Shown here: piece by piece, positions 1 through 64,000 of the stretch
Layout of the letters: each line of letters opens with the position of its first letter
Position numbering within the stretch: the first letter of the stretch is position 1
Assembly: GCA_900088475.1 (NCBI GenBank)
Contig: FLMG01003853.1
Location: 1-64,000, forward strand
DNA: 64,000 bases
Source of the DNA: Hyphochytrium catenoides
Lineage: Eukaryota; Protista; Hyphochytriomycota
Reading direction: 5' to 3'
Notes under the pieces: model-generated
Told to the model about the DNA's origin: nothing
The model's input: only the letters and a program-made list of their open reading frames with translations
Databases searched by the model: none
Program-made: the position numbers and the translations under genes

Positions 1-3000
1 CCGCTGATGCCTTCCCTGTCCTGGACGCCAGCTGTGACTAGTTGCATTACGCCACTAGCCGAAGCGCCAGATCCAGTGGAGAGGTACACAGCTCCCCCAG
101 ATGTATGAGTGCCGGCACCTCCACTGACCGTGACGTCGCCCCCTTGAACGGTATCCGAGGCACTTTGTCCTGCGATTATATTGATTGACCCTCCAGCAGC
201 TGTCCCTGGAAGGGCTGCTCCTCCACTAAGTGAAATGGACCCAGCAGCCCCTTCCTGAGCGTCTCCACCACGAAGCTCAATGAGCCCACTGTCACGCGCC
301 CCGGACACTGCGTTCCCTGTCCGTACGAGGATTGAACCAGCCCTGCCACTAGAGGCTTGCCCAGTCAAGAGGGACAAATTACCAGTATGGTGTGTGGCCG
401 AGGATGTACCGATGTCTACATTGCCGCTGCCGGCTTCAGCGGATGAACCACTAAGCAGAGAGAGATGGCCTCCAACGCTTTTCACACTCTTTCCTGCGTA
501 GATCAAGATATTGCCTCCGTTGTCCAGAACCGCTGCCCCGGCGGACATTGCCAGATCTCCCCCGGCACCGCTGCCTTTCCCAATGATGGAACCACTAGAC
601 ATAGATATAGAGCCACCCTTGCTCTTTGATTGTCCGGAGGCAGATCGTAGTGTTATGTTTCCTCCTCGCCCTTCGTTACCCGGAACTCCAGTGAGAATTG
701 ATATGGAACCCGCGCTGTGCCTGTCACTTTGGCCGCTTGCCACAAGAATATCCCCACTACCTCCCATTCCATGTGCATTTCCTGATAACAGTTGGAGACG
801 TCCGGAAGATGCGGATGCAAAGGCGTTCCCGGAGCTAATTGAGACTGGACCGCTATAGCCAGCAAATCCTGAACCACTGGTAATTTGAATTTGTCCTCCG
901 CTTGAAGCGTATCCCGCCGTAGTGCTATCGTTACCGGAACTGATGAACACGGACCCCGCCGGTTCCATTGCTGAGTTCGTACTCCCAGCTATTAGCCAAA
1001 CACTACTGCCAGATATGTTTTCATGTATCTCTGCTGCGCCTGCGGCGACAACGACAGGTCCACTCTGGCCCTGACTAGACTTACCCGAGGCTACGATCAC
1101 CCTTCCTGAGGCTCCGTTGATGGACTCTCCCGAGCGGATTTGCACATCGCCGGAACCTCCTGCTGAAGCTGCGGATGACATCTCCAAGTTGCCAGAAGTT
1201 TGCTTTACAGAGTTACCACTGGTGACCTTTATAGCTGCGGAGCTCTGAGCACTCTCGCCAGTTTCAATGATAACGGCACCACTGCTTGACCTTGGACTTT
1301 TAGCAGACCTAATTTTGATGTCACCACTGCTGCCACCTGTGCCCGCTCCCGAAACAACTTCCACAATTCCACCGTGGGAGGAACTCATACCTGCAGAAAT
1401 ATGAATGCCTGCCCCTTGACTGTTAGTACCCTGCCCTGCGGCAATTTTGACTCCACCTCCACTCCCAGTATCACCGAAAGCAGAACCTGCAGTTAAGCTA
1501 ATGGATCCTCCTGCAGAAGATCCGCTGCCTCCCACCACCGCTAGTGACCCGCCCCTCCCGTTTGCGGAGTCCTTAGTCTCAAGTGATATGGATCCGCTAT
1601 CGCCAATGGAAGGTGATGTCCTAACTACAACATCCCCACTCTTGCCGTTGGTTGATGCGCCACTGCTGAGAATTATATCTCCTCCAAGGGCATCCGTAGA
1701 TCCACCAGCAACCAGCGCTATCTCTCCCCCACTAGCGGACTCACTGGCCCCACCTCTAAGGACTACTTTACCCCCAGAACCAAGGTCCGACGAGCCGGCG
1801 AGAAGCTCCAGATGTCCGCCCGCACTGGAAGAATCTTTTACCGAACTACTGACGAGACGCACGGACGCGGCCAAGGCACCAGCGGAAGCCATTCCGGCAG
1901 ATAAAAGAATGTTTCCTGTCCGCTTTCCAGCAGCCGCACCGCTAACGAGCGAAATGTCACCGCTGGCTGTTGCTACTCCGGTGAGGATACCGACAGCTCC
2001 AGATCGTCCTTGAACATTAGATGCGGTTAGAATTTCAACACTGCCGCTTAATTCTTTGCTAGACGCGCCAGATAGCAGTTGCATTGAGCCTCCAGTTTCA
2101 CCAAACGAGGACCCAGCTTCCAGTAAGACGCTCCCACCAGTTCCAACGGAACCGCTATAAGCCGATCCGGCTTTAATAGCGACACGGCCCCCACTGGCTT
2201 GGCCGAGCGCAGCTCCAGCAGACACCAACACATTTCCAGCCTCTGTTGTGCTATTACTTACAGCAACAGTTATCGAGCCCCCTCGTTCAGAGCCAGCAGG
2301 ACTGCCGGACGAAAGGGCAATCTTCCCTGCTTTCCCCTCCTTTGCCTCGCCTGTGTGAATGTTTAGAGATCCAGAGCTTCCCTGGCTTGAAGAACCAGAA
2401 GAGAGCCATAAAGCTCCACTCTCACCCTCTGTGGTAGGACCTGTGGCCAGACTGATAGAGCCACTAGCCCTTGCACCACCGCTGGAAAGTACCACAATGC
2501 CTGAAGCACTGGACCTCTGGGTGTCCCTAGTGCTGATGTAAACGTTGCCACTGCCATCTGCTCCTCCACCACTGACGAGCTTCAGAGCTCCACCAGAGGA
2601 GGTTAGCCCCAGTCCACCAGAGACTTCGACATCACCACCATTGCCTTTTCCAAGAGTGGAGGGGCCGGCTGCTAACTCTATCGAGCCTCCCTGAGCCCAA
2701 CCCTCAGAGTGAGCGCTCTCTCCAGCTCTCATCACTATAGAAGAGCCTCCAGCACTGTAGCTTTTACCAACAGATAGGGTAATTGAGCCCGCTGCCCCTG
2801 CAGAATTACCACTCGATAGCAGCAAGGATCCCGTAAAAGCTTTGGTGCCGGCAGTAGAAGCCGACCCGACGGAGATATCTCCGGAGGACCCATCCTCGCT
2901 CTTCCCACTCCTGACGGCCACTTGCCCGCTGGTGCTGGTCTCTGACGTTCCGCTTTGAATTTCAATATGCCCTCCATTGCCCTTCTTTGCTGAACCAGCC

Positions 3001-6000
3001 AGGAGCCGGAGGGCACCACCAGTGCTACCCTCTGAAGATCCAGCGGAAAGCATAACCCATCCGCCAGACCCAGAACTTGTTGCAGACATTGAACCAGCAG
3101 TGATTGCGACGGAGCCCCCGGTCGATAAACCAGATGCTCTCCCGGCAGCCAGCAGGATATCACCACTTTGACCCTTCATAGCATCCTCGCTCTCACCAGT
3201 ACTTAGAATAAGCCTGCCACTGCCTCCTCCGACTCCTGACGATCTTCCTGTCATTAACGAAATTGACCCGGATACGCTACCAACTCTACCCGTTCTACCA
3301 GATGATACCTTAATGTCTCCACTATTCATTCCTGACCCAGAGGTAATGCTGATTAAACCTCCCGCTCCTGCTCCTCCAATACCACTTTCCAACTGCAGCG
3401 ATCCACCTTTGTTACCAATCTCTGCATCCCCTGCAAGGATGGCAATCTCCCCTCCCACGCTGTCATGTGATGTTGTTGCACCAGCTGAAAGTAGTATGCC
3501 TCCTCCTTGGCGTCCCCTGGTAATGCCGATCACTCCTGCAATTGATCCACTTCGGCTATCTTCTGACCCAGAGGTGCCAGTGGAAAGTTGGATAGAGCCA
3601 GAACTAGAACGTGCTGCCCTGCCTGTACTGATGGAGATACTACCTGAGCCACCTGAAGATGTCGCCCCACTTCCAAGGGTCAGAGCCCCACTCCTAGTGT
3701 GTCCATCTCCACTTACGGCAAGTACTTCACCTGAATCTCCTTCCATGCTCACACCAGTTCTGAAAGAGAGCCTTCCCGTGGTTTTACCATATGTTGTTCC
3801 TGTTGCCAGGGCTACAGAACCGCTGGATGAGGATGCATAGCCCTGGCCGGATCTGATATTGATGGAGCCCCCCGTGTGGGCGTCAGCGGAGCCTGCTTCG
3901 AGGTCAATACTTCCTCCAAGACCTAGGGATGGTCCAGCAGCTATATAAACTGAGCCGCCTTGACCTTCGGCGGCCACTGCGCTCGCTTTGAGACTGATTG
4001 AGCCTCCGATGGAACTGCCCGACGCCTGGCCAGCCGCCAAGACGATTGAACCTGCTTCCCTTACTCCAGATGAACCTGTCTCCAAGGTCAACTGCCCAGA
4101 AGCTCCGCTCGGGGAGTTTGCAGTTCGAATCAGAACTGCGCCAGATCCTTTCTCACCGGCTTCTGAACGAACGGCGATAAGACCTCCATATCCCGCCGTT
4201 GAAACTCCACCTGACAGGAGAACTGCCCCGCCAAGTCCATCCCCACCAGCTCCTCCTTCGAGAAACAACGTTCCTCCGGAATTTTTGCTAGAACCGGCTG
4301 CAAGACTGATGTTGCCACCTTGCAGGGAAACACCTTGGTCATCTATGACGTCGGATGCCAAATGAATGGAGGGTCCAGAGAGTAAATCACCATTATGAGG
4401 ATAGACCCCGGACGCAATCGTAACAGCACCCCCTCGACTGGAAGATTTAGAAGTCCCACCAGTGAGGATAGACACCGAGCCGCTGAATCCCCTGTCCCCA
4501 GGCGCACCAGAGGAAAGAACGATATTGCCACTATCTTGTCCTGAGACTGTGTCAGGACTCTCGGAAGCGATCAAAACGTCCCCCGTGGCCCCTTTGACAC
4601 TCGAGCCGGATCGCAGCTCGATCGAACCTCCTGTGCGTCCTTTGCTATCCCCCGCTCTTAGGGACAGACTTCCACCGTGTCCTGGCCCCTCATAGTAAGA
4701 GGAAGCTGATCCTCCTTTAATGAGTATTCCTCCTGCCAGACCTCCTTTTGGACCGAGAGAGCCCGCTAAGACACTTATGTTGCCACCAGATGCGATGCCT
4801 TTGTCCCACGTTACCGGTCCTGCCTGGAGCATAATTGAGCCTGACTCTCCTCTCCCAGCTCCCGTCCTCAAGAAAATGTGCCCAGAGGGACCTGTGGATG
4901 CATCACCCGTGTGCACTTGAGCAGAGCCTGACTGTTCCCCTGCCCAACCGGTCATGACGTCGATAGCACCTGAAACAGATTGAGATGTTCCAGTTGAAAG
5001 CGAGAGATTGCCTGACGGCCCTAGGCCGCCGGTACCGGAAAATAGTGATACCGATCCTCCTTTAGAGGTATGGTTGCTGCTACTTATCAATACACTGCCA
5101 CTTTGCGAGCCTTGGCCGCCAAGGAGGTGAAGGTCACCACCACGTCCTGTATAACTTGAACCACCTTCCAGCCTTAGCATCCCCCCAAAGCCGATACCTG
5201 TAGCTGTTGATGACCCAGCCTTGATTCTAACAGATCCACCCGAACCTTGGATGGCCGATGAATCTCCTGCCACCAACTCAATAGCTCCTCCCAGTGGCCC
5301 TCCGCTTGAGCCCACTTTAATCGTAACAGAACCAGCGTTGTTTGAATGTGCCTCTCCAGAGCGGAGGTTCAACCCACCAGATGCTCCTCTCAGCGAGTCA
5401 GCCGATTTCAAAACAAGTGTGCCACTTGTCTTCGCAGCTTGCCCGGAGCCCATCACTACGTTTCCACTTTCACCGTCATGTGAGTGGCCGCTGTTTAGGA
5501 GTAGGCTCCCACTGATCTCTTCTCCACTATCGCCACTCGCTAACGAGAGACTACCACCTTTCGATCCTCTAGACGAACCCGCAGATATAAGAGTTGCACC
5601 TCCCGAAGCGGAAATGCCTGACACAGCAGATCCAGCTGTGATCGTTACTGAGCCCGGATTTGGTCCAGATACAGAAGAAAGCGCAATGTTGCCAGATGCG
5701 CCGCTGACTATATTAATATCGCCACTTTCACCCCCTACTGCGCCTGACCTAGTCGTAACAGTGATGCTGCCACTCACTGCGCTAGACGAGGTTGACGAAG
5801 AGATAGTCACGGTGCCACTAGCACCGTCAAGAGCTGATCCTGACCTCATGACTATAGAACCGCCTAAGCCCGTATTAACATCTCCAGCTGAAAGCTCCAG
5901 AAAGCCACCTTCTGACCACAGTTCGGTAGAGTTCAGGCTTGAACCGCCCTTAATAGTAACAGTTCCTGCCAGACCGTTGGATTCAATCGATCCCCCAATA

Positions 6001-9000
6001 ATGTTTACCTCTCCAGCTTTGCCATAGCGCTTCTGAGTCTTGCCAGCGGCCAGTACGATGGAGCCGCTACCATCAGCGCCAGACCCGGAAGATACTGTCA
6101 CTGTACCCGTGCTTTTGTCCCTGGAATTACCCGTCCCCACTGTTATAGAACCAGACTCGTTCATTACGGTGGAGCCACTTCTCAAAGCTATCTCTCCCGA
6201 CTTAAGGTTAGCGAGGCCAGTTGACAGCGTGATAAGGCCGGAGGACCCTTGTGTGGCGCCACTTGAAAGCCTGACTCTCCCGCTACCCTTAGGCCCATCA
6301 CCACTACCTATCATGAAGTCTCCACTTCCAGCTTGTGAACTTCCGCCACTCGATATATAAACGGCACCACCATTTCCTATTTGGCTAAGGCCACCTTGGA
6401 GCTTCAATTGACCGCCCAATCCTTTGCTGACGCCGTGAGAGGAGCCAGCTTGCAGGATTAGTGAACCTCCAGAAACGGCACTGCTCTGAGATCTGGTGTT
6501 ACCCGCGGAAATATGGATACTTCCGCCGTCTGAACTAGAGCTCTGACCTACTGTGATGTCAACCGACCCTGAGGGACCAAAATTGGAATCTCCTGATCCG
6601 ATAAGGATGCGACCGCTTGGTCCTGTAATGGAACTTGAGGTCTGTAGGAGGAGATGTCCAGTGGACCTTCCCGAGCCAGTTGTAATAGTGATGTTGCCAC
6701 TTTGGTTCCCAGAGGAAGACCCCGACCGAAAGGTCATTGGACCACTTTCCTCACGACCATCACCACTGTAAAGCTCCAATGCTCCTCCAGACGACTCAGC
6801 TGAGGAGCCGGCGATGAGCGTTATGTCTCCTCCTGACCCATAAGACTTCCCGTGTGATGCTGCTGCCATGATGGCAACGGAGCCGCCAGTTTGGCTCGCG
6901 TCATGTTGTGCTCCGGCGGAAAGGGAGATAGACCCACTGCTAGAGCCCTTAGACTCGCCACTACTAATGTTGATCGCTCCACTAGGAGCCTTGCTGGAAG
7001 AGCCAGTGGAGACCTGAATCCTTCCACTTCTCCCTAGCGACGAAGAGGCAGAACTGATTTGTATCTGACTGCCATCTGTAGCTGCAGCTTGAGCTCCATT
7101 TCCAGACGCAATGTATACTGACCCTCCCGAGCCCGCGCCCCCGTCACCGGCTAGCAACTTCACATTCCCACCGATCGATTCTGGGAGAGTAGAGTGCGTG
7201 GCAGATCCTGCCATCAGTGTGACATCTCCAGCCACACCGTTTGACCCCACGAATCCTGACCTCAACGATATGCTACCTCCGGAGGCCTCATCTGCTATGG
7301 CAGTCCCAACACTGATCGTGATGGAGCCAGTCACCTTGGATCCCATGCCACTTGTAAACTCCACAGCTCCAGAACTGCCCCTTTCAGCGTTGCCGCTTGT
7401 GACGGTCACAGCCCCGGAGGATCTACTGCTTGCGCTACTGCCAACCGTGACATTGCCTGATGCCATCTCGGAAACACCACTGACGAGACGGGTACTCCCT
7501 GAGTAATGGCTTCCTGCCCCGGAGGATAGCGTAAGCGAACCTGTCTTGCTAAGACTGTCGCTTGTCGCCACAAGGATGTTACCACTTCTCCTACGGTGTC
7601 CTTGTCCACTTACTATATCCACAGAACCACCGATATCCGCGACACTTTGCCCACCTAAAAGTAATATGGAGCCCCCCATACCACTTTTATTGGTTCTTGC
7701 AGAGCCAGCACTGACTACAACAGAGCCCCCTGCCCCGTTCGTTAGTGTGCTGGATCCTGCGAAGAGCTCGAGGGAACCTCCAGTACCACTGTTACTCTCC
7801 CCAACCTTCGCTACAATAGATCCTGCAGAATCAGTGGAACTGGCTGCGCCTGTCTCTAGGAGGACTGATCCACTCGGGCCATCACTAGCAGGAGATGAGG
7901 CAAAGGTCAGGTTGCCAGTAGTGCGTCCTCTCCCTGACTGAAGACTTATCTTCCCACTGGCCCCTCGTGCAGCTAAGGCGGTAGACACTCTAATGGCGCC
8001 ACTAGAGTGTCCGTCACCACGACCGCTTAATATCTCTAGATCACCACCGTCTGATGCGCTCGATCCAGCCGCAAGCTTCAAAGTTCCACCAGTTCCATCT
8101 TGCCCAAACTCAGCTACAGTCCCCGCTTGGATGACAATCGATCCTCCACGATTGGATTTCGCACCTCCCCCAGAAGATAGGGTAATGTCGCCGCCATGGC
8201 CGTGCTGAGACTCACCAGTTTGCAGCGAAATACTCCCGCTAGGACCTACCGCTGAAGCCCCTGTCCGCACGCTAATCCTTCCGGACAAAGAGCTGACTGC
8301 CTCGTCTGCGGTCGCCAAACTGACGCCGCCCTGAATTTCATTCAATCCACCCCCACTTCCCGATCGTAGAATGACCGATCCACCAACTCCGTAGCTGCTA
8401 TCCCCAGCCTGCAATCTGAGGCTACCACCTCTGGAAGCGGAAGAGGGCTCACTTGTCGACGTAGACTTCAGAGCTGATCCACCCTTCATATAGATATCAC
8501 CGCCGGAATTACTTGGACCCTCTATATCACCGGCAGAGAGCGCAATGGCACCAGCGCGGGAAGCTGTGCCGCCAGACTTACCCACAGAAAAATGCATGCC
8601 TCCAACGTTTCCAAGAGCTGAAGGACCCGAAGATAGAGTTACGGAACCTGATGACCCATGAGAGACTTCTCCGGTTCCGATCGTTAGAGAGCCAGAGGTG
8701 CCATCTGAAGTAGCTGTGGCGAGCAATAGGGAACCGGAGTGTGCACTGGATTTGCCGCTTGCAACTGTTATGTTACCAGACGGCCCGGTGATGGCCATGC
8801 CAGATGACAAAGTTAGAGAGCCACTTGCAAGTTTGCCTTCCGCTGTCACTACACTGATGGCCCCACTTTTGTAGACCAGGCTTGATCCACTCATTATTTC
8901 GACGCTTCCTCCAGTGCCACCTGAGGTAAGACCTCCCTTGATCCTGACCTGACCTCCCCTGTTGCTGTTCTCTTCATTGACCACCGATCCCCCCGTAAGG

Positions 9001-12000
9001 TCAAGAGAACCTCCAGTGCCGTCTCTGCCTAAACTGCGGCCCGCTGAAATCTTAACGGAACCTCCAGGACCTTCTCTGCCAGCTCCGACATTGATTATGA
9101 TGGACCCTGCCTGTCCCAGGTTGGACTCCCCGGACGACAGATGTAGAGATCCACTCCCAGCGGCAGTTAGACTGCTAGACGAGCGCAAGACAACGTCGCC
9201 AGTACCAGCGCCTTCACCTGTCTCCAGTACTAGTTTCCCACTCCTATCGCCTCTTGAGAGTCCACTTGCAATTTTAATCGAGCCGCTGCTAGATGAGGCA
9301 CTTTGTCCGCTGATCAACTCCAGTAGCCCGCCTGACGCCCTTGCTGATCCAGCTGACAACAGAATGCTCCCAGGGTTCATCTGAGTGGCAGAACCTGCAA
9401 CGATGTGGACGGATCCACCCTGGGAGAGACTACCGCCAGCTTGTACTAAGACATCGCCAGTTTGTCCTTTGAAGGAATGTCCTGTGAGCAAAGCTAGATC
9501 TCCACTGCGGCCTGCATCCGTAACCGAACCGGTAGANNNNNNNNNNNNNNNNNNNNNNNNNNNNNNNNNNNNNNNNNNNNNNNNNNNNNNNNNNNNNNNN
9601 NNNGCCTGCATGGGACGACGCTAGGCTAGCAGAAGCCAATGCTCCTCCTTGGATTTTTACGCCACCAGCCAGTCCGTCTCCGACGACAGTCCCGGCTTTT
9701 AAAGTGATAGCACCGCCGGCAGACTGGCTCGTCTTAACGGACTCCACGATTCCTGCCGCAATAATGATACGGCCACTTTCGCTGGAAGAGCTGGAGCCGG
9801 ACGATAGAATGACATCACCTGAGGCTCCTTGAATGGCATCCCCGGAACTTAGAGTTGCAGAGCCCGACGAACCCTTTGAGGATTGTCCAGTAGCAAGCAA
9901 TATGGCCCCTGATGACCCCTCTGCAGCGTGCCCACTGAGAAGAGTCATAAGACCAGAGTTTTTTTGGTAGGACAGACCAGTTGATAGCAGCACCGAGCCG
10001 CTACGGTCCTGGCTGTTTCTGCTAAAAATCATGAGATTCCCGCTGCCCTCCTCCCCTTCTCCGCTAGAGATTTTGGCTGAACCTCCTCTATCACCGTGGC
10101 TTCCGCCGGCAGCCAGACTGAGAGACCCACCAGCTCCCCTGGTTTTGCTGGTGGCTGTTCCAGCTTGAATAGTCACGGCTCCTCCTGCCCCGCCATTGAC
10201 GGACGCATTGCCTGCGAGAATTTCCACCAGCCCACCGGCTTCTGTATGAGACAAAGAGTCCCATATCTTCATGCTAATCTTGCCTGTTGTAGCTCCACTA
10301 CCAACCTCAAGAAGCAAGCTGCCACTCCCTCCTTGAACCATGCCATTGGGAGCTGAAGTTTGGATGCGAATGTCCCCGGTGACATTGCCGCCAGAACCAG
10401 AGAGCAGCTGTATGTCTCCACTCAAACGCTCTCCTGGCGATGTCTGCAGCATGATACTGCCGCTATTCGCTGACTGACTAGCCCCGCTGATAAGGACAAT
10501 ATCTCCACCTGATGACGCTTCAGAGCTTCCCGATGACAGCTTCAAGTGCCCGCCGGGACCGGAACCAACACCTTCCATTGAGCCGGCTCTTATGTCAACG
10601 GGTGCTCCTGGGCCACTATCCCCGGTTCCACTTCCCGCTACAAGACTAAGTCTGCCACCATGTGCATGTAAGGACGAACCAGTTGCAACGACTATATCGC
10701 CACTAGGTCCATGAATGGAGTAGCCGCTCATAAAGTTAAGGTTACCACTACTGCCATCTACGGATGAAGAGGCGATTGTGACGTTTCCACTGCTACTAGT
10801 CACAGGTCCACCCCCTGTGGTCAAAGCCTTTGTTGCACCACCGGATTTAATACGTATAGAACCGCCCACGGAGTTCACTCCTCCTGCACCGCCGGATAGC
10901 TCAACACTACCACCTCTTGATGTTGTCTGGATTGAAGACGTCAAGGCAGAACCACCGCTTAGACTGATGCCGCCGCCATTACCCTTATCCGCTCTGGAGG
11001 TGATCGAGCCAGCAGCCAGGCTGATTGCCCCACCCGTGGCGTTGTCACCAACGGCAGAGCCTACTTCCAGTCTGATGGAACCTGCACTCTGGTACCCGGA
11101 CCCTGACGACAGTACGATCCCACCGGATGGACCTTTCCTTGCCGCTCCCGTGCCAACTATGGCAGAGCCCGAAGTGAAACCCGAAGAAGCACTTGCAAAA
11201 ATAACCGAGCCAGAAATACTGTTGGAGGAGCCAGAGAGAAGTCTCACGTTTCCAGAGGGTCCTAATTCGGAGTGGTTCTCCCCAGAGGACATAGTGAGAG
11301 AGCCAGTTGGACCATTGCTAGTTCTACTCTGGGCACTGTTGATCACCACGCGACCGGTCTCGTTGTCGCCTTGCAAGGTGCTGCCACTCACAAGTTGTAA
11401 TGTACCGCCTGTTTTCATGTTGCTATTGCCAGCTACAACTTTTATGGCCCCTCCTGCACCTGTGTCACTGGAACCTGCACTCAAGACTAGAGAGCCACCT
11501 GCATTATTGTACGTGGATCCGCCTTCAACCCTTATCGAACCCCCAAATTGATCGGTTGTAGCGGACGTCCCGGCTCGGATGCTGATTGGGCCTGCACTAC
11601 CAGACGGTGAATCTCCTGTCGTAAACTGAAGGTGTCCTGAATGGCTTGGTAAGGAGGTGCTGCTGGAGGCAACGGCAGAGCCGATGGTGACGTTGCCGGT
11701 AGCAATCCCAGAACCTGAGGTAAGCATTAACCCTCCACTAAGCCCAGATCTTGCTGTTCCGCTGGATATTGTGACCTTCCCACTACTATTTTCACTGTTT
11801 CCGCTTAAGAGCTCGACCGTACCTCCCGGTGAAGACCCGGAGGCGCCAGAGACAAGCTGGAGGGCACCGCCCTCTCCGGCTTCAGGGCCAAACATGTCAC
11901 CCGCTTTAATGGAGACTGATCCTCCCTGAGCAATTCCTTCCCCTTGTCCGGATGAAATCCAAATGTCTCCTCCAGATCCCTTCTTAGCCGACCGGCCTGT

Positions 12001-15000
12001 CTGAATGAAGATTTCACCAGTATCCCCAGAGGGTACAGAGGCAGTGGAAAAGGTCATCTTCCCTCCACCACCCATTTGCGACTTTGAGGTTGCGACAGTC
12101 ACATCACCAGAGCTCCCCCGCTCGCTTGAACCGGACAGAAGCACAACTGAACCCGCTTTGCCGCTGCCACGACTATTTCCGCCTTCTAGATTGACATTTC
12201 CCGCTTCTCCCATTAGAGCTCCGGGTGATAGAATTGAGCCTGCCTTGAAATAAAGAGCACCACCAGATCCGGTACTGGTCTGCACAGAACCGGCTGACAC
12301 CATAATCGCTCCACCATGTTCACCCGTGCTTGTGCCAGCTTGAAGGGATATATTCCCTGTGGAAGTGGAGCTGTCATCACCAGTGGAGAACAGGAGAGAA
12401 CCAGAGTCACCTCGGACACCTTTACCGGTCCCAATGACGATAGAGCCAGACTCACCGCCAGAAGATGCGGTTAGGAGGGTGAGAGACCCTGACCTAGAAC
12501 GGGGTAATCCTGTCTTTATGCTGATGTCACCGGACTCTCCCTGCGATGCCGTACCAGAAAATATACTTACGGAGCCGCTATTCTTTCCTCCTCGAGCACT
12601 TCCAACGACGATGGACCCGCTTTTGCCATCAGGTGCACCACCGCTCTTTACTTCGAGTGATCCACCATCTTTGAACCGAGTAGCCCCACCTTCAATGCTA
12701 ACGCTTCCTCCGTTCCCGCCCTCACTGCTCTGCGAGGAGCCCGCCAGAAGACGAATGCTGCCTGCTCCGTCTCCTCCCTTGCCGGTGGTACTACCGGCTA
12801 CCAGAGAAACGTCACCCGCTTCAAATCCGCCTGACGACCCCACTCTAAGAGAAATCCCACCTGTGGTGCCAGCGGTAGCGTTACCCGTCTCCATCATAAC
12901 CATCCCAGTGTTACCATTTGTAGAAGCAGCTGATTGTATGAAAATTCTACCCGTACTGAACCCGGTACCGGACTGCAGGTGCAGGTCGCCAGAAAAACCC
13001 GTACGCGCTCTACCAGTTGAAAGTGTTACGGATCCTGTCGAAGAGACCTCAGCGTGCCCACTGGTTAAGCTAATTTGTCCACTACCAGAAGCAGAAGAAG
13101 TTCCGGACATAACTTTAACGGCCCCGCCTATGCCAGAATTGGGTCCTAACATAGATCCTGCTTCAATCTTAACGTACCCTCCCTCGGTTTGACCTAGTCC
13201 GACTCCAGATCCTAAGAGAATGTTGCCAGCTTTAGAAGCCGCGCTGCCTGTCTGTAGAACGATGCTCCCCGTGGAGCTGGAAGCTGATGATCCCGTAGAA
13301 AGAGTAACAGTCCCACTGCCACCAGCACCGTCCTTGGTGTCTGAAGATGCTAATGTGACATGTCCCGCACTCGTGCCAGGAAGTATGGCAGCGCCCGACT
13401 TAATCATGACAGATCCACCGGGACCGGCGGTGCTAAACCCAGCTTGGAACCTCAGGTTGCCACCTTTCACGGCGCTAGAAGCCGGAAGCAGTGCTGACCC
13501 GGCGGTGAGCTCAATATCCCCTCCGCTGCCCCCTCCTTTGCTGGAACCAGCGGACAACACGATTTTCCCGCCGGGAGACGATGTCTCTTTTCCAGCCCCC
13601 CAGCCACCCTTTAAGCTTATAGCGCCGCTGTAGGTACCTCCAGAGCCTGAGGAGATCGAAACAGATCCCGAGTATCCTTCAGAGGAGTTACCCGTTCCGA
13701 TGACAACTTGACCAGAGAGTCCTCTAGAAGCTGAACTTTGAAACATGACCGAACCCGAATGTCCTCCAGTAGCCTTCCCGCTGGCGACAATGATGGCGCC
13801 AGAGGTCGCATCTCCCAATTTGGAATCTGATACGTCGCCCGAGGAGAGAACTACAGAACCAGTTTTCCCAGCCGTACTGCTAGCGGTGGCTAGGAGCAGT
13901 TGTCCTGTGGATACCGTTTGACTACCTCCACTCAGTATTTCTATTGAACCACCAGGGCCACCTTTCGCTTCACCGGCTAAGAGACGAATATGCCCTCCCC
14001 TAGAAGACTTATTGCTATCATGGTCTACTGCAGAACCAGCCATTAGATGAATAGAACCAGCGATGGCTTCCCTACCGGACCCTCCACCTGATTTGATGGT
14101 CACTGACCCTCCACCACCATGGCCTCCTAGTCCACCTTCCACTGATATGGACCCTGCTTGACCCGAAGCTGAATCACCAGACTTGACTAAGACTGATCCA
14201 GACGTTCCTTCACTTGCAGGCGAGGACTGCATCGAAATGTTTCCCGTCTGGAAAGAGGCGACCCCAGTAAAAACCTCAATGTTACCGCTCTCAGTTCCAG
14301 TCGTACTTCCCGTGCCAATGCTAATATCTCCACTCTTGTGAGACGCACTAACCCCTGTCTTTAGCTCTATTTCTCCCCCAACGGATGAGGTAGAAGAACC
14401 AGAAGTGAGTTGGATTCTTCCGGCAGAAGCTTCACGGACCGATCCAGCTAAAATAACTACAGAACCTCCAAAGGCGTCATTTCCTGAGCCCGCTGAAAGG
14501 GCAATCCTGCCGCTGACACGGCTGTTGCCGGTAGCGATATTAACGCTGCCGCTACGCCCTGAGCTGGCACTACCACTGGAAAGCACAACGTTACCGCTGC
14601 TTCCTTTGTCCAGCGCACTTGATGACCCAAGAGCAAGACTACCTGTATGGCCTTCTCTTACGGAGCCAGAACGGATGAGTATGGCACCTGAGGTGCCAGA
14701 AATTGCATCACCCGACATAATAGACACCCTGCCTCCATGGGAGAGCGGACCAGTTGCGGGGGGACGTGCAAGTACCGAACCGGCCCTCAGTGTCACAGCG
14801 CCGCCATTACCCGCGGCGCCAATAGAACCAGCCGAGAGCATGACGGCACCTCCAGAAAGACCGCCCATGGCTTGTGTGACAGGAAATATCCCTCCGACGC
14901 CTATCTTCACAGACCCAGCTTCCCCAGAGGAGGAGGAGCCGGAGGAGAGTGACAGCGATCCAGCAGATCCGTCTGCCGCAGATCCTGTTTTAAGGAACAC

Positions 15001-18000
15001 AGACCCAGATGACTTGCTGCCATCCTGGCTCTCCACAGTAATCCTGCCGCTACTTCCAGAGAGAGATCTGCCGGTAGAGACCAAGAGGCTTCCCGACGTT
15101 GAAGAAGCTGCGCCTGTTTCGACCTGCACCATACCAGACCGGTATATTGACTGTTTAGGATGATCCGCGGTCTTGAGAACCATATCTCCACTCTTCCGCC
15201 CTCCGTAGCCAGTCCCCAACATGATTGACCCTCCTAAGTCTTGTTGGCTAGAACCCGCATTAAGACGAATACTTCCGCCTGATCTGCTTGTAGAGGCACC
15301 TCCAACCACGGCAAGGTTTCCACCAGGACTATCCTGAGCTGATCCAGCCAGAACCTCAATCGCCCCACCTTTCCCTCCTTGGCTAATAGCTCTCCCAGCA
15401 GCTATAGTTACAGACCCGGCAAGGCCCGCTTGTGTGGACCCTGAGCTAAGGTGGACTGAACCTGAGGCAGCCAGATCAGCTACATCTGATGTCCGCAAGA
15501 ATAGATCTCCTGATCCACCGCCCAAGGTAGAAGATGATTCAATATTGATGTCTCCACTTCTCTTCTGTCTGGATGCTCCAGACCGGATTGCAACATGACC
15601 ACCACGTGCGGTTGTCGAGTACCCACTGGCGAGGAAAAGATTACCGCCTAAGCCTTCAGTGGTGGCGCCAGCAGAGATTGACACCTCTGCACCGTCTCTC
15701 TGACTTTGGCTTAGAATGGAGCCAGCTACCACTGAGATCCGTCCTGGCGAGGAGCCGTCCGCGGTTGCAATGCTGATGATCCCTCCTCTCACGGACGAAG
15801 GCCCAGTGCTTATTTGGATTGCGCCAGAGCTCCCAGTAGAACTTGCACCAGTAAATAGCGAGAGCTGGCCACTATTGCCTAAGGCTCCTGCTGCCGCTGT
15901 ATTGACCACGATAGAGCCACTATGCCGATCTGCGGCCGCGCCCGAGCTAATTTCTACTTCACCTCCATCTCGAACGCCCCTACCAGCCTGGATGACAAGC
16001 CTTGATTGCCCAGTGGGCGCATTAATGTCTGGCGTCTCTCGTGCATCACCAGTCCGAATGTATACATTACCGGGTAGGGTGGCCGCTCCAGATGACAGAG
16101 TAACGTCTCCTCCTACACCCATAGCTGCTTCGCCAGCGGCAATTACTATGCTGCCGGATGATTGGTTGGGAAGGGAAGAGGCCCCAGAAAGAACGCGGAT
16201 GGAGCCAGATTCCCCTCTCTTGACTGAAGAAGTATGTATATGAATTCCCCCACTCTTGCCGCTTTCCGCTAGGTTGCTCTTTAGAAAAATGTCCCCGCTT
16301 TCTGCACCTTCTCCACTAGAAAGCAGCAGTTTACCTCCCTTACCACTCCTCCTGTTAGTATGGCCTCCTGCAACTATTTGAGCATCTCCTCCTAGCCCTA
16401 CATCACCGGATGACGCTCCTGCTTTCAAAGTAAGTTTGCCCCCGGCAGCTGCTATTGCCTCAGATCTCGATGATCCAGCAGAAACCGTCACACTCCCTCC
16501 TTCCTCATTGACCCCGGATCCTGCAAGCAAGGAGATCGTTCCCCCTCTCTGGTCTCTTAGGCTTGTGCCAGCCTTAAGGTCAATGCTACCCGGCAGGCCC
16601 AAAGCCGTATCTCCAGTATGGAGTTGTATGGAGCCACTCACCCGGTTATCGGCGGCATTGGCAGTTGAAAGAAGAAGCTGGGCACCAGGTCGCTCCTGTG
16701 AGCCACCGGATTGAATCCGAACCTGGCCAGACACTTTGTCTCCACCCGAACCACTGCGAAGCTCTAAATCTCCCGCTCTTGCAGCTCCTTCGGTAGAGTT
16801 ACCGGCATGAAGGAAAAGGGAGCCTCCCCAGGCGTTGTCACCCGTGCCATTGCCTGCTACAAGAAGAATCGAACCAGCAGCATGGGTAGAGGTTGATCCT
16901 GTATGTAGCTTGAGAAATCCTGACATGCTCTCTTTCCCCTCTCCGGTAGTAAGCTCAAGGCTGCCAGACTTTCCATTTGCTAAGCCTGTTCCCACCCTAA
17001 CAGATCCAGAATCCGCCCGTGCAGAAGAATGAGTATGCACCGAAACATCTCCTGTTGTACCTTCAGGGCTACGAGCAGAGCCTGATGATACTATCACACT
17101 ACCCCCCAATGCATTGCCCTTGCCGGCGGCCATGACAAGGGAACCACCTTCCTGTCCTTGGGCCGTTGTTGTTGTTCCCAAAAGGCTTCCAGCTTGAATG
17201 ACCATGTCCCCTGCCTTGCCACCCTGCATGCTGTCTCCTGACCTGAGGTACATTCTTGACCCATCGGTCGACATACTGGTTCCAGATGAAAGGACCACTT
17301 CTCCTGAGCTGACTTCTGAGCGACCAGTGGTTAGGGCGATGCCGCCAGATACTCCACCCTGTCTATTGGTAGTGTTAATTAAGACCTGACCGGTCGATCC
17401 AGATGTGAAGTTGCTCGCGGTGGTTACTATAAGATCCCCGGTAGCCTTGGGCCCGGTTCCTGCTGCTAAAGTAACCGATCCTCCCCTGCCAGATTCAGCG
17501 CTACCACCAGTAATTGATATCAAGCCACCGGACCCCTCGTCTACAGAGATCAGACTACCTGCTGTAAGGTTGATGTCTGCACCGGTTGCCAGGGCTTCTT
17601 TGGTAGTACGAATGTGGCTAACCCCTGCTTGGACCGAGATGCTTCCTGCCCTTGAATAATGAGAGCTGCCTGTCATCAGAGACAAGCTACCGGACGTTTC
17701 GGATGAGGCATCCCCGCTCGTAATAAGAACATTGCCACTTGGTGAACTGCCACCAGTAGAAGAGGACACAGTCAGCATTCCAGCACTACGATCAAGGATA
17801 TTCCCCTGACCAGAAGCGATGATAACTTTGCCGCCCTTTGCACCTAGTCCTGCCTTGAGAGCTATAGACCCGGAGGCACCACCAGCACTATTTCCAGTCC
17901 TGATCTCTACTTGCCCTGTGCTCCATGAAGAAGCTCCTTCGGCATTAGAGGTCCTTAGGATGATACTAGAACCCACGGGAGCTGCACCACTTTGCAACAT

Positions 18001-21000
18001 GATCGCTCCTCCTTCCTGCAAGGTAGCATTTCCGGTTGATAACTCTAGTGAACCGCTCCGGCCTGACGCTCCATACCCTGTTTGAAGTTGTATACCTCCA
18101 CTTTCAGTACTAGAGTCAGGGGATGATATGCGTAAGAGTCCAGAATAAGGTCCGCTTCCAGACATGAGGCTGACGGCTCCTCCAAACGTTCCTTCACCTG
18201 CCGCCATTTGGAGATTTCCACCAGATAGTTCTTCGTTTTGACTTCGGCCTTCCAGCGAGTATGCTCTACCTGCCATAATAGATATCGAGCCACCTTTTCC
18301 TGGACCAGTTTCTAAGATACTGATTATGCCGCCGGCAGTCTCCTCACTAGTATCAATGCTGCTGCTACCGCCTTTAATGACAAGAGCACCAGCCAGACTC
18401 CGAGCAGAGTCACCTGTCGCTATCGTAACAGATCCAGAAGCGTCAGACACCGAATTTCCACTCCGCAGTGTCATGGAACCCGAAGGGCTTTCTAGTTGTC
18501 CGAGTTCTGACGTGGCCGTTTCGAGGAGAATACCACCACTTTGCCCTTGGTGCCCCTTTCCCGATCGAAGTAACACCTCTCCTCCTCGTTTTCCACCACC
18601 AGCTTGTACTAGAACTCCACCTCCGGCTGCAGTTCCAGCTGTGGTGCCCGCCTCCAGAAGTATATTGGATGCTACGCCTACTTCAGCAATGCTGCCTTGA
18701 AGCATTATATCTCCTGACTTAAGATTCCCCGAGCCAGGTTGGAGCTTAATATTGCCTGATGCTCCGTTGACTGACAGCCCTGACGCTATGAGTAGGTCCC
18801 CAGTTCCGGAAGCCCCGGCAACCCCGTCACGGCTTCGCAGTTCAAGGACACCTGTCACACCTTGAGCACTCCCTCCCGTAATAATTTGTACCGCACCTCC
18901 ACTCATTCGTCCTCCGGAAGCTCCAGCCCTCAGACTGATCCCAGCTGCGGCTGAAGTTTTGGAAATAGACTGACCGGCTGCAATGGTGATAGCTCCTGCC
19001 TGCCTCAAGCTTGGACCCGTAGACATTGAGAGGCTCCCAGATTCACCTTGGGGAACATATCCCGTTGCAATTTTAATGGCCCCACTCTTCACCGTTGAAG
19101 TTGCGGAGGTGACAGCTTCCACTATAAGGCCCGTTTGGAGAGTTAGATCTCCTGTTCTTAGCTCATCGGCCCCTCCTGTTGCGGTAGAAACAAGGATGGA
19201 TCCGGTTGCTGTCTCGCCCGCTCCTGAAGCCAGTCGCAAATCTCCACCCTGCATTTTTTTACTTTGACCGCCCGTAATAAAGACGGTAGACCCGATGTCA
19301 CCGAAAGAAGTCCCCGCCTCAACATAAACTGAGCCTGCAGAGGCGGCCGATCCTGACCTTAGCGTGAGTTGGCCAGAACTAGAAGTCACTGATGACCCTG
19401 TGGTAAGCTGAATACCACCACCAGAGGACGTTGTAGAGGCTCCACTAAAGAGGATTAAGTCTCCACCCTCAGTTTCCTCAGATGAACCTGCGGCCAGATT
19501 GAGGCTACCGGCGGTGCCGGTTTCTGTTCCTCCAGCTTGAAGTTCGACTGAACCTGCAATTGCTGACTGCGAATAACCAGCCTCAAACTTTACTTCTCCG
19601 CTTTGTCCACTCTTAGACTTTCCAGTGGATATGTGGACCCTGCCGGTGTCGGCAAGGGAAGACGCAGCTTGACCACTACTAATGAAAATGCCCCCACCCT
19701 CCCTTCCTCTGGAGCTGCTAGTGCTCGAGGCGGCTGTGGATAAGTGCAAGCTTCCACTGCCTTGAACACCGCCTTGACCACTCGCTACTGTGACGTTACC
19801 ACCAGTGGATGACTCAGAGGACCCTGCAGTGATCTCCACGCTTCCCGCGTTTCCAGAACTGGTGGATCCCGAGGCGACTCTGACAGAGCCGGAGTCAGAT
19901 TGTCCTTTGCCACTTGTCAGCTCTATATTTCCTGATTTACTGGCTTGGCCCGTGGAAATCCTAACCCGACCTGAGTCTACTTTGGACGATGAAGAGCCAA
20001 GCAATACTTGGCCGGTGACATTCCTTGCACTGGCACCTGAAAGTATTGAAATATCTCCTCCTGCAACCTCTGAGTGATTTCCAGCGGAAAGAAAGATGCC
20101 TCCAGAGACGGTTCTAGCAGACCTGGCTTCACCAACCTGAATAGTAATATCGCCCCCCTTGTCTCCGGCGCTGTCACCGCTGGACAGTTTGATAGAGCCT
20201 GCAGATTGGCTCGAAGCGCTTGACCCAGTTGTAATGTGAACTGAACCTGAGCCTCCTCTTGACGAAGGAGAAGTCAATAGTTGAATACTTCCCGTTTTCT
20301 GATTAAGGGACTTTCCACCACGAAGAATTACTTCGCCTCCGATTCCCTTAATCGAATCGCCTCCATGCATCATTAGATTGCCCCCGGCGGCTGTAGCCTC
20401 ATTGGCATTAGCTCCTCCGCTTACTGTAAGTCGCCCGCCAGCTTCAGCTGAACCAGCCCCGCCTATCACCTCAACATCCCCACCTGTCAGACCTGCACCG
20501 CCTTGAATCGCCACTGAGCCACCCTTATTGCGAAGAGAAGAACCACCATATAGTCGCACTCCACCGCTAGCAAGGGTTTCACTATACCCTGCGCTCAGGT
20601 GGATTGTTCCTGATGCAATAGTGGCAGACCCTGTTGCGAAAGTGACATTCCCAGAGCTCCCTCCCGTACTTGGGCTTGTACCAAGCAGGACGGAACCTGT
20701 GCTTCCGGTATCTTGAGAGGCAGCAGTCAACAATGTCAGTGAACCAGAACGACTACCACTCCCTGTGTAGAGGGCGACATCACCACCAACGCTGGCTCCT
20801 TGTCCACCCGAGAGAAGAACCATACCGCCATCTCCCTTTCTACTTAGCCCTGCAGAAAGGATTACTCCTCCTCCGCTGCTCGTTACCGATAACGATTCAG
20901 ACTCCCCACCTGATATGACCGTCATGGCAGCACCGCCATCTACCGTGCTGGCTCCTGCAGATAGTCTTACCTCACCACCTTTGCCTTTGCTCGACGATCC

Positions 21001-24000
21001 GCTCGTTAGCTTTAATGAACCTCCGGTGGCAGACACTGAATTTCCAGCTCTAATACTGACGTTTGAACCTGCAGCAAAGCTATCACCAGACTCAACAAGA
21101 ATGAAGCCCGATTGAGCCTTATCGCTGCTGCTGGTGCTTAGGGTGATACTGCCCGTCAGCCCCACAGAACTTTTCCCTGTGTTCATTGTCAAGCTACCGC
21201 TCGAAGCAGTCTGAGAACTGCCAGAAAAGAGCAGTAGATCACCAGAGTTATCTATTGCGCCTCCCGTAGACAGCTGTAAAAAGCCAGACGAGCCCTTTAC
21301 AGCAGTACCAGTACCGATTTTGACATCCCCAGACAACCCAGATCGTACATCTCCAGAATGCAGACCTACACCTCCACTCTCCATTGCCGAGCCTCCCCCT
21401 GTCATTAGCAGCATCTTTCCAGTCTGTTTGGACTCAGATCTGGCAGTCTGAATGACGACTGAGCCTCCAGGTCCGTCAAGACTAGCGCCGCCGCTAACAA
21501 ATATCATGCCACCGGCCTTCTCTCGCTGGAATGCATCAGCACCCATGATCTCTATAGGAGCAGGACCTCCCAATCCGCTGGTTCCAGGCTGAAGAGAGAT
21601 TTTACCGGCTTTGTTCGAGGATGAGCCTGAAGCCAAAATGATGCTGCCGCTGCTAGTTAAAGCTGTCCCCGAAACCAGTTTAATCCGTCCGCTTTTGTCG
21701 CCATCTTTGGACGATACAAGAATGTCCCCTGTGAGAGTGTTAGAACCTTTTCCCACCGAAAACCTTGCGAAGTGTGCCTGGAAGGAGGCGAGTATATCCA
21801 CCACCAGGGCTTGGCTGTCAAGCTCATGCAGATCCTTGATAGGGCTGGTGCTGCCGGGCATGGCAAAGATACTCTTCTTTACGTACTCTGGAAAGGTTTT
21901 CGCGACTTCTTGGCCGACAAGACCACGTCTAGGTGCTGTCCCTTCACCCAACATAGTCTCCCATTCCTCAGTATATGCTAAGTCATGCACCTCTAGGGTC
22001 TGTAACCTTTGAAGGAGATTTTCCTTATCTACGCTTTCAATCGTAGTAAGCATTCTTTCGTCTGATGGAAGACCAATACGCGGCACAAGCAGCGGCACGC
22101 TGCTGATCAATTTTTCTTCGTTCATCTCCAAAGCAGATTTACGGTCGAGACTGCCCGATACCGACCAGCTGATTCCTGCTTTTGAAGATAGCTGGATGTT
22201 CCCCTCGGATGTCATAATTGCCTGCGCTGTGGGGCTTCCCGCCGCGTTAAGGATAACAGATCCGTCTGCTCTGGTTACTAAAAGGGGCTTGACATCAGTG
22301 GCGAACGACGGCAAGATGCTGAACTCTCCTCCTTTGCCTGAAGCGCTGGTCGAGCCTAGTGCAACGCGGACCGACCCTGCCTCTTGATCACTGCCACCTG
22401 CGCTCACCGTGAGGTTGCCTCCCACTGTACTCCCCGATCCAGCTGTGAGTGAGACTGAGCCTCCAACGCCACCTACTGAAGTCCCTGCAGCGAGGATAAG
22501 ATCTCCGCCAGGTTCACCGGGTGCGTGGGAAATACCCGCGGAAAGCTTCGCAGAGCCACCTTTCCCTGCCCCATCACCAACGGAAAGGGTCAAGTTCCCA
22601 CTTTGACTCTTACCTCTCTCGTTCGTGGACCAAACCGGACCGCTGCTGATAAAGATGCTTCCGGAGGTCTGTTCCTCGGCGACGGATCCCGAACGGAGAG
22701 CAATAGCACCACTACCCTCCTTGTTCTTACCAGCTGCCTGAGTTTGTAACTCAAGGGCTCCATCTGATGCAGATACCATATCAGACCGGTGTCCAGCAGT
22801 CACAAGGATGCGTCCCTCAGGGCTCACAAGAGAAATATCTCCACTTTGGTCTGAGGCTGATCCTGTGATTAGTCGGATGGACCCTGATGTGCTGCCGGAA
22901 GCATCACCTGTCTCTATCAGTACGCCTCCAGATACCGAATCCTCAACAAGAGCATGTGAGGTAGACAGTTGAATCATGCCACTCACTTTCTCACCCTGTC
23001 CTGATGTAAGCGCCACTGAGCCGGCCTGAGAGATCTTGCTTTTACTCATAGAGGAACCTCCGGTGATGCTGACATTGGCACCACTGCCTGTTGCGAGAGA
23101 GCTACCTCCTACAATCTTTATAGCGCCAGCTGGACTAGATGTAGAAGTGGAGTTGCCGCTAGCGATAAGGACACGACCAGAAGCACCGCTTGAGCTTCCT
23201 GACACAATTGATATGCCTCCGGAAGCCCCAACCCCTGGCACAATGCTTGAGGCAGAGGACAAGAGAATAGCACCACTATAAGCTCCCGAACCACTGGTCA
23301 CCCTAACGGCTCCACCTCGTCCTAGAGGAGTTATGGAGTCTCCTGCGTTCAAATCCAGACCTGCCCCGCTTGCATCCTGCTCTACTGCGGATGAAGATCC
23401 TGCTGATAAAATAACGCGACCGGCGGTTCCAGCGGTGGACGACCCCGATCCAATGATGATATCCCCAGTACCTCCAGTCTTACTTGACCCAGAGCTCATC
23501 GTCATTCGTCCACTGCGAGAGCCTGATGCCAGCACTGAAGCGGAAGTCAGATATACGTCCCCTGACTGCAAGTTGCCCATGCCGGAGGAAAACGAAAGTT
23601 GACCTCCTCTCGCAGTATTAGATTCCCCGGCATAGATTTCAACATTTGCACCGTCACCATTTCCAAAAGAAGAACCGCCTTTAATAGAAATGTTGCCAGA
23701 TGATTGTCTGCTTGAACCTGAGGTCAGCTCAATGGCTCCCGAGACGCCAGTTGAGGAGTCACCAGTGTGTAGAGAGATTGTACCTGAGCCAGAGCTTGCT
23801 ATAGAAGGAGTACGGATAATGACGTTCCCGCTCCGTTGCTGCCCTGACGCACCAGACTCAAATAACAATACTCCCCCTCTCCCACTTGAAGAAAACCCAG
23901 CTGATAAGTTGATCGCACCAGCGCTAAAAGCCCCGGCGGAACTGCCTCCCATAATGTTTATAGCTCCTGCTCCTCCAAGATCGGAGCGTCCTGATCTTAA

Positions 24001-27000
24001 CGTTAGTGGACCAGTTGATCCAGCCACGGATGAGCCCGTCTCCAATCGTAACTGACCGCTCACGCCTTTCTTGACATCCGAGGTAGCCAATATGGCAGCG
24101 CCGCTCGAGGCCTCAACCGCTGCTCCAGAAACCATTGTCAGGTTTCCACCATCAGCAGCAGTTGAGCCACCTGCCATAATGTTCACAGAACCACCGTGCG
24201 AATTTTCAGCCTTTCCTTGGCTTGACCCTGCTGTGAGTTTAATTGCCCCACCGACGCCCGAGTGACCCCTATAATCTCCTGCAGCGAGAAAGACGGCCCC
24301 TCCGTAGCTATTGTCAAAGGTGGTGCTGCCAGCTGTCAAACTGATGGTAGACCCATTGAAATTTCTCCTCATTAGTCCGGCGCTGTCAGCGTCAGTTCCG
24401 CTAGAGGCACCACCTGTTAGTACTATATCGCCCGATCTTCCCGCAGAGTTTTCACCGGAGCTTATTTGCACCATCCCGGTACTCGAACTTGGATTTCTAG
24501 CAGCTCCGCTGGACAAAACAACACGTCCACTGAAGCCGAGGTCCGACTTAGCCGTTGTAAGGCGCAGAGCTCCACTGCCGCTGTTTGGTCCCCCTGCTCC
24601 AGTCTTGATAGTAATGTCAGCCCCACTAAAGCCATTAGTAGTCGTGGATCCTCCGGCTAAAGTGATCTTCCCTGGCCTTTGGCCCGAATTGCCAGTCCCT
24701 ATATTGAGGTCTCCAGATGGGCCCTTGTTTGCGCTGCCGGAAACGATGGTGATAGATCCAGTGCTGCCACTATGTGCTGAGCCGGTTGCAAGGGTGACAA
24801 AACCACTGTCTGCCGGGTTAGTAGAGGTAGGTGCTGTTGCAAGGGTGATAACACCAGTGCCACTGCGTTCACTTCTGCCACTGGAAATTTTGACACTACC
24901 ACCTGGAGAGCTGAGCGCTTTCCCGCCGTGGATGATGATTGAGCCACCCTCCTCTACTGGAAATCGCGAAGCGGAATCGCCGCCCAGAAGGCTGACATCT
25001 CCACCTTTTGCGGTGGAGCCCATTCCTCCTTGTATCTGGACCATTCCACCGGGCCCCTTTGCTGAATCACCTGCCTGCATATTTATGGCCCCTCCCAGAC
25101 CATTAGTTGCCACTCCGGCTAGAATGCTAACTGACCCTGACTTCGGTCCGTTAGAGGTTCCAGACGCAAGAACTAGGGGCCCACTTTCGTCCTTGAATGC
25201 AGGTCCCGTTCGTATGTGTATATATCCACTCCTACCAGTCCGTCCAGCTTCTGCAGTTTCGATTTGAATATCACCACTGGATGTTGCTTCACCCCTACCA
25301 GAGTGGAGGAATACGGAGCCACCAAAGCTTGCCTTAGAAAAACCGCCTTGGATGGTTACGTTGCCACCAATGTTAAGCGCCTTGTTTGCACCAAGTCCAT
25401 CTCCCCCTGACAGATGAAGTGACCCTCCTGAGCCACCGGCGGTTTCTGTGTTGGTGCCACTTCCGGGCTTTATTGCTACAGAACCTCCTCGCCCGTTTTG
25501 TGATCTCGAGTCTCCTGCCATGATACGGATAGCACCTCCGAGACTAGTAGTCCCTTGGCCCACTGCCAAGGATATGTCCCCTCCATGTCCGCCAAGAGCA
25601 GGTCCAGTCTGAAAGTCCAAAGCACCACTGTTCCCAGCAGTTGTTGAACCTGTTTTGAGTAAAATAATACCACTTTCTCCCCGCCTTCCTGCGTCCTGGG
25701 TATGAAGAAGCAGGTCGCCACTGGAGGTCGCAGAAGAAAAGCCCGTGCGGATGGCTACCCTTCCACCAAACGCATCATCAGATGTAGTTCCTGCCTCAAG
25801 AGAAATAGCTCCACCTACACCTGCATTTCCGTCCCCTACCTTAAGGTCAATGTTGCCTCCTCTGCCTCTGCTGGCTCGTCCTGTCCTGATAGTTACGGGG
25901 CCGCTATGTCCGCTTGTGGAGTTACCCGAAAAAAGCTCAATACCCCCGCTCACACCTGATCGCCCTGCATTAGCGGTTCCCAACACTAAATCTCCGCTAG
26001 AGGAGTCAGCACCAAAGCCCGTCAAGAGCTCAATGTAACCACCCGTGCTCCGACGCGACCAGCCACCGTTTATCACGACGTTACCACCTACGTCAATCCT
26101 TTCGTTGCCGCCCTGAGCTGCACCGGCAATCATGGAGATGGACCCGCCATTACCGCCATCGGCGTAGTAGGTACTGGTACCCTCTCCGGCTGCGATGACG
26201 ACATCACCCCCTTTCTGCTGCTTCTCACTCGTGTGTCCAGCTTGAAGAGCGATATCGCCGCCATCACCCTTCCTACCGGTACCAACGTGGATAGATATTC
26301 CACCACCAGCTCCTTCATAAGCTGCACCCGACAACATAGAGATGGTGCCGGAGTCTCCTTTTGTGGCGGTTCCTGTGATGATAGATACAGCGCCACTGAC
26401 CCCTCCTTCTCCTGATGATGCTGTAGCGAAAGTTATGTCACCGCTGGAAGTCTGGGTACTATGTCCTGATAGCAATTTTATGGAACCTCCTTTGGCTACA
26501 TCTGTTGTGGATCCTGCCGTTATTGAGACCGAGCCACCATCACCAAGGCTGCCACCTCCCACCAAGACAGATATTCCTCCACCTGCTCCACCACTAGACT
26601 CACCGGTCTCGATTCTGAGGTTGCCGGAGTCACCAAGCGCTGCGCTGCCCGATGCTAGTGTGACGCTGCCACTAGCTCCATGCTGGCCTGAGTCGGCCGA
26701 TGAAAATTTAATAGATCCACTGGAAGCCAGGGCAGAGGATCCTGAACTGATTCTGACTGAGCCACTGGACCCCAACCTGGCTCGTCCTCCTTCTATGTGC
26801 ACTTCCCCACCGCTGTCAAAGCGGCTTTCTCCTTCGGCGACACCACCTGTAATTTTGACGTTGCCGCCATTTCCGCCATCTACAGAATTCTGGCTCAAAC
26901 CATCACCTCCACTAATGCTTACCAAACCCCCCATTTTCCCGGCTGACAGAGTATTGCCAGCCTTTATAGCCAGTACACCACCATTTCCATAGTCACCAGT

Positions 27001-30000
27001 CCCCACCTCAACCTGTATTTTGCCACCCGAGCCATCCCCTGATGTCCCTGTAGTCATCCGTATGCCACCACTCGTACCATGCTGGGACTTGCCGGTCGCA
27101 ACATCAATTCGACCACTAGCGCCGTTCATGCCCGGTTCTCCTGTGGTGACGGCTATTGATCCGCTGAGACCCTCAGCGCTGTCACCAGACGCCAAAAGCA
27201 CACTGCCACCGACGCCTGTTGCAGCAGAGCCAGCCTTCAAGGTCAGCTTGCCACCAAGATCACGAAAAGAGTTGCCAGCACTAGAGCCTGCAACAACGAG
27301 GACATCACCACCATCTCCGCCATTCTCATTATCTGTATTAACCCCTTGGCCTGCTGATAAGTAAATAGCTCCCCCTTTCGAGGCTGCACCTTGAGCAGCA
27401 CCAGGTACGAGCAAGATACCTCCAGCATCACCATTGACGCTCTCCCCAGTCGCAAGTACAACTTGTCCACTCGGACCCGCAATAGCATCTCCGGTTTTCA
27501 GCCGCACCTCTCCTGTGTGTGTTGTGGAAGAGGAGCCAGTGGCCATAAAAATGTCACCGCTTTGCCCAAAGCTCCCCGCGTCATCTGTTACCACTCTCAC
27601 GGCTCCTGAGGATTCATCTGTTGAACGCCCAGAGCTGAGTACAATATCTCCACCTCTTGAGGTCCGGGAAAATCCGGCACTCAGTAAGACAGAGCCGGCG
27701 TAAGGGTTACCCTCTCCAGCCCGGAGGTAGATGTTTCCTCCGCTTCCGTTATCTGAAGTAGGAACGGTGGATCCTGCTTGGAGAATTATTGCGCCACCCC
27801 AACCCGTGCCTAGGCTATCTGAAGATCCTCCCGTGATGGAGACCTCTCCCCCTCCATTTTGTTGGGACTTTCCAGCCACCAGAGCAACATCTCCTCCCGT
27901 CTGACTGGCATCGCCTACCAAGAGTTTAATCGATCCTGACGCTGCACTTTCGGTTCTACCTGTACCGACGGTAACAGCACCAGAACTCCCATTTGACGAA
28001 TCACCAGTCTTCAGGTCCAAAGTGCCAGACCCTCCGGCTGTTAATATTCCTGACGTGGCAGTACCTAAAAAGATGGCCCCAGAGGTGGCTCCTCGACTTG
28101 ATCCAGACCTTAATGTGATTTTCCCTCCAACCTCAGTCCCTGCATGACCGCCCTCTAATAGCAACAGACCGACTTCACCAGACTTGAAAGAGCTACCGGT
28201 GGACAGAATAATGCTACCGGAGACTCCCTTCTCAGTAATCCCTGTGGCAAAACGGAGGTCCCCACTCTGGGCAGCCTCTGTGCTGCCTGTTCCCAAGATA
28301 ATCGCCCCAGTCATTCCACCAGAAGCCTCGTAGGTTGTGAGCCTTATATCCCCGCTGGATGTGGGGCCTGCGCCGCTTCGTAGAGTCATGTGTCCTCCCC
28401 TTCCTAGATTGGAAGACCCCCCGATCAGAACAAGCTCGCCTCCAGTTCCGTTTGGATCGTTGGCGTTACCACTAGCGAGGGTAAGAATACCACCTGCTAA
28501 CAACCCCGATCCAGCAATAATGGAAATTTCGCCACCGGAGCCTTCACGCTGACGTGAGGAGCCCGACAGAAATTGGAGACCTCCGGCTTTGTGACTGGCT
28601 TCACCTGCCGAGATCAGTACGCTTCCACTATCACCCTTGAGCGCCGGACCCGTGGAAAGGAGGAGGTCTCCCGAACTTCCCGCTTGTGCCTTGCCACTGG
28701 CAAGATAAATAGGCCCACTATCCGCCCCCTCAGGGCCAGTGCCACCCCCGGCAGAGGTTATTGAAACTGGTCCAGAGGAGCGTCCATTGTCAGCACCCTT
28801 CCCAGAGGATATTGAAAGGATACCTCCATCGCTTACAGCTGAGTTACCAGCCGAAAGGAGCAGTTTGCCCGCCACATCGGCATGGCTGGTTCCCACCGTC
28901 AGCTCAATGTCCCCGGCAGAGCCACCCTCAAGCGCAGAACCCGTTCTAAGGGTTATTGCGCCACTTCCACCAAAATGGGATAGGCCTGTTTGGAGCTCGA
29001 TGCTACCACTTTGACCATCTATTCCTGGTGATGCAGTTCTCAGCCCTAATTTGCCACTTGATTGTGTGCCACTACCGCCACTTTCAAGTTCAAGGCTTCC
29101 CCCGACCCCCTGTGAAGAGGAGCCGCCCATCAGGGTGACAGTTCCTCCCACTCCGTCAACAGCCTTTCCTGCCTTGAGAGTAATGCTGCCTCCGTCTCCC
29201 AAGTTCGACGTGGCAGCGATGCTGCCTGCAGCAGTGCCAGAACCGTCCCCTGCAGCGATGATCACCGATCCACCGCTACCACCCTGGGGATTGGGGTTAC
29301 TGCCAGCCAGCAAGGAAATCTGTCTGCCAGGGCGATGAGGTGCTACGTCGTCCGAGGCGCGAAGGAGCACATCTTTTGCTGATCTTACTGCAAATCCGTC
29401 CCTGTCGCTCTTCATTTCAAAGCTTACGGATCCTGCCATCCCTTTACGTAGAAAAGAAGGACAAGTTAGATACTGTCAGCCGAGGGGCAGATGAGGGCCA
29501 AACCTTCTTGAACAAGTTCACCTCCCTCACCAAAAGCAGGATCGGGTGTGATACGAATCTTCCCTGTGATGTCCCGTACTGAAGAGAAAGTTGAAAGAAA
29601 AAGCAATGTTAGACCTATCCTATCCTTCTAACTCTCCCGAAACTACTGGTAAGGGGTGCATCAATTTGAAATACCTTCTAGGAAGGAGGTAGGACAGGGG
29701 CCGTCAAACACAAGGCCATCGCAGTCGGAAGAGTAAGCAGCGCTGATAGTGAGGCAAGACTTGGAAGTGGCACACCAAGCGCAGTCCTCAGCCGTAGCGC
29801 ACGTATCGCATGAAGAGTACTGGCTACAGTCGGGAATGACTAATGACAGATGCCCTTGAAGTTAGATATCTGCTCCGGCAACCGCTTGCCACTCAGCATC
29901 GGGAGGATACTTACCTGGACACTGGTTTGCCCCATAAAACCACTCTGCACAAGGACTTCCTGTATTTTCTGGTCCTTCCACGGTTCCTTGCATGCAGGTT

Positions 30001-30297
30001 AGAGTTGAGTGACAAAATCCGCAGCCGGGTGTCGCAAGACAAGGTATGCATGCCTTTACGTCTTGCCTGAAAATAATTAGGAATACGGCAAAAAGTGAAG
30101 TCAATCCATGACCAAACCACAATGGGTATTTTTTTTTGATCTGACCAGTAGTCCCCGTTAGACGTAGCACTGTTTAAGAGCTCGCATGTGACAGATTTAT
30201 TGGAGCCAGAGCTGGACTGTGATGCTGCAGGGAAAGTTAGAACGAATGCCTGCAAAGAGAGGAGCGCTGAAGCGCTCAGGCTTAACGAGGGCCACAT
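1..30297 (-). CDS. Giant secreted fibre-like protein (>= ~10,000 aa, 3'-partial): signal peptide, 2x PSI domain, Gly/Ser beta-repeat arm, internal Peptidase S74/ICA domain, second Gly/Ser beta-repeat arm
   Basis: Hand-spliced exons 30297-30146, 30066-29915, 29839-29675, 29578-29504 and 29441-<1, all with GT..AG introns in consistent phase. They give MWPSLSLSASALLSLQAFVLTFPAASQ...DYW|QDVKACIPC...NQCP|VIPDCSQY...SFLE|VRDITGK...VQE|GMAGSVSFEMK, joining the 6669-aa ORF. Below the N gap (9537-9603) the same repeat continues in the neighbouring frame (STGSVTDAGRSGDLALLTG...) and is still open at base 3 (...SGVMQLVTAGVQDREGIS). The ORF track lists no stop-terminated ORF in that frame. Confidence 0.9.
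9537..9603. other. Assembly gap (67 N) inside the giant exon
   Basis: Run of N. The coding frame differs by one base across it, so the true length is probably a multiple of 3. Confidence 0.98.
21760..22068 (-). other. Peptidase S74 / intramolecular chaperone auto-processing (ICA) domain, MYRF-like, embedded in the giant protein
   Basis: PSDERMLTTIESVDKENLLQRLQTLEVHDLAYTEEW...RRGLVGQEVAKTFPEYVK...IKDLHELDSQALVVDILASFQAH follows the S74 pattern SDxRxK..I..v.....L..l..l....y.Y....G.iAQEV...fPeaV plus a terminal helix. The Ser codon is at 22063-22065 and the Lys position is Leu (22048-22050). Confidence 0.85.
29694..30186 (-). other. Two tandem PSI (plexin-semaphorin-integrin)-type Cys-rich domains at the N-terminus of the giant protein
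   Basis: C...CIPCLATPGCGFCHSTLTCMQG...CAEWFYGANQC and CSQYSSCDTCATAEDCAWCATSKSC...CDGLVFDGPC match the PSI pattern CxxxxsCxxCxxxxxCxWCxxxxxC...C...C. Confidence 0.85.
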
Positions 30298-32634
30298 GGC
30301 CTCGCTGTCGATCTGCGATGCACTCAGACTGGCTTGACCATCCACAGTCAGCGCTCCCTTTGCCAATAGCCCCTTGCCTTTTTTAAACCTGCCACATCAA
30401 ACAGAAACCTTGTTGAGGAAAGATGAGTAAATTGTGCAAGTCGACCTTTTCTAAGAGCTCTCTGTCAGCTTTCTTATTGCCGGTAAGCCCTTCAAGATCT
30501 GAAAATTGGAACTGGATGGCCAAAGTCCCAGCGCCAGGTGAGGCGGCCCGCAATCTAATAATGTGTGCCGTCCTTTGCCTATATGCAGTTGCTTATTCCT
30601 CTCAGTAATTTGTCAATCTCTCGACGAGACGACAAAGTAGCTTGGGATGGCAGCAGCGGCGATGACAGCGTTCGCTATGTGGATGGATCAGCGCCAGCGC
30701 GTCGGAGCTACGGTCTTAGCGAGCATACGTGTATCAAGGCTAGAAGAGCCAACGGCTAGGTTCAATTGGAAGCACATTGCTTCACTGTTATAATATAGGA
30801 GTCTTGTTCGGCTTATCTTCAAAAGGTAGAAGCCAGAGCTGCATTCTACATCCTTTCGCGCCACCTGGTTCTGTTCCAAGACGTGATCGAAAGAATATTT
30901 GGTTTTCAGAACTTTATCTAGATCCAACTATGGCCTTAGAACTTCAATTTCCATACATTTTACACTTCATCATCTGATTCTGGCCTTCAAGCTCTGTCCC
31001 AATCGAGGTCATAAAACAGTTCTGCCACAGAATCTTGTCTGGATCATGTTTAGAATTCAACAGCTAGTTTTTCGGTACCTGTTTCATCATATTCCCAATA
31101 GGTGCGCCTCAGAGGAAACTTCAATCACAGCCGTCTATGTGCAGAGTAGAACACACAGGACTCGACTACTACAGTACAAACCCACACTTACGTCCTAACT
31201 GTACTGTAGGAACTACCTGCTCTTCGCATGTACCGACGTAGAAAACACTGGGGGATTCTGTAGAGGATCCTGGAAGGATATGTGCTGTAGCAAGAAAATA
31301 CACCTTTGTGGTTGCGTTGTACAAGTTTACTACTTCTCGAGGACTAAGCCTTACTACTAGCCTACTTGTGGTAGAACTAAAGGCTTTTCATAGTAACTTG
31401 TACTTGGTCCAGAACTAAAAGCACTGTAAACAGTGCTAATCTTGCAAATATTTTTGCAAACTCGGACTTACTTACCAGAACTGTTAGTGCCTAGGACGTG
31501 GTCTACTCTGTACTGTAATGAAGAGCACAAGCATGACCATGAGCACCATTGTTCTGGTTCTTCGTGTTCGAAGTTGCTGGGCAGTCAGTACAGTTGGCAG
31601 ATCTCTGAGGAGGTAGTCGTACAAGTACAGCTACACCGACTCACACTACTAATCTGCAGTTCCTACAAAGATAATAAGTAAAACCATTGTACAGTACCTA
31701 CTTACTATTACGAGCCATCAGTTCTATCATGCTGTGACGTACGCGTGGGGCCACTTGTAGCTCTACTACTCTGTAGCCCAGTGCTTGTACAACTACCTCC
31801 GCCCAGCCCCAAGTATAAGTAGATATCTATCGACGCCAGACTTTTCTCCTAGCAGGTTAGATTGAATCCTTTTGGCGGGAGATTTGCGCGGCAAATGTCA
31901 ATGATGATAACGACGGCAAGCAGTAGTGGAAGAGTCTCTCTTTACCAGGCCACTTCTCTTAGAAGCCCGTTCTTCCAACTCCTTCCTTCTCCTCCTCCTT
32001 TCCCTCCGGCAATGCTTGCAGGTGAAGGTATTCAGTTCAGGAAGAGTTGGGTCACCATCTTCCAGGACGGGGGCGGTGATGGCCAGCGGGAGGACGGGTG
32101 GAGTGCCTCTGAGGCTGTTGAGGGCTGACAGATGGCGCATTTTGATCGTCATTGAATTGTATATTATTTTTATGTCAGGGCGCCGGAAGTATTGTTGCCA
32201 AGGGGCACATCTTCACGCTGCCATAGAAGTGCACAACAGCTTGCACAACGATGAAGTTGTAAAGCGAAGAGGGAACAGGAGATAGACGAAGGATGGTAGA
32301 TCATAGGATTACAGTATGTGCGCAAGCTAACCGCAACAATGATGTGGACATCAATCAGTGGAGGGCCGTAGCTGACCGGCAGCGAGCCAATACGGTCCCT
32401 GACAAAGGAGGGTGCTCATTCGCTTGTAGGGGTGGTAGTAAGTACTAGCGAGTGCGTCGAGTATATACTAATGTGACGGGTAGCATGACTAAAGAGCACC
32501 AAAGGCCACTCTCAGATTACGGAAACAAGTATCCGAGTACAACTATTGATTTTCCTCAGGAGTAATGGCAGGTAAAAGACGAACCTCCACATATCCGAAG
32601 GGAGTCGGGCTCCTCGTCCAGGATCAACAAGCGC

Positions 32635-34334
<1,700 letters not shown>

Positions 34335-35368
34335 TCAAGAGATCGTCTGGTGAAGAATAATGACGATCACGCTTCGCTGAGTACTTGAGCTGATGCAAGG
34401 CGGTGATAATAGTAGCTGGGGTGGTGGTGACAAGTCGTGGGCTTCATTCGTTGATCCTTATCTTCAGAAGACTGGTAGTTCCTCGTAGTGCACGGTAATA
34501 ATGACAGACTTTCTCGAGTCATAGTTCTACTGAGTCCAGACAGGATCTCATGGAACCGCTGGCATGGAAAATGGAAGTGGAGCCTGGTACTGTCCTGTAA
34601 GTACTTGCTCGAGGTCCAAGTACTAGTAAACAGTGTCCCTGTATCCATCAAGATTCAGCATAAATAAGTATTTTACCACGTTTGATTGTACTTGTTCAGC
34701 GTTAGAGGACTTGGTACTTGTTCGCGGCACCAAATCTATTTGTGATTTGTAACTAACTTCTTTCCCTTCCTTTCACCAAGAGCCGCGGCATGATGGCAGT
34801 AAGCGGCGCCGCTGTCTGACAACTGATCGCAGGGTTACCGGCGAGTCAGACAGGTCACCAGGGACTACAGAGAGGAAGAAATGCTGCGCATGCTAGTGAT
34901 AAAGGCTCACTGATTATGTTCTCCGAGTACATCGGACTTATTAGAATGAAGACTGACTATCAAAATATCTCACGGCCAGCAAGGAGAAAGAGGCGGACAA
35001 AGAGAGCACCACCCAAGAAGGGTGATTTTGATCAGACCAACCCTTCCACAGAAAAGCATCAGATCAGAAGTGGGGAGAGTGTTGCTGGACTAGAGCCGAG
35101 AAAGGTTGCAGCACTGAACGCTGTGCGTTCCATTCCCGCAGCCATTGGTAAGTGTTCAAAGCACGGTGCTGCAAGTTCTGGCAGAATATCGACGGCGATG
35201 ATCTAACCGCCATCATCCGGTCATTCTCGATGCTTACCACTATCCATACCGCTGCTCGCTGTGCCATCTTCAGCTCCTCATTGGGATAGCCGCGGTCGAA
35301 GGAATGCCATACCAAGCACGTCCTCCTTGTCCGCGCTATTGGCTGAGGTGCGATCTTCGCGAAGGCGT

Positions 35369-38300
35369 TTACTTTTCCTGCTCCCAAGCACGCACTAACT
35401 CGAGTCGACGCTCGCACTTCCCAGCGGGCAGAGCAGGCCTTAGCAAATATAACAATAGGCAGCCCACCCGATACACCAGAGTGCAACAGTCGGTGACCCT
35501 AAGGTGTTAAAATAAGTAGCAGACCTCTTCGAGGTGCTGCTGGCGCCAGAACACGCGCTGCTTCTATCCATGTGGCGATTGAGACGGTCCGTTCAGCAAG
35601 CTGAATTACTTGTCCCATCGAGCGATGACAGATGACTCTCTGTCATCGTCATATTTTATCACCTGCCATTCAGGGCCCAATCAGTGCTTCTTTCGTATCG
35701 GTACATTTTGAGCAAACAAGGAAACGCCGCTGAAGAAGTTGGCTCTGCCGTCTTAGCGATGAAATAAGGAATGGAAGAACACCTACAACCCCAAGCTCCT
35801 TTACCTGTGACTCCAGCAAATGTCCGTGGGTGCCCTCCTGCTCGTCTTCCTCTTTTTCAAACTGCTTCGTGATAGATAGAATGGTGTTCACTATGCCTTT
35901 TTTTGCTTTCGGCCGCTTGGGCACACGCTTCTGAGCATTTCTTTCAGGTCGTGATAGACGTCGTTTCGTTCTTCCCATAGACTAACGTAACATAGCAGCC
36001 GCGATGTCAGTGGAGTTACCAGCGTAGGAGTCTGACAACGAGGCTATAACAGTTGGAGAAGAACATACAAAGCCGCACAAACAGAACAACAACACCATGC
36101 CCCAAATGGCTTGAACGACTTCCACGGGAATACATGGCCACTTCTTACCAAAGAGAGACTGTCTGCACTATCCTCATCCTCAGAATCAAACAGGAGGCAG
36201 TCCATCTAGGAAGCAGGCATTTTCGTTAGTGAACCATGAAGAGAATAATCTTATGCATAAGGAGTCAGGCGCGAACCCATCCGAACACTTTCGTCACCTT
36301 CTTGACCTCACTTCTTTCCTTGTTGGGATGAGCTCCTGTGGGTCCCTCCTTATTTGGATCTGATGGTGTGAGGACTGAATGCTTGAAGAGCTCAGGATCA
36401 AATCGGAACGGGTCAGATGTTGTCCCGGATTTAAGCTTCACCGTCGTGATTTCATTCTCTTTCTCTGTCAATGGGTCCTTTGCATCCACTTCCCGGGATT
36501 GATTAGACTGACAGTGCGACCCGCTCTTCTTGAGAGGCTCCGCTTTACTGAGTAGTGGAGTGAGGCTACTTTCCTCTTTTCTTAAGTCAGCACATTTCAA
36601 AGCTTCCGGCTCTTCATTATGATGCGTTTTCGCATTCTGAAAGTGCTGTGGTGAAGTGGCAGCCACGACCTTCTGGGCTTCAGTTTGGTTTTCCGTATCT
36701 GTGTGGGCTAATTTTTTGAGTGTGTCATTCATCTTGCCTTTTAGCCCAAAGTCCTGCTGCTCCAGACCGGTCCCATTAGGGTTGCTCTGCTGCGTTCGCG
36801 CGTCATTGTTGTTGATCTTAATGGCCTGAGCCAGGCTTCCTGTCTCCTGCCCGTTAGTGCTCAGATCCTCGCTATTCTGAAAGTCTGGAGAGTACTTTCC
36901 CTCTTGCTGTATAGATCCACTTGTTTGCTCCGCGGGCAAAGCGTTGCACGGAGGGGAAGGTAGGAGGTCTGATAGAGCGAATTGCTGGTCGTATTCCGGC
37001 TTGTACGTCGAGGTCTTCATTATTTCTACCAGCCATTCTGCAGTCACCACTGGGACGTTCCACCGTTGTGCCATTTCGTACTTCCTGCTCCATCCAGGGC
37101 ACCGCGAGAGCAGGTGTGTATTCCTTCCTAGAGCAAATGTCTCGTCCACGACGATGCCCAGACATGAAGCAATGGTGGAGATGGCGCATTTGTCCTCCTT
37201 TTTGTGGAAGCGGGTAAGACAGATACGTAGAGAGAGTCCATCAACAGTCCTCAAAGGACCAGGAAGGGAACGGAAGAGTTGGTGGGCTTTGGCTCTCAGG
37301 GTGCTCCTCGCCTACGTAAGAAGGTCAGACAGCAAGCATCAAAGGTAGGAGGGAAGAACTTGAGATGATGCGCTCGACTGAGGGTTGAAGATGAGCACCA
37401 AACTAAACATCGTCTGTCATGCCAAAGCAATCTAGAAGTGCAATGCCTTGCCATTGGGTTACAGACGCACCAGCAGACAAGCCTTCAACCATACTTCACT
37501 GACAACATCCGCTCGCGGAAACTTCTTTGCAAATTGGTCTTGTATTGTTCTGGTAAAAGTTGAGGTGGAGAGAACCAATACATGGGTTACTTGAGGAAAC
37601 GTTTGTCCTTCTTCCTCTTGATCCGTCTTCTTGAGCCAGCAGCGCCCGCCGTTCGCCAGGATTGCCGACCGAATATGAGTCATCTGCTCAATCAAAAGGA
37701 GTGAGGGGTGGTGAGCTCGTAGGATTTAGCGATTCGTCGCCTGACAAATGCCAACGAACACCATACGGAAGGTAGGGCCAACCATTTACTTTTTTCGATG
37801 TCCTGGTTAACTTGGAGAGCCTGATCATAATCGTTCTTACATGCCGTTGGTGCCCTTGCAAATGGGTCACAAAAATAAGAAGACCTTCAAAGACCCCTGA
37901 TCCTCGGCTTCCCTTGCAGTCCTTTGGATCCTGCTCGGTATCGTCCAATTCGGCCTTCCTTACACGCAGGGGTAAGGCCCCTGATGCATCAGTGCCTCTT
38001 TCCACTTTCGGCAGGTGTGTTACAAGGCTTGTATTCATCACTGAACGACGGCAGATATAACATCAGAAGTGAGGAGCAGTCGTTTAGGAGCCTGAAAACA
38101 GCCAGCATGATAATATAAAAAGTAGCTTATGGCTTAGAAGCGATTGCGTCATATTCACAGCAGGATGATCAGGTCGATCTGACAAGCTTTGATATAAAAA
38201 CTGTGGTTAAAGAGGTCCTTGACGACCTTACCCCTGTTGAACCTAGGCGGATAATCTGCTGCATCCTGGACCGCCTGTTTGAGGCAACACTGTACCAGCC

Positions 38301-40596
38301 ATTTTGCTGAGACCACGCTGACCTCGGAGCTGCAAGAACTTAACAGCCTCTTCGCACTGAGCAAAGTGAGCAATGCTTGTCAGAGTGCTTGTCAGGGAGC
38401 CACTTTAAAAAGCTTCGTCAACTGTAAAACCCATTACTGATAATATGATCACTGGAAGTGTCCAATCTATGGAATAGGATAACTTGGAAAGGATAGTGGC
38501 AAATGCATCGAGTCTAAGAACGGATAGCAAGATCTTCACATTTCAGAGACCTGGCACTAAGGGTGTCCGCTGTGACAATGTGCGTCAGCCTGTTGTTGGG
38601 CTTTGAATATCGTGAGCCCATACCGAGTCGTATCAGTCGAGATAGCCACATCTCTGTCCCAGGGTCAAACCCAATCAAGAAGATGTGGCATGCATCCAGA
38701 TAGCGGCCCCAAGATTCAGTTGCAGCATGGTCACTCATCTCCTTCGCACATGAGAGAACCTCGTCGAGAAAACTGTCTAAACATTTGACGAAAAAGGAGC
38801 GCGTACGTGAGCTAACGGACGACCTGATGCCTTCCACAATCGTATTAGCTGAGGAACTTACTCTGGAATGAGCGTGAATCAACAGGACGTCTTGGTGAGG
38901 AAGAGTTTGATTGTTTTTTCTCTTCAGTTTGCTGTTCTGCTTTAGTGCTTTCCTCATTCGGCCATTCCTCGCAGACCTCGGTTTCCTCCTCATCCTCCAC
39001 TTTCTGGGTCGCCTCGCTATCTGGAGCAAGAAGGGCATAATCGCCTTCCGGCAAAGCCACTAGATGAAGAGATGCTAAGTAAGCTTCGAGAAGGCAGTAA
39101 TATAGCAATGACTCAATTGTTGGCCTGACTTCGACCGCTAGGTCAACTAGGCTAATCCATCATTCTTCTGGTCTCTATAACCTTCTTTTCTTTGGAGCCT
39201 CTTACAAGGAATGGATACCTTTTGTCTTGGCGCTGTCTTCCAACCACTGCGGAGTAACAACAGGAATGCCCCACTCCATTGCCGCTTCATATTTCTGCCC
39301 TGAAGGGATGTAAAAGGGATAGAGTCAAGGAGCCCCCTAAGAGCGAGATGGACGCACTACTATCAGATATAGAATGCATATAGCAAGTGGATTGCTCTAC
39401 TCGGAAAGGGTAAAGATGCATACAGAGATGACAATCTCTGGTGAGACAAGTGCAGGTAATAAATATACCAGCATGTACCCGTAAAGATGCTAAGGGTTTG
39501 AGGGCAGAGAAGTATTGGGCAAGGCCACGATATACGAACTGAACAACAAGGATCGGGAAGTGGTTAAATGGATATTTCCGCTATGAGATGTGTGGTCAAA
39601 TGGTTCTGGAGAAAGTCAACGTAGCTCCCTCCTTCGTTCTCGACTAGCTTCTGCAGTTCTTCTCGCCTTTCTGAGGTTGGAGGTTGCGGCCATCACTGAC
39701 TCTTTTCCCACTGAGAATGTTAACGTACTTACCGCCAGAAATACCAGTGATTGAGATGATAAGGCCTGTAAGTGGAAGGAGCTGATGTAGGGAAACATCT
39801 GCAATGGCTCCTTTTTCCCAGGTTTCATGTACCCAGGACACCGCAATGACTGGGATGTTCCATCGGATAGCCGCCTGCGAACAACAAAGACCACCGCGCG
39901 GCGATGAGGTTCGACAAACAAGACATCGCCTCCTTGTTAGGTCTGCACCTGGTACTTGGCTGATCTGGAAGTCTTGGCGACAAGAAAGTTGCAGGATGGT
40001 GTGAAGTCCTCCTCAAAAGTCCCTGACATGGATAAGACCATGGACACAAGGTTTTCCTAGAGAACGAGCGTACCCGCATTAGATGTTAAATTTCAAACCA
40101 CCTCCTTGGCTCCGGTAACCTTACCTTTTCATCCTTATCTAAGCCAGTTGAGCAAACAGCCTTCCCCTGTAAAGCGGTGTACCTCTCCATTTTATTCAAG
40201 CAAAGCTACTTCAGCTCAACAGAGCAAACGGCAACAATTGCACTTCTCGGCTTGCAAAGTGAGAGCCACATCGTCGCAAGCCTCACAATTGTCACACCTG
40301 CACGGAAGTAGGTATCATGGATGCCTTGAATGAGAGGTTACTTCATGAGTTGCCTTGTCCCAGCTAAGATCTGAGAGACAAGACTGCACTGCCTGTGAGA
40401 GGAAGAGCATGTCGTGGCGTCTTCACGCCACCAACAGCCCGAAGATTAACTTCCAGCAAACAACAAAGCATCAACCATCAAGCAGCATTGCTGAGAGTGA
40501 GATAAGCGTTAGCGGCTGCCAAGCGGCGCGGCATTCATAGTCAAATGACCGTTTTTGGCGGGAGACGCCTTCATCATACTTCACAAACTCTGCCAT
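35369..40596 (-). CDS. TOPBP1: Multi-BRCT checkpoint/replication scaffold, TopBP1/Rad4(Cut5)/Dpb11-like; multi-exon, both ends approximate
   Basis: Successive BRCT fragments: LQGKAVCSTGLDKDEK, DFTPSCNFLVAKTSRSAKYQ..WNIPVIAVSWVHETW, LTGLIISITGISG..GQKYEAAMEWGIPVVTPQWLEDS, YLDACHIFLIGF..LIRLGMGSRY..LTHIV..VVSAKWLVQC, FEGLLIFV..VTHVLV..VVSEVWLKACL, THLL..SRKYEMAQRWNVPVVTAEWL. Confidence 0.75.
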
Positions 40597-41092
40597 TCTT
40601 TATCATCGAACATCAATGTGAGGGCCTGATAGAACCGCAGGAACGGACATCTATTAAGAGCGCTTTGGGTCGTTCCATTGGCCGTCAAGCCTCTGCTCAT
40701 CATAGCTGCTAGAAACTGACAACGTCAACACGTGTAATAGAGTGCCCTGTCCCTCTATCTTGGCTATCATCAAGGGGGCAGCTAACATATTTGATGACTT
40801 CGCCACATTCCACGGATCACAGATATTCCCTAGTCCTCCTTATAATAAACTAACTTGCTCTTGACCCTTGCCGTGGCGGACATCTCTCCCATGGCTAGCT
40901 ATCGTGTCACCACGAGACCACAATGCTTTGCTCTTTGACTTTAGTGGTCGTAGTCCACTTGGAAGTTATTAAGCATTGGTATGACGTTCTGAGAACGATG
41001 CGTTATACGAGAGTGCGTAGCATAGATGTACACTTGAGCAGCCAACTAACTATTAAGTTACTCATATTAGCTGCAAGCCTTCATGGTCCGTC

Positions 41093-42756
41093 TTAAAAGT
41101 ACTCTCCGGTGGCATACCGCGCTATCTGGTTCTGGAGCAGCATATAGGGAAAAAGATGTCAGCACATGGAGACCGCATGATAAGAAAGCTCTTCTCCAGC
41201 TATGGACGTGAGACGATGCAACTACTGAAGAAATAGCTATCCTGGAAACTTAGTCCCAGAACCGCCCAATTTGCCATTTCCGCCCTGTACTTAATGCTCC
41301 CAAAAGATATATCCCGTCTTACCTTGATGGGCGTGCCAAGGTTTAGCAGGCCTAGCCCAAAGTTCCTGCCGAACGCGAGAATCTGGTTGTCGTTGCTGAA
41401 AAGTCTTTTGAAAGCATCAATGGATCCCTGCATAAGCAGATTCGCTGCCTTCCTTTGGCTCTCGTAACTCTTCAGAAGCTGTGGGCTGCCGATGTCTTGG
41501 CCACTTTCAAAGCCCTTAAGGACGGTGTTGGCCAAAACTTCGGCATCCTTCAGGCCCAAGTTGAGCCCTTGCCCTGCCAAAGGATGGACCGAATGCGCTG
41601 CATCCCCTATGAGGGCTACGCGATCCCCAACATAGCTCGAAGCGTGTCTGAGTTTTAGAGGGAAGATGAAGCGCTTCCTTCCAGGTAAATCAGTTATTGC
41701 GGGCGGTAGCTGAAAAGCCGAAACCGAGTGCGAGGCTGAAATGACTGTCCGCGCCAAGCCTGCTCCTATATCAGACGCCGTTGAAAGGAAAGGTATGGGT
41801 TGGTTCAAGAGGGGAATAGGAGGTATGTCTAGACCTCGGACCACTTCCGGAGGGGTTCGAAGTGCGTCATTCAACTCTCGTAGAAAGTCTGCTTCTGATA
41901 GTCCGACGAGTCGCTTAGCCTCTGCGGGGCTTGTAGACCAGACAATGGAGCTATAGTTCTCTCTGAGGGGTAACAGAGCTAAAGGTCCTGTCTTCAGAAA
42001 CCTTTGCCATGCGGTTCTATTCTCTGTCTCGGTCTGTACCGTCGCTACAATAGCGTGTTGGTCGTATTCCCATCCCCATGTAGGTATATTCTCAAGCTGT
42101 CGAATGCGTGACTCACCGCCATCAGCTCCAATCACAAGCCGCGCCGACACAGGGTTTGGCCTATGGTCTAGTGTGAGCTCTCTCCATCCGGCTGGGGTTT
42201 CCGCCGGTCTCATATCCTTCACACTACTAGGGCAAAGTATGTCAATCCGACCCTGCTGCGAAAGCTCGTGTAACCTTTCGAACAGAGCAGAATGAAGCAC
42301 GTTGTGCTCAACGATGTAGCCGAGGCAATTGATGCCAACCTCTGATGCATTGAAGCGAATGAAGCCATTTCCAACCCCATCCCAGACTTGCATGTGGGTG
42401 TACTCGTGGGTCCGCTCACCACTAACTCTGTCCCACACGCCAATGGATTCTAGAAAGCGCTTGGAGCCCGGTGTGATAGCATAAACGCGCAACTCCGGGA
42501 CTTTCTGTGATAGAGCCATTGACAAGGGACGCGGAGGAGCTGTCTCGACCAGAGCAATTTTCTGGCCCTTTGCCCTCGGAGATGCAGCCAGAGCACAAGC
42601 AAATGCGGTGCCAGGAATGCCTCCTCCAGAAACAATTGCATCATAGTCTCCTTCCTGCTCCGGTACTGCAGTGTAGCTCCGTGCCAGCGAACGGAAAGTG
42701 TCGAGCGGTCGTACGGGCCGCGAGGCTCTCCGTACTAGGCGGATTTCTCGTAGCAT
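41093..42756 (-). CDS. COQ6: Ubiquinone biosynthesis FAD monooxygenase (COQ6/UbiH family), mitochondrial
   Basis: Arg-rich presequence, YDAIVSGGGIPG FAD motif, LRVYAITPGS, LVIGADG, AWQRFLKTGPLALLP, RVALIGDAAHSVHPLAGQGLNLG. Exon 42756-41323 probably splices to 41131-41093 (NQIARYATGEYF*). Confidence 0.93.
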
Positions 42757-43452
42757 TCTTGTGACTTATGAAAGCCCCCAAACAAGGCCAGAGTCGCGCC
42801 TACAAGGCCCTATGGAGGAGCTCTCATAGATAGTTTGATGTTCTGCTATTGTCGTGGGTTCTCTTGGCCGTGACACACTGTCCGAGGTTCATTAACAGCT
42901 GAGACCAATGCAAAATGAAGGCTGATGAGACCGAAGAAAATCATTCTTTCCTGCAGACAGATCTTCTTTTACTCAATGAATCTCAACAATCTCAACTGTT
43001 CTGATGCGAAGCTCTCCGTACAAATATAGCGGTAACTTGAGCGACTATCTCTAGACAAATCCTCACCACAAACGTATGCTATTAAGGCTTGTAATTGATT
43101 ATCTCTTACATTGGAGTCTTTATGCCTTTTGGGGGAATCTGAATTACGACAGTTCATGGTTATCTGCAGATTTCTGATAACTGCATTGCCTAAACCTGTT
43201 CACAATAGGGTATTATTACTACATAAATTTATCACGCTCCACCTATTGCAGGTGTGAAGGGTTATTACTACATTCGAGACGCTGTAGCACTTGACATTGC
43301 GGACTGTTGCTACAGAAAACCGATAACAGAAGCTGCAGCTTCATCGACACCCGGAACTCAGAGCATCTTCTCTGAGAGACATCCATCTCTGGCTGTCACA
43401 GTTCATAGTGCCAAGTCGATTAGGGCCAAGGTCATGACGCTAACCACGTAAG

Positions 43453-45667
43453 ATGAAGCCCTATCAGGTCGCACGGGGTCTGGTTTGGCTGACCCTGGTA
43501 GTTGTCGCAGTATCGGCCCACGTGGCTGCTAATAACATCCGCAGGCGAGCATCAGATGGCTCTGTCTACGAGTTTGGTCGTTTTCACAGGAAGTTCACCT
43601 TCTGGAATGAAGCTATTCCAGAGCAAATTCACATGGCTCTGGGAGATAGCAAGGGTTCGGGAATAACTATAACGTGGATGACCAAAGCAAAGACGGAGAC
43701 ATCTGTTGTTGAGTATGGAGAGCAACAAACGAATCTAGCTTCTGTTGAGGGAGGCACCTCTCAGTACCAGTTTAAGCACTACACTTCGGGCTTCATTCAT
43801 TCTGTCTCACTGTCTGCTCACTCCTTGCGGCCATCCACGCGCTACATCTACCGTTGTGGGGACAGAGTGTCAGGGATCTGGAGCCCATTTTACAGCTTCA
43901 CCACTCCTCCGCCAGTCGGAGCTTCAAGCACAATCACTTTTGGCGTAGTCGGCGACTTGGGCCAGGTGAGAGCTTGTCTGTCTGCGCTTGTCTTGCTCAT
44001 TCTGCAAACGTTCTGGATAATTGAACCACGGCGGGAGTTATCAGATTGCCTAAGAATCTTTTGGAGGCATCGGTTAGACCCAAAGGCTCCCTACCTAGTT
44101 TCAAAATTATGATGTCTTTAACGATCAAGCAGACTTCTCAAACTTCACTTTGCCTCTAACGTCCCTCTTTATTCTAGACCCAGAATTCTTTGAAAACATT
44201 GGAGGCGCTCATGATGGACCGAGATGGCTACCCAAAAATTGATGTGATGCTTATTCCTGGTCAGCTTATATCTTAGGCTAGGCGTAGTCCATAGTAAACC
44301 ACTCAGCATTGACAGGAGTCTTGCAGGTGATCTCTCATATGCAGACGGGGTCCCTGAACGCTGGGATAGCTGGGGAAAGTTGGTTGAGAATCTCACCACT
44401 GTGGTGCCACTGTAAGCATGCAATGCACAAATGATGAACTCTTATATCCAGTTTTTGTCTCATTTCCACCCCGACCGTTAGGATGACCGCTCCTGGCAAT
44501 CACGAGATCTATGAAGATGAGAAGTTCATAGCTTACAAGGTAATTTAGAAGGACCATAGGGAGCTGACCTTCATTGTAACCCATTCTCACCGTAGCTTCA
44601 TCTACACTTAGTACCGGTTTCCGATGCCGGAGGACCCAATAAACAAAGGCAAAGACCGCCTCTTCTATTCCGTTGATGTCGGACCCACACATTTGATCTT
44701 CTTAAACTCCTACATACTGGAAGAAGCGCCCGTCCAGAAAGACTGGTTACAAAGGGATCTGCAAAGGTAGTGCTCTATGAAGTAGTGGCTTCGATTATCT
44801 CCCAACCTGTAGCAATTCGAGCTCCCTAAGGAGTCCTTTATCAATCCTCTTCCAGACTTTAGTTCCATCAGCTCGCTTTTTTACTCCGCAACTGCTCATA
44901 TGTCTGTTGCCTAGCGTCAATCGTGAAAAGACACCGTGGGTCTTGCTTTTCATGCACAATCCCTGGTACAATAGCAACTGGGCACATCAGGACGCAGACG
45001 AACCGCAGTGGATTCTCAAGCAGGAGTTGGAGACCATACTTTACCGATATAAAGTTGACGCGGTTTTCGCCGGTACTTGCCGAGTACAGAGAAACACCTA
45101 GACGTGGTCGTGTAGCAACTCATGTGTTCCCGTTCAGGCCATGTCCATGCCTATGAGAGGACCTATCCTGTCTTTCAAGGGAGGGTTGTCCCCGAGGCGC
45201 CGTACTACTTCACTGTGGGTGGAGGCGGCAATAGGGAAGGTATAGTACCTTGCTACCGTGATTATTCTTACTGCCGAACAGTATGTGCGACCTTTCCTTT
45301 TGGCCGCACTTGATAGCTTCATTTCTGGTGCACAGGGGCTTTTAGCTAACCTTCGACTTCTGCGCTCTGAATACTATTTATTCTTGGAATTTTTTCTTCT
45401 AAACTCATGCCTCTCTAATTCCGCTGTCTAGGTTTAGCGGATGCGTTTATGGATCCTCAGCCTGAGTGGTCAGCTTTCCGCGCAGCCAAGTACGGAGGAA
45501 GCCGCATAGAGGTCTTGAACGCCACCCATTGCCGGATAGAATGGTTCTCGAACGATCAGTTGTTGCAACNNNNNNNNNNNNNNNNNNNNNNNNNNNNNNN
45601 NNNNNNNNNNNNNNNNNNNNNNNNNNNNNNAAGTTCAGCTGCTGACGTTTGTCACACAGCACAGTGA
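43453..45667 (+). CDS. Secreted purple acid phosphatase (FN3-like N-domain plus metallophosphoesterase); multi-exon, 3' end crosses a gap
   Basis: Signal peptide, PEQIHMALG..ITWMT, and the five PAP metal-binding motifs across exons: GDLG, GDLSYAD, GNHE, MHNPWY, GHVHAYERT. Also GGGGNREG and QPEWSAFR. Confidence 0.92.
45570..45630. other. Assembly gap (61 N)
   Basis: Run of N. Confidence 0.98.
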
Positions 45668-45880
45668 CGAAGTGCAAAAGGAGAGTCCGTAGCTTCTTAG
45701 AATACGTATGAAACCAACCTCGGACTATGGCGATTTGACAAGTATATTACCAGTACACTATCTACTAGTACAACTAATCCCAGTAATAGCTTCACGCAAG
45801 GACGCATCACCTAGCTGCCCGGGAGTGTGTAACAGAGTGTCCGCTGATTCCGACAACTAACTGGGATGCAATGTTAAGAC

Positions 45881-47390
45881 TTACAAGCCTTGAGCCAATC
45901 GAGAAAGAAAGTCAGAGGCCATTTTCTTTGTTGGAGAGTCTGTTAAAGAGTTTTGGGTAGAACCAATCGTCTCCCCCGGCTTGTCCTCCTTTTCTCTGGA
46001 TAAGCTTGATGGGGCAGCTGTCCCGCCTCCTTTCTTTGCCTTCAACTTTGCTCTCCTTTCGGCAATTCGTCTCTCCCTTTTATCATCTTTATGTTGCGTC
46101 CTCACCGCGTTGGTCGTCTTTGTCATTTGCTGCAGATATTCTTTCTCCTGTTGGCTAAAGCCGTGCTCCCATTGCGATGTGACGCCAGCCCCCTGTATGT
46201 TGGGTCCGGTCCCTGTCCTACTGCTACGATAGGGTTAGCCATCTCAGGAGTGTAGAGAACAAGCAAATTCCCGCACAGGACAGACGTTGAGAGCAGCAGG
46301 GAGCAGAACTAGCAGTGAGGTCAGCAAAGCTTGCCGAGTCCCATAGGCGAAAGACAGAGCGTGAGAATGGCACCCAATCTAAATCAAGAACAACAAGAGA
46401 GCACTTCCCGGCCTCTGCTGAACTAGCTTTCACTAACCTCTCGTCTGTCGCCAACGACGGGCCATTTGGTTCTTTGTGACGCCTCAAATATTCCAGGTGC
46501 GCAGGACTACCCTTGGCCACAACGATAACTCTGCCAAAGTCGTCCTCAATTTCCACGGTATCTCCCGCGCCCGACAGCGCTTGTGACTTCGGGGATGGGC
46601 TTGGAGAAGGAGAAGCATTACTCGGGTACGATGTACCACCAGTCGTTTCCACCTATAAGAAAAGCGTTGAGCAAAGTAATTGTAAACTGAAATTGTCAGA
46701 AGGTGATTGAGATCAAGTCGCAGGCCAAGACGCGTACGGGCCAGGGTGAAAACTTTCAGCAGACAGAAATATGACGGAATTATTGAGGGAGAGATCAGGC
46801 TCTACCCAGCATGCAGAAGTAGCTCATCTCTACACTAAGGGCAGACTTTTGGTGGAGAGTCAGGGAGTGACACGTGGAGAAAATGCGGGCGAAGTACCTT
46901 CTTCTTGAAGTCCACCAGAAAGCTCCCTTTGGCATCCGGCGGTAGAGGTTGCCCCTTGGATAGCTTTTCGTATAGCGCGGCCTTTCTTGCCAACGCCTCC
47001 TGTGAAGCCCTTAACTTGTCTTCCGTTTGTCGAAATTCTTCTTCCTCGGCCTGATTACGGTCATCTACCCCCTGCATTATAACAAAGCAAAGATGGAAGC
47101 GATGGCTGAGTCGCTAAAGCTCAAATGTAGCCCTGGCCTGCAGCTTTCAAACCAAGTCTCACCTTGTTCTTCTTATTGAACAGTTCATCTGCTCTTGACC
47201 CTGAAGGCCTAAATTTCTTGCCCACTACTCTTCTGACTCCTGGTGTGCCCGCTATTGCCTTGGTCTCTTCTAGCTCTCGTTTGTGTTTGTGTACGACTGC
47301 CTTCAGATCAAAGATTGAGCTGGAATCGACTTTGATTGGCTTGGCCTTGGATGGCAGCAAGGCCGACTCTGTCAGAAATCCCATCGACAT
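45881..47390 (-). CDS. CCDC174-like nuclear coiled-coil protein; multi-exon
   Basis: KPIKVDSSSIFDLKA, KKNK|GVDDRN, LARKAALYEKLSKG, FLVDFKKK, VEIEDDFGR and a C-terminal basic coiled coil (KRERRIAERRAKLK) resemble the CCDC174 family, recognised from memory. Confidence 0.7.
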
Positions 47391-47466
47391 CTTTACGAAA
47401 GATAAGATAGCCACGACTCCGCTTTAGAGCAAGTTAGAGTACTGCCGAGAGATTCTCAAGAAAGCC

Positions 47467-47563
47467 TTTGCTTGCGCCAAGACCGTGCAAACACTAGTCC
47501 TGCACACGTTCTGGCTTTTGCTTGCGCCAAGACGTGCAAACACTAGCCCTGCGCGACGTTCTG
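47467..47563. repeat. Two-copy imperfect 50-bp tandem repeat just upstream of the CCDC174-like start
   Basis: tttgcttgcgccaagaccgtgcaaacactagtcctgcacacgttctg (from 47467) versus tttgcttgcgccaagacgtgcaaacactagccctgcgcgacgttctg (from 47517). Confidence 0.9.
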
Positions 47564-48410
47564 ACAGGTGACAATCGCCCACACAGAAAGAAAAAGCGTT
47601 TCTGCAAGTTAGGCAGCGGAGGTTCACTCCTCAATTCTGATTGAAGCTTTGTGTCAAACGACGCTAAGGTGCGCACATTGCAGTAGATGGGGCCCCTCTA
47701 ATGACACATTATGCCAATACGGTCGTGTGGTAGAAGCCTTAAAAGGGGAGAGAGCGCACCAATTGCGCCCACACAACAGCAGATTTTGTACTTCCTTGTC
47801 ACTTGATGGCGAAGGGTAATGAAAGAGCTTCTTTATGGTTCTGTTTTCCTGCCGTTGTTTGTCTCCAGGAGACACGCGGTGCCACTTCCTCTTTACCATC
47901 GATCGCTCTCTCTCTCCTCTTTCCGCTCTTCCACTCTTCAGTGTGAAGCAGCCCCTCTTCCTCGTGCGGCAAGGTGGTGGTGGTAACAACAAAATCACAA
48001 GACACTGATAGACAAGAAGACCGACCTGTCCACCAGCTTTGGCTATCAACTTTCTTCCTTCTCCTTCCTACGCAGTACGCAGACAAGACTCTCACTCTTC
48101 TTACCCTCATCCCCTATGTCCTCTTCAATATCCTTCTAGTGAGTTGTTGGTAGGCTCAGCGCCCATCTCACTGCACAGCGTGTCCAGGGCATGTCTTTAA
48201 TGTGTTTATGTGTTCCGAGGATGGCACTCTCGGATTCTCCTAACATCTAAACAATCAATAGTATGTGTGGCGGGAGCACTGAGCCAATCGGACGCCCAAA
48301 TAAATAATAGACTACTTCTAATGATAACGATCAAGCAGTGGTATCAACCACCAAGAGCTGGCAAAGCAGGAGCAGCGGTAAACAGTGGCAGAAGGCCCGG
48401 AAGTCTCGCG

Positions 48411-51400
48411 TCAATGCATCATCCGTTCTTGAGAGGATGTTGAGGTAGTTGATGGTGGGCCAGCTTCATACGGCAGCACACGCACTGTATCATCAGCCAT
48501 GGCGGCTGCCGCTGCGGCCGCTGCTTCCAAAGCTTCTGTCGGGATGGCTGGAAAAAAAGTAAGGATGAATACTAGTTAGAGCTGTTACTCAGTTGAGCAA
48601 TTGGACGACACGAATAGCCAAATAAACCAAGAAAAAAAAATAGAGGTCTGGGGCAAAGCTTACAGGGTTTCCGACCCCATCTTAGGCTTCTCATTCGGCC
48701 GAAGTTACTCCCAGGAGTCGGCGGAGTTTGTGGGTGGACTCCGCCTGTCGTCGGGCTCTCATTGGAAATGTTGAAAGGGAGCACAATCTGTTTCGGTGGG
48801 GTGATGGACTTCTTCCTTTCCCGTATAGCGGCGGTTTCTTCGGGGGAGAACTCAAGCAACGTGGTCAGGACAGGCTCTAAACTCTTTTGACCCGGTGAAC
48901 CTTCGGGCAAGGTCATATACTAATAAGGAGGTCATTAGCTGCTCTTAGCCTTTACGACAGTTAGATAGAGATCAATCAAACTGAGGAGGGGGGAGGGCAC
49001 AACGAAGGGGAACCGCGTCAGCAAAGCGACATCGAGACAAACCCGGAAAGATGAGCAGCATTGAGGAACAGGAAGTCTCGGTAATTCTGCAGAACGACCT
49101 ATCATACCTGGAAGACGATGTTCTTGAGATATTCCATATTAACCCCTAGATAAAAGATCACCAGCAAAGTTAAAACTTCTTAGCATTAGGCCGAAAGAAG
49201 AAAGACGCATCTTGCCTTCTCGTCGCCGACTTTTTAAGGCGTTCTCTGTCTTCTTCTTCTCTGCGTTTAGCCGATCACTGAAACTGGCAAGTTCCTGCGG
49301 TTTGGGTAGCAGCACATCAAGTAAATGCCCTTAAGAGCACGAGGGGAAGCTAAAGAGTCCGCCTGAGTACCTCGTTAGCCTCAATGAGCTTCCGCTGCAA
49401 TGTCTGAATCACTTCTTGCTGAGCTCTAAACTCGACATCTCTTTGTGCCTGCAAGCATCAGCCGATAAGATAAAGGTGTCTTCGTACAGCCAGAGTCTCA
49501 AATATAATATTTGTGGAATGTTTATGATCCAAAACTTAAAATGCCAGGGATTGTATCGTGGTAAAGCAGAGAGACACAGACCTGGAACTGCGCATATTTG
49601 AAGATCCTTCGATCGTCAGCGCTGCCACTTTCCACTTCCTGATTGTTCAAGATTTATAAGTCAGGTTATACCTCTCGTTCAGTAGTCTGTCACGATATAC
49701 GCGACTCGCGTACCTCTTGAAGTTTTTTTAGTCTTTCTTGTAGGGCTTCGACTTCTCTTTCTCGTTCCTCGACGAGCTGTCGAGCTAGCCGCTGCTTGTG
49801 CTTGAACTCTGCATCCTGCCGGCGCATAGCCGCCATCAAATCCTCCTTCTACAAGCGCACTGCAGTTGGTCACCCTGCTTCTTGAGAAACTTGAAAGGTA
49901 TTGATTTTGAAGGAAATTGCTACTGCTGAGTGCAATCACTACGTAACCTACTTGATCTTCGAGCTCTTTTGCTCGGGAGTTGTTGAGTCTTAGGATCTCC
50001 TCTTCCTTCTCACTTAACGCATAACTGAAGGAAGCCTCTTTCTCCTACACCAGATTGGATTAGTTAGTCTGTGTGGGGAAGCCCCATCAAAATCCTAGAG
50101 CGCAGGTAACTATGGCCATCCTCTTCCGTCCTCATTCCTCTCCTTGCTGATCTTTTCCTTAGAAATATATCGCAATTTCTCACCTCAAGAGTCCTCCTGA
50201 CCCGTGCAAGCTCAATCTCGACCTTTCTACATTTTTCAACCGACTTTTTCCTCTGCATTCAATGGCAAAATAAGGAAGAAGGACGGATATTAATGGGAAG
50301 AATACGAGCGTGAGGTCATTTTCCGCAGGGAGATGTAGTGGGGCACATAAAAGAATCTTCAAAGTGAGAACAACAAATATACAGAGCGCCCCAATTCAAG
50401 AGAGGGAAAGATTGCGGACGACCAAAACATCGCTAGTAGTTTTCTCTCCCATAACCTTTGCATGTAAGATCGACCAGCAGATAATCGGGGGCTCAACGAT
50501 ATTTAACACGGATGGACATGAAGGTCACGACGTAGCATAGAGATGGGTAGCGGTACGACAAGGGTCTCTTATATGAAAACAAAGGAGTGGCTTATCCTGC
50601 AGGAAATAGAAAACGACGAGGCTCGTGAACCGTTTACCTCATCCATCTCCTTGTCATACTCATGCTGCAGCTGTTCAAGCTCCGCTTGGACTGCCGCCGC
50701 CTGAGCAACCCGTTCAGCATGAATTTCAGTCGCTCTTTCCTTTTCTTTTCTCAGCCGTTGTAAGAGGGAAGAGCTTTCGACTGCCTTCGTTCGGAGCTCC
50801 GATAGTTGCTTGAGTGAGACAATTGGAGTAAGAAGCGGAAATTTGACTAGGGTACAAGGGCCAGGCAACGCGGCATCAGGAACGGTATGCAAAAGATATA
50901 GAAGGGACAAAAACGGCTGAGTCTTCTAACTTTAGCTGCTTCTTCACCTGGTTGATTGCCTCGTTATTTTCCTTTAGCACCTTAATGTGTGCCTTTAGAT
51001 CTTCATTTTCTGAAGCAAGTGATTGCAGGTCTGACTCCAGCCCAGAAACACGGCAGGTGGCGCTCTCAAGAGCCTAACGGCAGAGACTCAGTGCCCAGAG
51101 TCGACTGCCTATGGCTTACATAGTGTTTACGACTAGACTGCGTCAAGGCGGGAATCGAGCAGGAAAGGACGAATACCTAACTCAGACCAGAAGAGTGCGA
51201 GTCGGAAGAGACGCCCCGAAATGCTTGGCTTTATAGCTTTACCTCTTCCAGACGCTTCGAAGACTCAGACTCGTAAGTGGCGGCTTTGAAAGTCAGCAGA
51301 GCCTAGGGACGGAAAGCGGGAAGCATAACTTATCCAGAGAACACGAAGAGCTGATCAAAAACCAGAAGTGTACACAACAGTATATAGATGGTAGTCAATT

Positions 51401-54400
51401 TCAGTGGCAGGATACACTAGACAGTAATAAAAGGGTGAGAAAACGTCAAGAAGGAGAGGTTCCACTATGAGAGTAATCGCATCATTTAGATAGATAACTG
51501 AGATGTACCTTTTCCTCTTGCAGCGCAGCAATTTTATCGTCATAGGACCTCAGCCGATCCATCCAATCCTAGCGGAGGAGGGAAAGTCAGTATCTCATCT
51601 CAATTGTGAGACTACTTCTAGCAGAGCCCTTTCACAATGGAAAGGGTAAAGTCGCCCCAGATACAGGGCATAGAACTGAACGCTGAAGACACGGTCGCCT
51701 CACCTCTTCTTTCTTGAGTAGTGTATTGATGCTGTCATCTTTCTCTTGTATGTTTGATAGAAGGAGGTGCTTCTCCTCCCTTTCTTTTCGTAATTCTTCC
51801 TCCAAGGACTCTAAGTTTCTGAAACATAGGGGATTTATCACATATGTGCCATAGACAAATCCGTGCATCAGAATTGGTTCTAAGCTCAGAGGTTAGCGGC
51901 GCCTCGTCGCTTCTTGGCTTCAAGTTACCTATTAGCCGCTTCCAGCCGTTCCTCTAGCTGGTCGCGCGCTGCTTCTGACACCTCTAGCTTCTTAGTCAGC
52001 CCTGTCTCGCTCTCCTCTAACTTGAGTGTAGTCAACCTCAGAGTTTCACATCGTTTCAAAGCTGAGCTAAGTTGGGCCTACAAATGTTCGAGCCCAGGTG
52101 AGTCAGCTGAAGGGCGATATGACTGGATGCGAGAACACTAAGTGTTTCGCAATCAGTGAGTACTGGCAGTGCTTGTGATGACAGCAAGAGTCACACTTAA
52201 GGTTGCGGAAACTGCAGCCAGCTTGAGGAGGCGCATTGAATAGCGATTTCACCGCATTGCGCCTAAGCAGAAAAATCACACAGAGTAAAGATAGCTCCAA
52301 GTAGCGACTAGTACATCGAAGTGGTTACTAATACTTTAGAGGAGTAGAGGAAGGTCTCCGTCTCAAGGCAGGGAGATGACAAATTAATGACCAATCCAGG
52401 CGAAGTATTCAAAAATGCAACTTCTTCAAATTGCAATCACCTCTAGTCTTTCAGCAGCTTGTCTGTGCACCCTTTCTCCATTCTGCAAATCAAGTAACTG
52501 ATCCTCTAGTTCTTTCTGCTGAATCTCCATCTTTGAACGCTCCTCTGCCCATGCTGATTGGTGCTGTCCAAGCAACTCCTCTGAGAGCTGAATTGCATCC
52601 AAAAAGTATTATGTGAGAATCCCGAAGGGAGAAAGAGGTAAACGCACGAGCAGAGGGCCGGCTCATGGACAGAGAAGTACAGGAAACACTATTGTTGCAA
52701 CTCTCGCCAAAGTGTTGCCGTCTTAGGCCCCCAGCAGTCCCACCAATAGTGTCAACATTGTCGTCTCCTATTGTTCTCAGTTGCAGCTAGGCTCAGTCCA
52801 TCAAGTATGCATCTGGGCACATCTTACCTTCAATTGCCTCTGTAGAATATCGTCCTTGGACAGGGGGCTGCCGTTTGTCGCCGTCATGGATTGGTCCCCA
52901 GTATCTGAGACCTAGACGATCGGGCGAGTCAGTCAGCCTGGACTTCCCAAGCTCACCCTTATATCACGTGCCCAACGTGACCGCTGTCTCATTCTTGGCA
53001 TGTCCCCTTGACATATGCTTTAACCGGGAATATAGCGGAGAATCACAACTAGTCTTCTCTCACCTCCTTAACCAGGTCTTGGAGTTTGAGTTGGTGTTGC
53101 AGGTCTAGTATCTGTGCACGCTGCTGTGTGTGTGCTTTTTCCATCTCTGCTGTGAATCTATTTCGCTCAGCGTGAGAAAAAACGAGTTAAGGTGCATGAA
53201 TGATGAGCGTCGAAGAACACCATGAGCCATACGAGAAAGAGAGAAGTGAGCGGAAAAGTGGTTGAAAGAGTCAGTTCTCGCTAAACGCTCCAGTATGGGG
53301 TTGGAGAACATCCGTCGCAAGGGAGAGCAACAATAGTACAATGTGGCGCAAGAGGGATGGAGCAAAAAGCACAGTTATCAGAACTAAGCAAGGGGTCAAG
53401 GTCTCTCAAGGCTCCCAATGCCCATGTCTAGACTGTAATAGAACCAAAGTAGAGCAGAGATCCACGAGAAGGGGATCTTGATAAAGTGTGAGGTGGATAT
53501 GAACAACGCTCGCTTGATATCCCTCAATGCTGCGTCCCTGCCTTCCTCTTTCTTCCGCCACAACTTCAATAGCTTCTTCCCGTCGACAACATTATCATTT
53601 CCTCTATCTGAGACGAGGACCCAAGAAAGAAGTTCAACAAACCATAAAAGCTTTTGGAATCTGAGAAAGATGTTGGTTCACCGTCATCAGCCTGTAAGAG
53701 AGTAGAAAGAAATGATGCCTTTGGTTCAAGAGCGAAGAGACCGACCTTCAACCTTCCCATCCTCTTGTTCTTCCTCCTTTCGATCCATTGCCTCCCTCTT
53801 CTCCTCCAATTCCGATCCTTCATCTAGCTGGACTGTCTTACGGATTCGTGGAACCTCTTCAATGCCCAACGTCTGCTTAGCGAAGTCTTCCAGGACTTCT
53901 AGGTCAAGGTGGACTGCAGCTCGTCGGGCGCTCTCTTCAAGCAACTGGGCACGAAGGATCTTGTTCTGCTCATGGAGGTTCACGGTTGATTCGTACAAGT
54001 CCTACGCAAGCAAAGAATAAGGTTATCAAAAGCCTGCTGCGGAGGTAAAGAAGAAAAGACAGAGATATGGAGACATAGAGGAGAGGGAGGCCAAGGGAAA
54101 GAGAGAGAGAAGCCAGGCAGAAAGAGACAGAGAACGAGAGAGAAACACAAAGGAATAGGAACATAGAGAGGAACCGGTAGGAGAAATTGAACAGAAGGGA
54201 TCACAGGCGTATAACGAGAGGAACAGAGAAACAAGGGATGACGAAATGGGAGACTGAGGAAGAAGCGCGGGTCGATGGGTTTGTGTAGATGGTAAAGTTA
54301 AGAGGGAGGAAGGTACGATGAGATGGACCATCGGGACTAACTCGCCTGGTAGGAGAGTTGATCAAGCCCGTCACTGCTGATCGGCCCATTCTCTGTTGCA

Positions 54401-54615
54401 TCTCTGCGTCCAGCGGTGGCTGTAGCCGAGCTTCCTGCCTGGGCCCCATCTGAAGCTGAGTGCTTCAAGAAACTGAGGCCCTTCAGCCCTTTACTGATGC
54501 CTCCGGAGAGGTCAACGGAGCTTGCCGCTGAAGAGACGGAGGAGGAGGCTACAGACGACACTTGAGAAGCAAGCTTCTTCGAGGCCGTAAGACCCTTCTC
54601 GAAGTAGTTGCTCAT
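48411..54615 (-). CDS. GRIP-domain golgin (long coiled coil, trans-Golgi tether); many exons
   Basis: Start MSNYFEKGLTASKKLASQV, many E/K/Q/L-rich coiled-coil exons, and a C-terminal GRIP signature RREGVNMEYLKNIVFQ|YMTLPEGS..KSLEPVLTTLLEFSPEE. Stop at 48411-48413. Confidence 0.85.
54040..54320. repeat. AG-rich low-complexity tract (polypyrimidine on the transcribed strand) in golgin intron 1
   Basis: agaaaagacagagatatggagacatagaggagagggagg...gagagagaga...gagacagagaacgagagagaaac. Confidence 0.7.
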
Positions 54616-55820
54616 CCTGCCCTATCCGCCTTGGTCGGCTCTATCCGCACACGCCCATGAAGATTACTCTTGCTGCCACTAGAGCACAAATCGTCCAAGA
54701 CATAACCTGCAAGAGACCATGTGTTGCTGCGCTTATTGCTGGAGATTATATGTGCTGAGAGAGGCTTCGCACTTCGTGAAGGTGTGACCTACGCCTCGTT
54801 GAAAGACGATGATGGAGCTTGATAGGAGCAAGCTCTCGGTCCCTTCAGCAGCGTCGCGCATCTCTTCAACTCTTGTCCGAAGTAGTCTTTCTGCTGCAGT
54901 TCTTGACCCCATAGAGTTCTACTACTCCACTGTGCTTCTGATGAATCTTTGAGCTACAGTACAATAACCTAGGTACAGTATTTTTATAGATGGATGTCTG
55001 TCTTGCATTGAAACTTGCTATTCATTGTCGCATGGCTTTTTCAGAGCTTCAAGTTCCACAACCAGGAGCGTCCTGTCCGTCAAGACCGCTCTTCTTCATG
55101 TTTCTTTTGGTGAGATGTGGCTCGCAGTTTGCTATGGTGATCACTAGGAAATAGTGCGTAGCAAGGAAGGAGGAGAGGACCTTCGCTCCCCTAATAGTGC
55201 TTAGTCTGGGAAGATGAAAGGGACGCCATCCGGTTGGGTCAACTCTATAAGGCGCCAAGCACCGCTGAGTGAAGTGAATAGGAGTGATGCGATGATATTG
55301 CAAGAGGGATATGAGATGGGAGGTCAACTTTGTCACGTCAAAGCGTAGAGGATGAGGAAGGTTGGGATGAGACGCGTGAACCAAGGGCAGACTAGATAAG
55401 AAGTGATTTTCTGAAGGGGAAGACGGCAATGCTTGAAGAGATGACAGTTCAAGAGACATGTGCCATCGGCTGGGAGTTAAAGCGCAAAAGGGAACTCTCT
55501 GATGGAGTTAGACGTGTTCCTGCGCATTGACTATCTGCAGCAAGACTGCGATGGGCAGAAGGTCCCGACAATGGAAGAAGGGCCATCTACCGGCTAGAAA
55601 ACTTGGCAGAAGCGCTAGGACCGCCTTATGTATGCCGGAGACGGTGAATAAATATACTAGGAGTTTGCACCTTGATAGTTAGTGGGTCCACTATCGTCAC
55701 AAACGAATAGATAAACGGGCCTTGGGACGAAGAAGTGGCCATCGCTGATGAATGACAGGATGCCTCTGAGCATAAGGAGCAACGTGCTATCGCTGCAAGG
55801 TGAAGAGGCGTCATATGGTA

Positions 55821-58800
55821 CTAGAAGCTCAACTTTCGTCGGTGCACGTGGTTGATAGGAGAGAAGCGAAGGCGACTCAATCCTTCTGCACCTCGAGGGG
55901 CTGCCTGATCCAATCTGGGAATCATGTCTAAGTTCTCTAAAGATTGTCGAGCCTTTGCTTGAGAGTGACTTGGAGACCCTCTCTTGGCCTTCAGTGTTGC
56001 AGCAGAGGGAGAAAAAGCAGCAACTGCTTGAGAGAATGAGAGATTTTTCACCAGACTAGCTAGACCTAGATGGATAGCTGTGACGACCACGTATATGAGG
56101 TAGATTTTTCTCGAGACCAGATTGAAAGACTGCGCCTTGCTCATGAATAGCAGTGAGAACTCCCCAAGCTGGAGAGAGAATTGAAAGAGAAAATGGGCCA
56201 CGTAAGACGTTGGGAGCAAGAATGCCACACGATGCACCTTGAATTGAAGGAGACAGACAACAGAGAATTTCTTCTAAATGCGTTGGAAGCCGCATGAAGA
56301 GTGCAAAGCCCAGCGATGTTTCAAGAAGGGATCAAGCCTTATAACTGCTTTACCTGGGATAGAGTCACGGCTCCCTGCATCGCATCCTGTGAAGATGAAT
56401 GGAAGAACCTAAGGACGCCATAAGACACTAGCACCTTTATTACCCAGAGCTGGACTGCTAAGACTGATATCTGCAACAGATGTGTCCAGACAAAGTACTG
56501 GAGGAACAGAGCAATGATGTCAGTCAACTTGCCTGCCACAAGGCCCACCCTAGCATCGTGTAAGCTCCATCATAAGAAGCAATGAAGCACCGGTTAAGAA
56601 GCGCGAAGAGGAAGCCAGAAAGCAACAGCTTCAATCGGTGGGCTTGACGACAGTTAAGGCCCCAAAATTATGGAGGGGAAAGAGGCAGGTTTATAAGAGA
56701 TTAGGCAAGAGCATCTCAAAGTAACACGCCCCCGAAGAAGGCAGCAGCGCTAATGAGTTTCTACAATTCAGGGTTCCATTACCGGGCTGAGGATCATACC
56801 AATCGATGCAAAGTACATCGAGCCAAAGAGATGGTCCAGCGGGCCAACAAGCTCCGCCATGATTCTGCAATAGCGTGGCCGCATGAAGGCCAGCCCAGCG
56901 AAGAACGCGCCTGCCTCCAAGGAAAGCCCGAGCAGCTACCCAGCAAGTATGATAAAAAAAAACCATCAAATTCAGTAAAGGAGGGCACGCCAGCAGAAAG
57001 TATAGCTCATCTAATACACTGAGCGGCCCTCGCGCTTAAACTTCTCCCAACTTCTACTGTTACTTTCCCCTTGTTTTCCTTTACTGGCTTGACATCCCTC
57101 CTGATCCAGCCCACATTGAGTCCGTACCTCTGTCAGCAGAGCCACGCTGAGGCAAGTGCTAATCATCCCTAATAGGACAACAGATTTTTCACTACTCTCG
57201 TCTCCGTCATCATCTTCATTTTCCTTCGGAGCTTCTCCAGATACCAGCTCAAACATTCGTGGTATGATATAGTGGGTAAGGGTCCATAACACACTAAACA
57301 CTGACAGATACGACAGGATAGCCTGCGTTCAGGACTTATTAGTCAATTGTGATAGGACAGAGAGCCCACAGTAATGCTTCTCAGACGCAGAGTGGTACAA
57401 CGAAGTCAAGTGTAGGTCCAACCAGGTAGGAGCTTCATTTTATAGGTGACAGCTAAAAGAGATAAATACGTCCTGCCATAAAGGAGATCTGAGAGAGAGA
57501 GAGTAGGGCAAGTAAAGTGGCCGGGTCTCGAGCATAGTAGTAAACTAAGTACCTTCAGTGACTGCAGCCAGAAGAGAGAAGCAGACTCAGCAGCAAGAAT
57601 GGCTGGGGCTGCCATAATAAGCCCCATTGTCAGGTCCTGCACAGCTACTATATGCCGGAGAAGGGCCAAGAAGGGCGATGGAGAGACGTGGCGCTCTTGG
57701 AGGAACTCTAAGTGTTAAAGGTGAGAAAGAAGACGAAGCATTGAACAAAGTATTTAGCCACCTGCACTTAGCTCAAGAACTCGTTTTGAGGAAGCGAAGC
57801 AGGAAAAGAGATAAAGAGATAGTAAGACACATCAGCCATTGCCCGCCTGTTGTGTACAAATGCGATAACCCAAAAGAATTGGAAACCCAGGAATCGCCTG
57901 TCTTACCGATGGCTAACCTTGTGGAGGACAGAGCGGAGGAGACACCCAATAAATAGCCTTCAAGAAGTGAACCGACTAGCCCGCAAAGAAAGAAGGAGAA
58001 GGTCGTCAGGATCATGGTTCCTAGAACTGTTCCTCCTCCCCCTATGAGGTATTGAGGTTCCACCTCTAGGCGGCTTTTCACCGTGAATGTGGAGCCATGG
58101 GCTAGGGTAGGAGGGGAGAGAGAATCAGCATGTGATGATAGAGAACTCAAACGAGTTTACGGAAAGACAGGATGAACTCACCAAAGAGGACAAAGAGACT
58201 CCCAAAAAGAGAGACTGTTTCCACCTATGAGGACGGAAGAACATAGAAACGCGGTTTAACCAGTGCCCTCCCTCGACTTGAACACCAAAACGGTGGAATG
58301 GCCAGGACCTTGATGCTAGTCCCCTCCACTTTCTCCGCCTCACACCATTCTTTTCCTCTCTAGGTCATCACAGCCCAGATCAGTTCCACATGCCTCCCCA
58401 CTATTATTGTAAATATATGCTATTGGCCGAGGACGATAGGGTTGCTTGTGCTCGATGGGATCTTTCTCAACTTCTTCACTCTCACCCTACCCTATCACCT
58501 TTCGTCCCTTTGTGCACATCCTTCGGTGGCTCCCGGATATGGAAGGTCCTTACCTTCTGGAACTGCTTGACGATAAAAAGGCCAGAAGGTCCAACAATAG
58601 ATCCCGCCACAATGTACCCAAATGCAGGCGGCAGACGGCAATAAGAAGACAACAGACCTCCAAAAGCAGCAGCAACGATGAGAACAGCAATCTCCCATAG
58701 GAGTGGGAGGTCGTGGTGTAGGACCTACATGAAGGCAATGGAAGAGATTACAAGTCAAAGAAGCGAAGTCCAACATAGGTTACGCGAGAGCTAACCATTT

Positions 58801-59976
58801 TAAAGCGCAAACTGAGGACTGCTGAGGTTCCAGAACCAGAGGTTTGCGCTCGGGAAGTGACAGATGAAGCCACAAACTGAATAAAAGGTACTCACAGCAG
58901 GGTCAGCTTCTTGTCTTATTTCCTGTAGCTTCTCGAGCTCCTCTGCTGGAAGGTCGGCTCCATCCTGGCAAGAACAAAGAGGTCGACATCGTGAGCATGC
59001 GCCTTGGAACAGCAAAAGCGTAAGACTAATCCGCTGGGAAAGGGAAGCTCCAGCGTTCTCACTCCTCCAGGGTATGCTTTCACCGTGCTAGACCATCCTC
59101 TAAGCCTGACATACCAAGATGTCTCCAGTCTCAAAGTCTAGAACTCCTTGTAGTCCTTCCTTTCTAAGTTGTTGAACATGTTCTTCAATATGATGTTTCT
59201 TTAAGTGCTCCTCCAACGATGAGATCAGCTCTTGGCGCACACTCTCTTCCTCCTCTACGTTTTCCAGGCCTTGAATGCTATCAGTTATATTCAGGACAAC
59301 TTGGGACAAACTCTCTCTCATCTGTTGGAGATATGCCGCAATTTTCTCGACCTGATCGTTGCTTTTTTCTATGGCAAGCTGAGTGAGAGGGGCGAAAGTA
59401 TGGAAGGTAGAAGATCTCCTACTTTTTGTTCGCGTGCCTTTGCCTTTAGCCTTCGTTCCCTTCTCACCGACCGGAGGTTCAGAAGCCTCAATGTTCTGCA
59501 GTCTGGCCAATTGTAACTCCAGCTAAGGGCCAAGAGGAAGAGATCATCAGAGAAGGTACACTTTTGAAGGGCGAACCAGGACAGACAGAGAACTTGCGTC
59601 ACTAAATGCGTCCGCATGTGTGTAGTCCTAGGTACTGCCCACATGAAACGAGATCTAACATCGAGTAAGGTCATGGTAATTCCTGTAGCGCATCATACGC
59701 CACGGTCTGTTCACTTCTTACATTCTTTTTGATGTCGTTCAAGCGTTCCTGGACCTCGTCCACCTCGGGCGGTCTCGGTCCATTGGAGGTTGGGGTGCCG
59801 TCATGATCCGCTATCGCAGACGTTACCTCGGCCTCTCTTTGCTCGACTCCTTCCGAGCCGCTAGGGATAAGAGCTACATCCTCCTGATGTGGCACGTGGG
59901 ATATGCCGGCATTGACAACGCATCCGACAAAAATAAAAAGCACGAGGGAGAAAAGGCTATGCCTTGAGGAGGCCAT
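55821..59976 (-). CDS. CPA2-family K+/H+ antiporter, KEA4-6/TMCO3-like; multi-exon, 3' end approximate
   Basis: Signal peptide MASSRHSLFSLVLFIFVGCVVNA, a lumenal coiled region, then TM motifs EIAVLIVAAAFGGLLSSYCRLPPAFGYIVAGSIVGPSGL, VETVSLFGSLFVLF, LGVSSALSST, IVAVQDLTMGL, LGLSLEAGAFFAGL, PLDHLFGSMYFASIGM, LQLGEFSLLF. Confidence 0.85.
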
Positions 59977-60357
59977 GGGCCTCAAAGATGTTCTCTTGTT
60001 CCTCTGTTGACGACAACCTTGAACAGCACTAATTCGACGTGAGCACGGTGCACGTGCAGCAGGGACAGTCTTGCCGAAGGGCAAACGCTGAGCGCATAAT
60101 GGCTGATGAACAAGAACGGATGGTGAACAACCCAGGGAAGAACCGAGGTTCCGGACCAAGATAAGTCGAGCTATGTCCCTGCAACTTGCTACTGGCCTAT
60201 CGGTCTTGTCGTCCACTAGCCTGGAGATCCAGAGATGGATCTATTGAGATAAAAAGAGAGCTTTATTGAGAGCTTCATCCACTTCCTCTCCAGATGCTGT
60301 CAACGTGCTGCCGCTTCACCTTCCTACGGAGGTAAATTCACAATCCATTGGTCCAAA

Positions 60358-60381
60358 NNNNNNNNNNNNNNNNNNNNNNNN
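60358..60381. other. Assembly gap (24 N)
   Basis: Run of N. Confidence 0.98.
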
Positions 60382-60576
60382 AACAGAACAGTTTCTTCTG
60401 CTTCCCTTCCCCTAATAATAACAGCGACCTCAAGGATGACGAGCCAGAGACAGATGGGCCCAAGAAAGAGTAGAGAAAAGCCTGTCATATGTATGGAAGA
60501 GAAGCCACCTAAAAGAAGCAAGCACGTGAACGAGAGACGGCAGCCGTAGCACAGAGAAAGGAAAGAAGGAGGCACG

Positions 60577-63500
60577 ATGATGGCGGAGAACGGGTGGAAA
60601 GCATTGAGATCAAAGATCACACGCTGGACTGAGCTGCATCGAGGCCACAAGAGCTCCGGAGGACTGCAGCCGGCCACTCCTTTACAAAGACGTATGAGCA
60701 GCGCTTTATCATTATCCTGCCAGCCCCTTGGCTTTGCTTCGACTGCTAGTACTGACACCAAATGAAAGAGCTACCATGCTCTCTCAATGTGCAGCATACT
60801 TCCGCACTAACAAGAGCACCTCCGAGAGGCAAGGTACTGCTGAATAGACCAGAGTTTACAAGCTTGGAAAGGTCTTACTGAAGATCAATCCCATATGCGC
60901 ACAGCCCCATGCGTCGTTAGCAATTCTCTGTTCCGAGAGTGTGCGGCCTTCATGATCTAGTTATATAGCTATTCCTTCAGAGAAGTTACGATGTCAACCT
61001 GCAACAGACTCATCGACTACTTTGTAGTAGTAGGATTGCCAGAGACTGATGAAAGTAAGTGATCGCGGAATTCTTTACTGACTCTGCTTTAGAGCTGTCA
61101 GCGGCTTCCTGCATAGTACTGATCTTCATTGCTTGGCTGTGCTCACTTGTGCCTGGTCTGTAGGTTGCTCAGAATCAAATCTCTCCAGGCCGGTTGCGGT
61201 GGTCACAGATCGGTTCCCGTTGAATGACCATCCTGACTTCGCTCTCCCACTTGCAGTCCCACTGGTAAGTACGCTTCTCTTAATCGGACGCTATACCGTC
61301 GTTGTGATTAAGAGAGCCTGACGGGCAATAGTCAGACAAACATTCGCTATCCCTGGTTCTGCTGTGATATCTCTTCCTAGTTTTGACCGTGAAGTCGCCA
61401 GCTCTAATTCTAGCCTAGTTCTCCGAGGCATGTGGTATTCTCTTTTCACTGCCACCGACTGCCTTCTGCCATTTCGTCTCATGGCTTTGGCTCAGAGCTT
61501 CATCCCATAATCACTTTGCTCTGTGACTACATCTCACGTTATCTAATCTCTGCTGAACTCGTTGTCTGTTTCATTCTCAACACCGCTTCGATAGTTCTGT
61601 CTACCAGAGGGGGTGGAAGTGCCGGAAGGTACGGAAGTCGTCCCTTCGTTTTTTTCTTTCTCTCTCACAAGCGGTGACGGGACACGTGCCTATGGGTCCG
61701 CCCTTAGATTCTATGAAGAATATTATGAAGGTAAGGAAAGCTAACATCAATTATGGGCATGGGAGAAGCATAATTTGCTCTTTATAACTTGGTGGTGTCG
61801 TTTCGACCTCTTCCATTATAACTGACCTTTTCAGAGCATCTCTTACTTACCGTTACTCTCGTTAATCTATCTTGCTAGTCCTAAAGCTTGTCCTGGGTGT
61901 TGCTGAGTCTTACCTTACATTTGATGTGGGGGTACTCTTAAGGAGTTTCCCTGCTGAATTTAACCTCTCTGGGTTGTCCCAGATGGTGCCCCAGATTCGA
62001 GTTCCACATGGTCCAACAGCGAGCCACCGAAGAAGCTTCTGGTGCCGAAAGTGCTTTGCCTGTTGTCGCACTTCCCTTTCTTCACTTTGCACAAGGCTTT
62101 TCTCAGGTTGACCGTTTCCTTACCTTTAAATTCTCCATACTCAGGTTCCGCCTTGTTCCGGGGACGGAATTGGAGGTCTAATCAGACTAATGTGACACTC
62201 GACGCTGCTTCCTATCTTGTTATCAGCGGTCATTTCCTCAATAGCTTTCTCCACCGCTCTCTTCATCACGTCAAAAGTGTTCCGCCTCGTAGGCGTAGAG
62301 TTTATATGGTCCTCTCTACAGCTGACAGCCAAGCGTCGTTCCTTAATTATCTTCTTCTCGCAACGCTGGCCATATCCCTTTACTGGGGTCACCCGGTGGC
62401 TCTCTATTGAATTCTTATTTACGTTGCCTTTACTCTCCCCAGAGAGCTCTTTGAGTACACTGTTGGCACAAAACCTCTGGCAACGTCCAACCTGCATCTG
62501 CGACAAGACCTTGCGTCTCAGATTAGGCGGCTTTCCCTGGTCCAGAAGTGGGCTGTGAAAGAGAGGTAAGCTTCTATATCTTGAACAAATCGTGCCTCTC
62601 CTCATCAGAGTCTCTCAGATGTTGCTTTCTCGATGGCTATTATACCCGCAAGACTCTAACTCAACCTGCATTCAGCCACAGGCTACCAAGTGGGTGTGCG
62701 GTGGAGAGGGAGCAGCTGCTGGCAAAGTACTCGCGTGCTCTCTCACCTGATTTTGACCAGCAACCACGGAGATATACGGATGACCACGTAAGAAAGAAGA
62801 AAATTCCTCGAAGTAGTTAAATTAGGAGTGGACTAGTGCCTTACCGTTCACTTTTCGGATTTAAAGACGAGAGATAGAGGCCCTGCTTATCTTGCGAAGG
62901 TGCCTTTGGAAGTCTACTTGGAGCAATTTGTCCGTAGGATCTCCCTTCCCCCTCCAGGTTACTCTTTGGAGCTTGATATTTTTGGTCAGCGAAAAGTGAC
63001 AGTGCAGCGAAGCAACAGAGCAGGGCTACCCCAGTTGGATGATGAGTGCTTCAGGTCATAAACGTTACCTTACTGTGGCCGCCGGCTCAAGTAGTGGCCG
63101 TTCACTTTCTCTGCATGTTCGGTTCTCTCAGATCTTTTACACTTTCGAGGGAGAGAAGACTTTCTTGGTGTTTTGTATCCATAGCAACTTTTCCAATGGG
63201 ATGCATTGTTAGGAATCATGGTTGTGGTTGCGAGCAGTCATCAAGGGGAGCCCCGTCATCTCTCACAATAGATACCTCCTTAGTTTCCCTTGCCTGCCTT
63301 TGACCTCAATCTTGCACTAACGTCACTGCCCTTCACGCAAATCTCTATAGGGTACTCTTCCAATGTCTATCTATTCCGCACATCGTGGAGATCTTTCACT
63401 GTCTTCTCTTAGAGCAGCGCATTTTAGTTCATTCCATGCAGCTGAGTGCGCTGACGGCGGCGTGTGAGGCTCTAACAGCCCTTATGTTCCCTTTCTGCTG

Positions 63501-64000
63501 GCAACATGTCTACATCCCTCTCTTACCACTTCAACTGATTGAATATCTGCAGGTAAGGTTGTACTTTGTTAGATTGTAGGAACCCTGACCCTATCCTCTT
63601 CACTTGATCTCGCATATCGTACATTGACCATCGAATCTTCCATTGGCGTCGGGTCAACTCAGGCTCCTATGCCCTTTGTCATGGGCATCCATACGAGCTG
63701 TCTCTCGACGCGAGAGGGCACTGAATGCTTTTCGTCATGTGTAATCGTGCATCTGGATATGGATAAGGTGCGTTCTCCTACGTTCGTTCGGACTTCTAAC
63801 CTGATCTTCGTCCGGTGCTTTCGCTATTGTAACCTGAGTCGGTGTGTCAGGAGCAATCAAAGCTTGCACGCTTTCATTTCGTCCTCATTTGTCGAGTACC
63901 CTGCCCCGAAATATAACGTCTCTCATTGTAGGTGGTACGACCGATGGATCTAACACTTGGAGTGAACCTAGAGGTAGATTCTCTGCCCGACATCCCTGAG
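60577..64000 (+). CDS. DENN-domain protein (Rab GEF family), 3'-partial; start uncertain
   Basis: uDENN-like DRFPLNDHPDFALPLAVPL; cDENN PKVLCLLSHFPFF, IPLPPPG, LFQCLSIPHIVEIFHCLLLEQRILVHS..LTAACEALTALMFPFCWQHVYIPLLP..EYLQ|APMPFVMGIH..VIVHLD. Confidence 0.9.

What the first reader, a model, noticed from the sequence alone, without database searches (positions are those of the whole stretch)
1..30297. A >=10,000-residue secreted, tail-fibre-like protein in a eukaryote: PSI head, beta-repeat shaft and internal chaperone domain
Seen in the sequence: a signal peptide, two PSI domains, about 9,800 aa of Gly/Ser beta-strand repeats and an S74/ICA domain, with the frame still open at the window edge. 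Established: ICA domains trimerise and fold triple beta-helices in phage tailspikes/endosialidases and in MYRF, and PSI domains are extracellular adhesion/receptor modules. Inferred: the product is a trimeric filament, on the order of 0.3 micrometre if each ~15-aa unit adds one 0.48-nm rung, tipped with a Cys-rich head. It could be a surface fibril, flagellar-hair component, extrusome thread or adhesin. I know of no characterised protein with this architecture. Automated annotation would likely fragment it or call it a low-complexity hypothetical.
Basis: partly seen in the sequence, partly recalled or inferred. Interest (0 to 1): 0.92.

Follow-up and report, generated by a model that had tools for sequence, protein, structure and literature searches.

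The report
Giant phage-fibre-like secreted protein gene
A soil protist (probably Hyphochytrium) carries an intact gene for a secreted protein of at least 10,025 residues, with a cysteine-rich tip, about 640 short repeats predicted to form a phage-type three-chain fibre, and one internal phage/MYRF-type chaperone domain; the potato blight pathogen Phytophthora has the same gene, and no member has been studied.

Summary
On the minus strand, four short exons (start codon at 30297) encode a signal-peptide-like start and two PSI domains. They splice into one exon that stays open to the window edge.

The assembly gap (67 N) is really 159 letters in contigs of three runs. That is 53 codons, so both sides are in frame. 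The visible product is at least 10,025 aa and about 0.95 MDa.

All four exon junctions are confirmed by intron-free orthologues in Phytophthora infestans and in an unidentified eukaryote. These align in register at 37-39% identity over 1,300-1,500 aa.

The body is about 635 diverged 15-aa units. There is no DNA-level repeat, and no Cys outside the head.

An AlphaFold model of one slice (pLDDT 81) has no intrachain sheets. Its only structural matches are chains of triple-stranded beta-helices (VgrG, phage HylP, gp5).

The single ICA/S74 domain (residues 2615-2761) is real. It keeps the catalytic Ser but has Leu in place of the catalytic Lys, so it probably does not cut itself.

Best reading: a trimeric extracellular fibre of roughly 0.3 micrometre. 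It is cellular rather than viral, of ultimately phage-like origin, and one of a gene family. The scan noted similar giant genes elsewhere in this genome.

Function, C-terminus and transcript remain untested.

The parts
30146..30297 (-). Exon 1: start codon at 30297, signal-peptide-like N-terminus, first Cys of PSI 1
   Evidence: This is the first in-frame ATG after a stop. The 15-residue hydropathy mean reaches 1.65. The junction with exon 2 lies inside an uninterrupted frame of the P. infestans orthologue.
29915..30066 (-). Exon 2: PSI domain 1
   Evidence: Pfam PSI scores 16.9 bits, E 0.0085, for the exon alone. The Cys pattern is conserved in L001 and L002.
29675..29839 (-). Exon 3: PSI domain 2
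   Evidence: Pfam PSI scores 26.8 bits, above the cutoff of 23.1. The exon 2|3 junction (QCP|VIPDC) is continuous in L001 and L002.
29504..29578 (-). Exon 4: 25-aa linker between the PSI head and the shaft
   Evidence: The GT-AG model reads in frame. It is collinear with the uninterrupted L001 frame.
22144..29441 (-). Start of the giant exon: N-terminal shaft arm, about 2,430 aa, about 158 units of about 15 aa
   Evidence: It aligns in register with L001 at 38.6% identity and with P. infestans at 37.1%.
21703..22143 (-). Internal ICA / Peptidase_S74-type domain (protein residues 2615-2761): Ser2641 kept, Leu2646 at the catalytic Lys position
9604..21702 (-). C-terminal shaft arm, first part (same exon)
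9537..9603. Assembly gap: 67 N stand for 159 real letters (53 codons), which keeps the frame
   Evidence: In one search, contigs of X1, X2 and X3 each bridge the gap with 159 letters between.
1..9536 (-). C-terminal shaft arm, second part: 3,178 codons, open at the window edge (C-terminus not in the window)

Best explanation
This is an intact cellular gene for a secreted protein of at least 10,025 residues.

Shown:
- One continuous frame, with the gap resolved to 53 codons.
- Four GT-AG introns whose junctions are confirmed by intron-free orthologues.
- Two PSI domains holding all 16 Cys.
- About 635 diverged 15-aa Gly/Ser units with super-repeats of 9 and 27 units.
- One internal ICA domain of the phage-tailspike/MYRF type.
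- Register-specific conservation with Phytophthora infestans and with another eukaryote.

Inferred mechanism:
- The chain enters the ER.
- Three chains are brought together and set in register by the ICA domain.
- The repeats wind into a triple-stranded beta-helix of the gp5/VgrG/HylP kind. One 15-aa unit adds about 0.48 nm, giving an N-terminal arm of about 75 nm tipped by three pairs of PSI domains and a C-terminal arm of at least 225 nm.
- The catalytic Lys is Leu here, while the P. infestans orthologue keeps both Ser and Lys. The ICA therefore probably stays uncut, as a permanent trimer node between the two arms.
- The deep divergence of the units (42% identity or less to each other, yet 37-46% to the same unit in other species) probably prevents out-of-register pairing.

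The most likely role is a structural or adhesive extracellular fibre of the cell surface, wall or cyst coat. The exact location is unknown.
For: - Frame and gap.
- Exon model. It is validated by L001 and by P. infestans L002.
- PSI.
- ICA.
- Lys replaced by Leu against a family with 37/42 Lys and 30/42 Ser. S587A and K592A abolish MyRF cleavage (PMC8326128).
- No DNA tandem repeats.
- Internal identity of 33-42%.
- In-register orthology: 962 vs 719 bits and 857 vs 678 bits.
- Allelic variants: 14 synonymous against 16 non-synonymous, where 27% synonymous is expected by chance.
- Fold: AF2 pLDDT 80.8 and pTM 0.67, with DSSP finding no intrachain secondary structure. Only 5 of 48,161 chains reach Z>=2. 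They are the VgrG spike, three phage HylP tail-fibre hyaluronidases and one Streptomyces hyaluronidase (4ufq) whose fold I did not check.
- Atlas neighbours: DUF2345, HylP, Gp5_C and S74 phage proteins.
- Cellular context: enolase and BRCT genes next door, introns, and two alleles at half depth.
Against: - No transcript evidence: no RNA run was listed.
- The trimer could not be modelled. The structural Z-scores are low (4.7 or less), and Foldseek found nothing in the PDB or the Atlas.
- The signal peptide was not tested with a predictor, and its n-region has no positive charge.
- The C-terminus lies outside the window (one search was blank), so an anchor, a second ICA or other domains are unknown.
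- The content of the 159 gap letters was not seen.
- Loss of cleavage is inferred from one residue. Another base could substitute.
- The function rests on analogy only.
Confidence: 0.62

Rival explanations
1. The shaft is a single-chain beta-solenoid, or a YadA-head-like beta-roll of about 15 residues per coil. The protein is then a monomer, or a trimer of side-by-side solenoids, rather than an intertwined triple helix.
For: - A 15-aa period with one x-hydrophobic-x-hydrophobic-x strand per unit resembles 14-16-aa coil solenoids. That comparison is from my own knowledge of the YadA head, insect antifreeze proteins and ice-nucleation proteins.
- There is a weak Fil_haemagg hit at E 0.67.
- A YadA-like phage protein appears at E 7.6 in BFVD.
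Against: - The AF2 monomer model at pLDDT 81 shows no intrachain sheet at all. A solenoid would show one.
- Foldseek finds no solenoid in the PDB.
- All structural and feature neighbours are triple-stranded helices.
- An ICA domain is a trimerisation device.
Confidence: 0.12
2. The gene is an endogenous viral fibre gene, from a polinton-like virus, a virophage or a giant virus, rather than a host gene.
For: - S74-tipped modular fibre proteins of up to 3.9k aa are common in polinton-like viruses integrated in protist genomes (PMC12220804).
- The H. catenoides genome holds NCLDV insertions (PMC5795050).
- Repeat and ICA relatives occur in tailed phages.
Against: - There are four spliceosomal introns.
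- The neighbours are housekeeping genes: enolase, BRCT, an FAD monooxygenase and a purple acid phosphatase.
- Two alleles sit at half depth. The reported viral scaffolds of H. catenoides have very low SNP frequency.
- Collinear orthologues exist in P. infestans and in another eukaryote.
- The PSI head is of eukaryotic type.
- Only the flank to the right of the gene could be inspected.
Confidence: 0.05
3. It is an intrinsically disordered, heavily glycosylated Gly/Ser-rich wall or mucin-like protein without a regular fold. On this view the repeat pattern is low complexity.
For: - Gly plus Ser make up about 40% of residues.
- There are no Pfam hits on the shaft.
- AFDB models of relatives superpose poorly, with TM 0.14-0.33.
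- There are 57 N-x-S/T sites.
Against: - The alternating hydrophobic positions recur every 15 aa.
- 22 Gly columns are nearly invariant across 38 slices.
- pLDDT is 81.
- Conservation over 1,300-1,500 aa with few gaps is register-specific. Disordered low-complexity sequence does not keep that.
Confidence: 0.06
4. The structure is the same, but the role is specific: a component of the tinsel flagellum's hairs (for example the terminal filaments of the tubular mastigonemes), or an extrusome thread.
For: - Hyphochytrium keeps only the hair-bearing anterior flagellum (PMC5795050).
- The family is found in flagellate stramenopiles.
- An unchecked scan note reports a paralogue with a mastigoneme-type EGF head (s1-347894).
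Against: - Known stramenopile mastigoneme proteins are EGF-like proteins (bioRxiv 10.64898/2026.09.11.750887). This protein has no EGF domain.
- No S74 protein is mentioned in that paper's text on the zoospore extracellular-vesicle and flagellar proteomes.
- Atlas neighbours include diatom and green-algal clusters.
- There are no expression data.
Confidence: 0.12
5. It is an assembly artefact or a dead gene.
For: There is a gap inside the gene. The sequence is repetitive at the protein level.
Against: - Independent contigs of three runs match at 99% or more and close the gap in frame.
- There are no DNA tandem repeats.
- About 29.5 kb are free of stops.
- Orthologues are conserved in register.
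Confidence: 0.02

Closest known systems
Phage tailspikes and tail fibres with a C-terminal intramolecular chaperone (K1F endosialidase 3gw6, T5 L-shaped fibre pb1 4uw8/8hqz, phi29 gp12 3gud, S16 long tail fibre 6f45)
   Same: The ICA domain is homologous by profile and by fold. It sits next to a Gly-rich stalk predicted to be a triple beta-helix. Similar repeats occur in uncultured tailed-phage proteins.
   Different: This is a eukaryotic, intron-containing, secretory gene. It is about ten times longer. The ICA is internal and followed by more than 7,200 aa of further stalk. The catalytic Lys is replaced. It has a PSI head in place of a virion-attachment domain. No enzymatic or receptor-binding head was seen.
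MYRF (myelin regulatory factor), PDB 7dc3
   Same: It is the best sequence and structure match of the ICA (E 8.6e-4 alone, 1.4e-16 for the family profile; TM 0.67). The ICA is mid-chain in a eukaryotic protein that enters the ER.
   Different: There is no Ndt80-type DNA-binding domain and no transmembrane segment in the visible 10,025 aa. MYRF cuts itself with a Ser-Lys dyad, and here the Lys is Leu. The MYRF stalk is a few turns long, not about 640 units.
Triple-stranded beta-helices: T4 gp5 C-terminal needle, T6SS VgrG spike (6sjl), streptococcal phage hyaluronidase HylP (2c3f, 6wv2, 2wb3)
   Same: These, plus one Streptomyces hyaluronidase (4ufq), are the only solved chains that match the slice model at Z>=2. 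Their families are also the nearest named neighbours in the Atlas.
   Different: The Z-scores are low. The unit here is 15 aa, against 8 aa per face in gp5/VgrG (the 8-aa figure is from my own knowledge). The length is greater by two orders of magnitude.
Fibre proteins of polinton-like viruses in protist genomes (PMC12220804)
   Same: They are large modular proteins in protist genomes ending in a Peptidase_S74 domain, and are thought to form fibres.
   Different: Those are viral genes of up to 3.9k aa with laminin-G or collagen modules and a terminal S74. This is a host gene with introns, PSI domains, a Gly/Ser shaft and an internal, probably inactive S74.
Uncharacterised 'Peptidase S74 domain-containing proteins' of oomycetes (P. 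infestans PITG_01491 / D0MTD8, Aphanomyces, Achlya, Nothophytophthora)
   Same: They are true family members. The P. infestans locus is a collinear orthologue with a PSI head, shaft and ICA at the matching place.
   Different: They are annotated only as short fragments. The P. infestans ICA keeps both Ser and Lys. None has been characterised, and no paper was found.

Membership tests
[quoted passage not shown] | Sequence match to the family model | tested here: met
   Pfam PF13884 scores 20.2 bits alone, just under the cutoff of 22. The profile of 42 relatives that includes this domain hits MYRF ICA 7dc3 at E 1.4e-16, and also phage fibre ICAs. There are 115 relatives at E<=1e-3, many with Pfam S74.
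[quoted passage not shown] | ICA fold | tested here: met
   In the AF2 model the ICA core has pLDDT 84-95. The top PDB matches are 7dc3 (TM by target 0.67, rmsd 3.0), 3gw6, 4uw8 and 3gud.
[quoted passage not shown] | Ser-Lys catalytic dyad (S911/K916 in endoNF, S587/K592 in MyRF) | tested here: not met
   Ser2641 is present but the Lys position is Leu2646 (PSDERML against the family motif PSDxRIK). K592A abolishes MyRF cleavage (PMC8326128). It is a member by homology and probably not an active peptidase.
[quoted passage not shown] | Homotrimerisation | not testable with these tools
   Only single-chain prediction was available.
PSI (plexin-semaphorin-integrin) domain | Pfam PF01437 match and a Cys-rich pattern of about 50 aa | tested here: met
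   Domain 2 scores 26.8 bits, above the cutoff of 23.1. Domain 1 (exon 2 only) scores 16.9 bits. There are 16 Cys in residues 38-150, conserved in L001 and L002.
Triple-stranded beta-helix fibres (gp5_C / VgrG DUF2345 / HylP type) | Three intertwined chains, with no intrachain sheet and each face built from all three chains | tested here: inconclusive
   The monomer model has no DSSP structure at pLDDT 81. The only matches at Z>=2 are the VgrG spike, three phage HylP chains and one Streptomyces hyaluronidase, with Z 4.7 or less. The Atlas neighbours agree. The trimer itself was not modelled.
MYRF family | Ndt80-type DNA-binding domain upstream of the ICA and a transmembrane segment downstream | tested here: not met
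   The shaft has no Pfam domain. There is no TM-like segment in the visible part.
Viral (polinton-like virus / NCLDV) fibre gene | Location inside a viral element, intron-free, next to capsid or packaging genes | tested here: not met
   The gene has introns, cellular neighbours and two alleles. The flank beyond position 1 was not seen.
Stramenopile mastigoneme proteins (Mas / Ocm / SIG1 type) | EGF-like domains | tested here: not met
   The head is PSI, not EGF. Known mastigoneme proteins carry three EGF-like domains.

The most novel reading that the evidence does not exclude
Pseudofungi, and probably other protists, own a domesticated, phage-derived class of micrometre-scale triple-beta-helix fibres. 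These are single genes of 5,000 to more than 10,000 codons. Internal ICA domains serve either as self-cutting joints (Phytophthora) or, after loss of the catalytic Lys, as permanent registration knots (this gene). The fibres would build a so far unassigned extracellular structure, such as the terminal filaments of tinsel-flagellum hairs or a cyst or adhesion coat.
Probability: 0.25. Interest if true: 0.88.

Novelty: new variant of a known kind. Interest (0 to 1): 0.72.

Why it matters
If the model holds, this would be by far the longest beta-helical protein known to me. It would also be a clear case of a phage tail-fibre building principle (Gly-rich triple helix plus intramolecular chaperone) turned into a host-encoded extracellular fibre in eukaryotes.

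The family is conserved in oomycetes, including major crop and animal pathogens. There it is annotated only as short hypothetical fragments, so a whole class of surface structures may be missing from secretome and cell-wall studies.

Two orthologues differ at one catalytic residue: an intact Ser-Lys dyad in P. infestans and Ser-Leu here. This gives a natural experiment on ICA domains as cutters versus permanent trimer nodes.

The register-specific conservation of about 640 diverged repeats raises a testable question: how do very long homotrimers avoid misregistration?

Tried and rejected
- Pfam on the three big pieces gave nothing. The ICA only appears when scanned alone.
- The word-based homologue search gave nothing for the ICA in long proteins. 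It gave only two weak hits for a repeat slice. It gave nothing for the C-terminal part, which I tried in order to recover the window's own full-length product and its C-terminus.
- No RNA run was listed, so splicing was tested by homology instead.
- Foldseek on the PDB and the Atlas shape search found nothing for the shaft model. AFDB matches were driven by sequence, with TM 0.14-0.33.
- I looked for a 3-unit periodicity that would fit three faces per turn. The unit-level autocorrelation is negative at lags 3-5 and peaks at 9, 18-19 and 27-28. The data therefore support only 9- and 27-unit super-repeats.
- I searched for further hidden ICA domains with the family profile. There is only one in the visible 9,802 aa.
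- Literature searches for S74 in oomycetes or mastigonemes, for PITG_01491, and for the L001 assembly accession found no relevant paper.
- The organism behind L001 (GCA_024449685.1) could not be identified.
- The plus-strand ORFs of 216-318 aa inside the gene are antisense to the giant frame. I did not analyse them and take them to be non-coding.
Full report
**1. What is in the sequence**

The gene lies on the minus strand. One reading frame is open from 29475 to 9604 (6,624 codons). A second is open from 9536 to position 3 (3,178 codons) and has not ended at the window edge. Gly is 21-22%, Ser 18-21% and Ala 10%. The big exon holds no Cys in its coding part. The G+C content and GC skew of 1-30,000 differ from the rest of the window, as expected for such codon content.

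**2. The assembly gap, tested first**

Contigs of three runs of the same organism (X1, X2, X3) were laid on 7000-12000. Each bridges 9536|9604 with 159 letters between, where the assembly has 67 N.
- 159 letters is 53 codons.
- The last codon of the upstream part ends at 9604 and the first codon of the downstream part starts at 9536.
- The apparent frame change is therefore an artefact of the guessed gap length, and the true sequence is in one frame.
- The 159 letters were not printed, so a stop inside them cannot be formally excluded.
- Depth is even. The contigs agree at 99% or more. Two allelic contigs at about half depth occur at 8241-8399.

**3. The 5' end**

By eye I placed GT-AG introns of 79, 75, 96 and 62 nt. 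The exons are 30297-30146, 30066-29915, 29839-29675, 29578-29504, and 29441 onward. The spliced product reads without a stop into the giant frame.

The N-terminus (MWPSLSLSASALLSLQAFVLTFPAASQ...) is hydrophobic, with a 15-residue mean hydropathy up to 1.65. No signal-peptide predictor was available.

The two Cys-rich modules are PSI domains. Pfam PF01437 scores 26.8 bits (cutoff 23.1) for exon 3 and 16.9 bits for the exon-2 part alone. All 16 Cys of the visible protein lie in residues 38-150.

No RNA run was listed. The junctions were therefore tested by homology:
- In an unidentified eukaryote (L001, GCA_024449685.1), PSI 1, PSI 2, the linker and the first repeats stand in one uninterrupted frame. 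They align collinearly across junctions 2|3, 3|4 and 4|5.
- In Phytophthora infestans (L002, DS028119.1), a signal-peptide-like start, PSI 1 and PSI 2 are uninterrupted and cover junction 1|2.

The visible product is 6,794 + 53 + 3,178 = 10,025 residues, about 0.95 MDa, with pI about 6.1 and 57 N-x-S/T sites. It has no transmembrane-like segment.

**4. The shaft**

- Tandem Repeats Finder finds nothing at the DNA level. The repeats are old, and a collapsed or inflated assembly is unlikely.
- At the protein level the period is 15 aa, for both identity and hydrophobic positions.
- A simple dynamic-programming segmentation gives 429 + 206 = 635 units. The modal length is 15 (46%) and the range 11-24. 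The unit form is [S/G]-G-x-[IV]-x-[ILF]-x-[STA]-G followed by a variable Ser/Gly-rich loop.
- Runs of 'SG' and 'GG' units alternate. Unit-level autocorrelation peaks at lags 9, 18-19 and 27-28, strongest in the last 3,178 aa. There is no peak at lag 3.
- Any 300-aa slice aligns with 60-80 other slices, but at only 33-42% identity.

**5. Conservation**

The N-terminal 1,500 aa align in register with L001 at 38.6% identity and 67 gap positions. That is 962 bits, against 719 bits for the best out-of-register alignment. One 360-aa slice reaches 45.7% with 3 gaps, which is higher than to any internal paralogue.

The P. infestans gene aligns in register at 37.1% with 32 gaps over 1,340 aa, 857 against 678 bits. 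Its ICA lies at the matching place. Individual units therefore have their own conserved identity across species.

Among 30 allelic or strain differences in 7000-12000, 14 are synonymous, against 27% expected by chance. This is a weak sign of purifying selection.

The P. infestans gene spans more than 15 kb and runs into an assembly gap. It is annotated as a 2,616-aa model plus PITG_01491 of 392 aa.

Other named relatives are hypothetical 'Peptidase S74 domain-containing' proteins of Aphanomyces astaci, A. euteiches, Achlya hypogyna and Nothophytophthora. Atlas clusters point to diatoms, oomycetes, green algae and tailed phages.

Unchecked notes of this scan report further giant paralogues elsewhere in this genome.

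**6. The ICA domain**

Only one stretch departs from the Gly/Ser composition. The evidence for it is:
- Scanned alone, it scores Pfam Peptidase_S74 20.2 bits (cutoff 22, E 7.5e-4) and hits MYRF ICA 7dc3 at E 8.6e-4.
- An exhaustive HMMER search finds 115 cluster representatives, 69 of them at E<=1e-10. Most carry the same Gly/Ser repeats on both sides.
- The profile of 42 of them hits 7dc3 at E 1.4e-16, and also the phage fibre chaperones 6f45, 3gud, 8hqz and 8jov.
- The AF2 model has an ICA core of pLDDT 84-95. Its best PDB matches are 7dc3 (TM by target 0.67, rmsd 3.0 A), endoNF 3gw6, T5 pb1 4uw8 and phi29 gp12 3gud.
- The domain is residues 2615-2761 (window 21703-22143). It is the only one in the visible protein.

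The family motif is (P/S)-S-D-x-R-I-K, and here it reads P-S-D-E-R-M-L. The nucleophile Ser2641 is kept, and the general-base Lys is Leu2646.
- In the family, 30 of 42 domains have Ser and 37 of 42 have Lys.
- The three ICAs of the L001 gene are S+K, A+K and D+K.
- The P. infestans orthologue is S+K.
- In MyRF, S587A and K592A each abolish cleavage (PMC8326128).
- The repeats resume within about 10 residues after the last ICA helix, in this protein and across the family.

**7. The fold of the shaft**

I modelled residues 901-1260 of the big exon with AlphaFold2. The 38-row alignment combined internal paralogous slices and slices from relatives.
- The model has mean pLDDT 80.8 and pTM 0.67, yet DSSP finds no secondary structure in the single chain.
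- Foldseek finds nothing in the PDB.
- VIA-align against 48,161 chains finds only five at Z>=2: the VgrG spike helix (6sjl, Z 4.7, rmsd 2.4 over 110 residues), three streptococcal phage hyaluronidase tail fibres (6wv2, 2c3f, 2wb3) and a Streptomyces hyaluronidase (4ufq).
- From my own knowledge, VgrG and the HylP proteins are trimeric triple-stranded beta-helices. In these a single chain has no sheet of its own, which explains the DSSP result. I did not check the fold of 4ufq.
- The Atlas feature and structure searches name DUF2345 (VgrG), HylP, Gp5_C/Gp5_trimer_C and S74-bearing phage proteins as nearest families.
- BFVD gives three uncultured tailed-phage proteins at E 4e-6 to 5e-4.

These scores are individually weak, but they agree with each other and with the presence of a trimerising ICA.

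In the VgrG superposition, 110 target residues (8 per face, from my own knowledge) cover 202 model residues (about 13.5 units). This suggests one unit per face, that is about 0.48 nm rise per unit. About 640 units then give about 0.31 micrometre: about 75 nm before the ICA and at least 225 nm after it. If one unit spanned two faces, the fibre would be twice as long. All of this is inference.

**8. Context and rivals**

The next genes are cellular: enolase (32635-33576), a BRCT protein, an FAD monooxygenase and a purple acid phosphatase.
- Viral fibre gene: the cellular neighbours, the introns, the two alleles and the collinear orthologues argue against it. Such S74-tipped fibres are published for polinton-like viruses (PMC12220804), and H. 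catenoides has NCLDV insertions (PMC5795050).
- Single-chain solenoid: the lack of any intrachain sheet in a confident model argues against it.
- Disordered mucin-like protein: the register-specific conservation argues against it.
- Role in flagellar hairs: not excluded, but known mastigoneme proteins are EGF-like proteins.

**9. Verdict**

Three corrections apply. The ICA is internal and probably non-cleaving. The gene belongs to a conserved but uncharacterised family in pseudofungi and other protists. The function remains open.

Untested: the transcript, the C-terminus, the trimer, the localisation, and the content of the gap.

Noticed in passing
window 9537-9603: The gap written as 67 N is 159 letters long in contigs of three runs. 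The assembly's apparent frameshift is an artefact of the guessed gap length.
   Followed up: yes
window 8241-8399: Two contig versions differ at 5 of 159 positions. Each sits at about half depth in X1 (165 and 241 against about 400). The locus looks diploid and heterozygous, unlike the low-SNP viral scaffolds reported for H. catenoides.
   Followed up: partly
window 3-9536 (last 3,178 codons): The unit-level super-repeat is clearest here. Autocorrelation of unit type peaks at 9, 18-19 and above all 27-28 units (about 410 aa). This suggests that the C-terminal arm grew by duplication of 27-unit blocks.
   Followed up: partly
L001:5176-5178 and L001:9900-9910, 15140-15300: The orthologous giant gene in GCA_024449685.1 has an in-frame TAA inside PSI 2. 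It also has frame changes, one of them next to a run of G. These are either assembly errors or a decaying copy. The gene carries three ICA domains, of which only the first has both Ser and Lys.
   Followed up: partly
L002 (P. infestans DS028119.1:1906220-1927568): PITG_01491 (392 aa) and the neighbouring 2,616-aa model are pieces of one gene of more than 5,000 codons. That gene has a PSI head, shaft, intact ICA and further shaft, and runs into an assembly gap at L002:15610.
   Followed up: partly
window 10778-11551, 12359-13192, 14405-15163, 24311-25267, 26342-26992 (+ strand): ORFs of 216-318 aa lie antisense to the giant exon. I did not analyse them and take them to be non-coding.
   Followed up: no
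window 32635-33576 (-): The enolase C-terminal domain (E 1.6e-146) lies about 2.3 kb upstream of the giant gene's start, on the same strand. Further cellular genes follow: BRCT at 36265-37254, an FAD monooxygenase at 41200-42756 and a purple acid phosphatase at 43453-44112.
   Followed up: partly
window 45570-45630 and 60358-60381: Two further assembly gaps lie outside the finding.
   Followed up: no
run X4 (soil metagenome): A soil metagenome run holds 6% of the sampled words of 26500-30400, but no contig was laid on 7000-12000. It may hold the same or a closely related organism in soil.
   Followed up: no

What the first reader, a model, noticed from the sequence alone, without database searches (positions are those of the whole stretch)
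21760..22068. Mid-chain MYRF-like ICA domain lacking its catalytic lysine: a probable non-cleaving trimerisation knot
The Ser-Lys dyad motif SDxRxK reads SDERML here. The Lys position is CTT (Leu), so it is not a one-base error. The rest of the domain follows the MYRF-type ICA closely. In phage fibres the ICA is C-terminal and cleaves itself off. Here it sits at about residue 2,640 with more than 7,000 repeat residues after it, and repeats resume right after a short helix. Inferred: it was retained as a permanent folding nucleus registering two beta-helical arms, i.e. a pseudo-protease.
Basis: partly seen in the sequence, partly recalled or inferred. Interest (0 to 1): 0.85.

Follow-up and report, generated by a model that had tools for sequence, protein, structure and literature searches.

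The report
Dead self-cutting domain in giant fibre
A giant secreted fibre protein (over 9,800 residues) of a soil protist carries, a quarter of the way along, one phage-tail-fibre/MYRF-type self-cutting folding domain that has lost its catalytic lysine, so it most likely no longer cuts and serves as a permanent three-chain joint.

Summary
Window 21760-22068 encodes residues 2458-2560 of one open reading frame of more than 9,800 codons (29439 down to 3, interrupted only by a 67-N gap).

This is the only non-repeat island in that chain, and it is a genuine ICA / Peptidase_S74 domain:
- A profile of 74 relatives hits the MYRF ICA crystal structure at E=8e-22.
- The AlphaFold model (pLDDT 85.7) superposes on it at 2.0 A.

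The motif reads P|SDERML. The Leu (CTT) sits exactly where MYRF has K592, and two independent DNA data sets agree. The domain has also lost the equivalents of MYRF Y615 and K671, but it keeps the residues that define the fold.

- The domain belongs to an undescribed stramenopile family (oomycetes, a brown alga, this protist) of Gly/Ser-repeat fibre proteins.
- In this family an ICA in mid-chain, with repeats resuming after it, is the norm.
- About three quarters of the domains keep the Ser-Lys pair; about a quarter have lost it, more than once.
- In two relatives a dyad-dead ICA evolves under stronger constraint (dN/dS 0.17) than its flanking arms (0.29-0.34).

A non-cleaving structural joint is therefore the best reading. 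Cleavage and trimerisation remain untested. The scan has noted this gene and similar giant genes before.

The parts
30190..30297 (-). Probable first exon: ATG at 30297 followed by a hydrophobic, signal-peptide-like stretch (MWPSLSLSASALLSLQAFVLTFPAAS)
   Evidence: Read directly from the frame-2 translation; not scored with a signal-peptide predictor. Same start as given in earlier notes s1-331098 and s1-352531.
29901..30062 (-). PSI (plexin repeat)-like Cys-rich exon 1
   Evidence: Pfam PF01437, E=0.01, 16.6 bits, below the gathering score.
29664..29861 (-). PSI (plexin repeat) exon 2
   Evidence: Pfam PF01437, E=1.2e-5, 26 bits, above the gathering score of 23.1.
22300..29439 (-). N-terminal arm: about 2,380 residues of Gly/Ser-rich repeats with a 15-residue basic period
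   Evidence: ORF, sequence, autocorrelation peak at lag 15. No Pfam family. Nearest atlas clusters are from Oomycota and Bacillariophyta. The model of the top-ranked atlas hit (not the query's own model, and not shown to be a relative) resembles phage S74 fibre proteins and gp5_C.
22069..22299 (-). Conserved beta-strand 'stalk' leading into the ICA (ORF residues 2381-2457)
   Evidence: Aligned in many relatives; seven short strands in the AlphaFold model.
21760..22068 (-). ICA / Peptidase_S74 domain (ORF residues 2458-2560), from the P|S site to the end of the C-terminal helix
22048..22065 (-). Dyad motif SDERML: Ser2459 kept (TCA, 22063-22065); Leu2464 (CTT, 22048-22050) in place of the catalytic Lys
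   Evidence: unchanged in two DNA runs.
21979..21981 (-). Leu2487 at the position of MYRF Y615, which is Tyr in 95% of dyad-intact relatives
   Evidence: mapping from the alignment; role of Y615 from PMC8326128.
21814..21816 (-). Ser2542 at the position of MYRF K671, which is Lys in 92% of dyad-intact relatives
21766..21816 (-). C-terminal helix of the ICA (17 residues), equivalent to the start of the MYRF trimerising coiled coil
   Evidence: AlphaFold H158-174; aligned with the 7dc3 helix.
9604..21759 (-). C-terminal arm, part 1: about 4,050 residues of the same 15-residue repeat
9537..9603 (.). Run of 67 N. It shifts the frame by one base, which creates the apparent stop at 9430-9432
3..9536 (-). 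C-terminal arm, part 2: 3,178 more repeat residues, open to the edge of the window, so the gene continues beyond it

Best explanation
The domain is a true homologue of the intramolecular chaperone auto-cleavage (ICA, Peptidase_S74) domain of phage tail fibres and of MYRF. It is embedded once in a secreted protein of at least 9,800 residues, built as follows: signal peptide, two PSI repeats, a beta-repeat arm of about 2,400 residues, the ICA, then a beta-repeat arm of at least 7,300 residues.

It has lost the general-base Lys of the Ser-Lys dyad (Leu2464) and two further residues of the cleavage centre. It keeps the residues that define the fold.

Most likely (inferred) three chains still assemble through this domain in the secretory pathway. 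Its 'donut' and C-terminal helix would nucleate and register the three-chain beta-helical arms, as in phage fibres. The P|S bond would not be cut, so the PSI-headed N-arm stays covalently joined to the long C-arm: a permanent joint rather than a release site.

In the wider family the same domain appears to act as a switchable joint. Relatives with an intact dyad would be cut there; relatives with a dead dyad would not.
For: Homology (shown):
- Family profile against the MYRF ICA 7dc3, E=8.2e-22, followed by phage fibre ICAs 6f45, 3gud, 8jov and 8hqz.
- 69 of 74 family members hit PF13884.
- AlphaFold with the alignment gives pLDDT 85.7. The top Foldseek PDB hits are all ICAs: 7dc3 (TM 0.76, rmsd 2.0 A), 4uw8, 3gw6, 3gud. 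AFDB hits are all S74 or MYRF-like.

Dyad loss (shown):
- Leu aligns with K592.
- It is confirmed in two DNA runs.

Consequence (from the literature): MYRF K592A is not cleaved at all, and Y615A is strongly impaired (PMC8326128).

Pattern of substitutions in the query:
- Its only non-conservative departures from columns at least 90% conserved in dyad-intact relatives are K80L, Y103L, A125G and K158S.
- These correspond to MYRF K592, Y615, A638 and K671, all at or beside the reaction centre.
- D76, R78, W109, R121, G122, P133 and D164 are kept.
- The domain scores 180 bits against the family HMM.

Family context:
- 26 of 109 aligned domains lack Ser and/or Lys.
- On the best tree this needs 11 changes, at least 2 of them forced by well-supported branches.
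- In two related assemblies an orthologous dead ICA (Ser to Asp or Ala) has dN/dS 0.17, against 0.29-0.34 in its flanking arms.

An uncleaved ICA can be a stable trimer: the 7dc3 crystal is the S587A mutant with three chains.
Against: - No experiment or proteomic data; no RNA run could be listed.
- Ser2459 and the preceding Pro are retained, so a residual or alternative-base cleavage cannot be excluded.
- Trimerisation is inferred from homology only; the model is a monomer.
- The phylogenetically controlled test of co-loss had too few independent pairs to be informative.
- The C-terminus of the protein lies outside the window, so further ICAs, possibly live ones, may exist downstream.
- The two alleles differ by 4 synonymous and 4 non-synonymous listed changes inside the domain, too few to show constraint in this gene itself.
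Confidence: 0.62

Rival explanations
1. The domain still cleaves at P|S, using another general base or an induced environment, or is cut there by another protease. The giant chain would then be processed into an N-arm and an ICA-headed C-arm, as expected for its dyad-intact relatives.
For: Ser2459, Pro2458, Asp and Arg of the PSDxR motif are all retained. Only one other family member, P0095, shows Ser kept with Lys lost, so this state is unusual. MYRF reaction-centre mutants generate alternative cleavage sites.
Against: K592A in MYRF abolishes cleavage completely, and no other basic residue lies near the centre except K671. The query has lost the K671 equivalent as well, and also the Y615 equivalent.
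Confidence: 0.13
2. The domain is a decaying relic with no remaining role: a neutral spacer left over from an ancestral cleaving ICA.
For: Four reaction-centre positions are substituted. The allelic differences listed inside the domain are 4 synonymous to 4 non-synonymous.
Against: It scores 180 bits against the family HMM, keeps most invariant fold residues and folds confidently. Orthologous dead ICAs in relatives are under stronger purifying selection than the arms. The frame stays open in two haplotypes or strains.
Confidence: 0.1
3. The arms are single-chain solenoids rather than three-chain fibres. The ICA-like domain would then serve some other purpose, such as a hinge, a docking site, or lateral oligomerisation of separate fibres.
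For: No multimer model or experiment is available. The repeat has no Pfam family. The structural likeness to gp5_C and S74 fibre proteins comes from an atlas neighbour's model, not from this protein.
Against: Every solved ICA is a trimer attached to a three-chain beta-helix or fibre (PMC8326128). A 15-residue period is short for a single-chain solenoid turn (my own inference).
Confidence: 0.1
4. Artefact: an assembly or sequencing error, or an unrecognised intron that removes the region from the mRNA.
For: No RNA data could be obtained. The gene has introns at its 5' end and an N gap further on.
Against: The same 1.7-kb contig with the identical motif occurs in two independent DNA runs. The frame is open for 20 kb. 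The domain boundaries match those of more than 100 relatives.
Confidence: 0.03

Closest known systems
MYRF ICA domain (mouse/human myelin regulatory factor; PDB 7dc3; Pfam PF13884/PF13887)
   Same: Best sequence and fold match. The P|SDxR motif is in the same place. It is preceded by a beta stalk and followed by a trimerising helix. It is mid-chain, with more protein after it.
   Different: MYRF has the K592 dyad and cleaves; here that position is Leu, and the Y615 and K671 equivalents are also lost. There is no NDT80 DNA-binding domain and no MYRF architecture. The host protein is a secreted giant repeat fibre with PSI domains. The helix is about 17 residues instead of about 36.
Phage C-terminal intramolecular chaperone domains: endosialidase K1F (3gw6), GA-1 neck appendage (3gud), T5 L-shaped tail fibre pb1 (4uw8/8hqz), S16 long tail fibre (6f45)
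   Same: Same fold and motif family. The domain follows a long Gly-rich beta-repeat shaft. The model of an atlas neighbour of the repeat arm (not this protein's own model) resembles phage S74 fibre proteins and gp5_C.
   Different: In phages the domain is C-terminal and is removed after folding. Here it is internal, occurs once in more than 9,800 residues, has lost its Lys, and is followed by more than 7,300 further repeat residues.
Uncharacterised 'Peptidase S74 domain-containing proteins' of stramenopiles (Phytophthora infestans PITG_01491/XP_002908152.1, Aphanomyces astaci RLN75429.1, Achlya hypogyna OQR97563.1, Aphanomyces euteiches CAK4417441.1, Hapterophycus canaliculatus CAN0414515.1)
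   Same: True family members at 30-40% identity over the whole stalk plus ICA. They have the same Gly/Ser repeats before and after the domain. Locus L001 has the same architecture of two PSI repeats, arm and ICA.
   Different: Most keep Ser-Lys (83 of 109 domains). Some genes carry two or three ICAs, the first live and the later ones dead. The query has a single ICA, in the rare state of Ser kept and Lys lost.

Membership tests
ICA / Peptidase_S74 (PF13884) domain superfamily | Significant sequence match to the family model | tested here: met
   Alone it scores 19-21 bits, just under the gathering score of 22. A profile of 74 relatives hits the MYRF ICA at E=8.2e-22 and phage ICAs at 1e-5 to 3e-3; 69 of 74 relatives pass PF13884 at E<=0.01.
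ICA / Peptidase_S74 (PF13884) domain superfamily | ICA fold (beta 'donut' plus C-terminal helix) | tested here: met
   AlphaFold pLDDT 85.7. Foldseek PDB ranks 1-13 are all ICA structures, with 7dc3 at TM 0.76 and rmsd 2.0 A.
ICA / Peptidase_S74 (PF13884) domain superfamily | Nucleophile Ser at the scissile X|S bond | tested here: met
   Ser2459 aligns with MYRF S587 and is preceded by Pro, as in MYRF.
ICA / Peptidase_S74 (PF13884) domain superfamily | General-base Lys five residues after the Ser | tested here: not met
   Leu2464 (CTT) at the K592 position, confirmed in two DNA runs.
ICA / Peptidase_S74 (PF13884) domain superfamily | Autocatalytic cleavage | not testable with these tools
   Predicted absent from K592A data in MYRF (PMC8326128); no proteomic or biochemical data.
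ICA / Peptidase_S74 (PF13884) domain superfamily | Homotrimerisation downstream of a three-chain beta-helical shaft | not testable with these tools
   Only a monomer model could be made. Beta-strand stalk and repeats are present upstream. The likeness to gp5_C and S74 fibre models comes from an atlas neighbour's model, not this protein's.
MYRF transcription factor family | NDT80-type DNA-binding domain before the ICA and a transmembrane segment after it | tested here: not met
   No Pfam family at all in about 9,800 residues outside the ICA. The flanks are Gly/Ser repeats. The head is a pair of PSI repeats.
Stramenopile Gly/Ser-repeat fibre proteins with internal ICAs (undescribed family defined here) | Conserved stalk plus ICA unit flanked on both sides by 15-residue Gly/Ser repeats | tested here: met
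   116 relatives at E<=1e-3 and 67 at E<=1e-10; the same flanks; the same two-PSI head in L001.

The most novel reading that the evidence does not exclude
Stramenopiles (oomycetes, hyphochytrids, brown algae) share an undescribed class of giant secreted three-chain fibres built on phage tail-fibre principles. In this class internal ICA domains act as programmable joints. A live Ser-Lys dyad means 'fold the upstream arm, then cut it free'. A dead dyad means 'fold and stay joined'. The pattern of live and dead ICAs in one gene would then set the length and number of fibre segments produced from one precursor. The window's protein would be the extreme case: one dead joint holding together a sub-micron fibre. 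Such fibres could belong to a lineage-defining extracellular structure such as flagellar hairs or a cell coat, but nothing here tests that.
Probability: 0.3. Interest if true: 0.85.

Novelty: new variant of a known kind. Interest (0 to 1): 0.62.

Why it matters
ICA domains are known in two settings: as disposable C-terminal folding chaperones of phage fibres, and as the self-cutting switch of the animal and Dictyostelium transcription factor MYRF.

This finding shows a third setting. It is a family of enormous secreted eukaryotic fibre proteins in which the domain sits inside the chain. In about a quarter of cases, including this one, the domain has given up proteolysis yet remains conserved.

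That is a natural separation of the chaperone/trimerisation function from the protease function. It is directly testable with a small recombinant fragment.

It also points to an unstudied extracellular fibre system shared by oomycete pathogens, brown algae and their relatives, probably of phage or viral ancestry.

Tried and rejected
- Plus-strand reading of the given coordinates: full of stops. The feature is on the minus strand.
- Pfam on the whole giant protein in three pieces: nothing at E<=0.01. The S74 signal appears only when the domain is cut out.
- The search for homologous proteins for giant proteins carrying this domain: none.
- The search for homologous proteins with the C-terminal arm: it found relatives (P0124-P0126) but not the window's own protein, so the true C-terminus could not be recovered.
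- Single-sequence AlphaFold: useless, pLDDT 33.
- Phylogenetically independent test of co-loss of Y103, A125 and K158 with the dyad: only one pair on well-supported branches, so uninformative. The raw counts are strongly associated but not independent.
- RNA evidence: no RNA run listed.
- Literature on stramenopile S74 fibres or a link to mastigonemes: nothing found.
- Assembly error as an explanation: rejected on two independent DNA runs.
- The apparent stop at 9430: rejected as an artefact of the 67-N gap.
Full report
**Where and what**

The coordinates are right, but the feature is on the minus strand; the plus strand is full of stops. window:21700-22128:- reads ...LLVPRIGLPSDERMLTTIESVDKENLLQRLQTLEVHDLAYTEEWETMLGEGTAPRRGLVGQEVAKTFPEYVKKS...FQAHFARFSVGKGSNTLTGDILVSS.

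It lies in an ORF running from 29439 down to 9433 (6,669 codons). The apparent stop there is an artefact. A run of 67 N at 9537-9603 shifts the frame by one base, and the repeat protein continues in the next frame from 9536 to the window edge at 3, a further 3,178 codons.

Upstream there are small exons:
- an ATG at 30297 followed by a signal-peptide-like stretch;
- two PSI (plexin repeat) segments, PF01437: 26 bits (above the gathering score) at 29664-29861, and 16.6 bits at 29901-30062.

The protein is therefore secretory-pathway and at least about 10,000 residues long.

**Only island**

A composition scan shows that the only stretch in more than 9,800 residues that is not Gly/Ser/Ala/Thr-rich repeat is ORF residues about 2,381-2,565. 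A family HMM finds exactly one match in the six-frame translation of the window, at 180 bits. Both arms have the same 15-residue basic period.

**Is it an ICA?**

Alone, the domain scores 19-21 bits against PF13884, with full-length coverage but just under the gathering score of 22. Its best PDB sequence hit is the MYRF ICA 7dc3 at E=7.8e-4. That is suggestive but thin, so I looked for relatives.

An exhaustive phmmer search of 1.8 billion representative proteins gave 116 hits at E<=1e-3, 67 of them at E<=1e-10. From an alignment of 74 of these domains (A1):
- The profile hits MYRF ICA 7dc3 at E=8.2e-22, then phage S16 long tail fibre 6f45, GA-1 neck appendage 3gud, a tail fibre 8jov and T5 pb1 8hqz.
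- 69 of 74 members hit PF13884 individually.
- AlphaFold with this alignment gives pLDDT 85.7 and pTM 0.69; without it, pLDDT was 33.
- Foldseek against PDB returns only ICA structures at the top: 7dc3 (TM 0.76, rmsd 2.0 A over 121 columns), 4uw8, 3gw6 and 3gud.
- The AlphaFold DB cluster search returns S74 and MYRF-like proteins.

Homology to the ICA domain is therefore established.

**The lysine**

In both the pairwise and the family alignments, P-S-D-E-R-M-L lines up with MYRF P586-S587-D-L-R-A-K592. The codon is CTT at 22048-22050.

Two independent DNA runs of the organism (2017 and 2011) each cover 21660-23358 with one contig. The second differs at 23 positions (another allele or strain), but neither differs at the Ser or the Leu codon. 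The nearest change is Thr2466Ala.

**Beyond the lysine**

I compared the 83 dyad-intact domains with the 26 dyad-broken ones, column by column. Columns at least 90% conserved in intact members include S75, D76, R78, I79, K80, Y103, Y105, W109, R121, G122, I124, A125, Q126, P133, E134, F153, K158 and D164 (numbering of the 191-residue query).

The query's only non-conservative departures are K80L, Y103L, A125G and K158S. Through the 7dc3 alignments these correspond to MYRF K592, Y615, A638 and K671.

According to the MYRF structure paper (PMC8326128):
- S587A and K592A abolish cleavage.
- Y615 and Y617 line the 'cutting hole', and Y615A is strongly impairing.
- I637 and Q639, which flank A638, contact the cleavage site.
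- K671 is the only other basic residue near the centre, although K671A still cleaved.

The query has thus lost the base, the only nearby alternative base and a key aromatic, while keeping the fold-defining residues. The same positions are relaxed across the dyad-broken group:

| Position | Residue | Dyad-intact members | Dyad-broken members |
|---|---|---|---|
| 103 | Y | 95% | 46% |
| 125 | A | 100% | 58% |
| 158 | K | 92% | 43% |

These counts are not phylogenetically independent. The independent-pairs test had too few pairs to decide.

**The family changes the picture**

The relatives are not phage proteins. Named members come from:
- oomycetes: Aphanomyces astaci, A. euteiches, Achlya hypogyna, Phytophthora infestans PITG_01491;
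- a brown alga, Hapterophycus canaliculatus.

The rest are unnamed eukaryote-like contigs and metagenomic fragments. One is filed as a Methanosarcinales MAG 'tail fiber' protein, probably a mis-binned contig.

They carry the same Gly/Ser repeats before and after the ICA. Examples:
- P0125 (2,635 aa): a dyad-intact ICA at 494-656, then about 2,000 repeat residues.
- P0001 (locus L001): three ICAs within 1,767 residues, reading SSDKRIK, TADERIK and PDDTRIK.
- P0002: two ICAs, SSDRRIK and AADSRIK.
- The L001 gene begins with the same two-PSI head as the window's gene.

A mid-chain ICA followed by more repeats is therefore the family norm, and most such ICAs look catalytically competent.

**Recurrent, conserved dead ICAs**

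Of the 109 aligned domains, 26 lack Ser, Lys or both. On a maximum-likelihood tree with the dyad columns removed:
- The broken state needs 11 changes, and well-supported branches force at least 2.
- One clade of six has lost both residues (support 99).
- Another, containing the second and third ICAs of P0001 and P0002 plus P0048, has lost Ser only (support 95).
- The query sits alone on its own branch in the rare state 'Ser kept, Lys lost'.

I also compared the orthologous dead ICA between two assemblies, L001 and L002, whose proteins are 77% identical. Nei-Gojobori dN/dS values were:

| Region | dN/dS |
|---|---|
| ICA core | 0.17 |
| Stalk plus ICA | 0.22 |
| Upstream arm | 0.34 |
| Downstream arm | 0.29 |

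A dyad-dead ICA in this family is thus conserved more strongly than its surroundings. That argues for a retained non-proteolytic function. This was shown in relatives, not in the window's own gene.

**Mechanism**

Shown: domain identity, fold, loss of Lys and of neighbouring centre residues, family architecture, and purifying selection on dead ICAs in relatives.

From the literature:
- The Ser-Lys dyad is indispensable.
- The ICA trimer forms through its C-terminal helices.
- The uncleaved S587A mutant crystallises as a trimer (PMC8326128; 7dc3 has three chains).

Inferred: three nascent chains associate through this domain. It nucleates and registers the three-chain beta structure of the upstream arm, as in phage fibres, and perhaps seeds the downstream arm through its helix. 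Because it cannot cut, the PSI-headed N-arm remains covalently attached to the C-arm of more than 7,300 residues.

The arms' likeness to phage fibres rests only on an atlas neighbour's model (TM 0.78 to phage S74 fibre proteins, gp5_C-like), so it is a lead.

**What remains open**

- Whether any cleavage occurs.
- Whether the fibre is trimeric.
- What lies at the C-terminus, which is off the window and was not recoverable.
- Expression; no RNA run was listed.
- Which structure the fibre builds.

Searches of the paper library found nothing on stramenopile S74 fibre proteins and no link to mastigoneme proteins.

**Earlier notes**

Earlier notes of this scan had already flagged this gene and similar giant genes on other pieces of the genome. 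They name the organism as probably Hyphochytrium catenoides. I did not test the organism name.

**Verdict**

- Observation: confirmed.
- Interpretation: partly supported. The pseudo-protease joint is the best reading, but the mid-chain position is a family trait shared with apparently live ICAs.
- Novelty: a new variant of a known kind of domain, inside a family that appears undescribed.

The three N runs (9537-9603, 45570-45630, 60358-60381) were not sent to any search.

Noticed in passing
window 9537-9603: A 67-N run inside the giant gene shifts the reading frame by one base. It creates a false stop at 9430-9432, so gene callers will split the gene here.
   Followed up: yes
L001:4900-18413 (GCA_024449685.1, JAANST010975565.1): A related giant gene with the same two-PSI head, an arm of about 1,900 residues, then three ICAs only 180-450 residues apart (SK live, then AK and DK dead), then more arm. 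The live-then-dead order is shared with P0002 from a second assembly (GCA_024449875.1).
   Followed up: partly
P0028 (RYE85057.1): A 1,168-residue member of this eukaryotic fibre family is deposited as 'MAG: tail fiber domain-containing protein, partial [Methanosarcinales archaeon]' on a 3.5-kb contig. It is probably a mis-binned eukaryotic contig.
   Followed up: no
P0124 (MMETSP0034, organism name truncated in the tool output to 'Neph...'; TAXON_ID 156128): A 3,798-residue transcript with a signal peptide and the same kind of repeats (27% identity over 84% of the C-arm query) but no ICA match. It is either a wider distribution of the repeat or contamination of that transcriptome. The organism was not looked up.
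   Followed up: no
window 19600-24400: The 2011 DNA run differs from the window at about 1.4% of positions in the 1.7-kb contig over the ICA (23 differences), and several repeat stretches appear as two contig variants. This suggests two haplotypes or strains, or collapsed repeats.
   Followed up: partly
window 21696-21846: A 2023 soil metagenome run holds a 151-base contig identical to part of the ICA region, so the organism or a very close relative occurs in that soil sample.
   Followed up: no
window 30001-64000: Base composition changes sharply at about 30000: GC 0.54 with GC skew about -0.15 inside the giant gene, against GC 0.46-0.50 and no skew outside. This reflects the strong codon and amino-acid bias of the Gly/Ser repeats.
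   Followed up: no
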